A stretch of 64,000 nt of DNA from Alphaproteobacteria bacterium (GCA_965222575.1 OZ244958.1:32001-96000); one strand, 5' to 3'. Numbered from the stretch's first letter, positions 1-64,000 are shown. Notes: a model not told the origin generated them from the sequence alone. A program made the numbers and translations.

Positions 1-1702
1 CCTGTAATTGGTGGTAATAGCCAATCATAAAGCGCCCCTGATTCTCTAGGGATAGGGTCTTAGGAATGCACTCTTTTCCTCCAATTTTATAAAAAATTTC
101 ACACAAAAGCTTCTCATAATGGATTTTGAAACCCGTTTCTAACTTTCCTAAATGGTACTTTGCGAGTTTATCTAATACAGGAAAAACAGTCGCTGGATGA
201 GAAGAGGCCTTAGAGTAATATCGATCTGTGATAGTACTTCCAATGCCAGGATTGGCGTCCTTTTGGATTTTTTCCAGCACGGCAAAAGCACGCCCAAGAC
301 AATATGCTGTATTATTGTTTTCTTTGTCTAAACTCATTTTTAAGTCCTCATTTTTGTTACGATTAAGCCAAGCCTTGATAAGGGAGGCACGCGTGTGGTT
401 AACATTTGCCTCCGGGTTTTTACAGCGGGCAACTGCCGCACTTAACACTGTATAAGGATAGGGAGTGCCAGTAAGAATACTCCGCATCATCTCTCCTCCC
501 ATCTTCGGAGGAATATTTTTCCAGTCTTCCTGTACAGCAATACTTTTCAGAAGGAGATTTAGCGGTTTATATTCGTTCGCATACGGAGGAACTACAATCT
601 TTAATTCTTCAAAGTATTGTTGATATTTCTTACTGAGGTCTTCCACTGTCCCTGTAAACCAAAAGCGAATGGAAATACGGGCTGCATTTGGTGATAACCC
701 TAGAAGATGGTAGCTATTTTTTCCTTCATCTCTACTAAATTTTCCACTGTTTATTGATTCTAAAAGAGCTTTAACTACCTCCGTATACTTATCAGGGGGG
801 GTATCCTCTTTCTGACTTCTTTCTTTTTCTTCTTTTACGTCTTTTACGCCAAATAATGCTGTTGCAAACTTTTCAGCGTCATCATCTGCTTCTTTCAACC
901 AGAACACTGTGGTCGTATCACCAACCTTATATTTAAGATCGCTCCCTTTCCGAAGCAAGTCGCTAAGAGCAGAAACATAGGAAAGGGTAGCCTCCCGACT
1001 AACGGGAGCATTGCGTCCCTGTTCCTGACCATAGGAGCAAAAAACATCCTCATTGAAAGAGACAATATTTGCCCCCGAGGTGTTTGCTCCACTCACATTC
1101 TTGATGGACTTATGCAATCTTGTAGGGTCACACGACTCTCCCGTTAGCAAACAGATCATCTGTGCTCCGTCAGAATTATCCTCCGCCGAGACAAAGTCGA
1201 AGACAAAGTCTTTGATCCCCTCTTCGAGGGGCTCTTTGAATATGATATCAGATATTAACTCCCCGCCTATTCTGAAAGTAACATTGCCAGCCTTCTCATA
1301 TTCTTCCTTAAAAGAGGGGGCATTTTTAACCGCTTCTAGAGGACTGTTCTTTAAGAATCTCAGTACAATATCAAGGCATTCCTTCCTTTTCTCATTTTCA
1401 ATACATGCAGCAAACTCTTTTTGTTTTTCTATAAAGGCTTTGTGCTTTTCGTCCACATTCTTTTTATCATCATTGACACCCAACACATATGTAGGGTTAT
1501 CGCAAAGCAAATTCGGCAATATGTTATTGCTTTTCTTCACTCTTAGTGGCACAGTGTATTCATTCTCTTTATCGTAAGTAAGATTAACGATTTCTGCCTG
1601 TTCATTGAGTACGACTTCTAGGACATTCTTTTGCTCCACAAGATGGAGTGGAAGAAGATTTCGTTTGCGTTGATAGTATGTGTGTAAAGCCTGTAAAATC
1701 AT
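1..1702 (-). CDS. cas8c: Type I-C Cascade large subunit Cas8c/Csd1 (3' end just beyond left edge)
   Basis: Not in the ORF track because its stop lies outside the window. Translation from ATG at 1702 begins MILQALHTYYQRK, and the same frame ends LSLENQGRFMIGYYHQLQ at the edge, matching Cas8c N- and C-terminal motifs. Starts 1 bp after the cas5c stop. Confidence 0.9.
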   Translation of the reverse strand, partial: MILQALHTYYQRKRNLLPLHLVEQKNVLEVVLNEQAEIVNLTYDKENEYTVPLRVKKSNNILPNLLCDNPTYVLGVNDDKKNVDEKHKAFIEKQKEFAACIENEKRKECLDIVLRFLKNSPLEAVKNAPSFKEEYEKAGNVTFRIGGELISDIIFKEPLEEGIKDFVFDFVSAEDNSDGAQMICLLTGESCDPTRLHKSIKNVSGANTSGANIVSFNEDVFCSYGQEQGRNAPVSREATLSYVSALSDLLRKGSDLKYKVGDTTTVFWLKEADDDAEKFATALFGVKDVKEEKERSQKEDTPPDKYTEVVKALLESINSGKFSRDEGKNSYHLLGLSPNAARISIRFWFTGTVEDLSKKYQQYFEELKIVVPPYANEYKPLNLLLKSIAVQEDWKNIPPKMGGEMMRSILTGTPYPYTVLSAAVARCKNPEANVNHTRASLIKAWLNRNKNEDLKMSLDKENNNTAYCLGRAFAVLEKIQKDANPGIGSTITDRYYSKASSHPATVFPVLDKLAKYHLGKLETGFKIHYEKLLCEIFYKIGGKECIPKTLSLENQGRFMIGYYHQLQ

Positions 1703-1703
1703 G

Positions 1704-2381
1704 TTATTTCCATACTCTTTCCCATGGCGTACTTTCAGAAGAAGGACGTATCTCTTGACTATGCCACTGGGGGAGTTTTATTGTCCCGTTTTCCATTTTT
1801 GCATGAAAAAATCTTGGATCGGCCTTATTGGGATTCTTGGGGTCAGGAAAATCCATGTCATAGAGCATCCATCCTAAATCCCGTGTTTCCTCTATGGTCT
1901 TTTCGGGTGCTGATTCTTCCATGAGACGGAAGGAACAGGAAAACTCTCGCGTCCCTAAATAGGGCTGATTAAAACATTGACCCTTGCGCGCACGGCGCGT
2001 GAACATCTCTACAGACTTACGATAGTTCTCCCCAGAACACTCTTGAGAGGCTTTGAGACACCCATGGAGTCTATAGGCAACATCACGTAAAAAGAGCCCT
2101 GCACGTTGCTGGCGGTTGTCCTCAATGTATTTGGGAGAAGATTGTTTAGATACCCTGATGCCCTTAAGCTCATTTCGTCTCAGATTCATCCACTTGATGG
2201 GTTTTAACACCTCAATGCGCGTGATTTGCCAAAAAATCCCCGGCTTCCAGAAAATCGCATCAAAAATAGCACGGGCCGCCGACGGCGTTATCACATCGTA
2301 AGATACCCGCTCAACCTTCATCTCCGGGCGCGTAAAACAGGCAAAATCCCCTTCTACATGCAAACAAAATTCCTTGCTCAT
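1704..2381 (-). CDS. cas5c: Type I-C CRISPR-associated protein Cas5c (Cas5d)
   Basis: GDFACFTRPEMKVERVSYDVITPSAARAIFDAIFWKP and GQCFNQPYLGTREF motifs. Confidence 0.96.
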   Translation of the reverse strand: MSKEFCLHVEGDFACFTRPEMKVERVSYDVITPSAARAIFDAIFWKPGIFWQITRIEVLKPIKWMNLRRNELKGIRVSKQSSPKYIEDNRQQRAGLFLRDVAYRLHGCLKASQECSGENYRKSVEMFTRRARKGQCFNQPYLGTREFSCSFRLMEESAPEKTIEETRDLGWMLYDMDFPDPKNPNKADPRFFHAKMENGTIKLPQWHSQEIRPSSESTPWERVWK

Positions 2382-2397
2382 CCTTTCCTATCTTCTC

Positions 2398-4641
2398 TCA
2401 AAGAACAGTATCTTCAACAGACAACTCCCATGTTATGCCTGTCTTGTCCTTATAAACACCTTTTAAGACTTTATAATAGAGATTATCTCCAATTTCTTCA
2501 ACCATTTTTATTGCTTTCAATTTCAATAATTCTTTTGGATAGAGTCCAACGGTGTAACGCTGGAGTCTTCGTAGGATAAACCCCAGAGGCTTTTCTTCAC
2601 GCACTTGATGTTTAAGTGCGTAAAGCGCCTTTTCAGCCTCTTTATTATAGGGAACAAAAACCGAAGTCGTTTTATCCTCAATGAACTGAAAGTCCTTGCC
2701 TGCTGTGCGAAATTGAAATGTCCCTTGGGCAGCATCTCTTTGCAGTTTCTCCTCCATTTTAGATGTATCAAAAGCGTCTTCTTTGCGGTTGCTCCTTCTA
2801 AATAAACACTCAAAATATTGTTGACATAGTTCCGGGGTCTCCAGATTATTGATATCAAAGTCTTCTCGTGAACAAAGAGATATCATAACATTTTTGCCAT
2901 CCTTAAGCCTTCCTTTTGGAGGCTCAGACGGAAAAACATACACATCCCCTTTTTCGAGTTTCCCTTCCCGATTACAACGGCCAGCGGCCTGAACAATAGA
3001 GTCCAATCCCGCTAAAGCACGAAACACAACAGGAAAATCTAAATCAACCCCAGCCTCAATAAGATTAGTACTAATGACCCAAGTTGGCTCTCTTCTCTCT
3101 AAGCGCTGACGAATTGTCTCAATAACCTCAGAGCGATGCTGCGCACACATCAATGTGGATAAATGATACACTTCTTCAGTTGGTCTCTTGCAAGAGACCA
3201 ACTGAAATAGCTCTAAGGCCTCTTTACGCTTATGAACAACACACAAACCGCTTTCATGCTCCAATATCCGCGGACAAATATCTTCCCATGAAGATTCTTT
3301 ACACAACTCTTTCTGATTCGGAAAATGATACCGAACGCGACTAAGTTTTTCGTAGTATTCTTCAGGGGCTTGAAGTATCTCTTTCGTCAAGATTTTCTCT
3401 AGCTTTTCTCTCCCTAGGAAATCAGTGTGCTTGTCAAAATTAAGAGGCGTTGCAGTAGACAACAAAAACGTCACCCCATAGCTCTCTTGAAGCACTCTTA
3501 TTATATGCCGAATAGGGTTTTGGTGCTCTAAGGGCAACAATTGCCATTCATCGAGAACAATAATACTATCAACAAGGTTGTGCAGTTTTCGGCACCGACT
3601 AGGACGGGCAGCATAAAGGGATTCAAAGAGCTGTACTGTTGTGGTAATGATTAAAGGAGCATCCCAATTTTCAGCAGCTAACCGCACCCAATGCTCCACA
3701 GAGCCCGGTCTCTCCTCCTCCTTTTTATCCGGGTCCATATTGCTATGGTGCTCCAGAATAATGTTTTCATCTTTCAGCCGAGCAAAGACCTTCCGAAAGG
3801 TATCGGCTGTTTGCTCTATAATACTTGTATAAGGAATGGCATAGATGATTCTGGATTTTTTGTGTTTGATTGCGTGTTCTAAGGCAAATCCTAAACTCGA
3901 CAAGGTCTTGCCGCCACCCGTAGGAACCGTTAGTGTGAATACACCGGGGGGCTTGTGCCCAGAGGCTTGGCATTGCTCTAAGATTTTTGAACGCATGCAA
4001 TTGATAGGCGTCGTTTTATCTGTCAAACGCTCCATATAGCCCGTAAAGCACTCAGACATCTCCTCCATTTTCACAGAGGTTTCGCGCTTATGTGACTGCT
4101 CTTTATTCATAAATTCTTCCGTATCAAGATAATCGGCATCCACAAGACAAGAAAATACCATGCGTATCCATACATGTAGCTCCTCACACTTCTTTACATC
4201 CTCGGGAAGGGTAGGCGTACTATTGCTATTCTTTTTAATGTTTTCTGGTGCTTGCTCTAGTGCTTGTGTTAGGAATTTTTTGTCTTCGTCAAAAATCTCC
4301 GTTAGACTTCGTCCATTTCCACAAACATAATCAGGTAATCCGGCATGGTGTCCAGCAATTATATAGGCAAGGATTTTTCCAAAGCATTCTCCAAGTTCTT
4401 GATGAGCGTATAGTGCGCCAGTGGAGGCATGGTGTGTGTCATTGGATTTTTTTACTTTTCCTCGAAGATAGCATTGAAAGGGACGACGATATTTCCCAAA
4501 ATCGTGCCATAGCCCTGCCAGATAAGCCCATTGCTTTCCTATTTTTTCTCCGGCAAATTGTTCCGCCAATTGAGCAACTCTAAGGAGATGTTCCTCGAGC
4601 TTATGTTCCCTTTTATCTTTCAAGTGAGCTAAAAATAGCAT
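2398..4641 (-). CDS. cas3: CRISPR-associated HD nuclease/helicase Cas3
   Basis: HD domain (LEEHL, LWHDFGKY, GHHAGLPD, LVDADYLDT), Walker A PTGGGKT, motif II DEWQ, EAGVDLDF, QAAGRCNREG. Confidence 0.96.
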   Translation of the reverse strand: MLFLAHLKDKREHKLEEHLLRVAQLAEQFAGEKIGKQWAYLAGLWHDFGKYRRPFQCYLRGKVKKSNDTHHASTGALYAHQELGECFGKILAYIIAGHHAGLPDYVCGNGRSLTEIFDEDKKFLTQALEQAPENIKKNSNSTPTLPEDVKKCEELHVWIRMVFSCLVDADYLDTEEFMNKEQSHKRETSVKMEEMSECFTGYMERLTDKTTPINCMRSKILEQCQASGHKPPGVFTLTVPTGGGKTLSSLGFALEHAIKHKKSRIIYAIPYTSIIEQTADTFRKVFARLKDENIILEHHSNMDPDKKEEERPGSVEHWVRLAAENWDAPLIITTTVQLFESLYAARPSRCRKLHNLVDSIIVLDEWQLLPLEHQNPIRHIIRVLQESYGVTFLLSTATPLNFDKHTDFLGREKLEKILTKEILQAPEEYYEKLSRVRYHFPNQKELCKESSWEDICPRILEHESGLCVVHKRKEALELFQLVSCKRPTEEVYHLSTLMCAQHRSEVIETIRQRLERREPTWVISTNLIEAGVDLDFPVVFRALAGLDSIVQAAGRCNREGKLEKGDVYVFPSEPPKGRLKDGKNVMISLCSREDFDINNLETPELCQQYFECLFRRSNRKEDAFDTSKMEEKLQRDAAQGTFQFRTAGKDFQFIEDKTTSVFVPYNKEAEKALYALKHQVREEKPLGFILRRLQRYTVGLYPKELLKLKAIKMVEEIGDNLYYKVLKGVYKDKTGITWELSVEDTVL

Positions 4642-4666
4642 AAACGCTTTTCAATTTTTAATTGTC

Positions 4667-4708
4667 AGTATTATTGTACACTTTAATACTTCTGAGATAC
4701 AAATCTCA
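4667..4708 (-). promoter_or_regulatory. Putative cas3 promoter with two overlapping inverted repeats
   Basis: Minus strand TTGTAT-18bp-TACAAT about 30 bp before the cas3 ATG. Inverted repeats AGTATTA/TAATACT (4667-4690) and TGAGAT/ATCTCA (4693-4708). Confidence 0.4.
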
Positions 4709-4842
4709 AGAGGAAACTATTAGGAGCGGTGGAAAAATTGATGGGGAGAACTTGCTGGAGATTACAGCACATACCCCATGCTCACAGCAACCCTGAAGAA
4801 CACTATTGGTAGTTATTTAAGAGAAGATACTTTTCTCTACTC

Positions 4843-4877
4843 AAAAAAAAGAGGCTTACCACGAAGGGTAAGCCTCT
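4843..4877 (-). terminator. Rho-independent terminator
   Basis: GAGGCTTACC-CTTCGT-GGTAAGCCTC perfect 10-bp stem followed by T8 on the minus strand. Confidence 0.8.
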
Positions 4878-4908
4878 GGCCTCGCAGCCGAAGCTACAAG
4901 GGGAATTA
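4843..4908 (-). ncRNA. Candidate ~65-nt small RNA (two hairpins, own promoter)
   Basis: TTGACA (4942-4937), 17-bp spacer, TG-n-CACTCT, then AATTCCC, an 8-bp C(UUCG)G hairpin (4881-4900) and the terminator hairpin. No start codon. Confidence 0.55.
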
Positions 4909-5032
4909 ACAATAGAGTGACATATCTGTGCAGCTTTGTCAAAGCAACTTTTTCAAGATTCAATATCAGTATTCTCACTCAAGAGAGTATAGACAGCAAA
5001 GACTTATAGATAGCGCATTGCTGTGATGTCTC

Positions 5033-5498
5033 TTAAGCGCTAGACACATGGCGGTGTATCCAGTCTATAAATTCCTCTTCTGTCACACTATGATCGGCAA
5101 TCCCAACACACACGTTTTCTATGTCTTCTGTAAGCCGGTTTCTTGCCTCCTACCCATTCTCTTTGCTTCTATAAGTACCCCCTTTGTTGTTCCAAAAAAT
5201 ATATTTTTGCATTTATGATCCTCACCTGATTCTCCAGCAGAAAAAGGGCACATGTAATCCAGCCTATGCGTTTGTTTCCATCTAGGAAGGGATGGTTTTG
5301 AATGAGACTGCACGCATAACAAGTAGCAAGCACTACAATATCATCAATGCCTTGATAATAATGAAGATTCTTAGGGCGTTCTATGGCAGAGATGAGTAAT
5401 CCTTCATCCCGCAGACCAGAAAGCCCACCGCCATATTTAGCCATTTGCTGATGATAGGCATCAAGGACTGTATCTTTATCAATCCATTGGATGGTCAA
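5033..5498 (-). pseudogene. doc: Doc/Fic-family (death-on-curing) toxin interrupted by an ~80-bp insertion
   Basis: ORF 5169-5498 has GLRDEGLLISAIERP and the Fic motif HPFLDGNKR. The expected C-terminus EDIENVCVGIADHSVTEEEFIDWIHRHVSSA* lies in another frame at ~5033-5130. Confidence 0.8.
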
Positions 5499-5504
5499 GA
5501 TATA

Positions 5505-5645
5505 TCAACGCTTAGCAAGTCTTTTCAGAGCCTCATGATCTCGGCGCATAATCTCTTTGACCAGCTCTTGATTGGTCTTGCGATCAGGGCGAGGAGGGCT
5601 ATGGGGTTTCCTTGAGATTTTCTCTTTAAGGGGGGTTGGCTTCAT
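5505..5645 (-). CDS. Short antitoxin of the Doc module (46 aa)
   Basis: MKPTPLKEKISRKPHSPPRPDRKTNQELVKEIMRRDHEALKRLAKR*, preceded by a GGAGAG RBS and ending 6 bp before doc. The C-terminal EIMRR..ALKRLAK helix resembles Doc-associated antitoxins. Confidence 0.65.
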   Translation of the reverse strand: MKPTPLKEKISRKPHSPPRPDRKTNQELVKEIMRRDHEALKRLAKR

Positions 5646-5731
5646 TGTTACTCTCCATATTGACCCTAAGTATACACAATTGTGTAGAAAAATGCAAATC
5701 TCTAAAGAGAGGACTAGAAAGACTTTTCGTC

Positions 5732-5760
5732 TTGACTTCTCCTTAAATTTCTTCTATAGA
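5732..5760 (+). promoter_or_regulatory. sigma70-type promoter for the riboswitch-btuB transcript
   Basis: TTGACT-17bp-TATAGA immediately upstream of the riboswitch. Confidence 0.55.
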
Positions 5761-5769
5761 AACTAGTGC

Positions 5770-5955
5770 TAGAGGTGACGGTTTTTCACAAGCCGTAAAA
5801 AGGGAAGTATGGTGCGGAATTCCTCCAAAACCATCGCTGCTCCCGCAACTGTAGGCGACGAGCCTCATAGTCAAAGTACCCACTGACCGCAAAGCGTACG
5901 CGGTTGGGAAGGAAGACTGTGAAGCGTACAACTCGCAAGCCAGGAAACCTGCCTC
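5770..5955 (+). promoter_or_regulatory. Cobalamin (B12) riboswitch
   Basis: Conserved blocks in order: AAAAGGGAAgtatGGTG, CCCGCAACTGT, CCACTG, GGGAAGG, AGCCAGGAAACCTGCC (B12 box). Lies upstream of a TonB-dependent receptor. Confidence 0.93.
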
Positions 5956-6061
5956 TACGCCATCATCGTACCTGCTACACGGGAAGCGTACAGGAACGTC
6001 AACGTTCAGGTGATGTACAACAAATCTGCCCCATCCCGTTGGCTAGAGAATAAGATTAGGT

Positions 6062-7933
6062 GTGCATATGAAGAAATGGGTACCCATTGGGACTATACTA
6101 TCTCTTTGCTTTTCTTACCTGCCTATGGCACTGACAAAACCTCTCCATCTCTCCATTTTCGTCCCTAAAGACTTACAAGACAATGCCTTCGGTTCTCGCT
6201 TCACAACCATCACAGAAGAGCAACTCAAACACCAATACATCTCAACCTTCACAGATGCCTTACAAAATGTTCCCGGCCTCAACATAGGACAAAGCGGTAG
6301 CATAGGGGGACTGAGCTCCGTTTGGATACGCGGGGCGGAATCAAACCATTTTGCCCTCTTCATCAATGACATAGAGATTCCAAGATTTTCCGGTAGCCCA
6401 GACTTGTCTAAAATCCCTAGTAACCAAATTGAACGCATCATAATCACACGCGGACCCCAAGGAGACCTTTCCGGTGCGGCAGCAGGAGCTATTCATATCT
6501 ACACATACAACAAGGCATTTTCTACCAAAGACTCTGTCCTCACAGTACGAGCTGGTCATACAACCTCTTTGTCTCTCCATCTTGAAAACGCCACCGATAC
6601 AACAACAGTCCAAAGTCGCTTATCATACCAACAAGACCAGGGCTGGGATGCTTCTCTTGACCTGAATGGGCAAAAAGATGGCGCTAGACATTTTGCGCTG
6701 TCTCTGAATACAACACATGCACTACAATCCTCTCTCTTAGTGTCTGCTAATATGCTCTATGCCAACATAACCAGTGAGTTTGATAACATCTCCCCCGGCT
6801 GCGGCTCCACAGCGTGCTATGTCAAAGAAGCCCCTTATACCTCCAACACGCAACTCGGGGGATTTCGCGTGAGCGGAACATACCAACAGGGAAACCTCGT
6901 CCACACACCAAACTTCTCTCTGTTTCGAGAGACTTCAACATACAAAAGCACCACCACCGCAAGCTCTACAGATACAGTGGCTCTTGCCCAGTATCAAGTC
7001 TCCTACAAAGAGGGGACACACCAGACAATAAAGGCTACACTAGCCTACAAGGTGGAAACATTTGCGAATTCTTACGCAGGGAAAACCCCCAAAAGTCGCA
7101 CGCAACGCAGTCTCATTTTAGGATATCAAGGACATATCACAAAGACCTTTCGTCTACGCACTAGTCTCCGACTTGAAGACAATGACCGATTCCAAAATGC
7201 CACCGGATGGTCTATAGCTAGTTCCTACGATATCATCCCTTCCTTCCTACGCCTTCATGGCTCCATAGGGCAAGGGCAAGTGCCACCAACCTTCTTTGAA
7301 CAATTCGGCTTTATCCCAGGGGAATTTATGGGCAATTCCTCACTGAAACCAGAAAAAACACTGGGGGGAGATACCGGGCTTACACTCTTTCTCTGGGGCA
7401 ACGCTACCTTCATTGACCTCACCATCTTCAAGAGCGTACTCACCAACGAAATCAAAGGATACGGCCAATCTGTACAGAACCTCACGCAAAAGAGTCTCCG
7501 CACAGGCCTCGAGATGACCTTTGAGACAACATCGTCAACCCTCTTTTCTCTCAGAGCCTCCTATACCTATCTCAAGGCAACAGACGCCCACGGAAAGCCC
7601 GAAACACGACGCCCCACACATACCGCTTCTGTGCAGCTCTCTTTGTTACTCGCCAAGAATTTTCGCATCAGTGTCAACACGACCTACAGCGGACGTTCCC
7701 TGCAACAGGACTTCAGTGCCTCCTCCGCCGCCTCCGCCTCCTCCGCCTCCGCCGCCGCCCCCATCCTCATCACCCGCCCCGCTAGCATAGCCCTCTCTTT
7801 ACAAGCCGGACTCTCTCTCAGCAAACAACTAGAACTCTTCTCATCCTTCTCAGCACCAACCCAACACGCCACCCCTCTCGGCTACGCAAAAAGACCATTC
7901 AGAATCCTCATCGGCATGCAAATAAAACAGTAA
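6062..7933 (+). CDS. btuB: TonB-dependent receptor, probable vitamin B12 transporter
   Basis: Plug motifs DALQNVPGL, SVWIRGAESNH, IERIIITRGPQ; barrel motifs GNSSLKPEK, SYTYLKA, RRPTHTAS; B12 riboswitch upstream. Confidence 0.85.
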   Translation: MHMKKWVPIGTILSLCFSYLPMALTKPLHLSIFVPKDLQDNAFGSRFTTITEEQLKHQYISTFTDALQNVPGLNIGQSGSIGGLSSVWIRGAESNHFALFINDIEIPRFSGSPDLSKIPSNQIERIIITRGPQGDLSGAAAGAIHIYTYNKAFSTKDSVLTVRAGHTTSLSLHLENATDTTTVQSRLSYQQDQGWDASLDLNGQKDGARHFALSLNTTHALQSSLLVSANMLYANITSEFDNISPGCGSTACYVKEAPYTSNTQLGGFRVSGTYQQGNLVHTPNFSLFRETSTYKSTTTASSTDTVALAQYQVSYKEGTHQTIKATLAYKVETFANSYAGKTPKSRTQRSLILGYQGHITKTFRLRTSLRLEDNDRFQNATGWSIASSYDIIPSFLRLHGSIGQGQVPPTFFEQFGFIPGEFMGNSSLKPEKTLGGDTGLTLFLWGNATFIDLTIFKSVLTNEIKGYGQSVQNLTQKSLRTGLEMTFETTSSTLFSLRASYTYLKATDAHGKPETRRPTHTASVQLSLLLAKNFRISVNTTYSGRSLQQDFSASSAASASSASAAAPILITRPASIALSLQAGLSLSKQLELFSSFSAPTQHATPLGYAKRPFRILIGMQIKQ

Positions 7934-7961
7934 ATGTCTTTACCGGTTATTAAAAAAACAC

Positions 7962-7990
7962 TTGAAAATCCATAATATTTTTGTTATAAT
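7962..7990 (+). promoter_or_regulatory. Near-consensus sigma70 promoter for the S8 array
   Basis: TTGAAA-17bp-TATAAT with extended -10 TG, 44 bp before the ATG at 8035. Confidence 0.7.
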
Positions 7991-8034
7991 TCCAAGACCC
8001 GTTGCCTTCTAGTAAACTGAAGCAAACACATACC

Positions 8035-10818
8035 ATGAAAAAATTCTTGTGGACACTCCCTCTAGTCTGCTTTCTCCCTCTATTAGTAGGCTGTGGAGGT
8101 AGTGGTGGTGGCGGTAGCAGTGGTGGTGGTGGCGGCCAAGTTAACCAAACGACTGGTACTGGTGAAGACGACTCTGGCGGTAACACTCTTGTCCAGAACC
8201 CTAGCCCTCCTATTCCCCCTATCCAAACCCCTCCTGTTGTGACCATCCCTGACTCTGACCCCCCCCTTGTCCAAGATACTCCGGAGGAAGTCGAGGAGAA
8301 AAAATTCGCAGCTCTTGTGACGCGCACTAGGGCAGCAGCGGCAGCGGTAAAATTTCAGATACAACGTCCTACCGAAGCGGACATCGCAAGCTTTCCCATC
8401 ATCAAAAGCAAAGAATTTAAAGACTCTGCTTACTGGACAAATAAAAATGATAAAAACTACATCCTAAGCTTTAGAGTTAGCCGCGAGTATAAAGGCAACA
8501 AATTTGTCTATGATGTACTAGGCTTATCGGAAGTTTATGCTCGGAATATCACTGGAAAATATATGAGTGGCATCTCTCAAGGGGAGCCTGTGAAAATCGG
8601 CGTCTGGGATTCAGGCATAACAAAAAGCGCTTTGAATTACAGAATCAGCAGAGAAAAACACCATGATACCTTAAAAACCCGAGTTACAGGGGTTTCGGTA
8701 GAAAACATGAATGAAAATGGTGATACTATCGATAAGGATGTCAAACTGTCTGACAAAGATACGCTTCTACGGGGGACAGTGATTGCTGCCCTGATTGCTG
8801 CTGGGAAAGATTATAGCATTGACAGAGGAGGCGACTATGAAGGCATACATGGCGTAGCCTACGACGCAACCCTCTTTTCTGTTGCCCAAAAATTATCAAT
8901 AGGTACAAGAGACATAGATACAAGAGATAATGCTGGAAAGACAATAGACCTAGAAAAAGTCGTAAAAAGATTTGTGAAAGAGGGCGTAAAAGTCCTCAAC
9001 ATAAGCTTTAACGACCAAAATGCGCCTCCTATTGCAGGCGGGCCGGACTGGTTTACCCCTTCAATGATTAAATCCTTAAAAGACGCTGACATTGTGACAG
9101 TCATGACGGCAGGACAGGTTTCACGAAACGAACCTTGGTATCCGGGTACAAAAGCATACGGCGCAGGAATGAAAGGATATGGATTAGTCATTGTAGAAGC
9201 CACAGCAGACAATAAAAAAGATAGGAAGAATGGGGAAGAATTTATTAAGCAAACCGATGTTACTGACAAAATCTTTCTTGGAAAACCACCAGACGTCATC
9301 ATTAATGGGGTTTCACACTCTTATAGCGGTAGCAACAGTGCTGCCTGTGGAGAGGAGTGGAAGTATTGCCTCACTGTCATCACACAGTGGTTTGGAAGCG
9401 GAAGCCCCGGAAGCAGCGCGGGGCTTCAATCACCACGCGCTTACCTTGCTCAGGATAAAAAGGGCGATAGTATCACAGAAAGAAAAACGAATGACTCTCC
9501 TGTTGTAACAGGAGCTGGTGCCGCTCTTGCAAGCGGAGCAGTGGCGTTATTACGGGGGGCTTATCCTACATTAAAAGGCAATGAGATTGTTGCTCTTTTG
9601 CTGGATTCTGCTATCAAACCACCAAAAGACACGCTCCTTGCTGACAAAGAGCAGTGGCGCGCAAAGTTCGGACGGGGTATTTTAAGTGTCAAAGAAGCAC
9701 TGAAACAATCTTTTGAAGCAGCGGTTCCCGCGCAAACTGCTAGTTCTTATGAGGCTACTGGGTTTTCTCTTTCTGCAGGAGGAGTGCGTGTAGCCCCCAG
9801 TCTTGGTGCCTTACCTCTTTTGAAACCGCTCAAGGGCAATACTCCCTTACAGATTTTGTTTTTTGATAAGTTCAGAGACCCTAATAGATATTGGGTACAA
9901 GACATAAACGATACATTTCTGTCTTTTGCTTCAAGAGGGGAAGAGAAGCCTGTGTTGTCTTTCTTTTCTTCTGTTTCCAGCACACTAAAGGCAGAAGTTG
10001 ACAAAGGGAGATTGTTGTTGAATAAGGAAGAGGGGAAAATGGCTTATGAAGGGGTGTTAGGAGAGGTGCCTTATCGTGTAGGGATTGGAGGAGAAATACT
10101 AGAGGAAGAGGATAGAGTATTAGCCTTAGCGTCTCACGGAGACCTTTTGGAGGAGAAGCGGTCTTTTTCATTAGGGTCTGGTTTTTACTTAGGGTTTGCT
10201 CAAGGAGAAAAAGAGGGGTATCGTGTGTATAGTGGATATCGTAAGACATTCGGGAGTGGGTTTTTGTATGGGGAAGCTGGTATTGTGAGAGAAGGGGAAG
10301 CCTTTTTAGGAGGGAGAGGTACAGCCTTTATGGAGTTTTCTAATGGAGGGAGGACTTGGTATGGGAGGATACAGGGGCGAATGCGTGTTGGGGGATTTGA
10401 GATGAATGTTGCGGCTTATATGGGGCGTAGTTTTTCTGGAGGGGAGGGGTCTAGGAGCAGTTGGTTAAGGCTTAAAGAAGGGAGAAGCCAAAGTGGGGGC
10501 ATCAGTATTAAAAGGGGGTTATCAAGAAAGAGAAGTATAGAGCTTGGGGCGCTTTTCCCTCTTAAAAGCTCTTATGTGGGAGAGATGTCTCAATTGGAGG
10601 TCTTAAAAGGCGACCTATTAGGGACTTTGCGTTGGTCACAACATGATGTAAGATTGTCCTCAGAAGGAAGAGAAAAGCTTTTTTATGGCTCTTATACGCA
10701 AGTCGTGAAGACAGGAGGGAAGATACACCTATCCTTCGGAGTGAGACTACAAAGAAACCATGTCCCTAATAGGGTACCGGAAAGCTTTTACCTCTTACAA
10801 TATCGGCGTGCTTTCTAA
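8035..10818 (+). CDS. S8 subtilase-like lipoprotein with C-terminal beta-barrel-like domain, copy 1 (predicted catalytically inactive)
   Basis: Lipobox LLVGC, Gly/Pro linker and GVWDSG are present, but LRGT replaces HGT, AGQ replaces AGN and TGAGAA replaces GTSxA. Ends YLLQYRRAF. Start moved to ATG 8035. Confidence 0.85.
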   Translation: MKKFLWTLPLVCFLPLLVGCGGSGGGGSSGGGGGQVNQTTGTGEDDSGGNTLVQNPSPPIPPIQTPPVVTIPDSDPPLVQDTPEEVEEKKFAALVTRTRAAAAAVKFQIQRPTEADIASFPIIKSKEFKDSAYWTNKNDKNYILSFRVSREYKGNKFVYDVLGLSEVYARNITGKYMSGISQGEPVKIGVWDSGITKSALNYRISREKHHDTLKTRVTGVSVENMNENGDTIDKDVKLSDKDTLLRGTVIAALIAAGKDYSIDRGGDYEGIHGVAYDATLFSVAQKLSIGTRDIDTRDNAGKTIDLEKVVKRFVKEGVKVLNISFNDQNAPPIAGGPDWFTPSMIKSLKDADIVTVMTAGQVSRNEPWYPGTKAYGAGMKGYGLVIVEATADNKKDRKNGEEFIKQTDVTDKIFLGKPPDVIINGVSHSYSGSNSAACGEEWKYCLTVITQWFGSGSPGSSAGLQSPRAYLAQDKKGDSITERKTNDSPVVTGAGAALASGAVALLRGAYPTLKGNEIVALLLDSAIKPPKDTLLADKEQWRAKFGRGILSVKEALKQSFEAAVPAQTASSYEATGFSLSAGGVRVAPSLGALPLLKPLKGNTPLQILFFDKFRDPNRYWVQDINDTFLSFASRGEEKPVLSFFSSVSSTLKAEVDKGRLLLNKEEGKMAYEGVLGEVPYRVGIGGEILEEEDRVLALASHGDLLEEKRSFSLGSGFYLGFAQGEKEGYRVYSGYRKTFGSGFLYGEAGIVREGEAFLGGRGTAFMEFSNGGRTWYGRIQGRMRVGGFEMNVAAYMGRSFSGGEGSRSSWLRLKEGRSQSGGISIKRGLSRKRSIELGALFPLKSSYVGEMSQLEVLKGDLLGTLRWSQHDVRLSSEGREKLFYGSYTQVVKTGGKIHLSFGVRLQRNHVPNRVPESFYLLQYRRAF

Positions 10819-10835
10819 TACCAAGTAGTACAAAA

Positions 10836-13445
10836 ATGAGAGAGTTCAGGAATACCCTTTTTGTTATAGCTTTATCTTTGTGTGTTGTAGCACTAGAAGG
10901 CTGTGGAGGTAGCGGCGGTGGTGGTAGTAGTAGCGGTGGCAGTGGTGGTGATACTAGTGAAACAACAAGTACGGGTACTAGTGGAACAAATACCCCTGGC
11001 AACTATGAGCGCGCTCTTAATGGTGAGAAGGTGAATGCTGTTTTTCCACTTCAAAAACCCGAAGGCTCTACAGATTCTGATGAAGACTTCATCGATAGCT
11101 TCAAAACAGACGAATACAAGAAAAACGGCTTCCTTTATGATTTTCTAGACCTGCGGCAATTCTATGCCCGAGGCATAACAGGAAAGGGCATCACTATTGG
11201 TATATGGGATTCAGGCTTCGACCCCGCACAGATAGGAGATGATACACTAAAGGACAGAACCAAAGGCTTTGCGCTATCAAATGACCCTGACAACTACCGA
11301 CTAAGACCTGATAAAACAATAGTGGTGACACTACCAGATAAACCACCACAGGTCTTGACATTTAATGATGAGAGACTTAAGACTTATGATTTCCCCCTTA
11401 CAGAAGACTTTGATGACGACACCTCCCCCAACCATGGCACACAAATGCTTTCCTTTATTGCTGCCGGGAAAGAGGGCTATGGTATACATGGCGTAGCCTA
11501 TGAGGCTTCGGCCTTTGTTATTGCGAACCCCTCAAATAACTTCCCACTCGACAGCATAACAGAAGGGGTAATAGGATACGGCAACAAGTTCATACCGGCG
11601 TTGCATCTCTGGGAATCCCAAGGGGTGAAAGTGGTCAATCTTAGTCTAACTTTGGACTTCGATGGGGCATCGGTGAACACTCAGACAGTGATGACAAACC
11701 TGATGACAAAAAAGGTACCAAAAGCATTAAAAGACCTAGATATTATCCTTGTCATAGCAGCAGGAAACGACGGATATGACGAAAATCCTGCTTTTCCGGG
11801 GCGCGCGGTGACAGAGATGAACGGGTGGGGATTAGTCATCACAGAAGCCGTTGTGTTAGCAACGGGAAAGTCTCGCACCTATACAGAAACTTCAGTTCAA
11901 AACCGATATAATCTCCTTAAAGAAAAGACCTCTGCCTTAATCACTGACGATAAGCTACCACCCTATATACAGGATAAAACAGGCCAGATTCTCTTAAGAA
12001 TGTATGACACAGGAAACAGCAACCCCTGTGGAAGTGCGAAAGCCTTTTGCCTCACTGTTTTAACCACAGCCCACGGAGCCTTAAGCGACGCAGTAGATAA
12101 GCCTAAAGTCTATATTAAGGGCAAAGATGATATTACCAAAGATGAAACAATAGTAGGCTCTTCTATGGCGACAGCTATAACAACTGGGGTCATAGCGTTG
12201 TTACGACAAGCTTATACCAAATTAGAAGGCAATGAGATTGTGAAGCTTATGTTAGAGAGCGCTCATAAAATACAGGGGAAGGAAGAGATATACGGACAAG
12301 GGATTTTAAGCCCCTGGAGAGCCCTTCTTCATCATTTTGGAAAGAAGACGGTTGTGGGGACAACTTCTAGTTCTTATGAGGCTACTGGGTTTTCTCTTGA
12401 TGAAGGAGAAGTGCGTGTAGCCCCCAGTCTTGGTGCCTTACCTCTTTTGAAACCCCTCAAGGGCAATACCCCCTTACAGATTTTGTTTTTTGATAAGTTC
12501 AGAGACCCTAATAGATACTGGGTACAAGACATAAATGATACGTTTCTGTCTTCTGTTTCAAGAGGGGAAGAGAAGCCTGTGTTGTCTTTCTTTTCTTCTG
12601 TTTCCAGCACACTAAAGGCACAAGTTGGCAAAGGGAGATTGTTGTTGAATAAGGAAGAGAAGAAGATGGCTTATGAAGGGGTATTAGGAGAGGTGCCTTA
12701 TCGTGTAGGGATTGGAGGAGAGGTACTAGAGGAAGACGATAGAGTATTAGCCTTAGCGTCTCACGGAGACCTTTTGGAGGAGAAGCGGTCTTTTTCATTA
12801 GGGTCTGATTTTTATTTAGGGTTTGCTCAAGGAGAAAGAGAGGGGTATCGTGTGTATAGCGGGTATCGTAAGACCTTTGGGAGTGGTTTTTTGTATGCGG
12901 AAGCTGGTATTGTGAGAGAAGGGGAAGCCTTTTTAGGAGGGAGAGGTACAGCCTTTATGGAGTTTTCTAATGGAGGGAGGACTTGGTATGGGAGGATACA
13001 GGGGCGAATGCGTGTTGGGGGATTTGAGATGAATGTTGCGGCTTATATGGGGCGTAGTTTTTCTGGAGGGGAGGGTTCTCAGAGCAGTTGGTTAAGGCTT
13101 AAAGAAGGGAGAAGCCAAAGTGGGGGCATCAGTGTTAAAAGGAGTTTATCAAGGGATAGAAGTATAGAGCTTGGGGTACTTTTCCCTCTTAAAAGCTCTT
13201 ATGTGGGAGAGATGTCTCAATTGGAGGTCTTAAAAGGCGACCTATTAGGGACTTTGCGTTGGTCACGGCACGATGTAAGATTGTCCTCAGAAGGAAGAGA
13301 AAAGCTTTTTTATGGCTCTTATACGCAAGTCGTGAAGACAGGAGGGAAGATACACCTATCCTTCGGAGTGAGACTACAAAGAAACCATGTCCCTAATAGG
13401 GTACCGGAAAGCTTTTACCTCCTACAATATCGGCGTGCTTTCTAA
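10836..13445 (+). CDS. S8 subtilase lipoprotein/autotransporter-like, copy 2 (subfamily B)
   Basis: ALEGC lipobox; triad GIWDSG / NHGTQM / GSSMATA; oxyanion AAGNDG; shared C-terminal module. Confidence 0.9.
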   Translation: MREFRNTLFVIALSLCVVALEGCGGSGGGGSSSGGSGGDTSETTSTGTSGTNTPGNYERALNGEKVNAVFPLQKPEGSTDSDEDFIDSFKTDEYKKNGFLYDFLDLRQFYARGITGKGITIGIWDSGFDPAQIGDDTLKDRTKGFALSNDPDNYRLRPDKTIVVTLPDKPPQVLTFNDERLKTYDFPLTEDFDDDTSPNHGTQMLSFIAAGKEGYGIHGVAYEASAFVIANPSNNFPLDSITEGVIGYGNKFIPALHLWESQGVKVVNLSLTLDFDGASVNTQTVMTNLMTKKVPKALKDLDIILVIAAGNDGYDENPAFPGRAVTEMNGWGLVITEAVVLATGKSRTYTETSVQNRYNLLKEKTSALITDDKLPPYIQDKTGQILLRMYDTGNSNPCGSAKAFCLTVLTTAHGALSDAVDKPKVYIKGKDDITKDETIVGSSMATAITTGVIALLRQAYTKLEGNEIVKLMLESAHKIQGKEEIYGQGILSPWRALLHHFGKKTVVGTTSSSYEATGFSLDEGEVRVAPSLGALPLLKPLKGNTPLQILFFDKFRDPNRYWVQDINDTFLSSVSRGEEKPVLSFFSSVSSTLKAQVGKGRLLLNKEEKKMAYEGVLGEVPYRVGIGGEVLEEDDRVLALASHGDLLEEKRSFSLGSDFYLGFAQGEREGYRVYSGYRKTFGSGFLYAEAGIVREGEAFLGGRGTAFMEFSNGGRTWYGRIQGRMRVGGFEMNVAAYMGRSFSGGEGSQSSWLRLKEGRSQSGGISVKRSLSRDRSIELGVLFPLKSSYVGEMSQLEVLKGDLLGTLRWSRHDVRLSSEGREKLFYGSYTQVVKTGGKIHLSFGVRLQRNHVPNRVPESFYLLQYRRAF

Positions 13446-13465
13446 TACTAGGCAGTACAGAAAAA

Positions 13466-16306
13466 ATGAGAGAGTTCAGGAATATCCTTTTTGTTATAGC
13501 TTTATCTTTGTGTGTTGTTGCACTAGAAGGCTGTGGCGGTAGTAGTGGTGGCGGTGGTGGTGGTGGTGAAACAACATATACACCCCCGCCCCTAAGACTG
13601 CCAAAAACTGATGCTGCCAAGAGCAACTATGGGCGCGCTCGTAGTGGTGAGGATGTGAATAATGTTTTTCCACTTACAGATACGGATGAAGACTTTATCG
13701 AGAGCTTCAAAACAACGGAGTATAAAGAAACAGGCGGGGCTGTTTATGACGCACTAGGCTTACGGTATTTCTATGCAAGAGGCTTGACTGGGGAAGGAAT
13801 GGAAGTTGCCGTACTGGATAAAGGCTTCAGCAGAGCGCATGCCGAAACAGCCGACGCCGATACCTCAAAAATAGATAGCTTACAATCCAGGATGTTTTGG
13901 CTCGATATACTAGTAGAAGGGAAGAACCTAAAGGACAACAACAAGCATACCTCATCACCACATGGCACCTACATGAGTATGATTATAGCTGCTGGGAAAG
14001 ATGATGTTAAACAACATGGCATAGCCTACAATGCTGAGGTCTATCATTTTAAAATACTTCACAAGCTGGACCCTTTCAAAATTTTGAGCAAAAATGGGCA
14101 GAAAAAACTAACCAAGGAGAACGAAAGGCGCGCATACAACCGACAAGTGGAAGCATTTGGAGTACCAAATAAGAATAATCACGAAATAGTTTCTGTTTAT
14201 AGCCTCAGATACGCAACCGACTTGCACGCAAAACTCAGTCAAGAAGATCAGAAGAAGTTGGAAAAAGCGGGACCAGAATACACCAAAAAGCTCTATTACG
14301 CATATCTAAAAGAACCTCACGAAAAGGGCATGAAGGTGATCAATATGAGTATGTTTTCTCCTACTGGTATAAAAAACATAAGTGGTGTGTATCAACTTCC
14401 AGACGATTTTAACCCCGATAACCCCGTCGGCGGGTTCCAGAACTTGATAAAGACTTATCAAGAGAATATGAAGAAACCGCTAAACGACCGCGACAGGTTT
14501 GATATTGTTCTATCGTTATGCGCAGGCAACGAGGGTATCCCTCAGCTTGCTAGCCCTGCTAACATAGCGCACTGGCTTGAGGTAAAAGATGAAAAAACAG
14601 GAGAACATCTAGGAGGATACGCCATTACCTCCACTAGTGTCGCCTCCACGGAATTGGGTCATCTTTTACCGGGAGGGACTTTTGATCCCAATAAAATAAT
14701 CTCTAATGTGAGAGACGCTGGATATAAGACCAATTTTCCCAATAAATGTGGAACGGGGAAATCCCAAAAATTTTGTCTAGCAGTCGTTGAAACAATCATA
14801 AACGTAAACCCCGATGAATCCCCCATTTTATGGGGGTGGAAACCGGAGAAAGCCTCTGAGAAGTGCGAAGCATATCGAGCAAGTGACAAAACAAAGACAG
14901 GTAATGATAATCCGTGCGAGGACTGGATTTTACCGAGATTTCCTGAAAATAACCCTATATTTTCTAAAGAAGCAATAAAAAAAATGATTAGATATGAAAC
15001 CACCAATCGCCCCCTGGTTGGAACTTCTGCTACGACAGCTGTAGTAAGTGGGGTAGCAACTTTGTTACGACAAGCTTTTCCTAAATTAAAGGCCTATGCG
15101 ATTGTGAAGCTTATGTTAGAGAGCGCTCATAAAATGCCGCAGAAACGTCTATACGGACAAGGGATTTTAAGCCCCTGGAGAGCCCTTCTTCTTCCTTTTG
15201 GACTGAAGACGGTTGTGGGGACAACTTCTAGTTCTTATGAGGCTACTGGGTTTTCTCTTTCTGCAGGAGGAGTGCGTGTATCGTCTAGTCTTGGTGCCTT
15301 ACCTCTTTTGAAACCGCTCAAGGGCAATACTCCCTTACAGATTTTGTTTTTTGATAAGTTCAGAGACCCTAACAGATATTGGGTACAAGACATAAACGAT
15401 ACATTTCTGTCTTCTGCTTCAAGAGGGGAAGAGAAGCCTGTGTTGTCTTTCTTTTCTTCTGTTTCCAGTACACTAAAGGCAGAAGTTGGTAAAGGGAGAT
15501 TGTTGTTGAATAAGGAAGAGGGGAAGATGGCTTATGAAGGGGTGTTAGGAGAGGTGCCTTATCGTGTAGGGATTGGAGGAGAGGTACTAGAGGAAGAAGA
15601 TAGAGTATTAGCCTTAGCGTCTCACGGAGACCTTTTGGAGGAGAAGCGGTCTTTTTCATTAGGGTCTGGTTTTTACTTAGGGTTTGCTCAAGGAGAAAGA
15701 GAGGGGTATCGTGTGTATAGTGGATATCGTAAGACATTCGGGAGTGGTTTTTTGTATGGGGAAGCTGGTATTGTGCGAGAAGGGGAAGCCTTTTTAGGAG
15801 GGAGAGGTACAGCCTTTATGGAGTTTTCTAATGGAGGGAGGACTTGGTATGGGAGGATACAGGGGCGAATGCGTGTTGGGGGATTTGAGATGAATGTTGC
15901 GGCTTATATGGGGCGTAGTTTTTCTGGAGGGGAGGGTTCTCAGAGCAGTTGGTTAAGGCTTAAAGAAGGGAGAAGCCAAAGTGGGGGCATCAGTGTTAAA
16001 AGGAGTTTATCTAGGAAGAGAAGTATAGAGCTTGGGGTACTTTTCCCTCTTAAAAGCTCTTATGTGGGAGAGATGTCTCAATTGGAGGTCTTAAAAGGCG
16101 ACCTATTAGGGACTTTGCGTTGGTCACAACATGATGTAAGACTATCCTCAGAAGGAAGAGAAAAGCTTTTTTATGGCTCTTATACGCAAGTCGTGAAGAC
16201 AGGGGGGAAGATACACCTATCCTTCGGAGTGAGACTACAAAGAAACCATGTCCCTAATAGGGTACCGGAAAGCTTTTACCTCTTACAATATCGGCACACT
16301 TTCTAA
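13466..16306 (+). CDS. S8 subtilase lipoprotein/autotransporter-like, copy 3 (subfamily C)
   Basis: ALEGC; AVLDKG / PHGTYM / CAGNEG / GTSATTA; shared C-terminal module. Confidence 0.9.
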   Translation: MREFRNILFVIALSLCVVALEGCGGSSGGGGGGGETTYTPPPLRLPKTDAAKSNYGRARSGEDVNNVFPLTDTDEDFIESFKTTEYKETGGAVYDALGLRYFYARGLTGEGMEVAVLDKGFSRAHAETADADTSKIDSLQSRMFWLDILVEGKNLKDNNKHTSSPHGTYMSMIIAAGKDDVKQHGIAYNAEVYHFKILHKLDPFKILSKNGQKKLTKENERRAYNRQVEAFGVPNKNNHEIVSVYSLRYATDLHAKLSQEDQKKLEKAGPEYTKKLYYAYLKEPHEKGMKVINMSMFSPTGIKNISGVYQLPDDFNPDNPVGGFQNLIKTYQENMKKPLNDRDRFDIVLSLCAGNEGIPQLASPANIAHWLEVKDEKTGEHLGGYAITSTSVASTELGHLLPGGTFDPNKIISNVRDAGYKTNFPNKCGTGKSQKFCLAVVETIINVNPDESPILWGWKPEKASEKCEAYRASDKTKTGNDNPCEDWILPRFPENNPIFSKEAIKKMIRYETTNRPLVGTSATTAVVSGVATLLRQAFPKLKAYAIVKLMLESAHKMPQKRLYGQGILSPWRALLLPFGLKTVVGTTSSSYEATGFSLSAGGVRVSSSLGALPLLKPLKGNTPLQILFFDKFRDPNRYWVQDINDTFLSSASRGEEKPVLSFFSSVSSTLKAEVGKGRLLLNKEEGKMAYEGVLGEVPYRVGIGGEVLEEEDRVLALASHGDLLEEKRSFSLGSGFYLGFAQGEREGYRVYSGYRKTFGSGFLYGEAGIVREGEAFLGGRGTAFMEFSNGGRTWYGRIQGRMRVGGFEMNVAAYMGRSFSGGEGSQSSWLRLKEGRSQSGGISVKRSLSRKRSIELGVLFPLKSSYVGEMSQLEVLKGDLLGTLRWSQHDVRLSSEGREKLFYGSYTQVVKTGGKIHLSFGVRLQRNHVPNRVPESFYLLQYRHTF

Positions 16307-16326
16307 TACTAGGCAGTACAGAAAAA

Positions 16327-19188
16327 ATGAGAGAGTTCAAGAATATTCTTTTTGTTATAGCTTTATCTTTGTGTGTTGTAGCACTAGAAGGCTGTGGAGG
16401 TAGCGGCGGCGGTGGTACTGGTGGTGAAACAACATATACACCCCCGACAACCACAATTCTTACTAGGCCTCCTGTGGTGGTGGGGAGTTTTTGGTCTACT
16501 GTCAATAAAGGGGGGTTGAAAATTAAAAAAGGAGACTATACAGGTACGGATGAAGACTTCATCGAGAGCTTCAAAACAAAGGAGTATCAAGATACTGGGG
16601 GGGCTGTTTATGACGCACTAGGCTTACGGTATTTCTATGCAAGAGGCTTGACTGGGAAAGGAATAAAAGTTGCCGTACTGGATTCTGGCTTCAACAAAAA
16701 GCAGTTCTACGGCCCCGACCAAAAACGAAATACCGTTGACGATATAAAAGATACCTTAAAAGAAAGGATGTTTTGGCTCCCTATACCAGTAGAAGAACCA
16801 GTAGAAGGGAAGTCCCTACTGAAGAAGAACAAAAGGCGTACCTCAACACATGGTACCTACATGAGTATGATTATAGCTGCTGGGAAAGATGATGTTAAAC
16901 AACATGGCATAGCCTACAATGCTACGCTCCATCATTTTCAAAAACTTCACAAGCTGGACCCTCTCGAAGTTTTCAAAACTTTTAGCAAAGATGGGCGGGA
17001 CAAAATAAAGGCTTATGAAGCCTCATCCTTAACAACAATAACGTCTATTTTGAACCTCAAAACCGCAAACAACTCACTTCTTTACAACTCTCTCTTTTCA
17101 GGCGATCAACAAAAGTTGAGCACTGCAGTAACAGAATACACCAACAAGCTCTATTACGCACATCTCACAGAATCTCACAAAAAGGGCATGAAGGTGCTCA
17201 ATATGAGTATGCTTGTGGCTACTAGTAAAATAGTGAGGTATGAAACTTCAGGAGAGTGGTGGGAAACATGGGAACTTCCAGACGATTTTAACCCCGATAA
17301 CCCCGTCGGCAGCTACCAGAAGTTGATAAAGGCTTATCAAGAGAATATGAAGAAACCGCTAAACGACCCCGACAGGTTTGATATTGTTCTATCGTTATGT
17401 GCAGGCAACGAGGATAGCTCTGAGCTTGCTAGCCCTGCTAACTTAGCGCACTGGCTTGAGGTAAAAGATAATGGAAAAAGTCTAGGAGGATACGCCATTA
17501 CCTCCACTAGTGTTGCCTCCAAGGAATTGCGTCATCTTTTACCGGGAGAGACTTTTAATCCCAATAAAATAATCTCTGATGTAACAAAGGCTGGATATGA
17601 TAGGAATTTTCCCAATAAATGTGGAAATGGGAAATCCCAAAAATTTTGTCTAGCAGTCGTTGAAACAATCATAAACGTAAACCCCGATGAATCCCCCATT
17701 TTATGGGGGTGGAAACCGCCCTCTGCCATTGAGAAGTGCAAAGAATATCGAGCAAGTGACAAACCAAGGACAGGTAATGAAGGTAAGTCGCCGTGCGAGG
17801 ACTGGACTTTACCTATCTTTCCTGAAAAAAACCCTATATTTTCTCAAGACGCAATAAACAAAATGATTTTACATGAAACCACCAATCGCCCCCTGGTTGG
17901 AACTTCTGCTACGACAGCTGTAGTAAGTGGGGTAGCAACTTTGTTACGAGAAGCTTTTCCTGCCTTAAAGGCCTATGAGATTGTGAAGCTTATGTTAGAG
18001 AGCGCTCATAAAATACCGGGGAAGGAAGAGATATACGGACAAGGGATTTTAAGCCCCTGGAGAGCCCTTCTTCATCATTTTGGAAAGAAGACGGTTGTGG
18101 GGACAACTTCTAGTTCTTATGAGGCTACTGGGGTTTCTCTTGATGAAGGAGAAGTGCGTGTAGCCCCCAGTCTTGGTGCCTTACCTCTTTTGAAACCCCT
18201 CAAGGGCAATACCCCCTTACAGATTTTGTTTTTTGATAAGTTCAGAGACCCTAATAGATATTGGGTACAAGACATAAATGATACGTTTTTGTCTTCTGTT
18301 TCAAGAGGGGAAGAGAAGCCTGTGTTGTCTTTCTTTTCTTCTGTTTCCAGCACACTAAAGGCACAAGTTGGCAAAGGGAGATTGTTGTTGAATAAGGAAG
18401 AGAAGAAGATGGCTTATGAAGGGGTATTAGGAGAGGTGCCTTATCGTGTAGGGATTGGAGGAGAATTTGTAGAGGAAGAAGATAGAGTATTAGCCTTAGC
18501 GTCTCACGGAGACCTTTTGGAGGAGAAGCGGTCTTTTTCATTAGGGTCTGATTTTTATTTAGGGTTTGCTCAAGGAGAAAAAGAGGGGTATCGTGTGTAT
18601 AGTGGATATCGTAAGACATTCGGGAGTGGTTTTTTGTATGCGGAAGCTGGCATTGTGAGAGAAGGGGAAGCGTTTTTAGGAGGGAGAGGGACAGCCTTTA
18701 TGGAGTTTTCTAATGGAGGGAGGACTTGGTATGGGAGGATACAGGGGAGAATGAGCGTTGGGGAATTTGAGATGAATGTTGCGGCTTATATGGGGCGTAG
18801 TTTTTCTGGAGGAGAGGGGTCTAGGAGTAGTTGGTTAAGGCTTAAAGAAGGGAGAAGCCAAAGTGGGGGCATCAGTGTTAAAAGGAGTTTATCTAGGGAT
18901 AGAAGTATAGAGCTTGGGGCGCTTTTCCCTCTTAAAAGCTCTTATGTGGGAGAGATGTCTCAATTGGAGGTCTTAAAAGGCGACCTATTAGGGACTTTGC
19001 GTTGGTCACAACACGATGTAAGACTATCCTCAGAAGGAAGAGAAAAGCTTTTTTATGGCTCTTATACGCAAGTCGTGAAGACAGGGGGGAAGATACACCT
19101 ATCCTTCGGAGTGAGACTACAAAGAAACCATGTCCCTAATAGGGTACCGGAAAGCTTTTACCTCTTACAATATCGGCACACTTTCTAA
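16327..19188 (+). CDS. S8 subtilase lipoprotein/autotransporter-like, copy 4 (subfamily C)
   Basis: ALEGC; AVLDSG / THGTYM / CAGNED / GTSATTA; shared C-terminal module. Confidence 0.9.
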   Translation: MREFKNILFVIALSLCVVALEGCGGSGGGGTGGETTYTPPTTTILTRPPVVVGSFWSTVNKGGLKIKKGDYTGTDEDFIESFKTKEYQDTGGAVYDALGLRYFYARGLTGKGIKVAVLDSGFNKKQFYGPDQKRNTVDDIKDTLKERMFWLPIPVEEPVEGKSLLKKNKRRTSTHGTYMSMIIAAGKDDVKQHGIAYNATLHHFQKLHKLDPLEVFKTFSKDGRDKIKAYEASSLTTITSILNLKTANNSLLYNSLFSGDQQKLSTAVTEYTNKLYYAHLTESHKKGMKVLNMSMLVATSKIVRYETSGEWWETWELPDDFNPDNPVGSYQKLIKAYQENMKKPLNDPDRFDIVLSLCAGNEDSSELASPANLAHWLEVKDNGKSLGGYAITSTSVASKELRHLLPGETFNPNKIISDVTKAGYDRNFPNKCGNGKSQKFCLAVVETIINVNPDESPILWGWKPPSAIEKCKEYRASDKPRTGNEGKSPCEDWTLPIFPEKNPIFSQDAINKMILHETTNRPLVGTSATTAVVSGVATLLREAFPALKAYEIVKLMLESAHKIPGKEEIYGQGILSPWRALLHHFGKKTVVGTTSSSYEATGVSLDEGEVRVAPSLGALPLLKPLKGNTPLQILFFDKFRDPNRYWVQDINDTFLSSVSRGEEKPVLSFFSSVSSTLKAQVGKGRLLLNKEEKKMAYEGVLGEVPYRVGIGGEFVEEEDRVLALASHGDLLEEKRSFSLGSDFYLGFAQGEKEGYRVYSGYRKTFGSGFLYAEAGIVREGEAFLGGRGTAFMEFSNGGRTWYGRIQGRMSVGEFEMNVAAYMGRSFSGGEGSRSSWLRLKEGRSQSGGISVKRSLSRDRSIELGALFPLKSSYVGEMSQLEVLKGDLLGTLRWSQHDVRLSSEGREKLFYGSYTQVVKTGGKIHLSFGVRLQRNHVPNRVPESFYLLQYRHTF

Positions 19189-19208
19189 TACTAGGCAGTA
19201 CAGAAAAA

Positions 19209-22061
19209 ATGAGAGAGTTCAGGAATATCCTTTTTGTTATAGCTTTATCTTTGTGTGTTGTAGCACTAGAAGGCTGTGGAGGTAGTAGCGGCGGCGGTGG
19301 TGGTGGTGGTGGAACTACGCCCCCAAATCCTCCTATCGAAAATACTCCTATCGAAAATCCTCCTATCGAAAATACTCCTATCGAAAATCCTCCTATCGAA
19401 AATCCTCCTACTGTGCTGGGGGATTGGTCTACTGTCAATGAAGGGGGGTTGAAAATTAAAAAAGGAGACTATAAAGGTACGGATGAAGAGTTCATCGATA
19501 GCTTCAAAACAACGGAGTATAAAGAAACAGGCGGGGCTGTTTATGACGCACTAGGCTTACGGTATTTCTATGCAAGAGGCTTGACTGGGAAAGGAATAAA
19601 AGTTGCCGTACTGGATAGTGGCTTCAGCAGAGCGCATGCCGAAACAGCCGACGCCTTTACCTCAAAAATAGATAGCTTACTAAAGAGGATGTCTTGGCTC
19701 CCTTTATCATTAACAGGGTACAAATCATTAACAGGCATCCTAAAGAAGAACAACAAGCGTACCTCACCACATGGTACCTACATGAGTATGATTATAGCTG
19801 CTGGGAAAGATGATGTTAAACAACATGGCATAGCCTACAATGCTACGCTCCATCATTTTCAAAAACTTCACAAGCTGGACCCTCTCGAAGTTTTCAACAC
19901 TTTTAGCAAAGATGGGCGGGACAAAATAAAGGCTTATGAAAACTCATCCTCAACAACAATAACGTCTTTTTCTGACCTCAGAAAGGCACAAGGTGGACAC
20001 ATTTACCAATATCTCAGTCAATTAGATAAGGACAAGTTGAACGCTGCAGTAACAGAATACACCAACAAGTTCTATTACGCACATCTCACAGAATCTCACG
20101 AAGAGGGCATGAAGGTACTCAATATGAGTATGTATAGCCCTACTAAGACAACTCCGAAACTTCCAGACGATTTTAACCCCGATAACCCCGTCGGCAGCTA
20201 CCAGAAGTTGATAAAGGCTTATCAAGAGAATATGAAGAAACCGCTAAACGACCCCGACAGGTTTGATATTGTTCTATCGTTATGTGCAGGCAACGAGGGT
20301 AGCTCTGAGCTTGGTAGCCCTGCTAACATAGCACACTGGCTTGAGGTAAAAGATACAGATGGAACAACAAGTCTAGGAGGATACGCCATTACCTCCACTG
20401 CTGTTGCCTCCAGGGGATTGGATCATCTTTTACCGGGAGGGGAGTTTGATTCCTCGAAAATAGTCTCTAATGCGCTGAAAACTGGACTTAATGTTACTCC
20501 TCCCAATAAATGTGGAACTGGGAAAGCCAACAAATTTTGTCTATCAGTCGTTGACACAATCATAAACGTAAACCCCGATGAATCCCCCATTTTATGGGGG
20601 TGGAAACCGGACAATGACGAGACTAAGGAGTGTCAAAAAAAGCGAAACGACAACCCTCTATACATAGGTTTTCCGTGCTATGACTGGACTTTACCGAGAT
20701 TTAGAGATGTATTTAAGCAAGAAGCAATAAAAAAAATGCTTGAATATGAAAAAACCAATCGCCCCCTGACTGGAACTTCTACTACGACAGCTATAGTAAG
20801 TGGGGTAGCAACTTTGTTACGAGAAGCTTTTCCTGCCTTAAAGGCCTATGAGATTGTGAAGCTTATGTTAGAGAGCGCTCATAAAATACCGGGGAAGGAA
20901 GAGATATACGGACAAGGGATTTTAAGCCCCTGGAGAGCCCTTCTTCATCATTTTGGAAAGAAGACGGTTGTGGGGACAACTTCTAGTTCTTATGAGGCTA
21001 CTGGGGTTTCTCTTGATGCAGGAGGAGTGCGTGTAGCCCCCAGTCTTGGTGCCTTACCTCTTTTGAAACCGCTCAAGGGCAATACCCCCTTACAGATTTT
21101 GTTTTTTGATAAGTTCAGAGACCCTAATAGATATTGGGTACAAGACATAAACGATACATTTCTGTCTTCTGTTTCAGGAGGGGAAGAGAAGCCTGTGTTG
21201 TCTTTCTTTTCTTCTGTTTCCAGCACACTAAAGGCGCAAGTTGGCAAAGGGAGATTGTTGTTGAATAAGGAAGAGAAGAAGATGGCTTATGAAGGGGTAT
21301 TAGGAGAGGTGCCTTATCGTGTAGGGATTGGAGGAGAAGTACTAGAGGAAGAAGATAGAGTATTAGCCTTAGCGTCTCACGGAGACCTTTTGGAGGAGAA
21401 GCGGTCTTTTTCATTAGGGTCTGATTTTTATTTAGGGTTTGCTCAAGGAGAAAAAGAGGGGTATCGTGTGTATAGTGGGTATCGTAAGACCTTTGGGAGT
21501 GGGTTTTTGTATGCGGAAGCTGGCATTGTGAGAGAAGGGGAAGCCTTTTTAGGAGGGAGAGGGACAGCCTTTATGGAGTTTTCTAATGGAGGGAGGACTT
21601 GGTATGGGAGGATACAGGGGCGAATGCGTGTTGGGGGATTTGAGATGAATGTTGCGGCTTATATGGGGCGTAGTTTTTCTGGAGGGGAGGGGTCTAGGAG
21701 CAGTTGGTTAAGGCTTAAAGAAGGGAGAAGCCAAAGTGGGGGCATCAGTGTTAAAAGGAGTTTATCTAGGAAGAGAAGTATAGAGCTTGGGGCGCTTTTC
21801 CCTCTTAAAAGCTCTTATGTGGGAGAGATGTCTCAATTGGAGGTCTTAAAAGGCGACCTATTAGGGACTTTGCGTTGGTCACAACATGATGTAAGATTGT
21901 CCTCAGAAGGAAGAGAAAAGCTTTTTTATGGCTCTTATACGCAAGTCGTGAAGACAGGAGGGAAGATACACCTATCCTTCGGAGTGAGACTACAAAGAAA
22001 CCATGTCCCTAATAGGGTACCGGAAAGCTTTTACCTCTTACAATATCGGCACACTTTCTAA
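19209..22061 (+). CDS. S8 subtilase lipoprotein/autotransporter-like, copy 5 (subfamily C)
   Basis: ALEGC; (P/T)PIEN x5 linker; AVLDSG / PHGTYM / CAGNEG / GTSTTTA; shared C-terminal module. Confidence 0.9.
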   Translation: MREFRNILFVIALSLCVVALEGCGGSSGGGGGGGGTTPPNPPIENTPIENPPIENTPIENPPIENPPTVLGDWSTVNEGGLKIKKGDYKGTDEEFIDSFKTTEYKETGGAVYDALGLRYFYARGLTGKGIKVAVLDSGFSRAHAETADAFTSKIDSLLKRMSWLPLSLTGYKSLTGILKKNNKRTSPHGTYMSMIIAAGKDDVKQHGIAYNATLHHFQKLHKLDPLEVFNTFSKDGRDKIKAYENSSSTTITSFSDLRKAQGGHIYQYLSQLDKDKLNAAVTEYTNKFYYAHLTESHEEGMKVLNMSMYSPTKTTPKLPDDFNPDNPVGSYQKLIKAYQENMKKPLNDPDRFDIVLSLCAGNEGSSELGSPANIAHWLEVKDTDGTTSLGGYAITSTAVASRGLDHLLPGGEFDSSKIVSNALKTGLNVTPPNKCGTGKANKFCLSVVDTIINVNPDESPILWGWKPDNDETKECQKKRNDNPLYIGFPCYDWTLPRFRDVFKQEAIKKMLEYEKTNRPLTGTSTTTAIVSGVATLLREAFPALKAYEIVKLMLESAHKIPGKEEIYGQGILSPWRALLHHFGKKTVVGTTSSSYEATGVSLDAGGVRVAPSLGALPLLKPLKGNTPLQILFFDKFRDPNRYWVQDINDTFLSSVSGGEEKPVLSFFSSVSSTLKAQVGKGRLLLNKEEKKMAYEGVLGEVPYRVGIGGEVLEEEDRVLALASHGDLLEEKRSFSLGSDFYLGFAQGEKEGYRVYSGYRKTFGSGFLYAEAGIVREGEAFLGGRGTAFMEFSNGGRTWYGRIQGRMRVGGFEMNVAAYMGRSFSGGEGSRSSWLRLKEGRSQSGGISVKRSLSRKRSIELGALFPLKSSYVGEMSQLEVLKGDLLGTLRWSQHDVRLSSEGREKLFYGSYTQVVKTGGKIHLSFGVRLQRNHVPNRVPESFYLLQYRHTF
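19329..19409 (+). repeat. 15-bp coding tandem repeat (C/A)CTCCTATCGAAAAT x5
   Basis: Directly visible; encodes alternating PPIEN/TPIEN. Confidence 0.9.
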
Positions 22062-22078
22062 TACCAAGTAGTACAAAA

Positions 22079-25000
22079 ATGAGAGAGTTCAAGAATATTC
22101 TTTTTGTTATGGCTTTATCTTTGTGTGTTGTAGCACTAGAAGGCTGTGGAGGGTAGCGGCGGTGGTGGTAGTAGCGGTGGCAGTGGTGGTGATACTAGTG
22201 GAACAACAAGTACGGGTACTAGTGGAACAACTACGCCCCCGACCCCACCTACCCCGCCTCCTGTTGACAATAAAATTGATGATACTAAAGCTCCTGTTGA
22301 CGATAAAGCTCCTGTTGACGATAAAGCTCCTGTTGACGATAAAGTTGTTGATGGTGGTGGAATAACAACTACGCCCCCGACCCCACCTACCCCGCCTCCT
22401 GTTGACGATAAAGTTGTTGAGGCTATAAAACTGTTGACGATTGTTGATGACGATAAAACCGTTGATGATACTAAAGCTGTTGATGCTAAAGCTACTGTTG
22501 ACGATAAAATTGATGATGCTAAAGTTGTTGATGAAGGTGTTTTTGACGATAAAACTGTTGTTGACGATAAAATTGAGGCTATAAAACTGTTGACGATTGT
22601 TGTTGACGATAAAATTGATGATACTAAAGCTGTTGTTGACAATAAAGTTGTTGATGCTAAAGCTGTTGATGAAGGTGTTTTTGACGATAAAACTGTTGTT
22701 GACGATAAAATTGAGGCTATAAAACTGTTGACGATTGTTGTTGACGATAAAATTGATGATACTAAAGCTGTTGTTGACAATAAAGTTGTTGATGCTAAAG
22801 CTGTTGATGAAGGTGTTTTTGACGATAAAACTGTTGTTGACGATAAAATTGAGGCTATAAAACTGTTGACGATTGTTGTTGACGATAAAATTGATGATAC
22901 TAAAGCTGTTGTTGACAATAAAGTTGTTGATGCTAAAGCTCCTGTTTTTGACGATAAAACTGTTGTTGTTGAGGCTATAAAACTGTTGACGATTGTTGTT
23001 GACGTTGATGACGATAAAACTGTTGTTGACGATACAATTGATGACGATAAAACCGTTGATGATAATAAAACTGTTGTTGACGATAAAGTTGTTGATGCTA
23101 AAGCTGTTGATGAAGGTGTTTTTGACGATAAAACTGTTGTTGACGATACAATTGATGACGATAAAACCGTTGATGATAATAAAACTGTTGTTGACGATAA
23201 AGTTGTTGATGCTAAAGCTGTTGATGAAGGTGTTTTTGACGATAAAACTGTTGTTGACGATAAAATTGATGCTATAAAACTGTTGACGATTGTTGATGAC
23301 GATAAAATTGATGATGCTAAAGCTGTTGTTGATGGTCGTATTTTTGAAGATAGCAAAATCAGAAATGCCCTCGCTCTTAGCAATCCTGAGAAGAAGACTG
23401 TCAATGATATTTTTCCAATTAAAAAGCACAGCCGTTTAACGGATCAAAGGTTTCTCCTTAGCTTCAAAACAACGGAATACCTGAAAAACGGGTTTCTTTA
23501 TGATTTTCTAGAACTGCGGCAATTCTATGCCCGAGGCATAACAGGAAAGGGCATCACTGTTGGCATATGGGATACAGGCTTCGACCCCAATGTTATGGGA
23601 AAGGATACGCTAAAGGCGAGAACCAAAGGCTTTGGGATAAAATATCTTCTAAGCAATAGCGAAATAGTGGTCTTGTCGATAGAGCCGAGTAAACGCATTC
23701 AACTTGATGATCTTAGACTTAAGACTTATGATTTCCCCCTTACAGACGACTTTGATGACGACTTCCATGGCACACAAATGCTTTCCTTTATTGCTGCCGG
23801 GAAAGAGAACTATGGTATGCATGGCGTAGCCTATGAGGCTTCGGCCTTTGTTATTGCGAACCCCTCAAATAACTTCCCACTCGACAGCATAACAAATGGG
23901 GGGGTAATAGGATACGGCAACAAGTTCATACCGGCGTTGCATCTCTGGGAATCCCAAGGGGTGAAAGTGGTCAATCTTAGTATGAGTTTGGACTTCGATG
24001 GGGCATCTTCGAACACTCAGACAGTGATGACAAACCTGATGGAAGAAAAGGTACCAACAGCATTAGAAAAGCTAGATATTATCCTTGTCATAGCAGCAGG
24101 AAACGACGGATATGACAATCCTGCTTTTCCGGGGCGCGCGGTGACAGAGATGAAGGGGTGGGGATTAGTCATCACAGAAGCCGTTGTGTTAGCAACGGGA
24201 GAGTCTCTCACCTATACAGAAACTTCAGTTCAAAACCGATATAATCTCCTTAAAGAAAAGACCTCTGCCTTAATCACTGACGATAAGCTACCACCCTATA
24301 TACAGGGTAGGAGTACAACAGGCCAGATTCTCTTAAGAATGTATGACACAGGAAACAGCAATCCTTGTGGAAGTGCGAAAAACTTTTGCCTCACTGTTTT
24401 AACCACAGCCCACGGAGCCTTCACCACATCTATGCCTCAATCCTATATTAACGGCAAAGATAAAACAATAGTAGGCTCTTCTTTGGCGACAGCTGTAACA
24501 ACTGGGGTCATAGCGTTGTTACGACAAGCTTATACCAAATTAGAAGGCAATGAGATTGTGCAACTTCTGTTAGAGAGCGCTCATAAAATACAGGGGAAGG
24601 CGGGCATCGGGGAGAAAGCAGTTGAATCGGACACAATATACGGACAAGGGATTTTAAGCCCCTGGAGAGCCCTTCTTGTTCCTTTTGAAGAAGCGGTTGT
24701 AGGGACAACTTCTAGTTCTTATGAGGCCGCTGGGGTTTCTCTTTCTGCAGGAGGAGTGCGTGTAGCCCCCAGTCTTGGTGCCTTACCTCTTTTGAAACCG
24801 CTCAAGGGCAATACTCCCTTACAGATTTTGTTTTTTGATAAGTTCAGAGACCCTAATAGATATTGGGTACAAGACATAAACGATACGTTTCTGTCTTCTG
24901 TTTCAAGAGGGGAAGAGAAGCCTGTGTTGTCTTTCTTTTCTTCTGTTTCCAGCACACTAAAGGCGCAAGTTGGCAAAGGGAGATTGTTGTTGAATAAGGA

Positions 25001-25790
25001 AGAGGGGAAGATGGCTTATGAAGGGGTGTTAGGAGAGATACCTTATCGTGTAGGGATTGGAGGAGAATTTGTAGAGGAAGAGGATAGAGTATTAGCCTTA
25101 GCGTCTCACGGAGACCTTTTGGAGGAGAAGCGGTCTTTTTCATTAGGGTCTGATTTTTCCTTAGGGTTTGCTCAAGGAGAAAGAGAGGGGTATCGTGTGT
25201 ATAGTGGATATCGTAAGACCTTTGGGAGTGGTTTTTTGTATGCGGAAGCTGGTATTGTGAGAGAAGGGGAAGCCTTTTTAGGAGGGAGGGGGACAGCCTT
25301 TATGGAGTTTTCTAATGGAGGGAGGACTTGGTATGGGAGGATACAGGGGCGAATGCGTGTTGGGGGATTTGAGATGAATGTTGCGGCTTATATGGGGCGT
25401 AGTTTTTCTGGAGGGGAGGGTTCTCAGAGCAGTTGGTTAAGGCTTAAAGAAGGGAGAAGCCAAAGTGGGGGCATCAGTGTTAAAAGGAGTTTATCTAGGA
25501 AGAGAAGTATAGAGCTTGGGGCGCTTTTCCCTCTTAAAAGCTCTTATGTGGGAGAGATGTCTCAATTGGAGGTCTTAAAAGGCGACCTATTAGGGACTTT
25601 GCGTTGGTCACAACATGATGTAAGACTATCCTCAGAAGGAAGAGAAAAGCTTTTTTATGGCTCTTATACGCAAGTCGTGAAGACAGGAGGGAAGATACAC
25701 CTATCCTTCGGAGTGAGACTACAAAGAAACCATGTCCCTAATAGGGTACCGGAAAGCTTTTACCTCCTACAATATCGGCGTGCTTTCTAA
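22079..25790 (+). pseudogene. S8 subtilase lipoprotein, copy 6 (subfamily B), +1 frameshift after the lipobox, with long D/V/K repeat linker
   Basis: ATG 22079 gives MREFKNILFVMALSLCVVALEGCGG then TAG (22154), because of GGAGGGTAGC versus GGAGGTAGC in sister copies. The remainder (22146-25790) is open with an intact triad. Confidence 0.8.
22260..23335 (+). repeat. Low-complexity coding repeat (GTTGACGATAAA-based) with 138-bp and 114-bp higher-order units
   Basis: GAAGGTGTTTTT anchors at 22533, 22671, 22809 (period 138) and 23112, 23226 (period 114). Confidence 0.92.
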
Positions 25791-25807
25791 TACCAGGTAG
25801 TACAAAA

Positions 25808-28465
25808 ATGAGAGAGTTCAAGAATATTCTTTTTGTTATGGCTTTATCTTTGTGTGTTGTAGCACTAGAAGGCTGTGGAGGTAGCGGCGGCGGTGGTGGT
25901 AGTAGCGGTGGCGGTGGAACAAACACGCCTGTTGTTGACAACTATGCGTTAGCTCTTAAGGCTTCTTCCTCTTTTGAGGAGAAGAATCCTTGGCCTACTG
26001 TCAATAAAGTTTTTCCACTTAAAAACCCCGAAGACTCTACAGATTCTGATGAAGCGTTTCTCAAGAGCTTCAAAACAGAGGAATACCAGAAAAACGGCTT
26101 CCTTTATGATTTTCTAGAACTGCCGGAATTCTATGCCCGAGGCATAACAGGAGAGGGCATCACTGTTGGCATATGGGATTCAGGCTTCGACCCCAATGTT
26201 ATGGGAAAGGATACGCTAAAGGCGAGAATCAAAGGAGTTAAGCTAGAAAATCTAACACCTGATAAGCAAATAATGACGTCGCTACCCTATCCACATCTCG
26301 TTCCATTTGACCATTATAGACTTCCTAATTACGAGTTCCCCCTTACAGAAGACTTTGATGACGACATCTCCCATGGCACAACAATGCTTTCCTTTATTGC
26401 TGCCGGGAAAGAGGGGGATGGTATACATGGCGTAGCCTATGAGGCTTCGGCCTTTGTTATTGCTGCAGACACTTTCTCCACGGACATAATTACACCAGAG
26501 GAAGCGGTAGTAGAAGGCGACAAGTTCATACCGGCGCTTCATCTCTGGAAATCCCGAGGGGTGAAAGTGGTCAATTTTAGTATGGGTTTTCGGTTAGAGA
26601 TGTTAGAGGAGGCAGCGAATAAGGAGATAGAACAACTGAAATCATTGCCAGGGATGACACAAGAGGCTTTGGAAGCATACCTCAAGAAGCTGGTGCCTTT
26701 TATTAAGGAAAGGGTAAAAAATCTGATGACAGAAAAGGTACCAGAAGCATTAGAAGCTCTAGATATTATCCTTGTCATATCAGCAGGAAACGACGGATAT
26801 AACGAAAACCCTGACAAAAACTACGAAAATCCTGCTTTTCCGGGGCGCGCGGTGACAGAGATGAACGGGTGGGGATTAGTCATCACAGAAGCCGTTGTGT
26901 TACACAAGGAAATGTCTTTTACCTTTTCAGATCCTTCAGATCAAAAACAATATGAGATCCTTAAAGAAAAGACCTCTGCCGAAATCACTGACGATAAGCT
27001 ACAATCTTATACACAGGATAAAACAGGCCAGATTCTCTTAAAAATGTATGAGACAGGAAACAGCAATCCCTGTGGAAGTGCTAAAGACTTTTGCCTCACT
27101 GTTTTAACCACAGCCCTCTTCCCCACCTACCTAAATGAGCCTAAAGTACATCTTAAAGACAAAGATGAAACAATAGAAGGCTCTTCTATGGCGACAGCTA
27201 TAACAACTGGGGTCATAGCGTTGTTACAACAAGCTTATTCCACATTAAAAGGCAATGAGATTGTGCAGCTTCTGTTAAAGAGCGCTCATAAAATACCGGG
27301 GAAGGAAGAGATATACGGACAAGGGATTTTAAGCCCCCGGAGAGCCCTTCTTCTTCCTTTTGAAGCAGCGGTTCCCGCGCACACTGCTAGTTCTTATGAG
27401 GCTACTGGGTTTTCTCTTGATGCAGGAGGAGTGCGTGTAGCCCCCAGTCTTGGTGCCTTACCTCTTTTGAAACCGCTCAAGGGCAATACTCCCTTACAGA
27501 TTTTGTTTTTTGATAAGTTCAGAGACCCTAATAGATATTGGGTACAAGACATAAACGATACATTTCTGTCTTCTGTTTCAAGAGGGGAAGAGAAGCCTGT
27601 GTTGTCTTTCTTTTCTTCTGTTTCCAGCACACTAAAGGCACAAGTTGGCAAAGGGAGATTGTTGTTGAATAAGGAAGAGAGGAAGATGGCTTATGAAGGG
27701 GTATTAGGAGAGGTGCCTTATCGTGTAGGGATTGGAGGAGAAGTACTAGAGGAAGAAGATAGAGTATTAGCCTTAGCGTCTCACGGAGACCTTTTGGAGG
27801 AGAAGCGGTCTTTTTCATTAGGGTCTGGTTTTTCCTTAGGGTTTGCTCAAGGAGAAAAAGAGGGGTATCGTGTCTATAGTGGATATCGTAAGACATTTGG
27901 GAGCGGTTTTTTGTATGCGGAAGCTGGCATTGTGAGAGAAGGGGAAGCCTTTTTAGGAGGGAGAGGTACAGCTTTTATGGAGTTTTCTAATGGAGGGAGG
28001 ACTTGGTATGGGAGGATACAGGGGCGAATGCGTGTTGGGGGATTTGAGATGAATGTTGCGGCTTATATGGGGCGTAGTTTTTCTGGAGGGGAGGGGTCTA
28101 GGAGCAGTTGGTTAAGGCTTAAAGAAGGGAGAAGCCAAAGTGGGGGCATCAGTATTAAAAGGGGGTTATCAAGAAAGAGAAGTATAGAGCTTGGGGCGCT
28201 TTTCCCTCTTAAAAGCTCTTATGTGGGAGAGATGTCTCAATTGGAGGTCTTAAAAGGCGACCTATTAGGGACTTTGCGTTGGTCACAACATGATGTAAGA
28301 TTGTCCTCAGAAGGAAGAGAAAAGCTTTTTTATGGCTCTTATACGCAAGTCGTGAAGACAGGAGGGAAGATACACCTATCCTTCGGAGTGAGACTAGAAA
28401 GAAACCATGTCCCTAATAGGGTACCGGAAAGCTTTTACCTCCTACAATATCGGCACACTTTCTAA
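25808..28465 (+). CDS. S8 subtilase lipoprotein/autotransporter-like, copy 7 (subfamily B)
   Basis: ALEGC; GIWDSG / SHGTTM / SAGNDG / GSSMATA; helical insertion after VVNFS; shared C-terminal module. Confidence 0.9.
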   Translation: MREFKNILFVMALSLCVVALEGCGGSGGGGGSSGGGGTNTPVVDNYALALKASSSFEEKNPWPTVNKVFPLKNPEDSTDSDEAFLKSFKTEEYQKNGFLYDFLELPEFYARGITGEGITVGIWDSGFDPNVMGKDTLKARIKGVKLENLTPDKQIMTSLPYPHLVPFDHYRLPNYEFPLTEDFDDDISHGTTMLSFIAAGKEGDGIHGVAYEASAFVIAADTFSTDIITPEEAVVEGDKFIPALHLWKSRGVKVVNFSMGFRLEMLEEAANKEIEQLKSLPGMTQEALEAYLKKLVPFIKERVKNLMTEKVPEALEALDIILVISAGNDGYNENPDKNYENPAFPGRAVTEMNGWGLVITEAVVLHKEMSFTFSDPSDQKQYEILKEKTSAEITDDKLQSYTQDKTGQILLKMYETGNSNPCGSAKDFCLTVLTTALFPTYLNEPKVHLKDKDETIEGSSMATAITTGVIALLQQAYSTLKGNEIVQLLLKSAHKIPGKEEIYGQGILSPRRALLLPFEAAVPAHTASSYEATGFSLDAGGVRVAPSLGALPLLKPLKGNTPLQILFFDKFRDPNRYWVQDINDTFLSSVSRGEEKPVLSFFSSVSSTLKAQVGKGRLLLNKEERKMAYEGVLGEVPYRVGIGGEVLEEEDRVLALASHGDLLEEKRSFSLGSGFSLGFAQGEKEGYRVYSGYRKTFGSGFLYAEAGIVREGEAFLGGRGTAFMEFSNGGRTWYGRIQGRMRVGGFEMNVAAYMGRSFSGGEGSRSSWLRLKEGRSQSGGISIKRGLSRKRSIELGALFPLKSSYVGEMSQLEVLKGDLLGTLRWSQHDVRLSSEGREKLFYGSYTQVVKTGGKIHLSFGVRLERNHVPNRVPESFYLLQYRHTF

Positions 28466-28474
28466 TACCAGAAG

Positions 28475-29908
28475 ATGACAGCGCTAAAGCCTATCCTTTT
28501 TGTTATAGCTTTATCTTTGTGTGTTGTTCCCCATAGCAACTATGCGCGCGCTCTTAGGGGTGATAAGGTGAATGATGTTTTTCCACTTCAAAAAGAAGGC
28601 TATGCAGGTTCTGATGAAGCGTTTCTCAAGAGCTTCAAAACAGAGGAATACCAGAAAAACGGCTTCCTTTATGATTTTCTAGAACTGCCGCAATTCTATG
28701 CCCGAGGCATAACAGGAGAGGGCATCACTGTTGGCATATGGGATTCAGGCTTCAACCCCGATGTTATGGGAGAGGATACGCTAAAGGAGAGAACCAAAGG
28801 CATTAAGCTAGAACACATAAAGACGGATAACTCTATAGAGATACCCCCCTACACCCTGAGATTAGATGATAGTAGACTTGCTCATCAAGATTTCCTCCTT
28901 ACAGAAGACATTGATATCCCCCTCTCTCTTTCTCACTCCGGTTATCATGGCACAAAGATGCTTTCCTTTATTGCTGCCGGGAAAGAGGGCTATGGTATAC
29001 AGGGTGTAGCGTATCAGGCTTCGGCCTTTGTTATTGCTGAACAAACCAATTCATTCCCCTACAAAAAGCTCATACCGGCGCTTCACCTCTGGAAATCCCA
29101 AGGGGTGAAAGTGGTCAATTTTAGTCTGACTTTGCAGTTAGAACGTGTCTCTCCAAAGATGCATTACCGCTTGTCTCACCTAACAAGAACAGAACTCCCA
29201 AAAGCATTAGAAGCTCTAGATATTATCCTTGTCCTGGCAGCAGGAAACGAAGGATATAACAAACACTACTCAAATCCTGCTTTTCCGGGAAATGTGGATA
29301 TGAAGGGGTGGGGATTAGTCATCACAGAAGCCGTTGTGTTACCAACGGGAGAGGATTTGAGAGTTAAAGATAAAAAACGATATGAGATCATTAAAGACAA
29401 GACCTCTACCTCAATCACTGACCATAAGCTACAATCCTATATACAGGATAAAACAGGCCAGATTCTCTTAAGAATGTATGACTTAGGAAACAGCAATCCC
29501 TGTGGAAGCGCGAAAGACTTTTGCCTCACTGTTTTAACCACAGCCACCTCTCCTAGCGGCTCAACATATATGCCTCAAGCCTATCTTAACGGCAAAGATA
29601 AACCAGAAGGGGGCTCTTCTATGGCAACAGCCATAGCAACTGGGGTCATCGCTTTGTTACAACAAGCTTATCCCACATTAAACGGCAAGGAAATTGTGCA
29701 GCTTCTGTTAGAGAGCGCTCATAAAATCCCGGGGAAGGAACATATATACGGACAAGGGATTTTAAGCCCATGGAGAGCCCTTCTTCTTGCTCTTGAAAAA
29801 AAGACACCACGCACCACTCTCTCTTACCCCACTTTCGTCCCTCTTTATGCAGGAGACCAGACTATAGGAAAATCTTCACTATTCCGCCCGAAAAAAAACA
29901 AACATTAA
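28475..29908 (+). CDS. S8 subtilase, copy 8 (subfamily B), lacking lipobox and C-terminal module
   Basis: Signal-like ILFVIALSLCVV joined directly to the mature domain without EGC/poly-Gly. Triad intact (GIWDSG, YHGTKM, GSSMATA). Ends ~40 aa after YGQGILSPWRAL. Confidence 0.85.
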   Translation: MTALKPILFVIALSLCVVPHSNYARALRGDKVNDVFPLQKEGYAGSDEAFLKSFKTEEYQKNGFLYDFLELPQFYARGITGEGITVGIWDSGFNPDVMGEDTLKERTKGIKLEHIKTDNSIEIPPYTLRLDDSRLAHQDFLLTEDIDIPLSLSHSGYHGTKMLSFIAAGKEGYGIQGVAYQASAFVIAEQTNSFPYKKLIPALHLWKSQGVKVVNFSLTLQLERVSPKMHYRLSHLTRTELPKALEALDIILVLAAGNEGYNKHYSNPAFPGNVDMKGWGLVITEAVVLPTGEDLRVKDKKRYEIIKDKTSTSITDHKLQSYIQDKTGQILLRMYDLGNSNPCGSAKDFCLTVLTTATSPSGSTYMPQAYLNGKDKPEGGSSMATAIATGVIALLQQAYPTLNGKEIVQLLLESAHKIPGKEHIYGQGILSPWRALLLALEKKTPRTTLSYPTFVPLYAGDQTIGKSSLFRPKKNKH

Positions 29909-29954
29909 GGAGTGTGTTATAACATGCTGTCATGTTAACAATACACACCCGCTC

Positions 29955-30932
29955 ATGAAACTCCCCTTCCTAAGACCTACTCCTCCTACTACTGCCCTTA
30001 CCCCACAAATAGCGCACCCTAAAACAACTGCTCCTAAAAAGGGAACTCATCATATCACCCCCTCCACACAACCCTCAGCAGAACCAACCCTCAATAATCC
30101 CCTCTTAGAATATGAAAAACGCCTAAAGGAATTAGACAAACATATAAGCATTCTAGAGAGTCATCTAGACAACCCAACAGAAGAGATAAAAGCCCATAAC
30201 CTCAGTGCTATCGAAGAAAGACTAGCGCAACTCTCCGAGCTTAAACACACAAAAGCAAAAGAGTTTGGATACACAGCAACAGACTTAAATAGCATCAATA
30301 AAATGGTACAAGGTTTTGGGTTTAAGATAGAGCTTTTATTAGACCGTAACTACAAGCCGCAAAACCTTCTGGAGGTACAAAAGACCCTAGAGGCTACCAT
30401 TGAAAAGCTAGGGGGAGAAAAGACCATGACACAACAACACGCTACTAACCAAGTCAACGAAACATTTCAAGCCCTTAATCTTCTAAAAACCCAAAACAAG
30501 AAAACACCCCACACCCCTCGTGCTAGTGTTCTAAAAAAACGATTGAAAACCTGCAATCATTTCCCCTTGCGCCATTTCTTCCCCGTTACAAAATGGCAAA
30601 AAGAACTCACAAAACTTAATGACTTGTCAAAAAGGCTACCGGAAGCGAAACAGACCTTTCAAAACGCTCTACAATTACTGGACTCTTTAGAAGCATACGA
30701 GAACCTGCAACAAAAACTAAAAACTACTGAAACAGCAACACCAGACGATATCCCCGCATTGGAAAAAGAACGGGAGAAAGCAACACAAATGTTGGAACTT
30801 CTTAATGAAGAAAAGGGACTAGAGGAGTTAAAAAAAGCCCTAGAACAAAAACAACACCTGTCTCAACAGCTGAAAGACCTCATAGAAACGAGCGCAACTC
30901 CTACACACATGGCAGAGCCAACCATAGAATAA
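29955..30932 (+). CDS. Hypothetical protein, Pro/Thr-rich N-terminus plus coiled coil
   Basis: 325-aa ORF with heptad-like L/E/K/Q pattern; no recognised motif. Confidence 0.7.
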   Translation: MKLPFLRPTPPTTALTPQIAHPKTTAPKKGTHHITPSTQPSAEPTLNNPLLEYEKRLKELDKHISILESHLDNPTEEIKAHNLSAIEERLAQLSELKHTKAKEFGYTATDLNSINKMVQGFGFKIELLLDRNYKPQNLLEVQKTLEATIEKLGGEKTMTQQHATNQVNETFQALNLLKTQNKKTPHTPRASVLKKRLKTCNHFPLRHFFPVTKWQKELTKLNDLSKRLPEAKQTFQNALQLLDSLEAYENLQQKLKTTETATPDDIPALEKEREKATQMLELLNEEKGLEELKKALEQKQHLSQQLKDLIETSATPTHMAEPTIE

Positions 30933-30951
30933 CGGTAACCCTCCCTCTCTC

Positions 30952-33900
30952 TCACCCCCCCCCTCCGTCTGACTTCCCTTGGGAATCTCTCACCCCACAA
31001 TACAGCCTGCCAAAATCATCACTTTTCATCAAACACCCCGAATAAGTCCACAGAAGATACCCTAAAACCAATTTTTTCGGGAAAATCCTCTTCAAAAGCG
31101 ATTCATACACCTTCATCTGATGTAAAATCTCCAAAGATACCTGCTCCAACCCTAGCGGCACTTTAACAGAAGTCTTATACTCAACAAAAATTACCTCCTT
31201 CTCCATGACCATAAGCTGGTCAAGACGCCCAACTTGCTCCTCCTCCTCTACCCCCACCCCCTTCCCTATCAGCGGTACCTCAAACAAAGAAGGAGAACAA
31301 AACAAAATCTCTGACTCAGGATTAGACATTATCTTCTCAATATCTTCCTGCATACGCTCAATCATCTCCTCGCACTCAACATCCTTATACAGTCGTTTCC
31401 GAAAAGGCGCCCCCTTCCCCGCTTGTATGAAGCACTGCAACACCTTATGAAAATCCCTGCCATAAATAGCCGCTTCCTGTATTTCCCTACCTTCTCCTCC
31501 TCCTCCTCCTCCTTGCCGCAAAGAAACAGAAGCCCTCACACGACGATGTGACCCTCTCTCCTCATAGGGCTTCTCAATCCATGTAGGCAAAGACAAGGTC
31601 TCTTCTTGAGCAGCCTTCTCTTTTGTTGCCCCCCCCTTAAGAGACTCCCCAAAAAGACCCCACTGCTCTTGCTTTTGAAGCCTCTTATCAAGGACCCGAA
31701 ACGCCTTGTGCAGTATCTCCCCTAATACACAATTCTCCTCAGGAAGAGCTATGTATAGATGCTCCTGAGCACGCGTTAACGCGACATAAAAAAGACGCAA
31801 TAACTCCTCACGCTCAAAATCCTTTATGGCTCTCCCATAGTCCTCCATAAACAGTAAAGACTCTCCTTTAGACGGTAAATACAAAGGCGAAACCCATAGA
31901 GAAGAAAATTGCTCCTGTAAAAGGCACTGTTGCTTCACGGGCTTGTGAGGATTAAAGGCAAGGTCAGGCAAAAACACCACAGGCGATTCTAAACCCTTAG
32001 CCTGATGTATTGTCATAAGACGCACACCAGAGGTGCTCATGGAAGGGGCAATCTCCTCCCCTTCACAGCGCCTAAACCATTCTAAAAATGCCCATAACCC
32101 ACCCCCCTCTTGAACATCGTATGCCAATGCCTTCTCAAGAAACACCTCAATGGGATACACAACCCTCGCCCCCCCTTCCCCGCTATAAGACTCCCAACCC
32201 CCCAATACTTCCAAAACATAAGAAAAAAACGAAAAAACTTTCTCCTCCCTATAATCCAAAAGAGCCTGTATCACCTCTACACTCCTATGGAACTTCGAGG
32301 CTTGTAACGCTAACCACAGACTCTGATGACCTTCTGCCTTTTTCTTCTTTGTAAGATACAAAAGCTCTTGTTCGCTCAGTGACAAAAGAGGAGATTTCAA
32401 AAAACAGGCCAGATTAAAATCATCTTCAGGACACACACTCACACGCGCAACGCGCAATAAATCCTGTATATATAAATAATCACTCAAGACATATCTATCT
32501 TCCCCATGAAAAGGAAGGTGTGAATCTTGTAGCTTGTACAATAAGGTTTTATACATTTTCTGTTGGCGCGAGGCACACAAAATCATAATATCCTCCGGAC
32601 GACAGCCCCGCCCCTCACAGCTTTTTAACCCCACAAAAGCCTTTTTATCACACAAGCGCTCAATTTCCTCTATCACACAGTCAGCAACCTTTTCAGTATC
32701 CCCCCCCCCATCAGTAAGAAAACTCACCCCCCCCCGAAACCCTACTTGGCTGTAATGGGAGACTTGCTCAAAAATTTGCTGCCTTTTATCAGAAATCCCA
32801 CCAGAAGAAAAATGAGATACGATAACATCTACCACTTCCAAAATCTCCTGGGCAGACCGAAAAGAATACGATAACTGCTCCTCTCGAAACACAATCCCCC
32901 CAAAATACTTCTCCCTCGCTAGTAAAAAATCCTCAACCCTCGCCCCCTGAAACGCATAAATCGACTGCTTAGAATCCCCTACCACAAAAACACTAGGAAA
33001 AAGACCTCCCTCCCCCCGCCCCGAAAATGAGCCAATTTGTTGCTTCTCCTGAAGTATTTGCTGACACAAACAGGACACTATCTTCCACTGCAACAGACTA
33101 TTATCCTGAGCCTCATCTAACAAAATATGCTCAAGCCTCTCTTCCTTATCCCAAACCCACCTCTTAGACGACAGTATCTCTATAGTCTTCAACAGTAAAT
33201 CTTCATAATTCACCACATTACCTCTCTGCTTTTCCTCTTCAACACAAGAAAAGAGATGCTCGTAAAACACGCCTATATGCTTTGTAGCCTCAAAGCACGC
33301 TTTTCTAACCCTATATTCTTTTATTTTTCTCACCCTCTCTGACTCGCTATACAAGACCTCCTCTCCTTCAATGGCTTTTCTCCTTTTATGCGTCTTGGTA
33401 AAAAAGAGACCGTAATAGTCTTCAAACTTGTCCTCAGGCTGTTGAAGAAAAGCCTGCAAAACAAACAAAGACTCCTCCTTTCGTCCCTTCAAAGCACAGC
33501 GGAGGTCTTCTACATTCAGAGGGTGCAGAGCAGGAGAGGACAAGGGAAAAGAAGAAGGAAGTCTCCGTAGCTTCTCTTTGAGTGAAGGATTCCCCAACAA
33601 GGTTTTCCCAAGGTCAACAAAAGTCCGCTCCACCATACAGTGAGCAAGAGCATCAAGAGACTCCTTCAAAGACGGAGAGGGAGAACTCAAAAGCTTCTGA
33701 ACAGCAGTTTCCATAGCACTGCGGCAAGCAGAGAGGTCTAGTTGAAAATGAGGCAGAAGCCCTGCTTCAAAAGGAATTTTACAGAGCAAGGTATAACAAA
33801 AGCTATGAATCGTTTGCACAAAATCCTCAACAGTTAAAATCTCTTCAAACAATTGCCTAGCACGGTGCAACTCCTCACTCCTCGGCACTCTCCCTAACAG

Positions 33901-34167
33901 AGCCGTTATGTCCCCCTTCAACACTTCTTGTCCTTGAATTTGCCACTTCGTCACAGACTCATACAGTCTTGTCATCATGGAAAACCGACTAGCATTGCTA
34001 AAGGTCAAGCATAAGACACGACGCGGATGAACGCCGGCAAGAAATAAACGCAAGAGCCTATCCACTAGCGTTTTGGTCTTGCCAGACCCAGCATGGGCAG
34101 AAACCCAACTCGACCACTTAGGGTCTGAGGCATTGAACTGCTCTTTATATTGTCCTACCCCTACCAT
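30952..34167 (-). CDS. addA: Double-strand break repair helicase/nuclease AddA
   Basis: AHAGSGKT, QTIHSFC, LLDEAQD, VGDSKQSIYAFQGA, MTIHQAKGLE, YVALTRAQ and a C-terminal RecB-type nuclease (GRLD..EYKT). Confidence 0.92.
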   Translation of the reverse strand: MVGVGQYKEQFNASDPKWSSWVSAHAGSGKTKTLVDRLLRLFLAGVHPRRVLCLTFSNASRFSMMTRLYESVTKWQIQGQEVLKGDITALLGRVPRSEELHRARQLFEEILTVEDFVQTIHSFCYTLLCKIPFEAGLLPHFQLDLSACRSAMETAVQKLLSSPSPSLKESLDALAHCMVERTFVDLGKTLLGNPSLKEKLRRLPSSFPLSSPALHPLNVEDLRCALKGRKEESLFVLQAFLQQPEDKFEDYYGLFFTKTHKRRKAIEGEEVLYSESERVRKIKEYRVRKACFEATKHIGVFYEHLFSCVEEEKQRGNVVNYEDLLLKTIEILSSKRWVWDKEERLEHILLDEAQDNSLLQWKIVSCLCQQILQEKQQIGSFSGRGEGGLFPSVFVVGDSKQSIYAFQGARVEDFLLAREKYFGGIVFREEQLSYSFRSAQEILEVVDVIVSHFSSGGISDKRQQIFEQVSHYSQVGFRGGVSFLTDGGGDTEKVADCVIEEIERLCDKKAFVGLKSCEGRGCRPEDIMILCASRQQKMYKTLLYKLQDSHLPFHGEDRYVLSDYLYIQDLLRVARVSVCPEDDFNLACFLKSPLLSLSEQELLYLTKKKKAEGHQSLWLALQASKFHRSVEVIQALLDYREEKVFSFFSYVLEVLGGWESYSGEGGARVVYPIEVFLEKALAYDVQEGGGLWAFLEWFRRCEGEEIAPSMSTSGVRLMTIHQAKGLESPVVFLPDLAFNPHKPVKQQCLLQEQFSSLWVSPLYLPSKGESLLFMEDYGRAIKDFEREELLRLFYVALTRAQEHLYIALPEENCVLGEILHKAFRVLDKRLQKQEQWGLFGESLKGGATKEKAAQEETLSLPTWIEKPYEERGSHRRVRASVSLRQGGGGGGEGREIQEAAIYGRDFHKVLQCFIQAGKGAPFRKRLYKDVECEEMIERMQEDIEKIMSNPESEILFCSPSLFEVPLIGKGVGVEEEEQVGRLDQLMVMEKEVIFVEYKTSVKVPLGLEQVSLEILHQMKVYESLLKRIFPKKLVLGYLLWTYSGCLMKSDDFGRLYCGVRDSQGKSDGGGG

Positions 34168-36719
34168 TAAGAAGACCCCTTCAATCTCTTATAACGCCAT
34201 GCCTCTCCCCGACAAAGATGCCAATACGCCTTGTGATACGGCTTAAACTCCTTCTCCACAGGTTCAAAAACTTTCCCACCTCGATAAGCCCTTATTGTGT
34301 TCACAATCTTTTCTAACGCAACATCCATCTCTTTCCCCTTCATCTCCCTTCTCTTCCACTCTTCAAAGACTCTCCAGTATTCCAAAGACGGATTCCCAAA
34401 CGCTTCACCCCCCCCAACCCCTCCTCTTTGAGCAATATACCGCTGAAGGGCTAATTGATACAGGTAAGAAGTATTCCATGTGCCTGTCTTATACTCTACA
34501 ATCCGCTGTTGTTTTTCCTCCATTCTGTCCAGCCGCGCCGTCACAGTCACAGCCGTTTCGCGCAAGTGCGCACTGCCTCTACGCTCTCCTATAACCCCTT
34601 CCCGTCTTTCTTCCCAAATAAAAGGCAATACTCTCTTAAATAAAGGCCACCAAGTGATGAACTCCCCTGCTGTCCACAGGCTTTTTAGCCTCTCATGCGC
34701 CCTCAACAACACCTCCTCGTAAGACAGCACTTCTTTGCCCCGCGCAAACAATGTCTTCAAAATCTCATGAATACAACTCCCCAATTTCGCTCTACTATAC
34801 TCCTCTTCCTTTTCTTCCTCCACAGGCCTAAGTCCCATGATATGCGTAATCAAAAACTGATAAGAATTCGTCATCAAATCACAGACAGCACTAGCACTTA
34901 AAGTAGAAGGAAAATCCTCCGGCGGGAGGCGTACCCATGGTTTCTCCATAGACGAAAACGAAAGGGGAGTCCTGAGCGCTTTCCTCCACTCCATCACAGG
35001 GTGAGTCCCACTAGAGAAGTTTCGGAGTGTCAAAAACCACGGAGAGGGAAAATCTGTTTTTTGTCCCTGAGAATAGGTCAAAAAAACCTCCCGTCCATGA
35101 CAATGATACAGTAAGTCATGGGTTTTGAGTTCCAACTGCCAATCATAAGAAGGGAACCCACAAGCAATAGCAAGAGACTCATTAAGCCAAGCCGTATGCT
35201 GTTTTTCTCCGGGCCATCTCTTAGCTGTCATACCGGGAATAATCACCCTATCAGCTGTAAGAAATCGAGCAGAAAGACTGCTACACAGGCGAATGCGTTC
35301 ACAGACCTCTTGTCCTTCTAGCGGCACAGAATCCATAAGAGAAGGCAAAATCTTCACCCATAGAGAAGCAGGAATCTTGAAGCCTTTCTCTTCCTCCATG
35401 AGCCTCTCTAAAATCTCTACCATAGTCTCAGAGGGAGTGATTAACTCCATTAAAGCCTGTTGTGCACTGATAAGCTCTGAGAGACTCACATCTTCAAGTT
35501 GCGTCACTAAACGGTAAAAAGATTCATAAGCGGGGTGAGTGCAATCTATCTGTTGACCCTCCTGCCCCACCACTGCCTCCCCCTTTGCAACAGCCGCTGC
35601 CACAAGACCCCATTTGCGCCCACACTCATTGACTTTTAACGGCACAAGCGCCCAAGGCACAATTCCCCAACGCCGCAAAACACCCTGTACATGAAGACAA
35701 AGATTCCTATCCTCAACAACCACTAAGGCTGTCTTGTCTTTCTCTTCCACAACCTGACGCAATAAAAGAGCAATAGCAGTCGCTTCCGATAAAAGAGAGT
35801 CAAACTCTAAACAATAAAGACCACCAGCATCACCACACAATACCTCCTCCTCCCCCTCCTTCTCTTCGCTCTTCTTCACAAACACCCCTTCCAACAGCTC
35901 CCCACGCACCACAGAACACTTGCTCCTCTTCGTCTCCTCAAAACACACCACCCCCCCCGCCTCCACCTCTAAGGCTTCTAACAATTCTTTCACATAGGAA
36001 AACCCCTTAGGATTCTTATAATCCTTAAGAGACATCATGGTTCTTTCAGACCCCAAAGGCACAATAACCCCCCCCTGACAACTCCCCTCCCGTACCCCTT
36101 TCACAACTTCTACCAGTAACCTCCTCACAGAAGGCCAAGTCCCTAAAATTCCCGCCACATAAATCCTCTCCTCTTCCCCTCGAGAAACAGATTGCGTAAG
36201 GCTTTCTATCCCTGTCACCACACCCCGCTTAGGACTCCTATCCCAGATACCCTCAAGTACATGAAAAAGCTCCCTTAAAAAATCTACTTTGTCACGCCAG
36301 TAAGAAGAACCATCACTGGAAAGATGCCCCCCTATTTCCCCCCAATCCACCTCATTGATAATGCCGTGATCTAAAAAATTCCCAAGAGAAACTGCTAGCT
36401 CCCACAACACCTCTTGTTCCCCTGAAAAATATCCTCTCTCCTTCAAACAGTGATACAGCAAAAGATGCCAGTGCGTTTCTGTTAACGCCCCTTCCCCAGC
36501 CCCTAAGACCTCTATGTTCGGCAACAACATAGCCCCTCCCGGCGCATGCTTCACAAGATAAGAACAAAGAAACTTTCGTGCTAAATCATGAGGTACTACG
36601 ACTTTAAGGGTAGAAAAAAGAAGGGGGTCAGAGCTGTGACGACGCAACAATTCTCGAGACAATACCTCCCAGAAGCACTGCGTATTTCTAATACCAAAGA
36701 CACCACCAGACATGCTCAA
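34167..36719 (-). CDS. addB: Double-strand break repair protein AddB
   Basis: Abuts addA; AMLLPNI N-terminal motif, LSASAV..L..NSY and RLDR..EYKTG nuclease. Confidence 0.8.
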   Translation of the reverse strand: MSMSGGVFGIRNTQCFWEVLSRELLRRHSSDPLLFSTLKVVVPHDLARKFLCSYLVKHAPGGAMLLPNIEVLGAGEGALTETHWHLLLYHCLKERGYFSGEQEVLWELAVSLGNFLDHGIINEVDWGEIGGHLSSDGSSYWRDKVDFLRELFHVLEGIWDRSPKRGVVTGIESLTQSVSRGEEERIYVAGILGTWPSVRRLLVEVVKGVREGSCQGGVIVPLGSERTMMSLKDYKNPKGFSYVKELLEALEVEAGGVVCFEETKRSKCSVVRGELLEGVFVKKSEEKEGEEEVLCGDAGGLYCLEFDSLLSEATAIALLLRQVVEEKDKTALVVVEDRNLCLHVQGVLRRWGIVPWALVPLKVNECGRKWGLVAAAVAKGEAVVGQEGQQIDCTHPAYESFYRLVTQLEDVSLSELISAQQALMELITPSETMVEILERLMEEEKGFKIPASLWVKILPSLMDSVPLEGQEVCERIRLCSSLSARFLTADRVIIPGMTAKRWPGEKQHTAWLNESLAIACGFPSYDWQLELKTHDLLYHCHGREVFLTYSQGQKTDFPSPWFLTLRNFSSGTHPVMEWRKALRTPLSFSSMEKPWVRLPPEDFPSTLSASAVCDLMTNSYQFLITHIMGLRPVEEEKEEEYSRAKLGSCIHEILKTLFARGKEVLSYEEVLLRAHERLKSLWTAGEFITWWPLFKRVLPFIWEERREGVIGERRGSAHLRETAVTVTARLDRMEEKQQRIVEYKTGTWNTSYLYQLALQRYIAQRGGVGGGEAFGNPSLEYWRVFEEWKRREMKGKEMDVALEKIVNTIRAYRGGKVFEPVEKEFKPYHKAYWHLCRGEAWRYKRLKGSS

Positions 36720-37174
36720 TCACACAAAGCTATCAGTGCTTCTTTCCACCTTTCCTCACTGCCCTCTAAGGACACTTCACGCCCCTGGGCTCGAAAATTG
36801 AGAGTCAGGTACAAGGTATCAGGCGCTAAAATATGACTCGCCATCTCCGGCCATTCCACCAGCATCAACCCCCCACTCATAAGCTCTTCTAATCCCAAAA
36901 ACGCAACCTCTGCCTTTGTCCGTAGCCGATACAAATCCACATGATAAACTGTGCCCCTTTGCGTCTCATAGGAAAGCACAAGAGGAAACGTAGGACTTTG
37001 AACAGCATCGACTTCAAAAGGCGAAAAAAAAGGCAACATACATCTCACTAACGTGGTTTTCCCAACACCTATAGCACCTGTAAGGGCTATGGTATCCGTA
37101 AAGGATACCTGCTTTGCTAAGCGGTTGGCAAAAAGCTCAAAAGAGGAAAATGTCGGCAAAAAAAGAGAGGGCAT
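36716..37174 (-). CDS. tsaE: tRNA threonylcarbamoyladenosine biosynthesis ATPase
   Basis: GAIGVGKTT, VQSPTF, HVDLYRL, LVEWP. Confidence 0.95.
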   Translation of the reverse strand: MPSLFLPTFSSFELFANRLAKQVSFTDTIALTGAIGVGKTTLVRCMLPFFSPFEVDAVQSPTFPLVLSYETQRGTVYHVDLYRLRTKAEVAFLGLEELMSGGLMLVEWPEMASHILAPDTLYLTLNFRAQGREVSLEGSEERWKEALIALCD

Positions 37175-37175
37175 C

Positions 37176-38558
37176 TCAGAGCAACTCTCTTAAAACCTCA
37201 TCCACTTGCTCCTTCAAACAGGAATCACTTTCCACCAAATCAGAGATTTTCTTGATACTATAAGAGGTGGCTTGAAGCCCTCGGTTAAACTTGCGGGCTA
37301 TTTCAGCTAAAGACACTGTTGTATGACGACGGCTCAGATACATCGCTATTTGGCGCGCCCGACGAACATGCAGAACCCTCGTTCTAGAAATCATCTCCTC
37401 CACAGAACACTCAAACATAGAACAACAATACTGTTGAATCTTTTTGACAGTGAGCGCACCTTTCTTGTGATACACAGGCTTAAACAAAACTTCCACAGCC
37501 TGTAAGGTAAGAGGCAAGTTACTCAACTGATGATGAACCCATAGACGATGCAACGCACCTTGTAACTCCCTGTGCGTCTTAAAACGAGACACCAAAAACC
37601 CCACAACTTCTTTCGCAAGAGGAAGGGTATTCTGAAACAATTTCTGATTCATACTCTTGAGAACTCCTTCGCGCAAAACAGGACGACTATCAGCAATAGC
37701 ACACACCATACCGCCACACAAACGCTCCTTCAAACGGCTATGAAACGCTTCAAAAGAGCCAGTATTCTGCGCACAGATAATACGTCCTCCTTTTTCTATA
37801 ATCCTATCCATCACATAACACGCTTCCTTTTGACATTGAGGCTTCTTCTCCAGAAACTGAATATCATCCATCAGTAGCATATCAGAATGACACAAAGAGG
37901 CTTTATAAGCTCCTACGGTTTTGTTCCTCAAGGACTCTACAAACTGGTTCACAAACACTTCCGTGGGTAAAAACCTCACCTTCTCAGACGGGCGCACTTT
38001 CTCTATATAGTTACGCACACTCTGCAGCAAATGTGTTTTCCCAACACCAACAGACCCACGAATCAAAAGAGACTGAAAAGGTAATTGACGATTTTCTACA
38101 AAACGCTTTGCCATACTATAGGCAACGTTATTTTCTTCCCCCACAACAAAGGTCTCAAATGTCCCTTGATACTTCTTTTCACAACAATGAACAGTTGGCT
38201 TGTCTTCTTGAACAGGCCGTTTAGTGGTCACTTGAAAATCTACTTGCCTAAGAGAGGGCCAAATAACAGTAGCAACCTTAAAGAGAACAACCCTATAGTT
38301 CGATTTTACCCAATCCCTTCTAAAAGGAGTCAAAAAAGAAAAGATGACCTCTATCTCTCCCGCGCGGTGTACCCCCATAGAAGCAAACCAATGAGAAAAT
38401 TCCCCCTCCTTGACCGCAGATTTTAACGCCCTAAAAAACAGCGCAACTTCCTGTTGAGAAGATGAGAGAACCCCTTGTTGAGAGGAAGTAATAATAGGAG
38501 AGGATTTTTCCTTCACTAAGGAAAGTTCTCCTCTACATAACTTCCCCAACTCTTTCAT
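37176..38558 (-). CDS. dnaA: Chromosomal replication initiator DnaA (divergent)
   Basis: TFETFVVGEEN, GSVGVGKTHLL, LMDDIQFL, RELQGAL, ARQIAMYLSR; all four domains present. Confidence 0.88.
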   Translation of the reverse strand: MKELGKLCRGELSLVKEKSSPIITSSQQGVLSSSQQEVALFFRALKSAVKEGEFSHWFASMGVHRAGEIEVIFSFLTPFRRDWVKSNYRVVLFKVATVIWPSLRQVDFQVTTKRPVQEDKPTVHCCEKKYQGTFETFVVGEENNVAYSMAKRFVENRQLPFQSLLIRGSVGVGKTHLLQSVRNYIEKVRPSEKVRFLPTEVFVNQFVESLRNKTVGAYKASLCHSDMLLMDDIQFLEKKPQCQKEACYVMDRIIEKGGRIICAQNTGSFEAFHSRLKERLCGGMVCAIADSRPVLREGVLKSMNQKLFQNTLPLAKEVVGFLVSRFKTHRELQGALHRLWVHHQLSNLPLTLQAVEVLFKPVYHKKGALTVKKIQQYCCSMFECSVEEMISRTRVLHVRRARQIAMYLSRRHTTVSLAEIARKFNRGLQATSYSIKKISDLVESDSCLKEQVDEVLRELL

Positions 38559-38865
38559 TAAGCTACCTTCTTACTAGACTCTCTCATAGCAAATTCCTAT
38601 CTTCAACTCTCTAACTACTACTAACTTCCTATAACTTCATGCTCCATCGCTCCTCGAAAGGAGAGAATAATTTACCATACCACTGCCTCAAAAACTTCTC
38701 AAGAGACAAGCTTAAGACGCTTATAATTCCAGTGATTTTGAAATGAGTAAAACCCTTCTTCACCACCCTCCGCTTCTCTTCATTTTCAAAAAACATTGAA
38801 GCTATAAGGACATTTCCTATAGAATCACCACACGCAAAACACCCACCCCCAATGCCCTCTCTTCC

Positions 38866-40437
38866 ATGAGCCGCCACACCCCCTTTCCCACAACATCTTG
38901 GCCCTTCCATATCGCCGAGGAAATCTTCACCCAACGCAAGAAAACAGATAGCGTGCGATTCCAAACAGGCTATGGTCCTTCAGGACTCCCTCATATTGGA
39001 ACATTCTGTGAAGTCGCACGTACAACAATGGTACGAAAAGCTTTGGCGTATCAATTTGGAAAAAAAACAGAACTTATTTGCTTTTCCGATGACATGGACG
39101 GATTGCGCACCTTACCTCAGACCCTTCCAAACCCTGAAAAATACCAAGAATTCCTCCACAAACCCCTCTGTCACATTCCCGACCCTTACGGAAAAGCTCA
39201 GAGCTTCGCTCAAGGCAACAATGACAGACTCAAAGCCTTTTTAGAGGCCTTTGGATTCGACTATACCTTCATAAGCGCTCAAGACGCTTACACCTCCGGG
39301 CGCTTCGATAAAATGCTCCTCAAAATACTGAAGCACCATGACAAAATCGTCAACTTACTACTTCCCACCTTAGGGGAAAAAAGACGCAAGACCTACAGTC
39401 CCTTTTTGCCCATTTCACCAACAACCGGCAGACTCCTTCAGACAAAAATCTTGGAAACCCATCCCAACCACGGAACAGTGGTCTTTCAAGATGAACAGGG
39501 AAAACTCACAGAACTGCCCGTAACAGGAGGACAGTGCAAACTCCAATGGAAAGCCGATTGGGGCATGCGTTGGGCAGCACTTGGGATTGATTTTGAAATG
39601 TATGGCAAAGACTTAATAGAATCTGCCGCACTGGCTGAAAAAATCTGTAAAATCTTAGGAGAAAAACCACCTGTTCTCTCCTTCTATGAACTGTTCTTAG
39701 ATGAAGAGGGAAAGAAAATCTCAAAATCTAAAGGCAATGGATTATCCATGGAGCAATGGCTAAGATACGGCTCAAAAGAAAGTCTTTTGTGGTTTCTATA
39801 CCAGCACCCCAAACGCGCCAAACGATTACACCTCGCCGGCATACCCAAAGCTATGGATGATTACTTCACAGCCCTTAAAACTTCTCCCTCCATTCCCCCT
39901 CAAAACCTCCCTCATCACCCCTTATGGCACATCCATCAGGGAAATATTCCCTCCTACAAAACAGCCCCTACCCTCTCCTTTTCTCTCTTGATAAATCTCG
40001 CTAGCGCCTGCCATGTAGACAATCCCAATATCCTCTGGAAGTTTATCAAAAAATACGACCCCAATACCAGTGAAAACTCGCCTGTTATGCAACAATTGCT
40101 ACAAAACATCCTTCACTATTATCAAGATATCTTCAAGCCCCTTCGTCAACCAAGACCCCCTACAGGAAAGGAAATCAAAGCCCTCAATGCCTTAAAAATC
40201 GCTTTCTCTAACCTCAAAACCCCAAAAGAAGAAGAAATTCAAACAACCATCTTTCAGGTAGGAAAAGCACAAGGATATGAAAAAATAAGCCAGTGGTTTC
40301 AATGCCTCTATGAAATTTTACTAGGCCACAAACAAGGCCCGCGACTTGGCTCTTTCATCTTCCTGTACGGCCTTAACAATACCTGCCTCCTCATCGACCA
40401 AGCCCTCTGCTATCATGCCAACAACCATTCAAGTTAA
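38866..40437 (+). CDS. lysS: Lysine--tRNA ligase, class I
   Basis: TGYGPSGLPHIGT, SDDMDGLR, KLQWKADW, KISKSKGNG, GPRLGSF. Confidence 0.95.
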   Translation: MSRHTPFPTTSWPFHIAEEIFTQRKKTDSVRFQTGYGPSGLPHIGTFCEVARTTMVRKALAYQFGKKTELICFSDDMDGLRTLPQTLPNPEKYQEFLHKPLCHIPDPYGKAQSFAQGNNDRLKAFLEAFGFDYTFISAQDAYTSGRFDKMLLKILKHHDKIVNLLLPTLGEKRRKTYSPFLPISPTTGRLLQTKILETHPNHGTVVFQDEQGKLTELPVTGGQCKLQWKADWGMRWAALGIDFEMYGKDLIESAALAEKICKILGEKPPVLSFYELFLDEEGKKISKSKGNGLSMEQWLRYGSKESLLWFLYQHPKRAKRLHLAGIPKAMDDYFTALKTSPSIPPQNLPHHPLWHIHQGNIPSYKTAPTLSFSLLINLASACHVDNPNILWKFIKKYDPNTSENSPVMQQLLQNILHYYQDIFKPLRQPRPPTGKEIKALNALKIAFSNLKTPKEEEIQTTIFQVGKAQGYEKISQWFQCLYEILLGHKQGPRLGSFIFLYGLNNTCLLIDQALCYHANNHSS

Positions 40438-41260
40438 GGCCCCTGCTAAACTGAACCTCTTCTTACAGCTCACGGGACTTCGAGCAGATGGGTATCACCT
40501 GATTCATAGCTATGTCCTCTTTCTTTCTCTGTGTGACACCCTGCACATCACATACCCAGGACACAACCTTCTCACCTCCAAACTCACCATAACAAAAGAG
40601 AACACTGTCCTCAGAGCAGCGCAAGCTTTAGGCTTACACGCTGATTTTCTCCTAGAGAAATCCATCCCCCTAGGCGCCGGACTAGGAGGCGGCGCAGCAG
40701 ACGCCGCCGCTTGCCTCAGAGGCCTGCTCTCCTTCATGCCCCACTCTGAAAAAAAACCCTCTAAAAAGAAAATACTAGACATCTGCCTCTCCATTGGCGC
40801 CGATGTGCCCATTTGCTACTACAAAACCCCATGCCTAGTGCAGGGCATTGGAGAACTCTTAACACCCCTGCCACCCCCAACAACTGAACTAGGCTTTCTC
40901 ATCATCTATCCCAACTTCCCTTTAAGCACACAAGAAGTCTTCCAAAAAAATAACCAACCCTTTCAACCACCTCCACTCCCTATCCCCCAACACTTTACTT
41001 CTCTTAAGCACTTCCTAACCTACCTCAACGCACACACCAACAGCCTAACCCCTACCGCTATTGCCCTTTACCCTCCCATCAAACACATCTTAAAAGCTTT
41101 AGAAATGACATCCTCTTGTCTTTTAGCACAAATGACAGGAAGCGGAAGTGCTTGCTTCGGTCTCTTTCCTACCCTTTCTCACGCTCAACAAGCCTTAAAA
41201 CCCCTCAAAAAAACCTTTTCAGACTGTCAACTCATAGCCTGTAGCGTACTTAAGACCTAA
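40415..41260 (+). CDS. ispE: 4-diphosphocytidyl-2-C-methyl-D-erythritol kinase
   Basis: APAKLNLFL..G.RADGYH, KSIPLGAGLGGGAADAA, GADVP, MTGSGSACF. Start moved to ATG 40415. Confidence 0.93.
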   Translation: MPTTIQVKAPAKLNLFLQLTGLRADGYHLIHSYVLFLSLCDTLHITYPGHNLLTSKLTITKENTVLRAAQALGLHADFLLEKSIPLGAGLGGGAADAAACLRGLLSFMPHSEKKPSKKKILDICLSIGADVPICYYKTPCLVQGIGELLTPLPPPTTELGFLIIYPNFPLSTQEVFQKNNQPFQPPPLPIPQHFTSLKHFLTYLNAHTNSLTPTAIALYPPIKHILKALEMTSSCLLAQMTGSGSACFGLFPTLSHAQQALKPLKKTFSDCQLIACSVLKT

Positions 41261-42053
41261 TCTTCCACCCCTTATCCCATGCCACATAACAGAACCCTAA
41301 CACCACCACATCTAACACCCCTAGAAAAACCAAAGACACTGCAACAGGCATATCACTCACGCCAATAGCCCCATACCGAAAAACATCAATCAGATAAAAA
41401 AACGGATTAAAATAGCTTACATACTGCAAGACTAAGGGCAGGTCTGCTATGGAATAAAACGCTCCTGATAACATAGAAAAAGGGGCAATAATAAAGTTCG
41501 ATACAAAGGCCATATTCTGAAAACTTTTCGACCACATACCAGCAAGAAAACCAAATCCCCCCATAATACTCCCTTGCAAAAAACAGGCCACCACCATAAT
41601 AGGAAGAGACACAGGAAACGGGGCGCGAATAAAGAAAAAGACAACTAAAAAGGTCAAAAAGGCAATGAGAAAACTACGCGTCATACTCACGCCAATATGG
41701 GCAACAAGGACTTCAAAAGACCCAAGAGGCGGCCTGATAATATCTAAAATACTGCCCGTAATCTTCGCCATGACAAGAGTAGAACTGCTATTCATGAAAG
41801 CATTTTGTATCACCATCATGGAAATCAGGCCCGGATAAAGAAAAATTAAAAAAGAAGACCCTTGAAAACTCGCCGACTCTACGCGCCCCTTGAAAATAAT
41901 AGCCATAATTAGCAAAAACAAAAGCGCATTAATACACGGCCACACCAAGGTCTGACCAGCAATGCTAAACAGGCGATTGACTTCCTGAATGTACAATACC
42001 TTAAGCCCCTTCCAATTAATCATATGGGGATAACGCTTCATCATGCCTCCCAA
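41250..42053 (-). CDS. ABC-2 type transporter permease (YadH-like)
   Basis: Six hydrophobic segments; FLYPGLISM..NAF.NSS, LSGAFYSI..LP, NPFFYLID.FRY. Confidence 0.85.
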   Translation of the reverse strand: MGGMMKRYPHMINWKGLKVLYIQEVNRLFSIAGQTLVWPCINALLFLLIMAIIFKGRVESASFQGSSFLIFLYPGLISMMVIQNAFMNSSSTLVMAKITGSILDIIRPPLGSFEVLVAHIGVSMTRSFLIAFLTFLVVFFFIRAPFPVSLPIMVVACFLQGSIMGGFGFLAGMWSKSFQNMAFVSNFIIAPFSMLSGAFYSIADLPLVLQYVSYFNPFFYLIDVFRYGAIGVSDMPVAVSLVFLGVLDVVVLGFCYVAWDKGWKIRS

Positions 42054-42065
42054 AAATCCCGTTAC

Positions 42066-42992
42066 TTAATCTTGTATGACAATATGGTGTTGAAGCTTTT
42101 TCAAAGCCTCTTGTTCAATCTGTCTCACTCGTTCGCGACTAATGCCAAAACGAGTGCTGAGAACTTGCAACGTCTCAACAGGCTCTTTTAACTTTCTTGC
42201 ACGCACAATTTCCTGCTCGCGTGGTGATAAAGCCTTCAAAGCCTTTTTCAGTTGGCGACACAAACCCTGCTTCTCTTCAGAATCCTCTAGCACACTCTGT
42301 TGAGATAACGCCGCTTGATCCACCATAGTGCCTATCCATTCTTCTCCTGTGTCTCCCCTAAGAGGCGCATTTAAGGATTGATCATGATAAGTCAACGCTC
42401 TATCCATCACCACCACATCATTTTTATCAATGCCCATCCGCCTAGCAAGAACACTCGCTTCCAAAGAAGACAATGTCCCATCAAAACGTTGAATATCCTC
42501 TTTAAGGCGCCGGAGATTAAAGAAAAGCTTTTTCTGGCTAGAGGTCTTGCCAATTCTTACCAAAGACCAAGATTTCAGGATATATTCTTGAATCGTAGCT
42601 CTAATCCACCAAATCGCGTAAGTAGAAAGGCGAAATCCCTTATCAGGATTAAACCGTTTGACCGCCTGCATAAGACCAATATTGCCTTCCGATATCATAT
42701 CAGGCATAGCAAGACCATACCCCTTATATTGTACTGCCATTTTTGCTACTAGTCGCAAGTGAGAGGTCACAAGCCGATGTGCCGCCTCCAGATCATTGCG
42801 TTCACGCCAAGCTTGGGCGAGTTTTACTTCCTCTTCTTTTCCTAAGATAGGCACTGCGTGAATCCCACGAAGATACGCCTTTAAGCCTCCTTTTTCAGAG
42901 GGATCCAAAAAAGGCATCGCCTGTACTTCAGGACGCGGCGGGAGAGTCACCTCTTTGCTCTTTTCAGAGGGAGTTTTACCTAAATCATTCAT
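42066..42992 (-). CDS. rpoH: RNA polymerase sigma-32 factor
   Basis: LVTSHLRLVAK, GFRLSTYAIWWIRA, RpoH box SQKKLFFNLRR, GISRERVRQIE. Confidence 0.95.
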   Translation of the reverse strand: MNDLGKTPSEKSKEVTLPPRPEVQAMPFLDPSEKGGLKAYLRGIHAVPILGKEEEVKLAQAWRERNDLEAAHRLVTSHLRLVAKMAVQYKGYGLAMPDMISEGNIGLMQAVKRFNPDKGFRLSTYAIWWIRATIQEYILKSWSLVRIGKTSSQKKLFFNLRRLKEDIQRFDGTLSSLEASVLARRMGIDKNDVVVMDRALTYHDQSLNAPLRGDTGEEWIGTMVDQAALSQQSVLEDSEEKQGLCRQLKKALKALSPREQEIVRARKLKEPVETLQVLSTRFGISRERVRQIEQEALKKLQHHIVIQD

Positions 42993-44254
42993 GCTTTTAG
43001 AAGGGACCTGCTCCCAATATCTTTTCTATACTGCATCCCCCGAAAGGTAATCCCCTCTATGGTTTTATAAACCGTTTTCAGAGCCTCTGCCATTGTTTGT
43101 GCTTGCGCCGTCACCGTCAACACGCGACCGCCACTCACCACCATATCACCCCCAACTTTCTTGGTAGCCCCATGAAAAATCTTCACCTGCTCCGATAATG
43201 GAACGCAAAGACCCCCAATCACAGCCCCCTCCTCCACAGGGGCAACAGGATAACCCCCAGCCGCTAAAACAACACCAGCCATCACCCCCTCACGCCAAAC
43301 AATCTCAATATCTCCCAACCCCTCACCCCTAGCCACAGCTTCAAAAATCTCCAGTAAAGATGTCTCCAATCTAGGAAGTATCACCTGACACTCAGGGTCT
43401 CCAAAACGACAATTATACTCTATCAAGACATACCCCCGCGAGGTCTTCATCAATCCTAAATACAAAACCCCCCTATAAGGACACCCCAACTCTTCCATAG
43501 CCCTCAAAGTCGGTACCACAAAACACACACGAAGTGCCTCTACCTGCTCAACACTCAACGGCCACATAATAGCACCCATTCCCCCCGTATTCGGACCCTC
43601 GTCTCCCTCCTTAAGACGCTTATAATCTCGCGCAGACCCAAGATACAAAACCTCCTTACCATCAGTAAGAAAAAATACACTCAACTCCTCTCCTTCAAGA
43701 CACTCTTCCAACACAATACCGCACTGCCGATGCTTCTGTTGCTGCAAAAGTCCATCAATATGCGCAAAAACACTTTTCTCTTCCTCTATAATACACACCC
43801 CTTTCCCACCAGCGTAACCATCCTGCTTCACCACAAGAGGCAACCCTAAAACCCTCAACGCCTCCAATACTTCCCGCTTTTCGCGCACAACACGAAAACG
43901 AGCCTTGGGAATCCCATACCGCGCACAAAGAATATTCGCAAAAGACTTAGAAGACTCCAACCGCACAGCCCGTTCACTAGGACCAAAAGCTAAAATACCA
44001 GCCTCCTCCAACCTATCTACAACCCCAGCCGCTAAAGGAAGCTCACTACCCGATATCACCAACTCTATCCCCTCTTCCACACACCACGACACCACTTGCC
44101 TAACATCACAATACTCTAAAGGGACACACCGTGCCATAGACTCTATCCCCCCATTGCCAGGGGCACAATATACTCCCTCACACTCACGCACTAACGCCTC
44201 ACATAAGGCATGCTCGCGTCCTCCTCCCCCCAATACCAAAACCTTTCTTACCAT
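42989..44254 (-). CDS. purD: Phosphoribosylamine--glycine ligase
   Basis: GGGGREHAL, APGNGG, LESSK, GPNTGGMGA, EYNCRFGDPE, YRKDIG. Confidence 0.96.
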   Translation of the reverse strand: MVRKVLVLGGGGREHALCEALVRECEGVYCAPGNGGIESMARCVPLEYCDVRQVVSWCVEEGIELVISGSELPLAAGVVDRLEEAGILAFGPSERAVRLESSKSFANILCARYGIPKARFRVVREKREVLEALRVLGLPLVVKQDGYAGGKGVCIIEEEKSVFAHIDGLLQQQKHRQCGIVLEECLEGEELSVFFLTDGKEVLYLGSARDYKRLKEGDEGPNTGGMGAIMWPLSVEQVEALRVCFVVPTLRAMEELGCPYRGVLYLGLMKTSRGYVLIEYNCRFGDPECQVILPRLETSLLEIFEAVARGEGLGDIEIVWREGVMAGVVLAAGGYPVAPVEEGAVIGGLCVPLSEQVKIFHGATKKVGGDMVVSGGRVLTVTAQAQTMAEALKTVYKTIEGITFRGMQYRKDIGSRSLLKA

Positions 44255-44448
44255 TCTTCACTTCTCTTCATGATTCCCCCCCCTCACAATGACACTATAA
44301 CACATCTTAACAAATTCAAGACCTAAGGCTTCCTCCAGATGACTACCAACGGAAAAAACCCCACAGTATAACGCAAGCTCAATAAATAAAACCCTAGAGA
44401 TTTCTCTAAACAATAATACGAAAAACCTCACAATCAGTATAACACATC

Positions 44449-44751
44449 TTGACAAATAAAAACTATGAAAAATCTTGTTCCCTACTGAAGAATGCCCCTA
44501 TAATGAACACTATGATATTGCGGAGATTTTCCTTAAGAATTTTGACTCTACCCCTTACCTTCGCCCTGTTGCTAGTGGTGATTATTGTCGGGGCAATTTT
44601 CATGCTGTTTGCTACAATTGTTGTCACCCTAATAGGCCTTGTAGCACACCCACTAGGGCTTCTAAAAAAGCGCCCCTCACACAAAAAATCCCCACAGCAA
44701 CACCTGTTATTAGTCTACGATAAAATCACCAAAACTTGGAGAAAAGAATAA
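44449..44751 (+). CDS. Small hypothetical membrane protein (start uncertain)
   Basis: Long hydrophobic stretch followed by a basic tail. Confidence 0.5.
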   Translation: MTNKNYEKSCSLLKNAPIMNTMILRRFSLRILTLPLTFALLLVVIIVGAIFMLFATIVVTLIGLVAHPLGLLKKRPSHKKSPQQHLLLVYDKITKTWRKE

Positions 44752-44761
44752 TCCTTTCTCT

Positions 44762-45560
44762 CTCCCAACAGAGAGAACGCAGAGGGAGAAAAGAATCCTT
44801 CAGAGAATTCCCCCAACAGGGAGAACGCAGAGGGAAAAAAGAGGCATCCTTCCCCCAACAGGGAGAACGCAGAGGGAGAGAATGCGTAGGGAGAGAACGC
44901 TGAGGAGAAAAGAGGCATCCTTCCCCCAACAGGGAGAATGCAGAGGGAGAAAAGAGGCATCCTTCCCCCAACAGGGAGAACGCAGAGGGAGGAGAAAAGA
45001 GGCATCCTTCCCCCAACAGGGAGAACGCAGAGGGAGAAAAGAGGCATCCTTCCCCCAACAGGGAGAATGCAGAGGGAGAGAATGCGTAGGGAGAGAACGC
45101 TAGAAGGAGAAAAGAGGCATTTTCCCCCAACAGGGAGAACACAGAGGGAGAGAATGCGTAGGGAGAGAACGCTAGAAGGAGAAAAGAATCCTTCCCCCAA
45201 CAGGGAGAATGCAGAGGGAGAAAAGAGGCATCCTTCCCCAACAGGGAGAAGCAGAGGGAGAAAAGAGGCATCCTTCCCCCAAGAACGCAGAGGGAAAAAA
45301 GAGGCATCCTTCCCCCAACAGAGAGAACGCAGAGGGAGAAAAGAGGCATCCTTCCCCCAACAGAGGGAGAGAATGCAGAGGGAAGGAGAAAAGAGGCATC
45401 CTTCCCCCAACAGGGAGAACGCAGAGGGGAGTCCTTCCCCAAAAGAATGCAGAGGGAGAAAAGAGGCATCCTTCCCCCAACAGGGAGAACGCAGAGGGAG
45501 AAAAGAGGCATCCTTCATCCTTCCCTTCCCCAACAGAGAGAACGCAGAGGGAGAGAACTC
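44762..45560. repeat. Intergenic minisatellite, ~17 imperfect copies of a 42-bp unit
   Basis: Consensus GAGAACGCAGAGGGAGAAAAGAGGCATCCTTCCCCCAACAGG (e.g. 45021-45062), with 15-bp sub-duplications and indels. No unique spacers. Confidence 0.92.
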
Positions 45561-45633
45561 AGAAATTAGTAATTTTAGCCCTCAATCCTGAAAAAAGCAA
45601 AGACTCCAACCAGTGTTTTTTCTTTTGTGAAGA

Positions 45634-45662
45634 TTGACAAAAATCCCCTCTTCTCCTATACT
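45634..45662 (+). promoter_or_regulatory. sigma70 promoter
   Basis: TTGACA-17bp-TATACT upstream of ORF 45705. Confidence 0.7.
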
Positions 45663-45704
45663 TGAGGACGTAAAACTGCAAGCCTTCAACCCGCCGCCTC
45701 CCCC

Positions 45705-46130
45705 ATGCATCGTCTACTCAAAATAGGAAGTGTTGTCTTTATACTGATAGCGTTGATTCTCGGATTCCTAGCCTTCAACCACTATGATAAAAAAGGAGAG
45801 TGGACAGTTGAACTATTAGAAGAGAAAGACCAGAATGAACACTCTTTTTCTCCTGACCAAAAGGAAGGCTCTTCTTTCATTATGTCGTCTCCCTTAGGAG
45901 TCGCTACACTCGCCCTCATTTTCATCATCGCAGCTTTAGTAATATTAGGCCTTCTTATCTTAGGGGGTGTAGTGATTATTGTGGGGTTTCCTTTTTTCTT
46001 ACTCAAGGGTCTCTATGAGAGCATAGGAGGAGAAGGATATCTTATTTATTTAAGTGTTGGGTTATTAGGGTTGGGGATTTGTTCTTGGCTTATTTCAAAA
46101 AGGCTCAAAAAAAGAAAAAAAGCTTCATAA
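45705..46130 (+). CDS. Hypothetical membrane protein
   Basis: Three to four hydrophobic segments; promoter upstream. Confidence 0.65.
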   Translation: MHRLLKIGSVVFILIALILGFLAFNHYDKKGEWTVELLEEKDQNEHSFSPDQKEGSSFIMSSPLGVATLALIFIIAALVILGLLILGGVVIIVGFPFFLLKGLYESIGGEGYLIYLSVGLLGLGICSWLISKRLKKRKKAS

Positions 46131-46214
46131 AGTCTTCTTTACTTGGTAAAAAGAAGGGGGGGTAGGCGTGAAAAATAGCCGCATACGCATAAAAAACTCC
46201 ACTGAAGTGCACTC

Positions 46215-46376
46215 ATGAAGTCATTGGAACATTTAGAAGCCGCTGTAGAGAAGCTGATAGAAGCCTTCAAAGAGGAGAAGGCTAAAGGAGACATTTTAAG
46301 AGAGAGGCAACAGCGTGTTTCTGCTGAGGTTTCTCGTCTGATTACCTTATTAAAGTCTGCCCTTCCTAAGGAATAG
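46215..46376 (+). CDS. Small coiled-coil protein upstream of zapA (ZapB/DUF4164-like position)
   Basis: MKSLEHLEAAVEKLIEAFKEEKAKGDILRERQQRVSAEVSRLITLIKSALPKE* (53 aa, below ORF-track cutoff), ending 2 bp before zapA. Confidence 0.6.
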   Translation: MKSLEHLEAAVEKLIEAFKEEKAKGDILRERQQRVSAEVSRLITLLKSALPKE

Positions 46377-46378
46377 CG

Positions 46379-46645
46379 TTGATGGTTTCCTTATCTATTG
46401 ACAATCGTTTTTTTGAGATTCCTTGCCGTGATGAGGGAGAAGAACAAAAATTGCGGCGTTTAGGGGAGCATTTGGACAGACTCGTCAAAAAAGCCAAGCA
46501 GGCTACCCCCTCTTTGAGTACTGAAGCAGCAATTATTTGCGTGTTGTTTCGGGTGCTTGAGCAAAATGAGGGGCGGGTGTCTTCTGAAGAAATAAGCCAT
46601 GCATTAGAGACTCTGACAACGCGCCTTCTTAATGCCTTGGAATAA
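46379..46645 (+). CDS. zapA: Cell division protein ZapA
   Basis: VSLSIDNRFFEIPC..GEEQKL..L...LD pattern; adjacent to ygfA. Confidence 0.75.
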   Translation: MMVSLSIDNRFFEIPCRDEGEEQKLRRLGEHLDRLVKKAKQATPSLSTEAAIICVLFRVLEQNEGRVSSEEISHALETLTTRLLNALE

Positions 46646-47207
46646 GGAAAAACAACAATACCGGCAGGCGTTATTACAGGATAGAAAACCCTCCCCCTGT
46701 GAAAACGCTATTTGTCAATTTATTAAAAGACAAGTGAACAGAGGACATTTTCGCACCAAGCATGTTGCGTTGTTTTTCCCTCTACCTTACGAAGTGGATT
46801 TACGGGCGCTCATTCCGTTTTTCCTCTCTCAGTCCTGTTGCATTAGCTTCCCTTGTTGTTCCCGCTACACAAAACAACTCTCCTTTCATCCCTATCAAAG
46901 ACAAACATTATGGCGCTTGGATACCATGGGGATTCCCTTCCCACTTACCCCCCCTGCCCCCTCCCCTCCATCTGTCCTCTTCGTCCCCGCCCTAGGCATG
47001 GATAAAAAAGGACACCGTATAGGATATGGAAAAGGATACTATGACGCAACTTTGCGGGCATTAAGACGCAAAGGAAACAACCCCCTAACAGTGGGTGTCA
47101 CAACTAAAATTCTCAAAAATATCCCTTCCTATTTTCAGGATATTCCTCTAAACTGGGGAGTCACCAAAACAGGAGGATTCAAAACACATACATCTCAACG
47201 CTTATAA
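46632..47207 (+). CDS. ygfA: 5-formyltetrahydrofolate cyclo-ligase
   Basis: KQQYRQ..L..R, EVD, VPALGMDKKGHRIGYGKGYYD, DIPL. Confidence 0.92.
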   Translation: MPWNKEKQQYRQALLQDRKPSPCENAICQFIKRQVNRGHFRTKHVALFFPLPYEVDLRALIPFFLSQSCCISFPCCSRYTKQLSFHPYQRQTLWRLDTMGIPFPLTPPAPSPPSVLFVPALGMDKKGHRIGYGKGYYDATLRALRRKGNNPLTVGVTTKILKNIPSYFQDIPLNWGVTKTGGFKTHTSQRL

Positions 47208-47240
47208 TCTCAACGTATCTTAACCGCTCACTCCCCTATC

Positions 47241-48032
47241 ATGCTTCATATAGAAACACTCTGGGCAAACACCGCTCTTGGCAACTACAACTATCTTATC
47301 TGGTGTAATGAAACAAAAGAGTCCCTAGCCCTAGACCCTTGTAATCCCAAACTTTGTCTCAAGAAAGCACAAAAGCTTAACCTGAACATCATCGGCATTC
47401 TCAACACCCACAACCACCACGACCATATAGAGGGAAATAAGGCTATGGTGGAGGCTACGGGGGCACCTATCATAGGCCCTAAAGGCGCTTTAATTGACGG
47501 TATCAAGCAGGAAGTCCAACACAAAGACATGATTCCTATCGGCACATCCTCACTGGAAGTGCTTTGGACACCGGGACATTGTGAACAGCATGTCTCATTT
47601 TATGGGCAAGAAGAAAAGGCACCCTTTCTCTTTTCAGGAGACTTTTTCTTTGCCGGGGGACTTTGTCGCTGTTTTATGCCAAAAGGGCTAGAACTTCTCT
47701 ACCAGACCTTCCAAACCGTCCTTTTGTCTTTGCCAACTTCTACAAAACTCTATTGCGGTCACGACTACCTGAAAAGAAATCTGAACTTTACCCTCTCCCA
47801 CCTAGAACCAGATAATGAAGATATCAAATCCTTATTGTCCACCCTCACAGACCACCCCCTGATTCCCTATACGACAACCTTGGAAGAAGAATCAAGAATC
47901 AATCCTTATCTTAGGCTTTCATCCCCTTCCATCCGCGCAGCTGTTAGTCAAAAAATTTCTCTCAAGACGCCTTCACCACAAGAGATTTTCATTGGCTTGC
48001 GTACTTGGCAGGATGAAATTTTTAACCTGTAA
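47241..48032 (+). CDS. gloB: Hydroxyacylglutathione hydrolase (glyoxalase II)
   Basis: NYNYLI, THNHHDHIEG, TPGH, SGD, CGHDY, EEESRINPYLR. Confidence 0.88.
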   Translation: MLHIETLWANTALGNYNYLIWCNETKESLALDPCNPKLCLKKAQKLNLNIIGILNTHNHHDHIEGNKAMVEATGAPIIGPKGALIDGIKQEVQHKDMIPIGTSSLEVLWTPGHCEQHVSFYGQEEKAPFLFSGDFFFAGGLCRCFMPKGLELLYQTFQTVLLSLPTSTKLYCGHDYLKRNLNFTLSHLEPDNEDIKSLLSTLTDHPLIPYTTTLEEESRINPYLRLSSPSIRAAVSQKISLKTPSPQEIFIGLRTWQDEIFNL

Positions 48033-48090
48033 AAGGCCTCAAACCCCCATGTTGCACAATTCTTGTCCCATCAAGTGCGCACTTGCGACA

Positions 48091-48894
48091 CTATAAGTGC
48101 TTTTTCATGAGCCTACGAACAATTTTCTCTGCTACTAACAAGACCAAACCACGCGGTGCTAAGCGCAGACTAAAAACCCGCAAGTAGTTCCTCTTCCCCA
48201 CAATAACAGAGGCTTTTTTCCCCAAGGCGCAAAAAGCCTTATCCACAACCTGCTGTGGCGTCAACATGGACAGACCACGGGACTTAGACCTATCTCCTCC
48301 GCCACCATGTCTCTTCCAAAAAGGCGTATCCACTGCCCCAGGACAAAGAGCTAGAATATCAACGCCCTTTGAACGAAATTCACAATGTAATGCCTCCGCA
48401 AAAGAAAGCATAAAAGCTTTCCCCGCCCCATAAGTAGAAAAATAAGGCAACGGCTGAAAGCCTGCTGTGCTCGCAACAAAAATCATACCCCCCCTCTTCC
48501 CCGTCTGTTGTGCCCTATCCTTCATCCCCCTAACAAGACCATAAGTAAGCCCCATAGGAGCCATCACATGAGTCATAATCGTCGCCTCATGAACCGCCGC
48601 TTCTAAGTCAGAAAACCCTCCTATTACACCTATACCAGCACTATGAATCACCAAATCAATAGGCTCCTGTCTTGCCGCCTGTAATAAGTCTTCAATCCCC
48701 TGCCTTGTAGCCAAATCCGCCACAACACTCTTCCCCCCTAACTCCTTCTGCAAGTGTTCTAACTTCTCTCTATTACGTCCCGTCAACAGAAGAGAAACCC
48801 CCTCAGAAGACAGCTTGTGCGCAAAAACCTCTCCTATTCCACTCGTAGCCCCAGTAATCAGCGCATAACCATAAGACACTTTCCTTTGCCGCAT
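48091..48894 (-). CDS. Short-chain dehydrogenase/reductase
   Basis: TGATSGIG, YGAGK, LCPGAVDTPF. Confidence 0.92.
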   Translation of the reverse strand: MRQRKVSYGYALITGATSGIGEVFAHKLSSEGVSLLLTGRNREKLEHLQKELGGKSVVADLATRQGIEDLLQAARQEPIDLVIHSAGIGVIGGFSDLEAAVHEATIMTHVMAPMGLTYGLVRGMKDRAQQTGKRGGMIFVASTAGFQPLPYFSTYGAGKAFMLSFAEALHCEFRSKGVDILALCPGAVDTPFWKRHGGGGDRSKSRGLSMLTPQQVVDKAFCALGKKASVIVGKRNYLRVFSLRLAPRGLVLLVAEKIVRRLMKKHL

Positions 48895-49084
48895 GCTTCT
48901 ATCCTCCCTTACTTACCCTCTTAAAGTAGCCACCAAAGAAAGATGTTGTCAAGACAATCCATTCTTCTTCCATCCTGTTAAATGCCCCCCCCTCCGTCAC
49001 AAGAATGATTAAAAAGTAAATAAGGAGAACATTAACAGATTTTCAATCCTCTTGCGATGGTAATAAAAGAAACGAGGTCTCACA

Positions 49085-49594
49085 ATGAACACAGTTGAAA
49101 GTGCACCGATTATGTTTGAAAACTCAACCCTTATCATGGCAGCCCTTGTGGTTGTCGGCGTGTTATTAGTCATTAGGTATCTTTTACACTATCGCCAAAC
49201 CAAATCATCGCCTCTTAACCAAAAGGTAAACGTCAAGTTTCTCAGAGCCTTAGATAGGCGGCGTCACTTAGTACTCATCAATTGGGAGGACAAACAATAC
49301 CGCTGTATCTTAGGTCCTACAGATACCGTTTTAGAGAGTGTGTCTCTAAAAACTAAAAAGGGGAGTGCCCTCCCTCTTTCAGAGTCTCGAGAGAGTGTGT
49401 CTCTAAAAACTAAAAAGGGGAGTGCCCCCCCTCTTTCAGAGTCTCGAGAGAGTGTGCCTCTAAAAACTAAAAAGGGGAGTACCCCCCCTCTTTCAGAGTC
49501 TCGAGAGAGTGTGCCTCTAAAAACTAAAAAGGGGAGTACCCCCCCTCTTTCAGAGTCTCGGAGTAAGAAAAAAAGCGCGAAAATACCGTCTTAA
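49085..49594 (+). CDS. FliO-like membrane protein with C-terminal tandem repeats
   Basis: N-terminal TM helix, then LRALDRRRHLVLINWEDKQYRCILGP, resembling the FliO cytoplasmic beta domain. Confidence 0.55.
   Translation: MNTVESAPIMFENSTLIMAALVVVGVLLVIRYLLHYRQTKSSPLNQKVNVKFLRALDRRRHLVLINWEDKQYRCILGPTDTVLESVSLKTKKGSALPLSESRESVSLKTKKGSAPPLSESRESVPLKTKKGSTPPLSESRESVPLKTKKGSTPPLSESRSKKKSAKIPS
49334..49561 (+). repeat. 57-bp coding tandem repeat x4 (ESVxLKTKKGSxxPLSESR)
   Basis: Units start at 49334, 49391, 49448, 49505. Confidence 0.93.
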
Positions 49595-49611
49595 CCAACG
49601 GGCTCCTTTTT

Positions 49612-50613
49612 TCAGTCCTCTCCGCCAAGAATCTCTAACACTGCCTGATATCCTCTCTCTTTCGCAATATCAAAAGGCCTCCGCCCGCTTTTATCTTGAG
49701 CCTCTTTATCCGCTCCAGCCGTTAAAAGAGTCTCTATTTTTTCCTTGTCATACCCCCAATAAGCAGCCTTATGAAGAGGCGTCTCTCCCTCATGGTTAGG
49801 CACATGCACATTCGCCCCCGCCGCTAGTAGCATCTCCACAATTTCCTTCCCCCGCGCACCATGAAGGGGCGTATTGCCTAACTCGTCTTTCATCCCAACA
49901 TTAGCTCCTGCTACTAAGAGGGCTTTGAGTATCTTCTTATGACCATGTAAAGAAGCACGGTGAAGCGCCGTATCCCCATTCTTGAAGGATATACTCACAT
50001 CCGCCCCCGCTTCCAACAACACCTCTATCACTTCAAAATATTCGTTCCAAAACGTCCTCGTGGCAATATAAAGAGGAGTCGCTCCATTATTATCTAAGAC
50101 ATTACTCTCCGCACCTGCCTCTATGAGGGCTTGGGCTATCTCCGCCTGCCCTAGATAAGACGCTAAGTGAAGAGGCGTCACCCCTGCATCATTTGCAAGC
50201 ATCACAACGGCGGAAGCCTCTAAAAGCCTCTGCACAGTCCCTAAGTGCTGCGATGAAACTGCAAAAGAAAGAGGCGTTGCTCCCTCCTCATTTTGTACAT
50301 TAACCGCCGCCCCCTTTTTCAGAAGAAATACCACCACCTCCTCATGCCCATTCCTAGCCGCACTATAAAGTGGCGTTCTGCCCTCTTCATCCCGTATCCC
50401 AACTGAAACACCCCCTTCCACCAATCCCTTCACCTCCCTAAGGTCACCCCTCTTAGCAGCCATAAAAAGACGAGCCTGACTCTCCGTCAAAAGCACCCCA
50501 CCGCCCTCTTCCTCTACATCCTCCTTATAAGCTTTGAAAAGCGTAACACTCACGCCAACAAAAAGAACAATACCAATAACGGCTATCAAAATCAGAAGAT
50601 GACGCCTTTTCAT
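49612..50613 (-). CDS. Membrane-anchored ankyrin-repeat protein
   Basis: N-terminal TM/signal segment; about eight GxTPLHxA..G repeats. Confidence 0.92.
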   Translation of the reverse strand: MKRRHLLILIAVIGIVLFVGVSVTLFKAYKEDVEEEGGGVLLTESQARLFMAAKRGDLREVKGLVEGGVSVGIRDEEGRTPLYSAARNGHEEVVVFLLKKGAAVNVQNEEGATPLSFAVSSQHLGTVQRLLEASAVVMLANDAGVTPLHLASYLGQAEIAQALIEAGAESNVLDNNGATPLYIATRTFWNEYFEVIEVLLEAGADVSISFKNGDTALHRASLHGHKKILKALLVAGANVGMKDELGNTPLHGARGKEIVEMLLAAGANVHVPNHEGETPLHKAAYWGYDKEKIETLLTAGADKEAQDKSGRRPFDIAKERGYQAVLEILGGED

Positions 50614-50717
50614 AGCCTTTCCTCAAACAATACTCTCATCCCCTTGATGGTAAAGAGTCCCACAGGATTTTGTCAATGAAATTGATAAGGACTCCTCAAA
50701 AAAAGCCATCTCACCTG

Positions 50718-51567
50718 CTATGTATTTTTCTTACTGTTAGAAAGAGAGATATCCATTGTTCGAGATTGCTTCACCGCCGCTTTTATGGCGTCTTGGCACA
50801 AGGTTTTCAATGTCTCTCCAAAGACCTGCAACCCTGCTTCTGTTGTCCCACCACGACTTGCTATGCGTTGTTGGAGGTCATAAAAAGAGAGGGTTTTGTC
50901 TTCTTTGCACCAAGTGTGCTCCATCCAAGCAGCCGTACCTTTGAGAAGATGTTGGGTCAAGAATAAAGAGCGCCATGGAGAAAGCCCTTCCTGTTTGGCC
51001 GCTTCCACCAATGCTTGTAGAAAAGCTGCCACAAAGCCCGCCCCACTCCCTGTAAGAGCTGTTAACACATGCATCTCCTCCTCTTTGTCAAGCCACCAAA
51101 GAGTCCCGCAAAACTTCAAGAGAGTCTCCACCATAGTCTTAACACCAACAGGCTCTTTTGTCACGGCGCCAATGACCCCTTTCCCTTGCCCAACAGCCAT
51201 ATTAGGCATCAACCGCACCACCGCCATAGTCCCTAAAAGCTGTTTTTAAGGACGCCAACGAAACGCCTGCCATGACAGACAGCCCTATACTGCCTATCAT
51301 ATCTTTATAGAGGGGCAACACATCAAGTGCATCTTGCGGCTTCACAGCAAAAAGCACAATGCTTTGTCCTCTTGCCTGCTCAAGGCGCAAGCGTGCCTCT
51401 TGTGAATCTTGTAGGTGACAGACCCCCTTCACTCCTAAAGACCTGTTGTTATTAGTCGTAACAACGGTGATGGATTCTGGAGATAAGACCTTCACAAGCC
51501 CCCTGAGTAAAGCCCCTCCCATATGACCACATCCTACCATCAACAGGGAAAAGGACGACGACATCAT
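50718..51567 (-). pseudogene. proC: Pyrroline-5-carboxylate reductase, split by a frameshift near 51235
   Basis: 5' ORF has GCGHMG, FAVKPQ, SVMAGV. 3' ORF has VVRLMPN, TALTGSG, SRGGTTEAGL. Removing one T of the T4 run (51235-51238) fuses them. Confidence 0.85.
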
Positions 51568-53387
51568 TTTCTGTCAAAGATTTGATGAATATCGCTAAGT
51601 TTTAGCTCAACGAAGGTAGGACGACCATGATTACATTGTCCCGCTAAGACGGTCTTCTCCATTTTTCGTAGCAAAGCATTCATTTCCTCCAAAGACAATT
51701 TTCGCCCCGCCCGCACACTATGGTGACAAGCAATAGAAGACAAGAGCTGCTGAATCTCTGCCGCTAGCCCTGTCTTACTCCCCCACAAGACAAGTTCAGA
51801 GGCTAGTCTTTTCACGAGAGCCTCCATATCACAAGACTCTAAAACCGCAGGAAAAGCTCTCACAACCACAGCCTCTTCCCCAAACGCTTCAAGGAGAAGT
51901 CCCTGTTCTTTCAACGACAGCACCTGATTCACTAAAGCTTCTTTATCTTCCAAAGATAACTGTACAACAAGAGGAACCGCCAAGACTTGTTGTTGAATGC
52001 CCCCTTTCTCCAGTTGTTGCTTCAGTGTTTCCAACACAATGCGTTCATGAGCAGCATGTTGGTCTATGAAAACAATCCCATCAGGTTTTTGTGCAATGAT
52101 ATAGGTGGTATGAATCTGCGCAAGTGCAGTCCCCAAGGGAAGAGACGGCCCCAAAATCTCCTTTGTAACAGGGGGCAAGGGCGCAAGAGTCTTAAGGGCA
52201 CGGGTGACAACAGAAGTAGAAAGATGACGACTTTTCGAAGGGAGAGACCCTAGTGCGGAGGGCCGCAAGCTAGCAGGGAGTGCTTTTGCTACTGCTTGAG
52301 GCATTGTTGTTGTTGGAGAACGTAGTCGGGTCACCGCCTCTTGTGAGAGGTTAGTAGGAGAAATAAGAGGCGCTGATTTGAGAACAGATATCAGAGACTG
52401 TACGATAAAATGAAAAACCCCTTGGGGGTTACGAAACCGTAATTCCTGTTTGGCGGGGTGGACATTCACATCCACCTCCTCAAGCGGCAGGAACAAAGCC
52501 AATAAAACAGGACAGACTTTCCCTTGCCCTACGATACCTTGATAAGCTGTCCGCAGGATTTGTGCGAGGAGTCTATCTCTGATGGGACGTTTATTGACTA
52601 AGACATGCTGGCAACGCGTATCACTCCCATGGAAAGTAGGCACCCCAACAGCACCATAAAGAGAAAACGGCTCTCTTTTAACAGCTACAGGGACAGCATT
52701 GGGAAGAAATTGCCCGTTCATTAAGGTATCGTAGCGCTTAACAGAAGCCTTTGCGAAGGCGAAGTTATCACCTTGCGTATAGGGAACTGTTGGAAGTGTT
52801 AAGACCTCCCTTTTTCCTGACTGTACGCGAAAAGCGATGGAAGGGGCTGATAGTCCTAAAGACTTCACAACATTTAACACTTTATGGCTTTCCGTTGCAT
52901 CAGAACGGAGAAAGCGCCGCCGCGCCGGCAGATTATAAAATAAGTCCTCCACACTCACTGTACACCCTCTATCTCGGGCTACTGGCGCAAGAGGGCTTAC
53001 CCGCCCGCCCCTTACCTCAAGAGACCACCCTCCCTCATTGTCCATAGCAGAAGAAATTTTCATCTTAGAGACCGCTCCAATGGAAGGCAAAGCTTCTCCA
53101 CGAAAACCCCGATACTTGATAGCATGGAACTGATTCTTCTCAAGCTTAGAGGTTGTGTTCGGTAAGGCACACAAAGCCACTTCCTCCTTATTCATGCCCT
53201 TCCCATTGTCTTTTATCACAAGCTTGCTCTTACCCCCCTGTTGCATGGTGATACTCACAGAGGACGCTTGTGCGTCAATAGCGTTATCTACACATTCTCG
53301 TACAATGGAAAACGGCCCTTCAATGACCTCTCCAGCAGCAACCTGAGAAATTTCCAACAGGGAAAGTTTTCGAATACGAGAAGCCAT
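51564..53387 (-). CDS. mutL: DNA mismatch repair endonuclease MutL
   Basis: AAGEVIE, DNAIDA, GFRGEAL, DVNVHPAK, DQHAAHERIVLE, CNHGRPT. Confidence 0.96.
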   Translation of the reverse strand: MASRIRKLSLLEISQVAAGEVIEGPFSIVRECVDNAIDAQASSVSITMQQGGKSKLVIKDNGKGMNKEEVALCALPNTTSKLEKNQFHAIKYRGFRGEALPSIGAVSKMKISSAMDNEGGWSLEVRGGRVSPLAPVARDRGCTVSVEDLFYNLPARRRFLRSDATESHKVLNVVKSLGLSAPSIAFRVQSGKREVLTLPTVPYTQGDNFAFAKASVKRYDTLMNGQFLPNAVPVAVKREPFSLYGAVGVPTFHGSDTRCQHVLVNKRPIRDRLLAQILRTAYQGIVGQGKVCPVLLALFLPLEEVDVNVHPAKQELRFRNPQGVFHFIVQSLISVLKSAPLISPTNLSQEAVTRLRSPTTTMPQAVAKALPASLRPSALGSLPSKSRHLSTSVVTRALKTLAPLPPVTKEILGPSLPLGTALAQIHTTYIIAQKPDGIVFIDQHAAHERIVLETLKQQLEKGGIQQQVLAVPLVVQLSLEDKEALVNQVLSLKEQGLLLEAFGEEAVVVRAFPAVLESCDMEALVKRLASELVLWGSKTGLAAEIQQLLSSIACHHSVRAGRKLSLEEMNALLRKMEKTVLAGQCNHGRPTFVELKLSDIHQIFDRK

Positions 53388-53396
53388 CCTTCCTCC

Positions 53397-53801
53397 TCAA
53401 GAGTCTTCTTCAAGAGACGTGAGTATCAAAGCAGCAGAATTGATACAATACCTAAGTCCCGTAGGATTAGGGCCATCACGAAAAACATGTCCTAGATGAG
53501 CCTCACACCGACGACAAAGGACTTCTTCGCGGCGCCTCCCAGTTGAAAAGTCCGCTTTCGTCATCACCGCTTTTTGCAACGATTGAAAAAAACTTGGCCA
53601 TCCCGTTCCAGAATCATACTTCGCCTTTGAGGAAAACAACGCAAGAGCGCAGCATTTACAGATATAGACTCCCGGCGCGGTTTCCTGATAATATAAGTTC
53701 TGAAAGGGGGGTTCCGTTTGACCACCCCTTGTGACGTCAAATGTCTCCTTATCCAGTATTTTTTTCCAATCCTTTCTCTTATACACTTCAGACATAGACA
53801 A
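53397..53801 (-). CDS. msrB: Peptide methionine sulfoxide reductase MsrB
   Basis: TEPPF, KYDSGTGWPSF, HLGHVF.DGP.PTGLRYCINS. Confidence 0.96.
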   Translation of the reverse strand: MSMSEVYKRKDWKKILDKETFDVTRGGQTEPPFQNLYYQETAPGVYICKCCALALFSSKAKYDSGTGWPSFFQSLQKAVMTKADFSTGRRREEVLCRRCEAHLGHVFRDGPNPTGLRYCINSAALILTSLEEDS

Positions 53802-53883
53802 AAACTCCCAAGTACCCTGTCACATCCCCCTCCTACTACATCTTAGACTATGACATGCTTTCTGTAAATCTCTCTCTCTAAAC

Positions 53884-54621
53884 ATGTCTTCTTTTTTCAT
53901 AGCAGGGAACTGGAAAATGAACGGCTCAAAGGCTCTTGCCCGCGAGATTCTACAGGGACTGCCAGAAGAGCTAGAAGGCATAGAAGTGATTGTATTCCCC
54001 CCTTTCCCCTTATTAGGGGCATGCCGGGAAGGTGCGGTTTCTCTAGGCGGACAAAACTGTGGCCCCAAAGAATCCGGGCCTTATACAGGAGAGGTCAGTC
54101 CTGCTCTACTGAAGGAAGAGGGATGCGATTATGTCTTATTAGGTCACAGTGAACGCCGCCTGCTAGGAGAACCCGTACCACTCATCACACAGAAAATTCA
54201 AGCCGCCTTATCAGCCGGACTAACGCCTATTTTATGCTGTGGAGAAGAGGAAAAAGATATCCAAAACGGCACAATTGAAACCACACTCTCTCACCAGCTA
54301 TCTTCCTTAAAAGAGAGTGTGAAGATGCTCCAAGACAACAAGCCGCTCCTAGTGGCTTACGAACCTGTATGGGCAATCGGAACAGGACAAGTCGCACAGG
54401 TAAAAGACATTATCAACCGAAAACAGTTCATCCAACAGTATCTCCAACACCTGAACATTTCTTCTTTCCATTTTCTCTACGGTGGGTCTGTCACAGGAAA
54501 GACAGTCCCAACACTCATGCAAGCAAGACTCAATGGCTTTTTAATAGGAGGAGCTAGCCTGAAACAAAAGGATTTTTCAGCAATTCTCCTCTCAACAGCT
54601 AAAGTCTTATCTACCCTCTGA
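53884..54621 (+). CDS. tpiA: Triosephosphate isomerase
   Basis: AGNWKMN, GHSERR, AYEPVWAIGTG, YGGSV, GGASL. Confidence 0.96.
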   Translation: MSSFFIAGNWKMNGSKALAREILQGLPEELEGIEVIVFPPFPLLGACREGAVSLGGQNCGPKESGPYTGEVSPALLKEEGCDYVLLGHSERRLLGEPVPLITQKIQAALSAGLTPILCCGEEEKDIQNGTIETTLSHQLSSLKESVKMLQDNKPLLVAYEPVWAIGTGQVAQVKDIINRKQFIQQYLQHLNISSFHFLYGGSVTGKTVPTLMQARLNGFLIGGASLKQKDFSAILLSTAKVLSTL

Positions 54622-54746
54622 TAATAGACCCCCTAACCCTATGAATTTTCTTCCCTTTATATATTTAACGCTAAGCCCTCTTGCCAATAAAAGAAAATCA
54701 TTGTATAAATTATTGTACAACCTGTTAACAGTATCGCATGGGCGAT

Positions 54747-54817
54747 GCGGGTGTAGCTCAATGGTAGAGCCCCAGCCTTCCAAGCTGGTCATGTGGGTTC
54801 GATTCCCATCACCCGCT
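54747..54817 (+). tRNA. tRNA-Gly (TCC)
   Basis: GCGGGTG/CACCCGC acceptor stem; CCAGC-CTTCCAA-GCTGG anticodon arm; GGTTCGATT. CCA not encoded. Confidence 0.95.
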
Positions 54818-54854
54818 CTTTTGAGAACTAAAATAAGACGTAAGGAGAAGTAGT

Positions 54855-56045
54855 ATGGCCAAGAAGAAGTTTGAAAGGAACAAGCCGCACTGCAACATAG
54901 GGACTATAGGTCATGTTGACCATGGGAAGACCACATTGACAGCAGCTATCACGAAAGTGTTAGGGGAAAAGGGGCAAGCGGATTTCAAGGGGTATGACCA
55001 GATTGACAATGCCCCAGAGGAGAAGGCGCGTGGTATTACTATTTCTACGGCTCATGTGGAGTATGAGACGGACAAGAGGCACTATGCTCATGTTGACTGT
55101 CCTGGACATGCGGACTATGTGAAGAATATGATTACTGGTGCAGCACAGATGGACGGGGCTATATTGGTAGTGAGTGCTGCTGATGGTCCTATGCCGCAGA
55201 CGCGGGAGCATATTTTGCTAGCCCGTCAAGTAGGGGTACCCGCTATTGTGGTGTATCTGAACAAGAGTGACCAGGTAGAGGATCAAGAGCTTGTGGACTT
55301 AGTGGAGTTAGAGATACGGGAGTTATTGAGTAAGTATGAATTTCCTGGGGATGACATTCCTATTGTGAAGGGGTCTGCTTTATTAGCGTTAGAAGGGAAG
55401 TCCCCGGAGAGTGGGGAAAAGTCTATTGAAGAGTTGATGAAACAGATTGATGAGACGATACCTCAACCTTTAAGGCCTAAGGACAAAGATTTTCTGATGC
55501 CTATAGAAGATGTATTTTCTATTTCAGGACGAGGGACTGTTGTGACGGGGCGTATAGAGAGGGGGATTGTACGTGTTGGGGACAATGTTGAGATAGTGGG
55601 GTTAAAAGAGACGCAGAAGACGACCTGTACGGGTGTAGAGATGTTTAGGAAGCTTCTTGATGAAGGCATGGCGGGAGACAATGTTGGGGTATTGTTAAGA
55701 GGTATTGACAGAGAGGCTGTACAGAGGGGACAAGTTTTGTCTAAGCCGGGGAGTATTACGCCACACACGCAATTTACAGCGGAGGCGTATATTTTGACGA
55801 AAGAAGAAGGGGGACGTCATACGGCATTTTTTGGAAATTATCGCCCACAATTTTATTTTCGGACAACAGATGTGACTGGGACTATTAAGCTAGAGAAGGG
55901 GGTTGAGATGGTGATGCCGGGAGACAATGTGAACATTGAAGTAGAGCTTTATGTCCCTATAGCCATGGATGAAGGGTTAAGGTTTGCTATTCGTGAAGGG
56001 GGCAGAACTGTTGGGGCAGGCGTCGTTACAAAAATCCTAAAATAG
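54855..56045 (+). CDS. tuf: Elongation factor Tu
   Basis: [37 protein letters not shown]. Confidence 0.99.
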
Positions 56046-56079
56046 AGGCTCCTAAAATTCAATATCAAGGGATTTTGGA

Positions 56080-56152
56080 AGGAGTGTAGCTCAACTGGCA
56101 GAGCACCGGTCTCCAAAACCGGAGGTTGTGGGTTCGACCCCCTCCACTCCTG
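56080..56152 (+). tRNA. tRNA-Trp (CCA)
   Basis: AGGAGTG/CACTCCT acceptor stem; CCGGT-CTCCAAA-ACCGG anticodon arm. Confidence 0.9.
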
Positions 56153-56232
56153 CTTAACCTTCAGTGTGTGTAAAAGACAGTGTAGTTGCTTTTGTGAAGT
56201 GATGTTGTTAGACTAAATGGTCTTTGGTTGTA

Positions 56233-56309
56233 GGGGGTGTAGCTCAGTTGGTTAGAGCGCTGGCCTGTCACGCCAGAGGCCGCGGGTTCGAGTCCCGTCA
56301 CTCCCGCCA
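56233..56309 (+). tRNA. tRNA-Asp (GTC)
   Basis: CTGGC-CTGTCAC-GCCAG anticodon arm; GGTTCGAGT; 3' CCA. Confidence 0.95.
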
Positions 56310-56360
56310 GCTTTAGGTGCTGAGGAAGGTGAAAGAATGTAAAGTGATAAAAAGTGGTAA

Positions 56361-56437
56361 GCGTCCTTAGCTCAGTTGGATAGAGCGGCGGACTTCTAAT
56401 CCGCAGGTCGGAGGTTCGAGTCCTCCAGGACGCGCCA
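56361..56437 (+). tRNA. tRNA-Arg (TCT)
   Basis: GCGGA-CTTCTAA-TCCGC anticodon arm; GGTTCGAGT; 3' CCA. Confidence 0.95.
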
Positions 56438-56454
56438 GTTAAGGAGAGGTAGAG

Positions 56455-57045
56455 ATGAAAAAGAGTCGAGATGATACCAAAGCCCTTTCTGCCATTCGGG
56501 TGTTGTTGGAATGGATGGGGGAGGATCCAGACAGGGAAGGTCTGCAGGATACGCCTAAGCGGGTTTTAGGGGCTTATGAGGAATTTTTTCAAGGGTATGG
56601 GGTTAATCCCTGTGAAGTTTTATCCAAGACTTTTGTGAATGAGGAAGGGTATAAGGGTTTAGTTGTGGTTAAGAACATAGAGTTTTGTTCTCATTGTGAG
56701 CATCATATGCTTCCTATTATGGGTCGAGCACATATAGGGTATTTGCCTAGGGAAAAGATTGTTGGGATTAGCAAGTTAGGTCGTTTAGTGGATATATTTG
56801 CGCGTCGTCTTCAGACGCAAGAGAGGTTAACGGAGCAGATTGCGCAAATCTTGGAGGAGGTACTTTTGCCTGCTGGAGTAGCAGTATTAGTGGATGCGGT
56901 TCATCATTGTATGAGCATACGCGGGGTTTACAAGAGGAAGAGTTCAACTGTTACGACGAGTATGAAAGGGTTATTTTTGGAAGAAGCGGGTTTGAGGGAG
57001 GAATTTTTTTCCTCTTTGGGCGAGTCGCGTTCAAACGGAGTGTAG
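56455..57045 (+). CDS. folE: GTP cyclohydrolase I
   Basis: GEDPDREGLQDTPKRV, SHCEHH, GISKLGR, RRLQTQERLT, HHCMSIRGV. Confidence 0.96.
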   Translation: MKKSRDDTKALSAIRVLLEWMGEDPDREGLQDTPKRVLGAYEEFFQGYGVNPCEVLSKTFVNEEGYKGLVVVKNIEFCSHCEHHMLPIMGRAHIGYLPREKIVGISKLGRLVDIFARRLQTQERLTEQIAQILEEVLLPAGVAVLVDAVHHCMSIRGVYKRKSSTVTTSMKGLFLEEAGLREEFFSSLGESRSNGV

Positions 57046-57109
57046 CGCAGTCAGGTAGCGCACTTGTCTGGGGGACAAGGGGTCGTGGGTTCAAATCCCG
57101 CCACTCCGA
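57036..57109 (+). tRNA. tRNA-Pro (GGG)
   Basis: CGGAGTG/CACTCCG acceptor stem; CTTGT-CTGGGGG-ACAAG anticodon arm; GGTTCAAAT. Confidence 0.92.
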
Positions 57110-57219
57110 CATTTTTTTCGTTTAGGCAGCACTTGGGGTTGCGAGAGGTGAAAATTGGCAATCCAACCATGAGGGGTTGCAAGTTACTTGTATCTACTAG
57201 TATACCACATTGAACAAAA

Positions 57220-57584
57220 TTATTGCTTGCTTGTCAGATACTCTATCACCTCAGAGAGGCGCTTCTTTTTTTCTTCGTCTGTTGTTTTTGTTAATGCTAA
57301 TGCCTGCTCTGCCACATGGAGCGGTGTCTCGCCGCCCTTGTTCTTTGCATTCACATCCGCCGCCCACGCCACCACCACAAGGAATACCACAACCTCCTTG
57401 TGCCCAAAATAGTTGTGCCAAAAATAGTATGCACTATGGAGGAGCGTGCCCCCTTGTTTTTCAGATACGCTATCACCTCAGAGAGGTGCTTCTTTTTTTC
57501 TTCGTCTGTTGTTTCTCTTTCTAATGCCCACTCTGCCCAATAGAGCGGTGTCAAGCTGTATTTGTTGTTGATGTTTAAGAACAC
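57220..57584 (-). pseudogene. Two tandem remnants of ankyrin-gene 3' ends
   Basis: Two degraded copies of the tail encoding TTDEEKKKxLSEVIxYL, seen intact at 59634-59720. Confidence 0.8.
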
Positions 57585-57724
57585 AAGGGCGATATTCGGT
57601 AGAGAAGTTAAGCCCTTTCAATGGATAAGGGGAGATTATGTTCATCTTCCTCCATAAAAGGCATATAGGTGCACACAGAAATGGGCATATCACTCAGGAG
57701 AAAACAAGTCCTAGTAGCATGATG

Positions 57725-59461
57725 TTATTTAGATGACTGTGAAGTATTAAAGAAGCCCTTTATATCATTAATCCATTTTTGTACTTCTGCTTCATTACTA
57801 AACATATTATTGATTTCACATTTTTCTACAACATACTTTGCTAATCTCACCTTGTATTTTGTCAAGCATTTTAGAGCAAAAAGAGGAGGCTTCTTCTTCA
57901 ATTTCTTATAGTATGCCTTAATCTTACTAGGTAAGGAAGAATCCAGTTTACGATCCTTTAACCATTCTTGTTTTTCAGCATGCTCCCAAACCTCTTCAGA
58001 ATAAAGCATTTCAAGATGCGTAGGAAACTCCTTTTTTTCTACTCCTTGGATTCCTGTGAATTCTTTGTACTGTTTCGTTTCAGGCACAGTAAAATAGCAA
58101 ACACAGTTCTTCGTATCTGGTTTTTTCTTCACATCTCCATCTACAATAACAGCAATTTGCCTATTTTGAATCTGCTGCTTTCGAAGGGTTCTTACACATT
58201 GGTTAATATTGCTCTCACCTCCACACTCCAAAATACTTACTTTATTTTGCTTGAAAAGCTCCTCAAAAAATATCTTGTCACTTTCACCCTCTACAAGAAT
58301 AATCGACCCCTTTATCTCTTGTAGCTTCTCTTCCATTTCATTACGCTCCCTTATCACTTCTGCTAGTCGAGGTAATATCCCCATTTCCTTTTCGTACTCT
58401 TCTCTGTCTTTCTCATCTACAAATTTTGTCTCATTTTCTTCATCTTTTGAAACATAATACAGAACTCTTCTTGTTTTCTTTGAAGAATCATAGAAAACAG
58501 GCGAATGCGTTGTAATTAAGGCTTGTTGAATATTCTTTCCAACACATTCTTTATAAATTACGTTTTGAAGATTCATACAACTAGAAATCTCCAAGCTGTT
58601 CTCTGGTTCTTCATATCCCCAAATAAATGTATAAGGGGGAGAACCACGAGATTTAGTTCTTTGGCTCTGTTCCACTATAAAGGAAAGAATATGAGGAATG
58701 TGTTGGGCTTGAATTCCATCTCCTCTTTGGAGTAACTCAACTCCTGTTTCAGGGTCAAGAAACTCTAGATGCTTAAAAATTTCTCTTAGATTCTTAGGTA
58801 AAACAAGCTGGCTTTTGAAGTCTAGTGCTTTTTTAAGACTCTCTTCTAAAATCTTAGAGTGGTCTTGAATAGATTTCTCAAAGCTTTCTCCTGCTTCCTG
58901 AAAGGATTTCGCCGCAAACTCTGCTAAGGCATCATACAGCTCACCTCGCAAATGAGCAAAATATGTTCTATCTTTAATTGCTGGAATATACTTAAAGCGA
59001 ATACGCTTGAGTGCCGCACCTACTCTAGTATGTTTCCCAAGAGTAGTCTTACGCTCTCTGTCTTTTGCCTCTCTCTTTTTCAGTTCAAGGCCATATTGAT
59101 CGAATACAGGTTCGTTTTGATTTTTCCTCCATGCCTTTCCCCACTTTAGATTCTTGCTTCCTATTCTCTTGTGATAACTCTTTGGAATACTGATCTCTAA
59201 TTCCACGTAAATTTCTCTTGCCTTTTTTGATGAGTTTCCTTCTTTGTTAAAATCTATTTTGTTAAAATCTATATCAAAATTTAAGGCCTTACCTAAATCC
59301 GTTTCATCATTAAAAAATAGATTAAGAGCACGCAAAACATTGGATTTTCCTGTATCGTTCTTCCCAAAAAACAAAGAGATATCTTCAAGGTTTATTTTCG
59401 CTGTTTTGATAGACCTAAAGTTCTTGATGGTGATCTTTTGGATTTGAAAACCTTTACTCAT
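57725..59461 (-). CDS. OLD-family ATP-dependent nuclease (ABC-type ATPase + TOPRIM)
   Basis: IKNFRSI, Walker A GKNDTGKS, signature RGDGIQ, Walker B YEEPENSL, ITTHSP, TOPRIM ILVEGESD and VDGD. AT-rich relative to neighbours. Confidence 0.85.
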   Translation of the reverse strand: MSKGFQIQKITIKNFRSIKTAKINLEDISLFFGKNDTGKSNVLRALNLFFNDETDLGKALNFDIDFNKIDFNKEGNSSKKAREIYVELEISIPKSYHKRIGSKNLKWGKAWRKNQNEPVFDQYGLELKKREAKDRERKTTLGKHTRVGAALKRIRFKYIPAIKDRTYFAHLRGELYDALAEFAAKSFQEAGESFEKSIQDHSKILEESLKKALDFKSQLVLPKNLREIFKHLEFLDPETGVELLQRGDGIQAQHIPHILSFIVEQSQRTKSRGSPPYTFIWGYEEPENSLEISSCMNLQNVIYKECVGKNIQQALITTHSPVFYDSSKKTRRVLYYVSKDEENETKFVDEKDREEYEKEMGILPRLAEVIRERNEMEEKLQEIKGSIILVEGESDKIFFEELFKQNKVSILECGGESNINQCVRTLRKQQIQNRQIAVIVDGDVKKKPDTKNCVCYFTVPETKQYKEFTGIQGVEKKEFPTHLEMLYSEEVWEHAEKQEWLKDRKLDSSLPSKIKAYYKKLKKKPPLFALKCLTKYKVRLAKYVVEKCEINNMFSNEAEVQKWINDIKGFFNTSQSSK

Positions 59462-59633
59462 TTATCACCCTTATAGGCACAAAAACTACTCATTAGGTCT
59501 GAGAAGGTAGGCATTTTGTGGTTCTTAAAGCCCTTCTCATCTACAAATAATAATCATACTTACTCTCTTTCTGCAAGCTATTCCTATCCGCACACCACTG
59601 ATTTAAGTGCTACTCTACACACAAAGGCAAGAT

Positions 59634-61181
59634 TTATTGCCCCCCCTTGCTTTTCAGATACTCTATCACCTCAGAGAGGCGCTTCTTTTTTTCTTCGTCT
59701 GTTGTTTCTTTTAATGCCTCCTCTGCCCTATGGAGCGGTGTCTCGCCGTACTTGTCCTGTGCATTCACATCTGCCCCCTTCTCCACTAGGAATGCCACTA
59801 CCTCCTTGTGTCCCTGATAGGCTGCCCTATGGAGCGGTGTCTCGCCGTACTTGTCCTTTGCATTCACATTAGACCCTGCTTTCACAAGAGCCTCCACCAC
59901 TTTTTTGTGTCCATGGTTAGCTGCCTTATGGAGCAGTGTCATGCCGTCCTCGTCCTTTGCATTCACATCCGCCCCCTTCTCTACAAAGAACTCCACAATC
60001 TCCTTGTGTCCATATCTGGCTGCCCTATTGAGCGGTGTCTCGCCGTACTTGTTCTGTGCATTCACCTCCGCTCCCTTCTCCACTAGGAACTCCACCACTG
60101 CCTTGTGCCCATTAAAGGCTGCCTTATGGAGCGGTGTGTTGCCGTGCTCGTCCTGTGCCTTCACATCCGCCCCCTTCTCCACTAGGAACTCCACCATCTT
60201 CAACTGCCCCTCATCGGCTGCCGTATGGAGCGGTGTCCAGCCGTCCTTGGCCTGTGCGTGGATATCAGCCCCCTTCTCCACTAGGAATGCCATTACCTCC
60301 TTGTGCCCATTAGAGGCTGCCCTATGGAGCGGTGTCATGCCAATAATGTTTTTTGCCTTCACCTCCGCCCCCTTCTCCACAAGAACCTCCGCTACTGCCT
60401 TATGTCCATGTCCAGCTGCCACATGGAGCGGTGTATCGCCGTACTTGTCCTTTGTATTCACATCCATCCCCGCTTCCAGTAGAGGTACCACCATCTCCTT
60501 GTCCTCCTCTGAGGCTACATAATGGAGCCATGTTCTGCCTTTCTCGTCCTGTGCCTTATCTGCCCCCTTCGTTATAAGAAACTCCACTACCTCCTTGTGT
60601 TCCCCATAGACTGCAAAATGGAGCGGTGTATCGCCGCCGTCCTTGGTCTTTGCCTTCACATCCGCCCTCGCTTCCACAAGAACTTCCACTATCTCCTTGT
60701 GTCCCCTATCGGCTGCCCAATGGAGCGGTGTCCAGCCGTCCGCTATGCCGTCCTTGATCTCTGCATTCACATCTGCCCCCTTCTCCACTAGAAACTCCAC
60801 TACCTCTTTATGTCCCTTATAGGCTGGCATATGGAGCGGTGTAAAGCCGAAGCCGCTCTTTGCATTCACATCTGCCCCCTTCGCCACTAGGAACTCCACC
60901 ACTTCTTTGTGTCCATTACTGGCTGCCCAATAGAGCGGTGTTAAGCCGCCCCAGCCTGCATTCACATATGCCCCCGCTTCCACAAGAACTTCCACTACCT
61001 CCTTGTGTCCCTTCTCGGCTGCCCAATAGAGAGGTGTTCTGCCTTTCTCGTCCTGTGCATTCACATCTGCCCCCTTCGCCACTAGGAATACCACTTCCTC
61101 CTTGTGTCCCTTCTCGGCTGCCCTATGGAGCGGTGTTCTGCCTTTCTCGTCCTGTGCCTTCACATCTTCCCCTTTCTTCAT
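59634..61181 (-). CDS. Ankyrin-repeat protein (~15 repeats, no signal peptide)
   Basis: Near-consensus 33-aa GxTPLHxAAxxGHKEVVEFLVEKGADVNA repeats. Confidence 0.93.
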   Translation of the reverse strand: MKKGEDVKAQDEKGRTPLHRAAEKGHKEEVVFLVAKGADVNAQDEKGRTPLYWAAEKGHKEVVEVLVEAGAYVNAGWGGLTPLYWAASNGHKEVVEFLVAKGADVNAKSGFGFTPLHMPAYKGHKEVVEFLVEKGADVNAEIKDGIADGWTPLHWAADRGHKEIVEVLVEARADVKAKTKDGGDTPLHFAVYGEHKEVVEFLITKGADKAQDEKGRTWLHYVASEEDKEMVVPLLEAGMDVNTKDKYGDTPLHVAAGHGHKAVAEVLVEKGAEVKAKNIIGMTPLHRAASNGHKEVMAFLVEKGADIHAQAKDGWTPLHTAADEGQLKMVEFLVEKGADVKAQDEHGNTPLHKAAFNGHKAVVEFLVEKGAEVNAQNKYGETPLNRAARYGHKEIVEFFVEKGADVNAKDEDGMTLLHKAANHGHKKVVEALVKAGSNVNAKDKYGETPLHRAAYQGHKEVVAFLVEKGADVNAQDKYGETPLHRAEEALKETTDEEKKKRLSEVIEYLKSKGGQ

Positions 61182-61274
61182 AAGACCTCCGCTACTGCCT
61201 TGTCCTATATTGTCATTCTGTTAGAGTATGACTCTCTCGGGTCTCCTGTCAAGTCAAGCCTTAAGACACAAAGG

Positions 61275-62264
61275 CTATTGCGCCCCCTTGCTTCTCAGAT
61301 ACGCCACTACCTCCTTGTGCTTCCCTAAGACTGCCAAATGCAGCGGTGTTGCGCCGTTGTTAGCCTGTGCATTCACCTCTGCCCTCTTCTCCACTAGGAA
61401 TATCACCACTTCTTTCTGCCCATTAAAGGCTGCCATATGGAGCGGTGTGATGCCGTCCTTGTTCTTTGCCTTCACAGAAGCCCCCTTCTCCACTAGAAAC
61501 GCCACAACCTCCTTGTGTCCCTCTATGGCTGCAAAATGGAGCGGTGTATCGCCGTCCTTGTTCTTTGCCTTCACAGAAGCCCCCGCTTCCACAAGAACTT
61601 CCACTACCTCTTTGTGCCCCTTAGAGGCTGCAAAATGGAGCGGTGTTAAGCCGTCCTTGCTTTCCTTGATATTGATATCTGCCCCTGCCTTCACAAGAAC
61701 TTCCACAATCTCCTTGTGCCCATCAGAGGCTGCCATATGAAGCGGTGTCAAGCCGTCCTCGTTCTTTGCATGAACATCTGCCCCCTGCGCTACAAGAACT
61801 TCCACTATCTCCTTGTGCCCAAAATAGGCTGCAAAATGGAGCGGTGTCATGCCTTCATCGTCCTGTGCGTGGAGTGAAGCCTCCTCCTTCAAAAGAACTT
61901 CCACCACCTCCTTGTGTCCATGTCTAGCTGCCACATGGAGTGGTATTATGCCGCCCATGCCCTTTGCCTTCACAGAAGCCCCCGCTTCCACAAGAACTTC
62001 CACTACCTCCTTGTGCCCTCCTAAGGCTGCCCAATGGAGTGGTGTTAAGCCGTCCTTGTCCTGTGCATTCACATCTGCCCCCTTCGCCACTAGGAATACC
62101 ACTTCCTCCATGTCCCCCTTAAAGACTGCCATATGGAGGAGGGTTGTGCTGTCATACTCCTGTGCATTCACCTCTGCCCCCTGCGCCACTTCATGAATTG
62201 GTGCGCAAAAGCCTTCACTCATAGCAAATAATAAAAAGAAAAAACAAATAAGTAAACGGCTCAT
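61275..62264 (-). CDS. Secreted ankyrin-repeat protein (~9 repeats)
   Basis: Signal peptide MSRLLICFFFLLFAMSEGFCA followed by consensus ankyrin repeats. Confidence 0.93.
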   Translation of the reverse strand: MSRLLICFFFLLFAMSEGFCAPIHEVAQGAEVNAQEYDSTTLLHMAVFKGDMEEVVFLVAKGADVNAQDKDGLTPLHWAALGGHKEVVEVLVEAGASVKAKGMGGIIPLHVAARHGHKEVVEVLLKEEASLHAQDDEGMTPLHFAAYFGHKEIVEVLVAQGADVHAKNEDGLTPLHMAASDGHKEIVEVLVKAGADINIKESKDGLTPLHFAASKGHKEVVEVLVEAGASVKAKNKDGDTPLHFAAIEGHKEVVAFLVEKGASVKAKNKDGITPLHMAAFNGQKEVVIFLVEKRAEVNAQANNGATPLHLAVLGKHKEVVAYLRSKGAQ

Positions 62265-62378
62265 CCTCTCCTCGCAAAATTTCTATACATCTAGTCTATC
62301 CTTTCTTTGTAGTGTTTGCAATTAAGATAACGCCGCCACTTTGTCCAACTTGACCGCTCTGTGGAGTAAGGTTCTGCT

Positions 62379-62466
62379 CTCCTGTCAAGTCAAGCCTTAA
62401 GACACAAAGGCAAGATTACTTGCCCACCCTTGCTTCTGAGATACGCTATCACCTCAGAGAGGCGCT
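62379..62466 (-). pseudogene. Ankyrin 3'-end remnant plus duplicated downstream 33-bp sequence
   Basis: CTCCTGTCAAGTCAAGCCTTAAGACACAAAGGC identical to 61243-61275, followed by a tail encoding RLSEVIAYLRSKGGQ. Confidence 0.75.
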
Positions 62467-62474
62467 AATACATA

Positions 62475-62503
62475 TTGCAAAAACTATGAGTTTCTGATAG
62501 AGT
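62475..62503 (+). promoter_or_regulatory. Putative promoter of the relBE-type operon
   Basis: TTGCAA-17bp-TAGAGT, overlapped by a TTCTG/CAGAA inverted repeat (possible autorepression operator). Confidence 0.45.
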
Positions 62504-62528
62504 TAACAGAACTAATAAAGGTACTCCC

Positions 62529-62774
62529 ATGTCTCATACCAGAAGCATATCTGCTCAGATTCCTTCAAAGCTTGCTGAGATGCTTAATAAGGTAGCAAAG
62601 AAAGAGGAACGCTCTAAAAGCTACTATATCAAAAAAGGGTTAGAAGAATTGCTCGCAAAGAGATTAGAGGACTTGGAAGATTATGCAGAGGCTCATCAAG
62701 CCTATGAGGACTTTCTAGCCTCAGGAGAGAAGAGCGTTTCTCTTAAAGAGATAAAGAAGAGGCATGCTCTTTAA
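62529..62774 (+). CDS. Ribbon-helix-helix antitoxin (RelB/CopG-type)
   Basis: ISAQIP..L...L..VA...ERSKSYYIKKGL RHH, acidic LEDLEDY tail, VSLKEIKK; overlaps the toxin start. Confidence 0.88.
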   Translation: MSHTRSISAQIPSKLAEMLNKVAKKEERSKSYYIKKGLEELLAKRLEDLEDYAEAHQAYEDFLASGEKSVSLKEIKKRHAL

Positions 62775-63042
62775 GAGAATGTGGAGTGTCCGATTTTCAG
62801 AGAAAGCGGAGCATCAGTTTTCCAAACTCCCAAAGTCTCTACAACAGAAACTATCACAAGCCATAGAAGAGAAGCTGTGTGTCAATCCTAAATATCACCT
62901 AAAGCCCCTCCACGGACAGTGGAAGACGTATTATAGATTCCGTCTAGGAGATTACAGACTCTTATGTGTGAAGGAAGAGAAGTCTCTTTGTATTTTGGTT
63001 GTGACAATTAAGCATAGAAAAGAGGCTTATAAGAAACCATAG
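62764..63042 (+). CDS. relE: RelE/StbE-family toxin
   Basis: WSVRFSEKA..QFSKL, KPLHG....YRFRLGDYRL, IKHRKEAY. Confidence 0.9.
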   Translation: MLFKRMWSVRFSEKAEHQFSKLPKSLQQKLSQAIEEKLCVNPKYHLKPLHGQWKTYYRFRLGDYRLLCVKEEKSLCILVVTIKHRKEAYKKP

Positions 63043-63082
63043 TCCCTTGCGCCCACACTTGCGCGATATCAGAAGGTAATCT

Positions 63083-63319
63083 CTAGTGATTAGGCTGTAA
63101 CTTATGCGCTTCCTTATAGGCTTTCTCAAAATGCCCATCAAGGTATTGAAGATTCTCTAATAAAATCATCATTATCATATTAACCTCATGTACCCCATCT
63201 TTCTTCTCATCACTAGACTTCTCCTTAAGTGACAACAACAAAGCATATAACTTATCAACAACCTCTTGGGTATGAGCGCATGTTGATAATAACTCTTCTT
63301 CTATATCGTAAATATTCAT
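63083..63319 (-). CDS. Small hypothetical helical protein
   Basis: 78-aa ORF; no recognised motif. Confidence 0.45.
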   Translation of the reverse strand: MNIYDIEEELLSTCAHTQEVVDKLYALLLSLKEKSSDEKKDGVHEVNMIMMILLENLQYLDGHFEKAYKEAHKLQPNH

Positions 63320-63589
63320 CTTCTCACTAACCTGTTTTCTTAAAAGAGTACAAGATTGATACCTACATAATAAATCCTTATGCAGAGAGACACAATCAAT
63401 AATTTTCCCTAGAACTGTAACGCCAATGAACAGGGACTTTTTACGACTAAACTCTATGGCTTAGACTCAATACCCTATCATCTACAGATATCTAAAAGTC
63501 CCCACTTGAGGTTTGTCAACGAGTTACTAGTACATACTAGTATGCCCCATGGAACAGAATTATTGCGCCCCCGCTATTTTACATTGCGC

Positions 63590-64000
63590 TTAAAAGCGGT
63601 AAGAAAAGGAAAAGGAGAAAAATCTTTCCGGTAAAACTTCTTTTCTATGACCCCGCTCCAACCGTAACCCTCCAAGAAGCTTAAGACTCTGAATTGTCCC
63701 GCTTTTCTCATAACTCAAAAAGAACAAACGCTCAGACCCAGAAGGTGCCGTATTCCTAGGTTTCAAATCCCATAAATAATGCCCTTCCTCATCGATACCC
63801 ATATCCCAAACCCCCATGTCTAAAGTAGACCTAAGCGGTCTGCTAAAGCCAAAAGTCACTCTGTCCCCCTCTTCACTAACCCTCCATTGCCCCTCTAAAC
63901 CAAAACTCCTGCTCAACACCTCTAGTTTCTTAAACCAACCACTGTCTGCTTCCGCACTCACAGCCCGCGATACATAATAACTCCCCAAGAAAGTGACACT
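63590..64000 (-). CDS. 3' end of a distant paralog of the S8-array C-terminal beta-barrel module (5' part beyond right edge)
   Basis: SERLFFLSYEK..LKLLGGLRLERGHRKEVLPERFFSFSFSYRF aligns with REKLFYGSYTQ..IHLSFGVRLQRNHVPNRVPESFYLLQYRRAF. Frame is open to the window end. Confidence 0.75.
   Translation of the reverse strand, partial: SVTFLGSYYVSRAVSAEADSGWFKKLEVLSRSFGLEGQWRVSEEGDRVTFGFSRPLRSTLDMGVWDMGIDEEGHYLWDLKPRNTAPSGSERLFFLSYEKSGTIQSLKLLGGLRLERGHRKEVLPERFFSFSFSYRF

Follow-up and report, generated by a model that had tools for sequence, protein, structure and literature searches.

A tandem family of putative autotransporter-like lipoprotein proteases with a candidate new barrel type, bearing marks of gene conversion and diversifying selection, in an uncultured alphaproteobacterium

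Lipidated subtilase autotransporters have been described in Neisseria meningitidis (NalP) and Bordetella pertussis (SphB1), and both belong to Group 15 (PMC9977779, PMC9289746). They run from a lipoprotein signal through an S8 protease to a C-terminal membrane barrel, the order also predicted for the array genes described below, but they are single genes with a PF03797 barrel and a predicted beta-helix stalk. In Ssp of Serratia marcescens (PDB 8e7f), protrusions of the active-site loops take part in substrate binding (PMC9977779). The Vomp genes of Bartonella quintana (vompD, A, B, C) resemble the array in being alphaproteobacterial, tandem, co-oriented surface-protein paralogues with conserved ends, and their copy loss in infection has been read as antigenic or phase variation (PMC10936683); they differ in being four trimeric (type Vc) adhesin genes without an enzyme, for which copy-number variation is documented. 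Likewise, the Sca proteins of Rickettsia combine conserved autotransporter domains with divergent passengers, with reported positive selection and recombination, and Sca4 and Sca9 have no barrel of their own, like the last gene of the array (PMC3415449). However, the sca genes are dispersed, with classical PF03797 barrels and adhesin or actin-effector passengers rather than proteases. Outer-membrane barrels that handle surface lipoproteins are also found in the Slam (surface-lipoprotein assembly modulator)/type XI systems (PF04575). In Slam systems, barrel and cargo are separate proteins.

The locus considered here lies in a window (the whole stretch of DNA analysed) of 64,000 nucleotides. The first-pass annotation had described eight lipoprotein/barrel genes in one direction, 9-20 nt apart, behind a near-consensus promoter in an alphaproteobacterium. 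Reading frames, profile matches, and measured spacers bear out the number, direction, and gaps: eight co-oriented genes span 8035-29908, all eight match PF00082 (Peptidase_S8) above the gathering score (44.9-79.4 bits, cut-off 21.8), and the spacers from g1 to g8 are 17, 20, 20, 20, 17, 17, and 9 nt. A strong promoter-like site lies ahead of g1, as claimed (Table 1), and the origin is consistent with alpha-type AddA/AddB models and LysS relatives. The description as lipoprotein/barrel genes stands only in part; all eight are S8 genes, but the constant C-terminal module is present in seven and g6 is frameshifted. Similarly, the proposed lipobox-linker-S8-module plan appears to apply to g1-g5 and g7, but not to g8, which has no lipobox, linker, or module, nor to g6, whose frame is broken after the lipobox Cys.

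Table 1. Features of the protease array, in window coordinates
Feature	Coordinates	Strand	Basis
Sigma-70-like promoter, TTGAAA-17-TATAAT, TG before the -10 hexamer	7962-7990	+	predicted, 11/12 matches
g1, class C, 927 aa, with module	8035-10818	+	ORF, profile search
Module copy 1 of 7, 358 codons plus stop	9742-10818	+	alignment
g2, class A, 869 aa, catalytic D/H/N/S intact, with module	10836-13445	+	ORF, profile, AlphaFold
g3, class B, 946 aa, catalytic residues intact, with module	13466-16306	+	ORF, profile
g4, class B, 953 aa, catalytic residues intact, with module	16327-19188	+	ORF, profile
Module copies 2-4	12369-13445, 15230-16306, 18112-19188	+	alignment
g5, class B, 950 aa, with module	19209-22061	+	ORF, profile
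g6, class A, frameshifted as read, catalytic residues intact, with module	22079-25790	+	ORF, profile
g6 acidic D/K/V-rich repeat tether	22258-23336	+	repeat analysis
g7, class A, 885 aa, catalytic residues intact, with module	25808-28465	+	ORF, profile
Module copies 5-7	20985-22061, 24714-25790, 27389-28465	+	alignment
g8, class A S8 domain, 477 aa, catalytic residues intact	28475-29908	+	ORF, profile
Imperfect hairpin without T-run, directly 3' of the g8 stop	29911-29947	+	folding

The lipobox consensus is L-[AS]-[GA]-C behind a hydrophobic signal segment. By eye, g1 has a canonical LVGC (LLVGC, followed by a Gly/Pro-rich linker of ~100 aa, the S8-like domain, and the module), and g2-g7 have LEGC, with Gly/Ser-rich linkers after the Cys and an unusual Glu at -2 that counts against the lipoprotein reading. 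The proteins may be lipidated. The 5' 75 nt of g2, g3, g4, g5, and g7 are 93-99% identical to one another and 44-47% identical to those of g1. Further variation lies in the linkers and inserts: in the g5 linker, a 15-nt unit (PIEN[TP]) recurs 5.7 times (19325-19410), the class B proteases carry long inserts that separate the His motif from the Asn motif, and the g6 tether has a basic period of 18 nt and, at a higher order, units of 138 nt (97% matches over 3.3 copies) and 114 nt (91% over 3.0 copies), with GC dropping to 0.395 across it. In g6, the signal-peptide and lipobox frame (22079-22156) closes with a TAG (22154-22156) right behind the lipobox Cys, and the main ORF of 1214 aa runs in the +1 frame from 22146; the frame is broken because g6 has one G more than the other copies. 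The N-terminus of g8 is hydrophobic but without the lipobox Cys or a Gly-rich linker, and the gene has no barrel because its ORF ends ~35 codons into module-like sequence. The catalytic Asp, His, and Ser and the oxyanion Asn are present in all genes except g1, which keeps the Asp but has His replaced by Arg, the oxyanion Asn by Gln, and Ser by Gly, and which is a predicted pseudo-protease. A database gene call (P0008) is identical to this 927-aa form, and its ENA counterparts P0005 and P0010 have the same three substitutions.

By sequence, the best PDB match of the S8 domain is the Ssp passenger (8e7f; E 4.6e-7), which also ranks first by fold in Foldseek (E 3.2e-13; 16% identity over the alignment). 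Outside the family, the nearest S8 relatives, P0017 and P0019, are classical subtilase autotransporters that combine PF00082 with PATR and PF03797, and they are the only extra-family relatives with further domains in the S8 relative search; NCBIfam gave sub-threshold matches to the autotransporter proteases EprS and fusolisin. The array S8 domain is nearest the clade of NalP and SphB1, and, from the literature cited above, a surface-tethered protease is the likely mode of action. In addition, the S8-domain cysteines occur as closely spaced pairs, as is usual for autotransporter passengers. However, the PATR stalk (PF12951) present in P0017 and P0019 was found in none of the eight genes, and the full-length AlphaFold model of g2 contains no beta-helix; the array differs from NalP and SphB1 in lacking both of these and PF03797 and in having seven homogenised barrel copies. 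A beta-helix stalk is also part of Ssp and is predicted for the other subtilase autotransporters. The variable inserts of the array proteases are a plausible analogue of the Ssp loops.

Over their 3'-most 1077 nt, g1-g7 form a gap-free alignment with pairwise identities of 95.5-98.0%, and this part encodes an aromatic/hydrophobic C-terminus, ...YLLQYR(RA/HT)F, in agreement with the fixed length of 358 aa and terminal Phe reported at first pass. Of 1.84 billion representative proteins, only six matched this module. That the barrel might be a PF03797 autotransporter domain, as first considered, was not supported: the isolated module matched no Pfam or NCBIfam model, PF03797 included, even at E<=10; PF03797 was absent from all eight genes (E<=0.01) and from the five family members scanned; and hhalign of the module profile against P0017 and P0019 gave a probability of 0.1-0.2%. 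Structure prediction, also proposed earlier, gave a 12-strand barrel at moderate confidence in two separate AlphaFold runs, with strands at residues 140-359 for the module alone (block pLDDT mostly 62-87) and at 649-867 for full-length g2 (mean pLDDT of the two models, a moderate 53.9 and 61.1). Both models left ~140 residues N-terminal to the barrel unmodelled (pLDDT <50), which is where a pore-spanning linker, usually a helix, would be expected. The best Foldseek matches of the barrel model were all outer-membrane barrels, at TM-scores <=0.34 and with ranks not specific to autotransporters (EstA 12, BrkA 31). Judged from these comparisons, the C-terminal barrel appears to lie outside all described families.

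We consider it probable that the locus encodes a tandem family of autotransporter-like lipoprotein proteases whose barrel is of a new type, and that the family is subject to gene conversion and diversifying selection. Each protein would consist of a Sec/lipoprotein signal, a flexible Gly/Ser/Pro/Thr or acidic-repeat tether, the S8 passenger, a junction of ~140 aa, and the 12-strand beta-barrel ending in Phe. The barrels would sit in the outer membrane, with the protease domains displayed on the cell surface or released from there. Where the cell meets a host, they may present a range of different specificities or antigenic forms.

An orientation towards the periplasm is unlikely, though less so than the other rival explanations. 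Here, barrel and lipid anchor would hold envelope proteases at the outer membrane, with the S8 domain in the periplasm and no translocation; this would fit a barrel unlike any recognisable autotransporter domain (by profiles and hhalign), the failure to model a pore-spanning helix, and the default placement of Lol-sorted lipoproteins on the inner leaflet of the outer membrane. In contrast, the S8 domain is closest to autotransporter passengers and shares their paired cysteines, and both its dN/dS above 1 (see below) and the length of the tethers, which are variable or repetitive, typify exposed proteins rather than housekeeping envelope enzymes.

It is very unlikely that each protein joins a lipoprotein and a dedicated Slam/type XI-like translocon in one chain, the translocon being a PF04575-related barrel that flips the lipidated protease outward by a route unrelated to type V secretion. 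The cargo is indeed a predicted lipoprotein, and an ESM Atlas feature search with the barrel part returned PF04575 SlipAM clusters as the commonest named matches (11 of 30, score 0.93). However, this language-model resemblance is weak, with 140-142 of 256 features shared against ~170 for true family members, a level that shuffled proteins can equal. Moreover, PF04575 had no match at E<=10 in any of the five family members scanned, and the models show 12 strands, against the 14 attributed to Slam barrels.

For the tandem autotransporter-like family, the evolution of the repeated block offers a separate line of evidence. Module dS was 0.046-0.111 across all 21 pairs, compared with 1.08-2.72 for the protease across the 16 between-class pairs, where it is saturated. 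Of the 1077 module sites, 84 are variable and 51 informative; 755 of 1275 informative site pairs are incompatible by the four-gamete test, and PHI was 0.488, a value reached in none of 5000 permutations, which averaged 0.592 (sd 0.018). The g1 and g7 modules share an identical tract of 423 nt (p=0.001), the modules differ pairwise at 22-49 positions, and the 5' limit of near-identity varies from pair to pair. Low module dS and mosaic sites, set against saturated protease dS, therefore support concerted evolution of the constant block. From these patterns, repeated short-tract gene conversion has evidently homogenised the module along the array, together with the 17-20-nt spacer behind it and the signal peptide of the following gene. 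The array consists of tandem co-oriented paralogues with conserved ends and recombination marks between copies, and the claim of the first-pass annotation that a constant block flanks the variable cassettes on both sides is upheld, with signs of ongoing conversion. Recombination may also swap, duplicate, or delete cassettes, as proposed at first pass, but what the enzyme part showed was three old classes and a within-class excess of non-synonymous change.

These classes are A (g2, g6, g7, g8), B (g3, g4, g5), and C (g1), and each unites members from the window and from ENA with a tree support of 99-100. Branches are 0.02-0.04 in class C compared with 0.10-0.75 in classes A and B, and the g1 counterparts P0005 and P0010 sit on very short branches. 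By Nei-Gojobori counts, which ignore transition bias and may inflate the values, class B had omega of 1.43-1.77, with bootstrap intervals above 1 in all three pairs, or 1.59-2.14 without codons within 5 of a gap. For g2, g6, and g7, omega was 1.15-1.31 unfiltered, with class A intervals including 1, and 1.43-1.96 after gap filtering, with two of three intervals above 1; g8 against these three gave about 0.8-1.0. The module, measured in the same way, had omega of 0.14-0.35. The non-synonymous excess lies mainly in the segments between the catalytic motifs, and dN is low around the motifs. Overall, the pattern is best read as diversifying selection on the protease domains and gene conversion on the barrels, and the earlier contrast between a diverse enzyme and a constant C-terminal anchor fits separate dN/dS values of 1.4-2.1 (best-supported within-class pairs) versus 0.14-0.35. 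One 22-kb locus would bring together an anchor evolving in concert, an enzyme under positive selection, and a conserved dead protease, a compact natural case for the study of bacterial surface-enzyme diversification.

A more far-reaching reading, which we hold as doubtful, takes the module for a new kind of translocator or anchor in the outer membrane that has no relation to PF03797. The module would then occur in only a few alphaproteobacterial lineages and in every case be joined to an S8 or pseudo-S8 domain, and the array would be a built-in variation system. Gene conversion across the constant blocks would keep the export part interchangeable, selection would diversify the cassettes, and strains would reshuffle them. 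If the barrel is a distinct translocator, it could represent a new type V-like secretion branch missed by present profile libraries.

Decay of functionless duplicates, with omega near or above 1 reflecting relaxed constraint only, is highly improbable. The g6 frameshift, the truncation of g8 together with its omega of ~0.8-1.0, and the absence of catalytic residues in g1 might suggest it. Nevertheless, seven ORFs of 2.6-3.6 kb are free of internal stops, the module is constrained, the catalytic motifs are kept in seven of eight copies with low dN nearby, omega in class B exceeds 1 significantly instead of only reaching it, and the dead g1 class is the most conserved between strains. Within the favoured tandem family, g1, dead yet conserved across strains, may act as a non-catalytic binder.

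Least probable of all is an assembly artefact, with a wrong copy number or with strain variants or dispersed loci merged into a single array: repeats of 1.1 kb that are 95.5-98% identical are difficult to assemble, P0003 and P0010 are N-terminally cut in related ENA contigs as though these broke within the array, and the single-base frameshift of g6 might be a read error, but each copy is distinct in both module and cassette, the genes keep regular spacing and open frames throughout 22 kb, the array contig is listed as 1,215,846 nt, and the two-class ENA pairs P0003/P0006 and P0009/P0010 report equal contig sizes (12,783 and 19,997 nt, respectively), so each pair is probably on one contig. Short-read assemblies break at arrays of this kind, so metagenome-assembled genomes probably contain more of them than have been reported.

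The array genes would be transcribed jointly from the promoter-like site ~45 nt 5' of the g1 ATG, which scores highest among the sigma-70-like sites between 7800 and 27000 on the + strand, a region with no overall excess of such sites (22 observed versus 28.8 expected from shuffles). We infer a single promoter for the whole array, as well as host association of the bacterium. Terminator-like sites were absent from the + strand of 27000-31500; the hairpin behind g8 (-15.4 kcal/mol, z -2.39, equalled by 4 of 200 shuffles) is a possible end of the transcription unit. At the opposite end, a TTG at 8002 offers an alternative start for g1.

On the + strand between 7962 and 29908, eight long open reading frames follow one another in succession (g1 to g8, in order), separated by spacers of only 17, 20, 20, 20, 17, 17, and 9 nt. 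The first-pass annotation had proposed eight co-oriented subtilase genes, each ending in a barrel. A Peptidase_S8 domain above the Pfam cut-off is present in 8/8, but the barrel is not, as g8 stops ~35 codons into the module-like sequence and therefore lacks it. In g1 to g7, the final 1077 nt (358 codons plus the stop; hereafter, the module) align without gaps at a pairwise identity of 95.5–98.0%, with the C-terminal end ...YLLQYR(RA/HT)F. At the other end of the genes, the first 75 nt of g2, g3, g4, g5, and g7 are 93–99% identical to one another, and the signal peptide of g1 differs. Measured from these shared 3' and 5' parts, the constant block (module, spacer, and next signal peptide) is ~1.17–1.19 kb long, in agreement with the ~1.2-kb repeat noted at first pass, and it alternates with a variable cassette of tether and protease.

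Features of the protease array and its surroundings (window positions)
Feature	Position	Strand	Remarks
Type I-C cas8c, cas5c, cas3	2-4641	-	cas8c runs past the low-coordinate window edge
Cobalamin riboswitch	5756-5970	+	92 bits; directly 5' of the BtuB-like receptor gene
BtuB-like TonB-dependent receptor	6062-7933	+	Ends 29 nt before the array promoter site
Sigma-70-like promoter candidate	7962-7990	+	TTGAAA-17-TATAAT, upstream TG; 11/12 matches; top + strand site
g1	8035-10818	+	ORF, Peptidase_S8
g2	10836-13445	+	ORF, Peptidase_S8
g3	13466-16306	+	ORF, Peptidase_S8
g4	16327-19188	+	ORF, Peptidase_S8
g5	19209-22061	+	ORF, Peptidase_S8
g6	22079-25790	+	Peptidase_S8; ATG at 22079; frameshifted as read
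g7	25808-28465	+	ORF, Peptidase_S8
g8	28475-29908	+	ORF, Peptidase_S8
325-aa ORF	29955-30932	+	46 nt past g8; Pro/Thr-rich start, rest Glu/Lys/Leu-rich
addA, addB (alpha-type), tsaE, dnaA	30952-38558	-	Downstream of the array
Ankyrin-repeat protein	49612-50613	-	Repeat-level Legionella Ank effector matches, all below cut-off
578-aa ATPase	57725-59461	-	N-terminus matches OLD, AriA, and GajA defence ATPases (PADLOC, E 1e-20 to 1e-22)
Ankyrin-repeat protein	59634-61181	-	Repeat-level Legionella Ank effector matches, all below cut-off

Taken together, promoter-like sites show no excess (22 vs 28.8 expected in shuffles); therefore, the site ahead of g1 is a candidate rather than proof of a promoter. 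Six terminator-like sites lie on the + strand within the array, every one with a short stem (5–7 pairs), and the totals of such sites do not exceed those of shuffled sequence (19 found vs 17.6 expected; 2 vs 5.9 in a second scan). An imperfect hairpin without a T-run is found 3' of the g8 stop. The 325-aa ORF that follows has no match in Pfam, NCBIfam, or PADLOC and may be part of the array's transcription unit. On the upstream side, the riboswitch and the BtuB-like gene appear to form a separate B12-regulated unit.

The module matched no model in Pfam (E ≤ 10) or NCBIfam (E ≤ 1). In two AlphaFold models, one of the module alone and one of full-length g2, 12 beta-strands were predicted over the last ~220 residues with moderate confidence, and the ~140 residues before them were unmodelled in both. 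A Foldseek comparison with the PDB returned outer-membrane barrels of many kinds at TM-scores of ≤0.34, with Vibrio cholerae OmpT as the sole match at E ≤ 0.001; the autotransporters EstA (rank 12) and BrkA (rank 31) came lower in the list. Language-model searches of the ESM Atlas gave only weak leads, to porins and SlipAM. Profile comparison with two classical subtilase autotransporters gave a probability of 0.1–0.2%. The module is accordingly one for which a barrel is predicted, as had been supposed at first pass, while assignment to a family failed: by these models it is a beta-barrel of the outer membrane, probably with 12 strands, and it falls outside every sequence family described so far. 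A highly diverged autotransporter domain is one possible reading, and a different kind of barrel is another.

Searches of protein collections returned very few relatives of the module. Among 1,835,955,588 representative proteins, a HMMER pass found six matches at E ≤ 0.001, including P0009, a near-identical protein from a related ENA contig, and P0015, a 197-aa fragment. In P0011, P0013, and P0014, all of them S8 or S8-like, the C-terminal module recurs at 26–33% identity. A PKD-repeat protein, P0012, was taken as spurious, its best match covering only ~60 residues (7–67). A second profile iteration, run on longer proteins, brought just P0013 into the close group, and all five members of the wider family likewise had no Pfam or NCBIfam match, save for OprB, matched once, below threshold, by a fragment. 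A word-indexed search of 5.8 billion proteins gave 10 matches, five of them the window's own (g3 and g6 were not included) and five ENA proteins from contigs of 10,343, 12,783, and 19,997 nt. With so few database matches, the family is real but very rare. In a 185,579-species genome set, tblastn confirmed none of 131 matches to module patterns (0/131), although this search used two peptide patterns only and so could miss distant relatives, and the window's own genome is evidently absent from the set. No match to the module was found by tblastn in 72,556 plasmids, or by its profile among PDB sequences (0 at E ≤ 10).

Two of the distant relatives have unusual architectures. P0011 (967 aa), whose module is 27% identical, lacks all four catalytic residues; therefore, the pairing of a dead subtilase with such a barrel recurs outside the window's lineage. 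In P0013 (953 aa), N-terminal ankyrin repeats precede an S8 domain that is intact and a barrel like that of the array, and the C-terminus is ...GGKK rather than Phe.

To describe how the constant and variable parts have evolved, we used dN and dS from Nei-Gojobori counts. In 21/21 module pairs, dS was 0.046–0.111 and dN/dS was 0.14–0.35. Among the protease domains, three classes can be told apart, A (g2, g6, g7, and g8), B (g3, g4, and g5), and C (g1), between which dS is saturated (1.08–2.72). Even strong purifying selection cannot keep dS as low as ~0.1 next to a neighbour at saturation; the module copies must therefore have been homogenised, and the constant block is under concerted evolution. 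Its 84 variable sites, of which 51 are informative, form a mosaic pattern: 755/1275 site pairs failed the four-gamete test, and the PHI statistic was 0.488 vs 0.592 (sd 0.018) with site order permuted, a value reached in 0/5000 permutations. Identical tracts were longer than expected in 7/21 module pairs at p < 0.01 and in 11/21 at p < 0.05 (uncorrected for 21 tests), one example being a tract of 423 nt between g1 and g7. In addition, the upstream edge of near-identity varies from pair to pair; from ~100 nt upstream of the module, the class A gene g2 matches g4 and g5 of class B at 96–100% identity, and g6, also of class A, does not. Together, these patterns in the sequence directly attest to gene conversion whose end points vary. 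Recombination across the constant block, as anticipated at first pass, is thereby borne out in the form of conversion, whereas swapping of whole cassettes was not observed. ENA and window modules differ at 12–26 of 358 residues (8–20 among window copies) with 0 fixed differences, so that, as read from these sequences, the same module polymorphisms circulate in the window and ENA strains.

The enzyme part behaves quite differently from the homogenised module, and the separate analysis of the two recommended at first pass uncovered classes that are diverged from one another and, in A and B, fast-changing within, with an excess of non-synonymous change. In class B, omega was 1.43–1.77, with bootstrap intervals above 1 in 3/3 pairs, and 1.59–2.14 once codons lying five positions or fewer from a gap were removed. 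For g2, g6, and g7, unfiltered values were 1.15–1.31, only g6–g7 reaching P(omega ≤ 1) = 0.029; after the gap filter they were 1.43–1.96, with intervals above 1 in 2/3. Pairs with g8 gave 0.8–1.0. Although Nei-Gojobori omega ignores transition bias, the module was measured identically and serves as an internal control. Sliding windows placed the high dN in the stretches that separate the Asp, His, Asn, and Ser motifs, with low values near the motifs themselves. A maximum-likelihood tree of 16 protease domains (8 window genes, 5 ENA proteins, and 3 outgroups, none dropped) recovered the three classes at 99–100 support, each with window and ENA members; therefore, the classes are older than the split of the strains. 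Branches within class C are short (0.02–0.04 vs 0.10–0.75 in classes A and B), which makes the dead protease the most conserved class. This is the class of g1, where the catalytic Asp is kept and His, the oxyanion Asn, and Ser are replaced by Arg, Gln, and Gly, three substitutions also found in the g1-like ENA proteins P0005 and P0010.

Ahead of the protease, the signal peptide ends at a lipobox Cys (LLVG-C in g1 and ALEG-C in g2 to g7), followed by a low-complexity tether that is Gly/Ser/Thr/Pro-rich in most copies. The g5 tether contains 5.7 copies of a 15-nt unit, and that of g6 is acidic, with ~1.1 kb of D/K/V repeats organised in higher-order units of 138 and 114 nt. Across the g6 repeat tether run two long antisense ORFs, of 440 and 422 aa (22107-23429, - strand); their translations are repetitive and of low complexity, which suggests that these ORFs arise from the repeats rather than being genes. 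The N-terminus of g8 is hydrophobic, without lipobox Cys or tether. In g6, one extra G lies directly 3' of the lipobox; as a result, the signal-peptide frame ends at TAG 22154-22156 and the other 1214 codons are in the +1 frame. The extra G may be a true mutation or a read error, and either is more likely than programmed +1 frameshifting at GGA-GGG-TAG (a stop after a GGAGG-like stretch), which was rejected as unsupported: no other copy has the site, and its layout is unlike that of the known prfB site.

By sequence and fold, the nearest solved relative of the S8 domain is the passenger of Ssp, a Serratia autotransporter (8e7f), which points to autotransporter kinship of the enzyme part. Relatives outside the family that carry extra domains are S8 + PATR + PF03797 autotransporters at 25–27% identity, and the EprS and fusolisin autotransporter protease models of NCBIfam were matched below threshold. 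As described in PMC9977779 and PMC9289746, the protease of subtilase autotransporters, ~400 aa in size, sits on a ~200-aa beta-helix stalk; NalP and SphB1 carry a lipid at their N-terminus. Despite their lipoprotein-type start and protease, the array proteins showed no PATR in the domain scan and no beta-helix in the g2 model. In its proposed working, the array comes closest to NalP and SphB1, but its barrel fails the sequence test of theirs and the stalk is absent here. In the arrangement of its copies it is similar to the vomp genes of Bartonella quintana, four in tandem (PMC10936683), and its constant barrel with a fast passenger recalls the Rickettsia Sca family (PMC3415449). The open-access literature library searched yielded no description of S8/barrel genes in a tandem array like this one.

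We propose that the array genes would be transcribed together and the proteins lipidated, that the barrel would be put into the membrane by the Bam machinery, and that the protease would be exported to the cell surface, yielding a diversified surface protease set with one non-catalytic member. Rival explanations are (i) that the protease has a periplasmic orientation, (ii) that a Slam-like translocon is responsible for its export, (iii) that the array is an assembly artefact, or (iv) that the gene family is in plain decay.

The window's contig is listed at 1,215,846 nt. LysS, compared with the 185,579-species set with the best 80 loci kept, reached ≤57% identity in partial and ≤54% in full-length matches; the best identities (42–57%, the highest being partial) were spread over many alphaproteobacterial orders, and all but a few of these loci were labelled Alphaproteobacteria or an alphaproteobacterial group. 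These identities indicate an alphaproteobacterium that has no close relative among the sequenced genomes of that set. The endobacteria of Esteya vermicola, as characterized in PMC9111515, are unrelated: they are Phyllobacterium (3.96 Mb, 58.9% GC) with dispersed subtilases. A host-associated lifestyle is plausible, and the ankyrin-repeat proteins, judged from their sequences, would fit association with a eukaryotic host. The sign of the GC skew flips at ~30 kb, exactly at the array end, where + and - strand genes meet, and GC content rises up to 0.536 at 60–62 kb. The 578-aa ATPase gene, which adjoins a tRNA/tuf cluster (54747-57109), is possibly an anti-phage gene.
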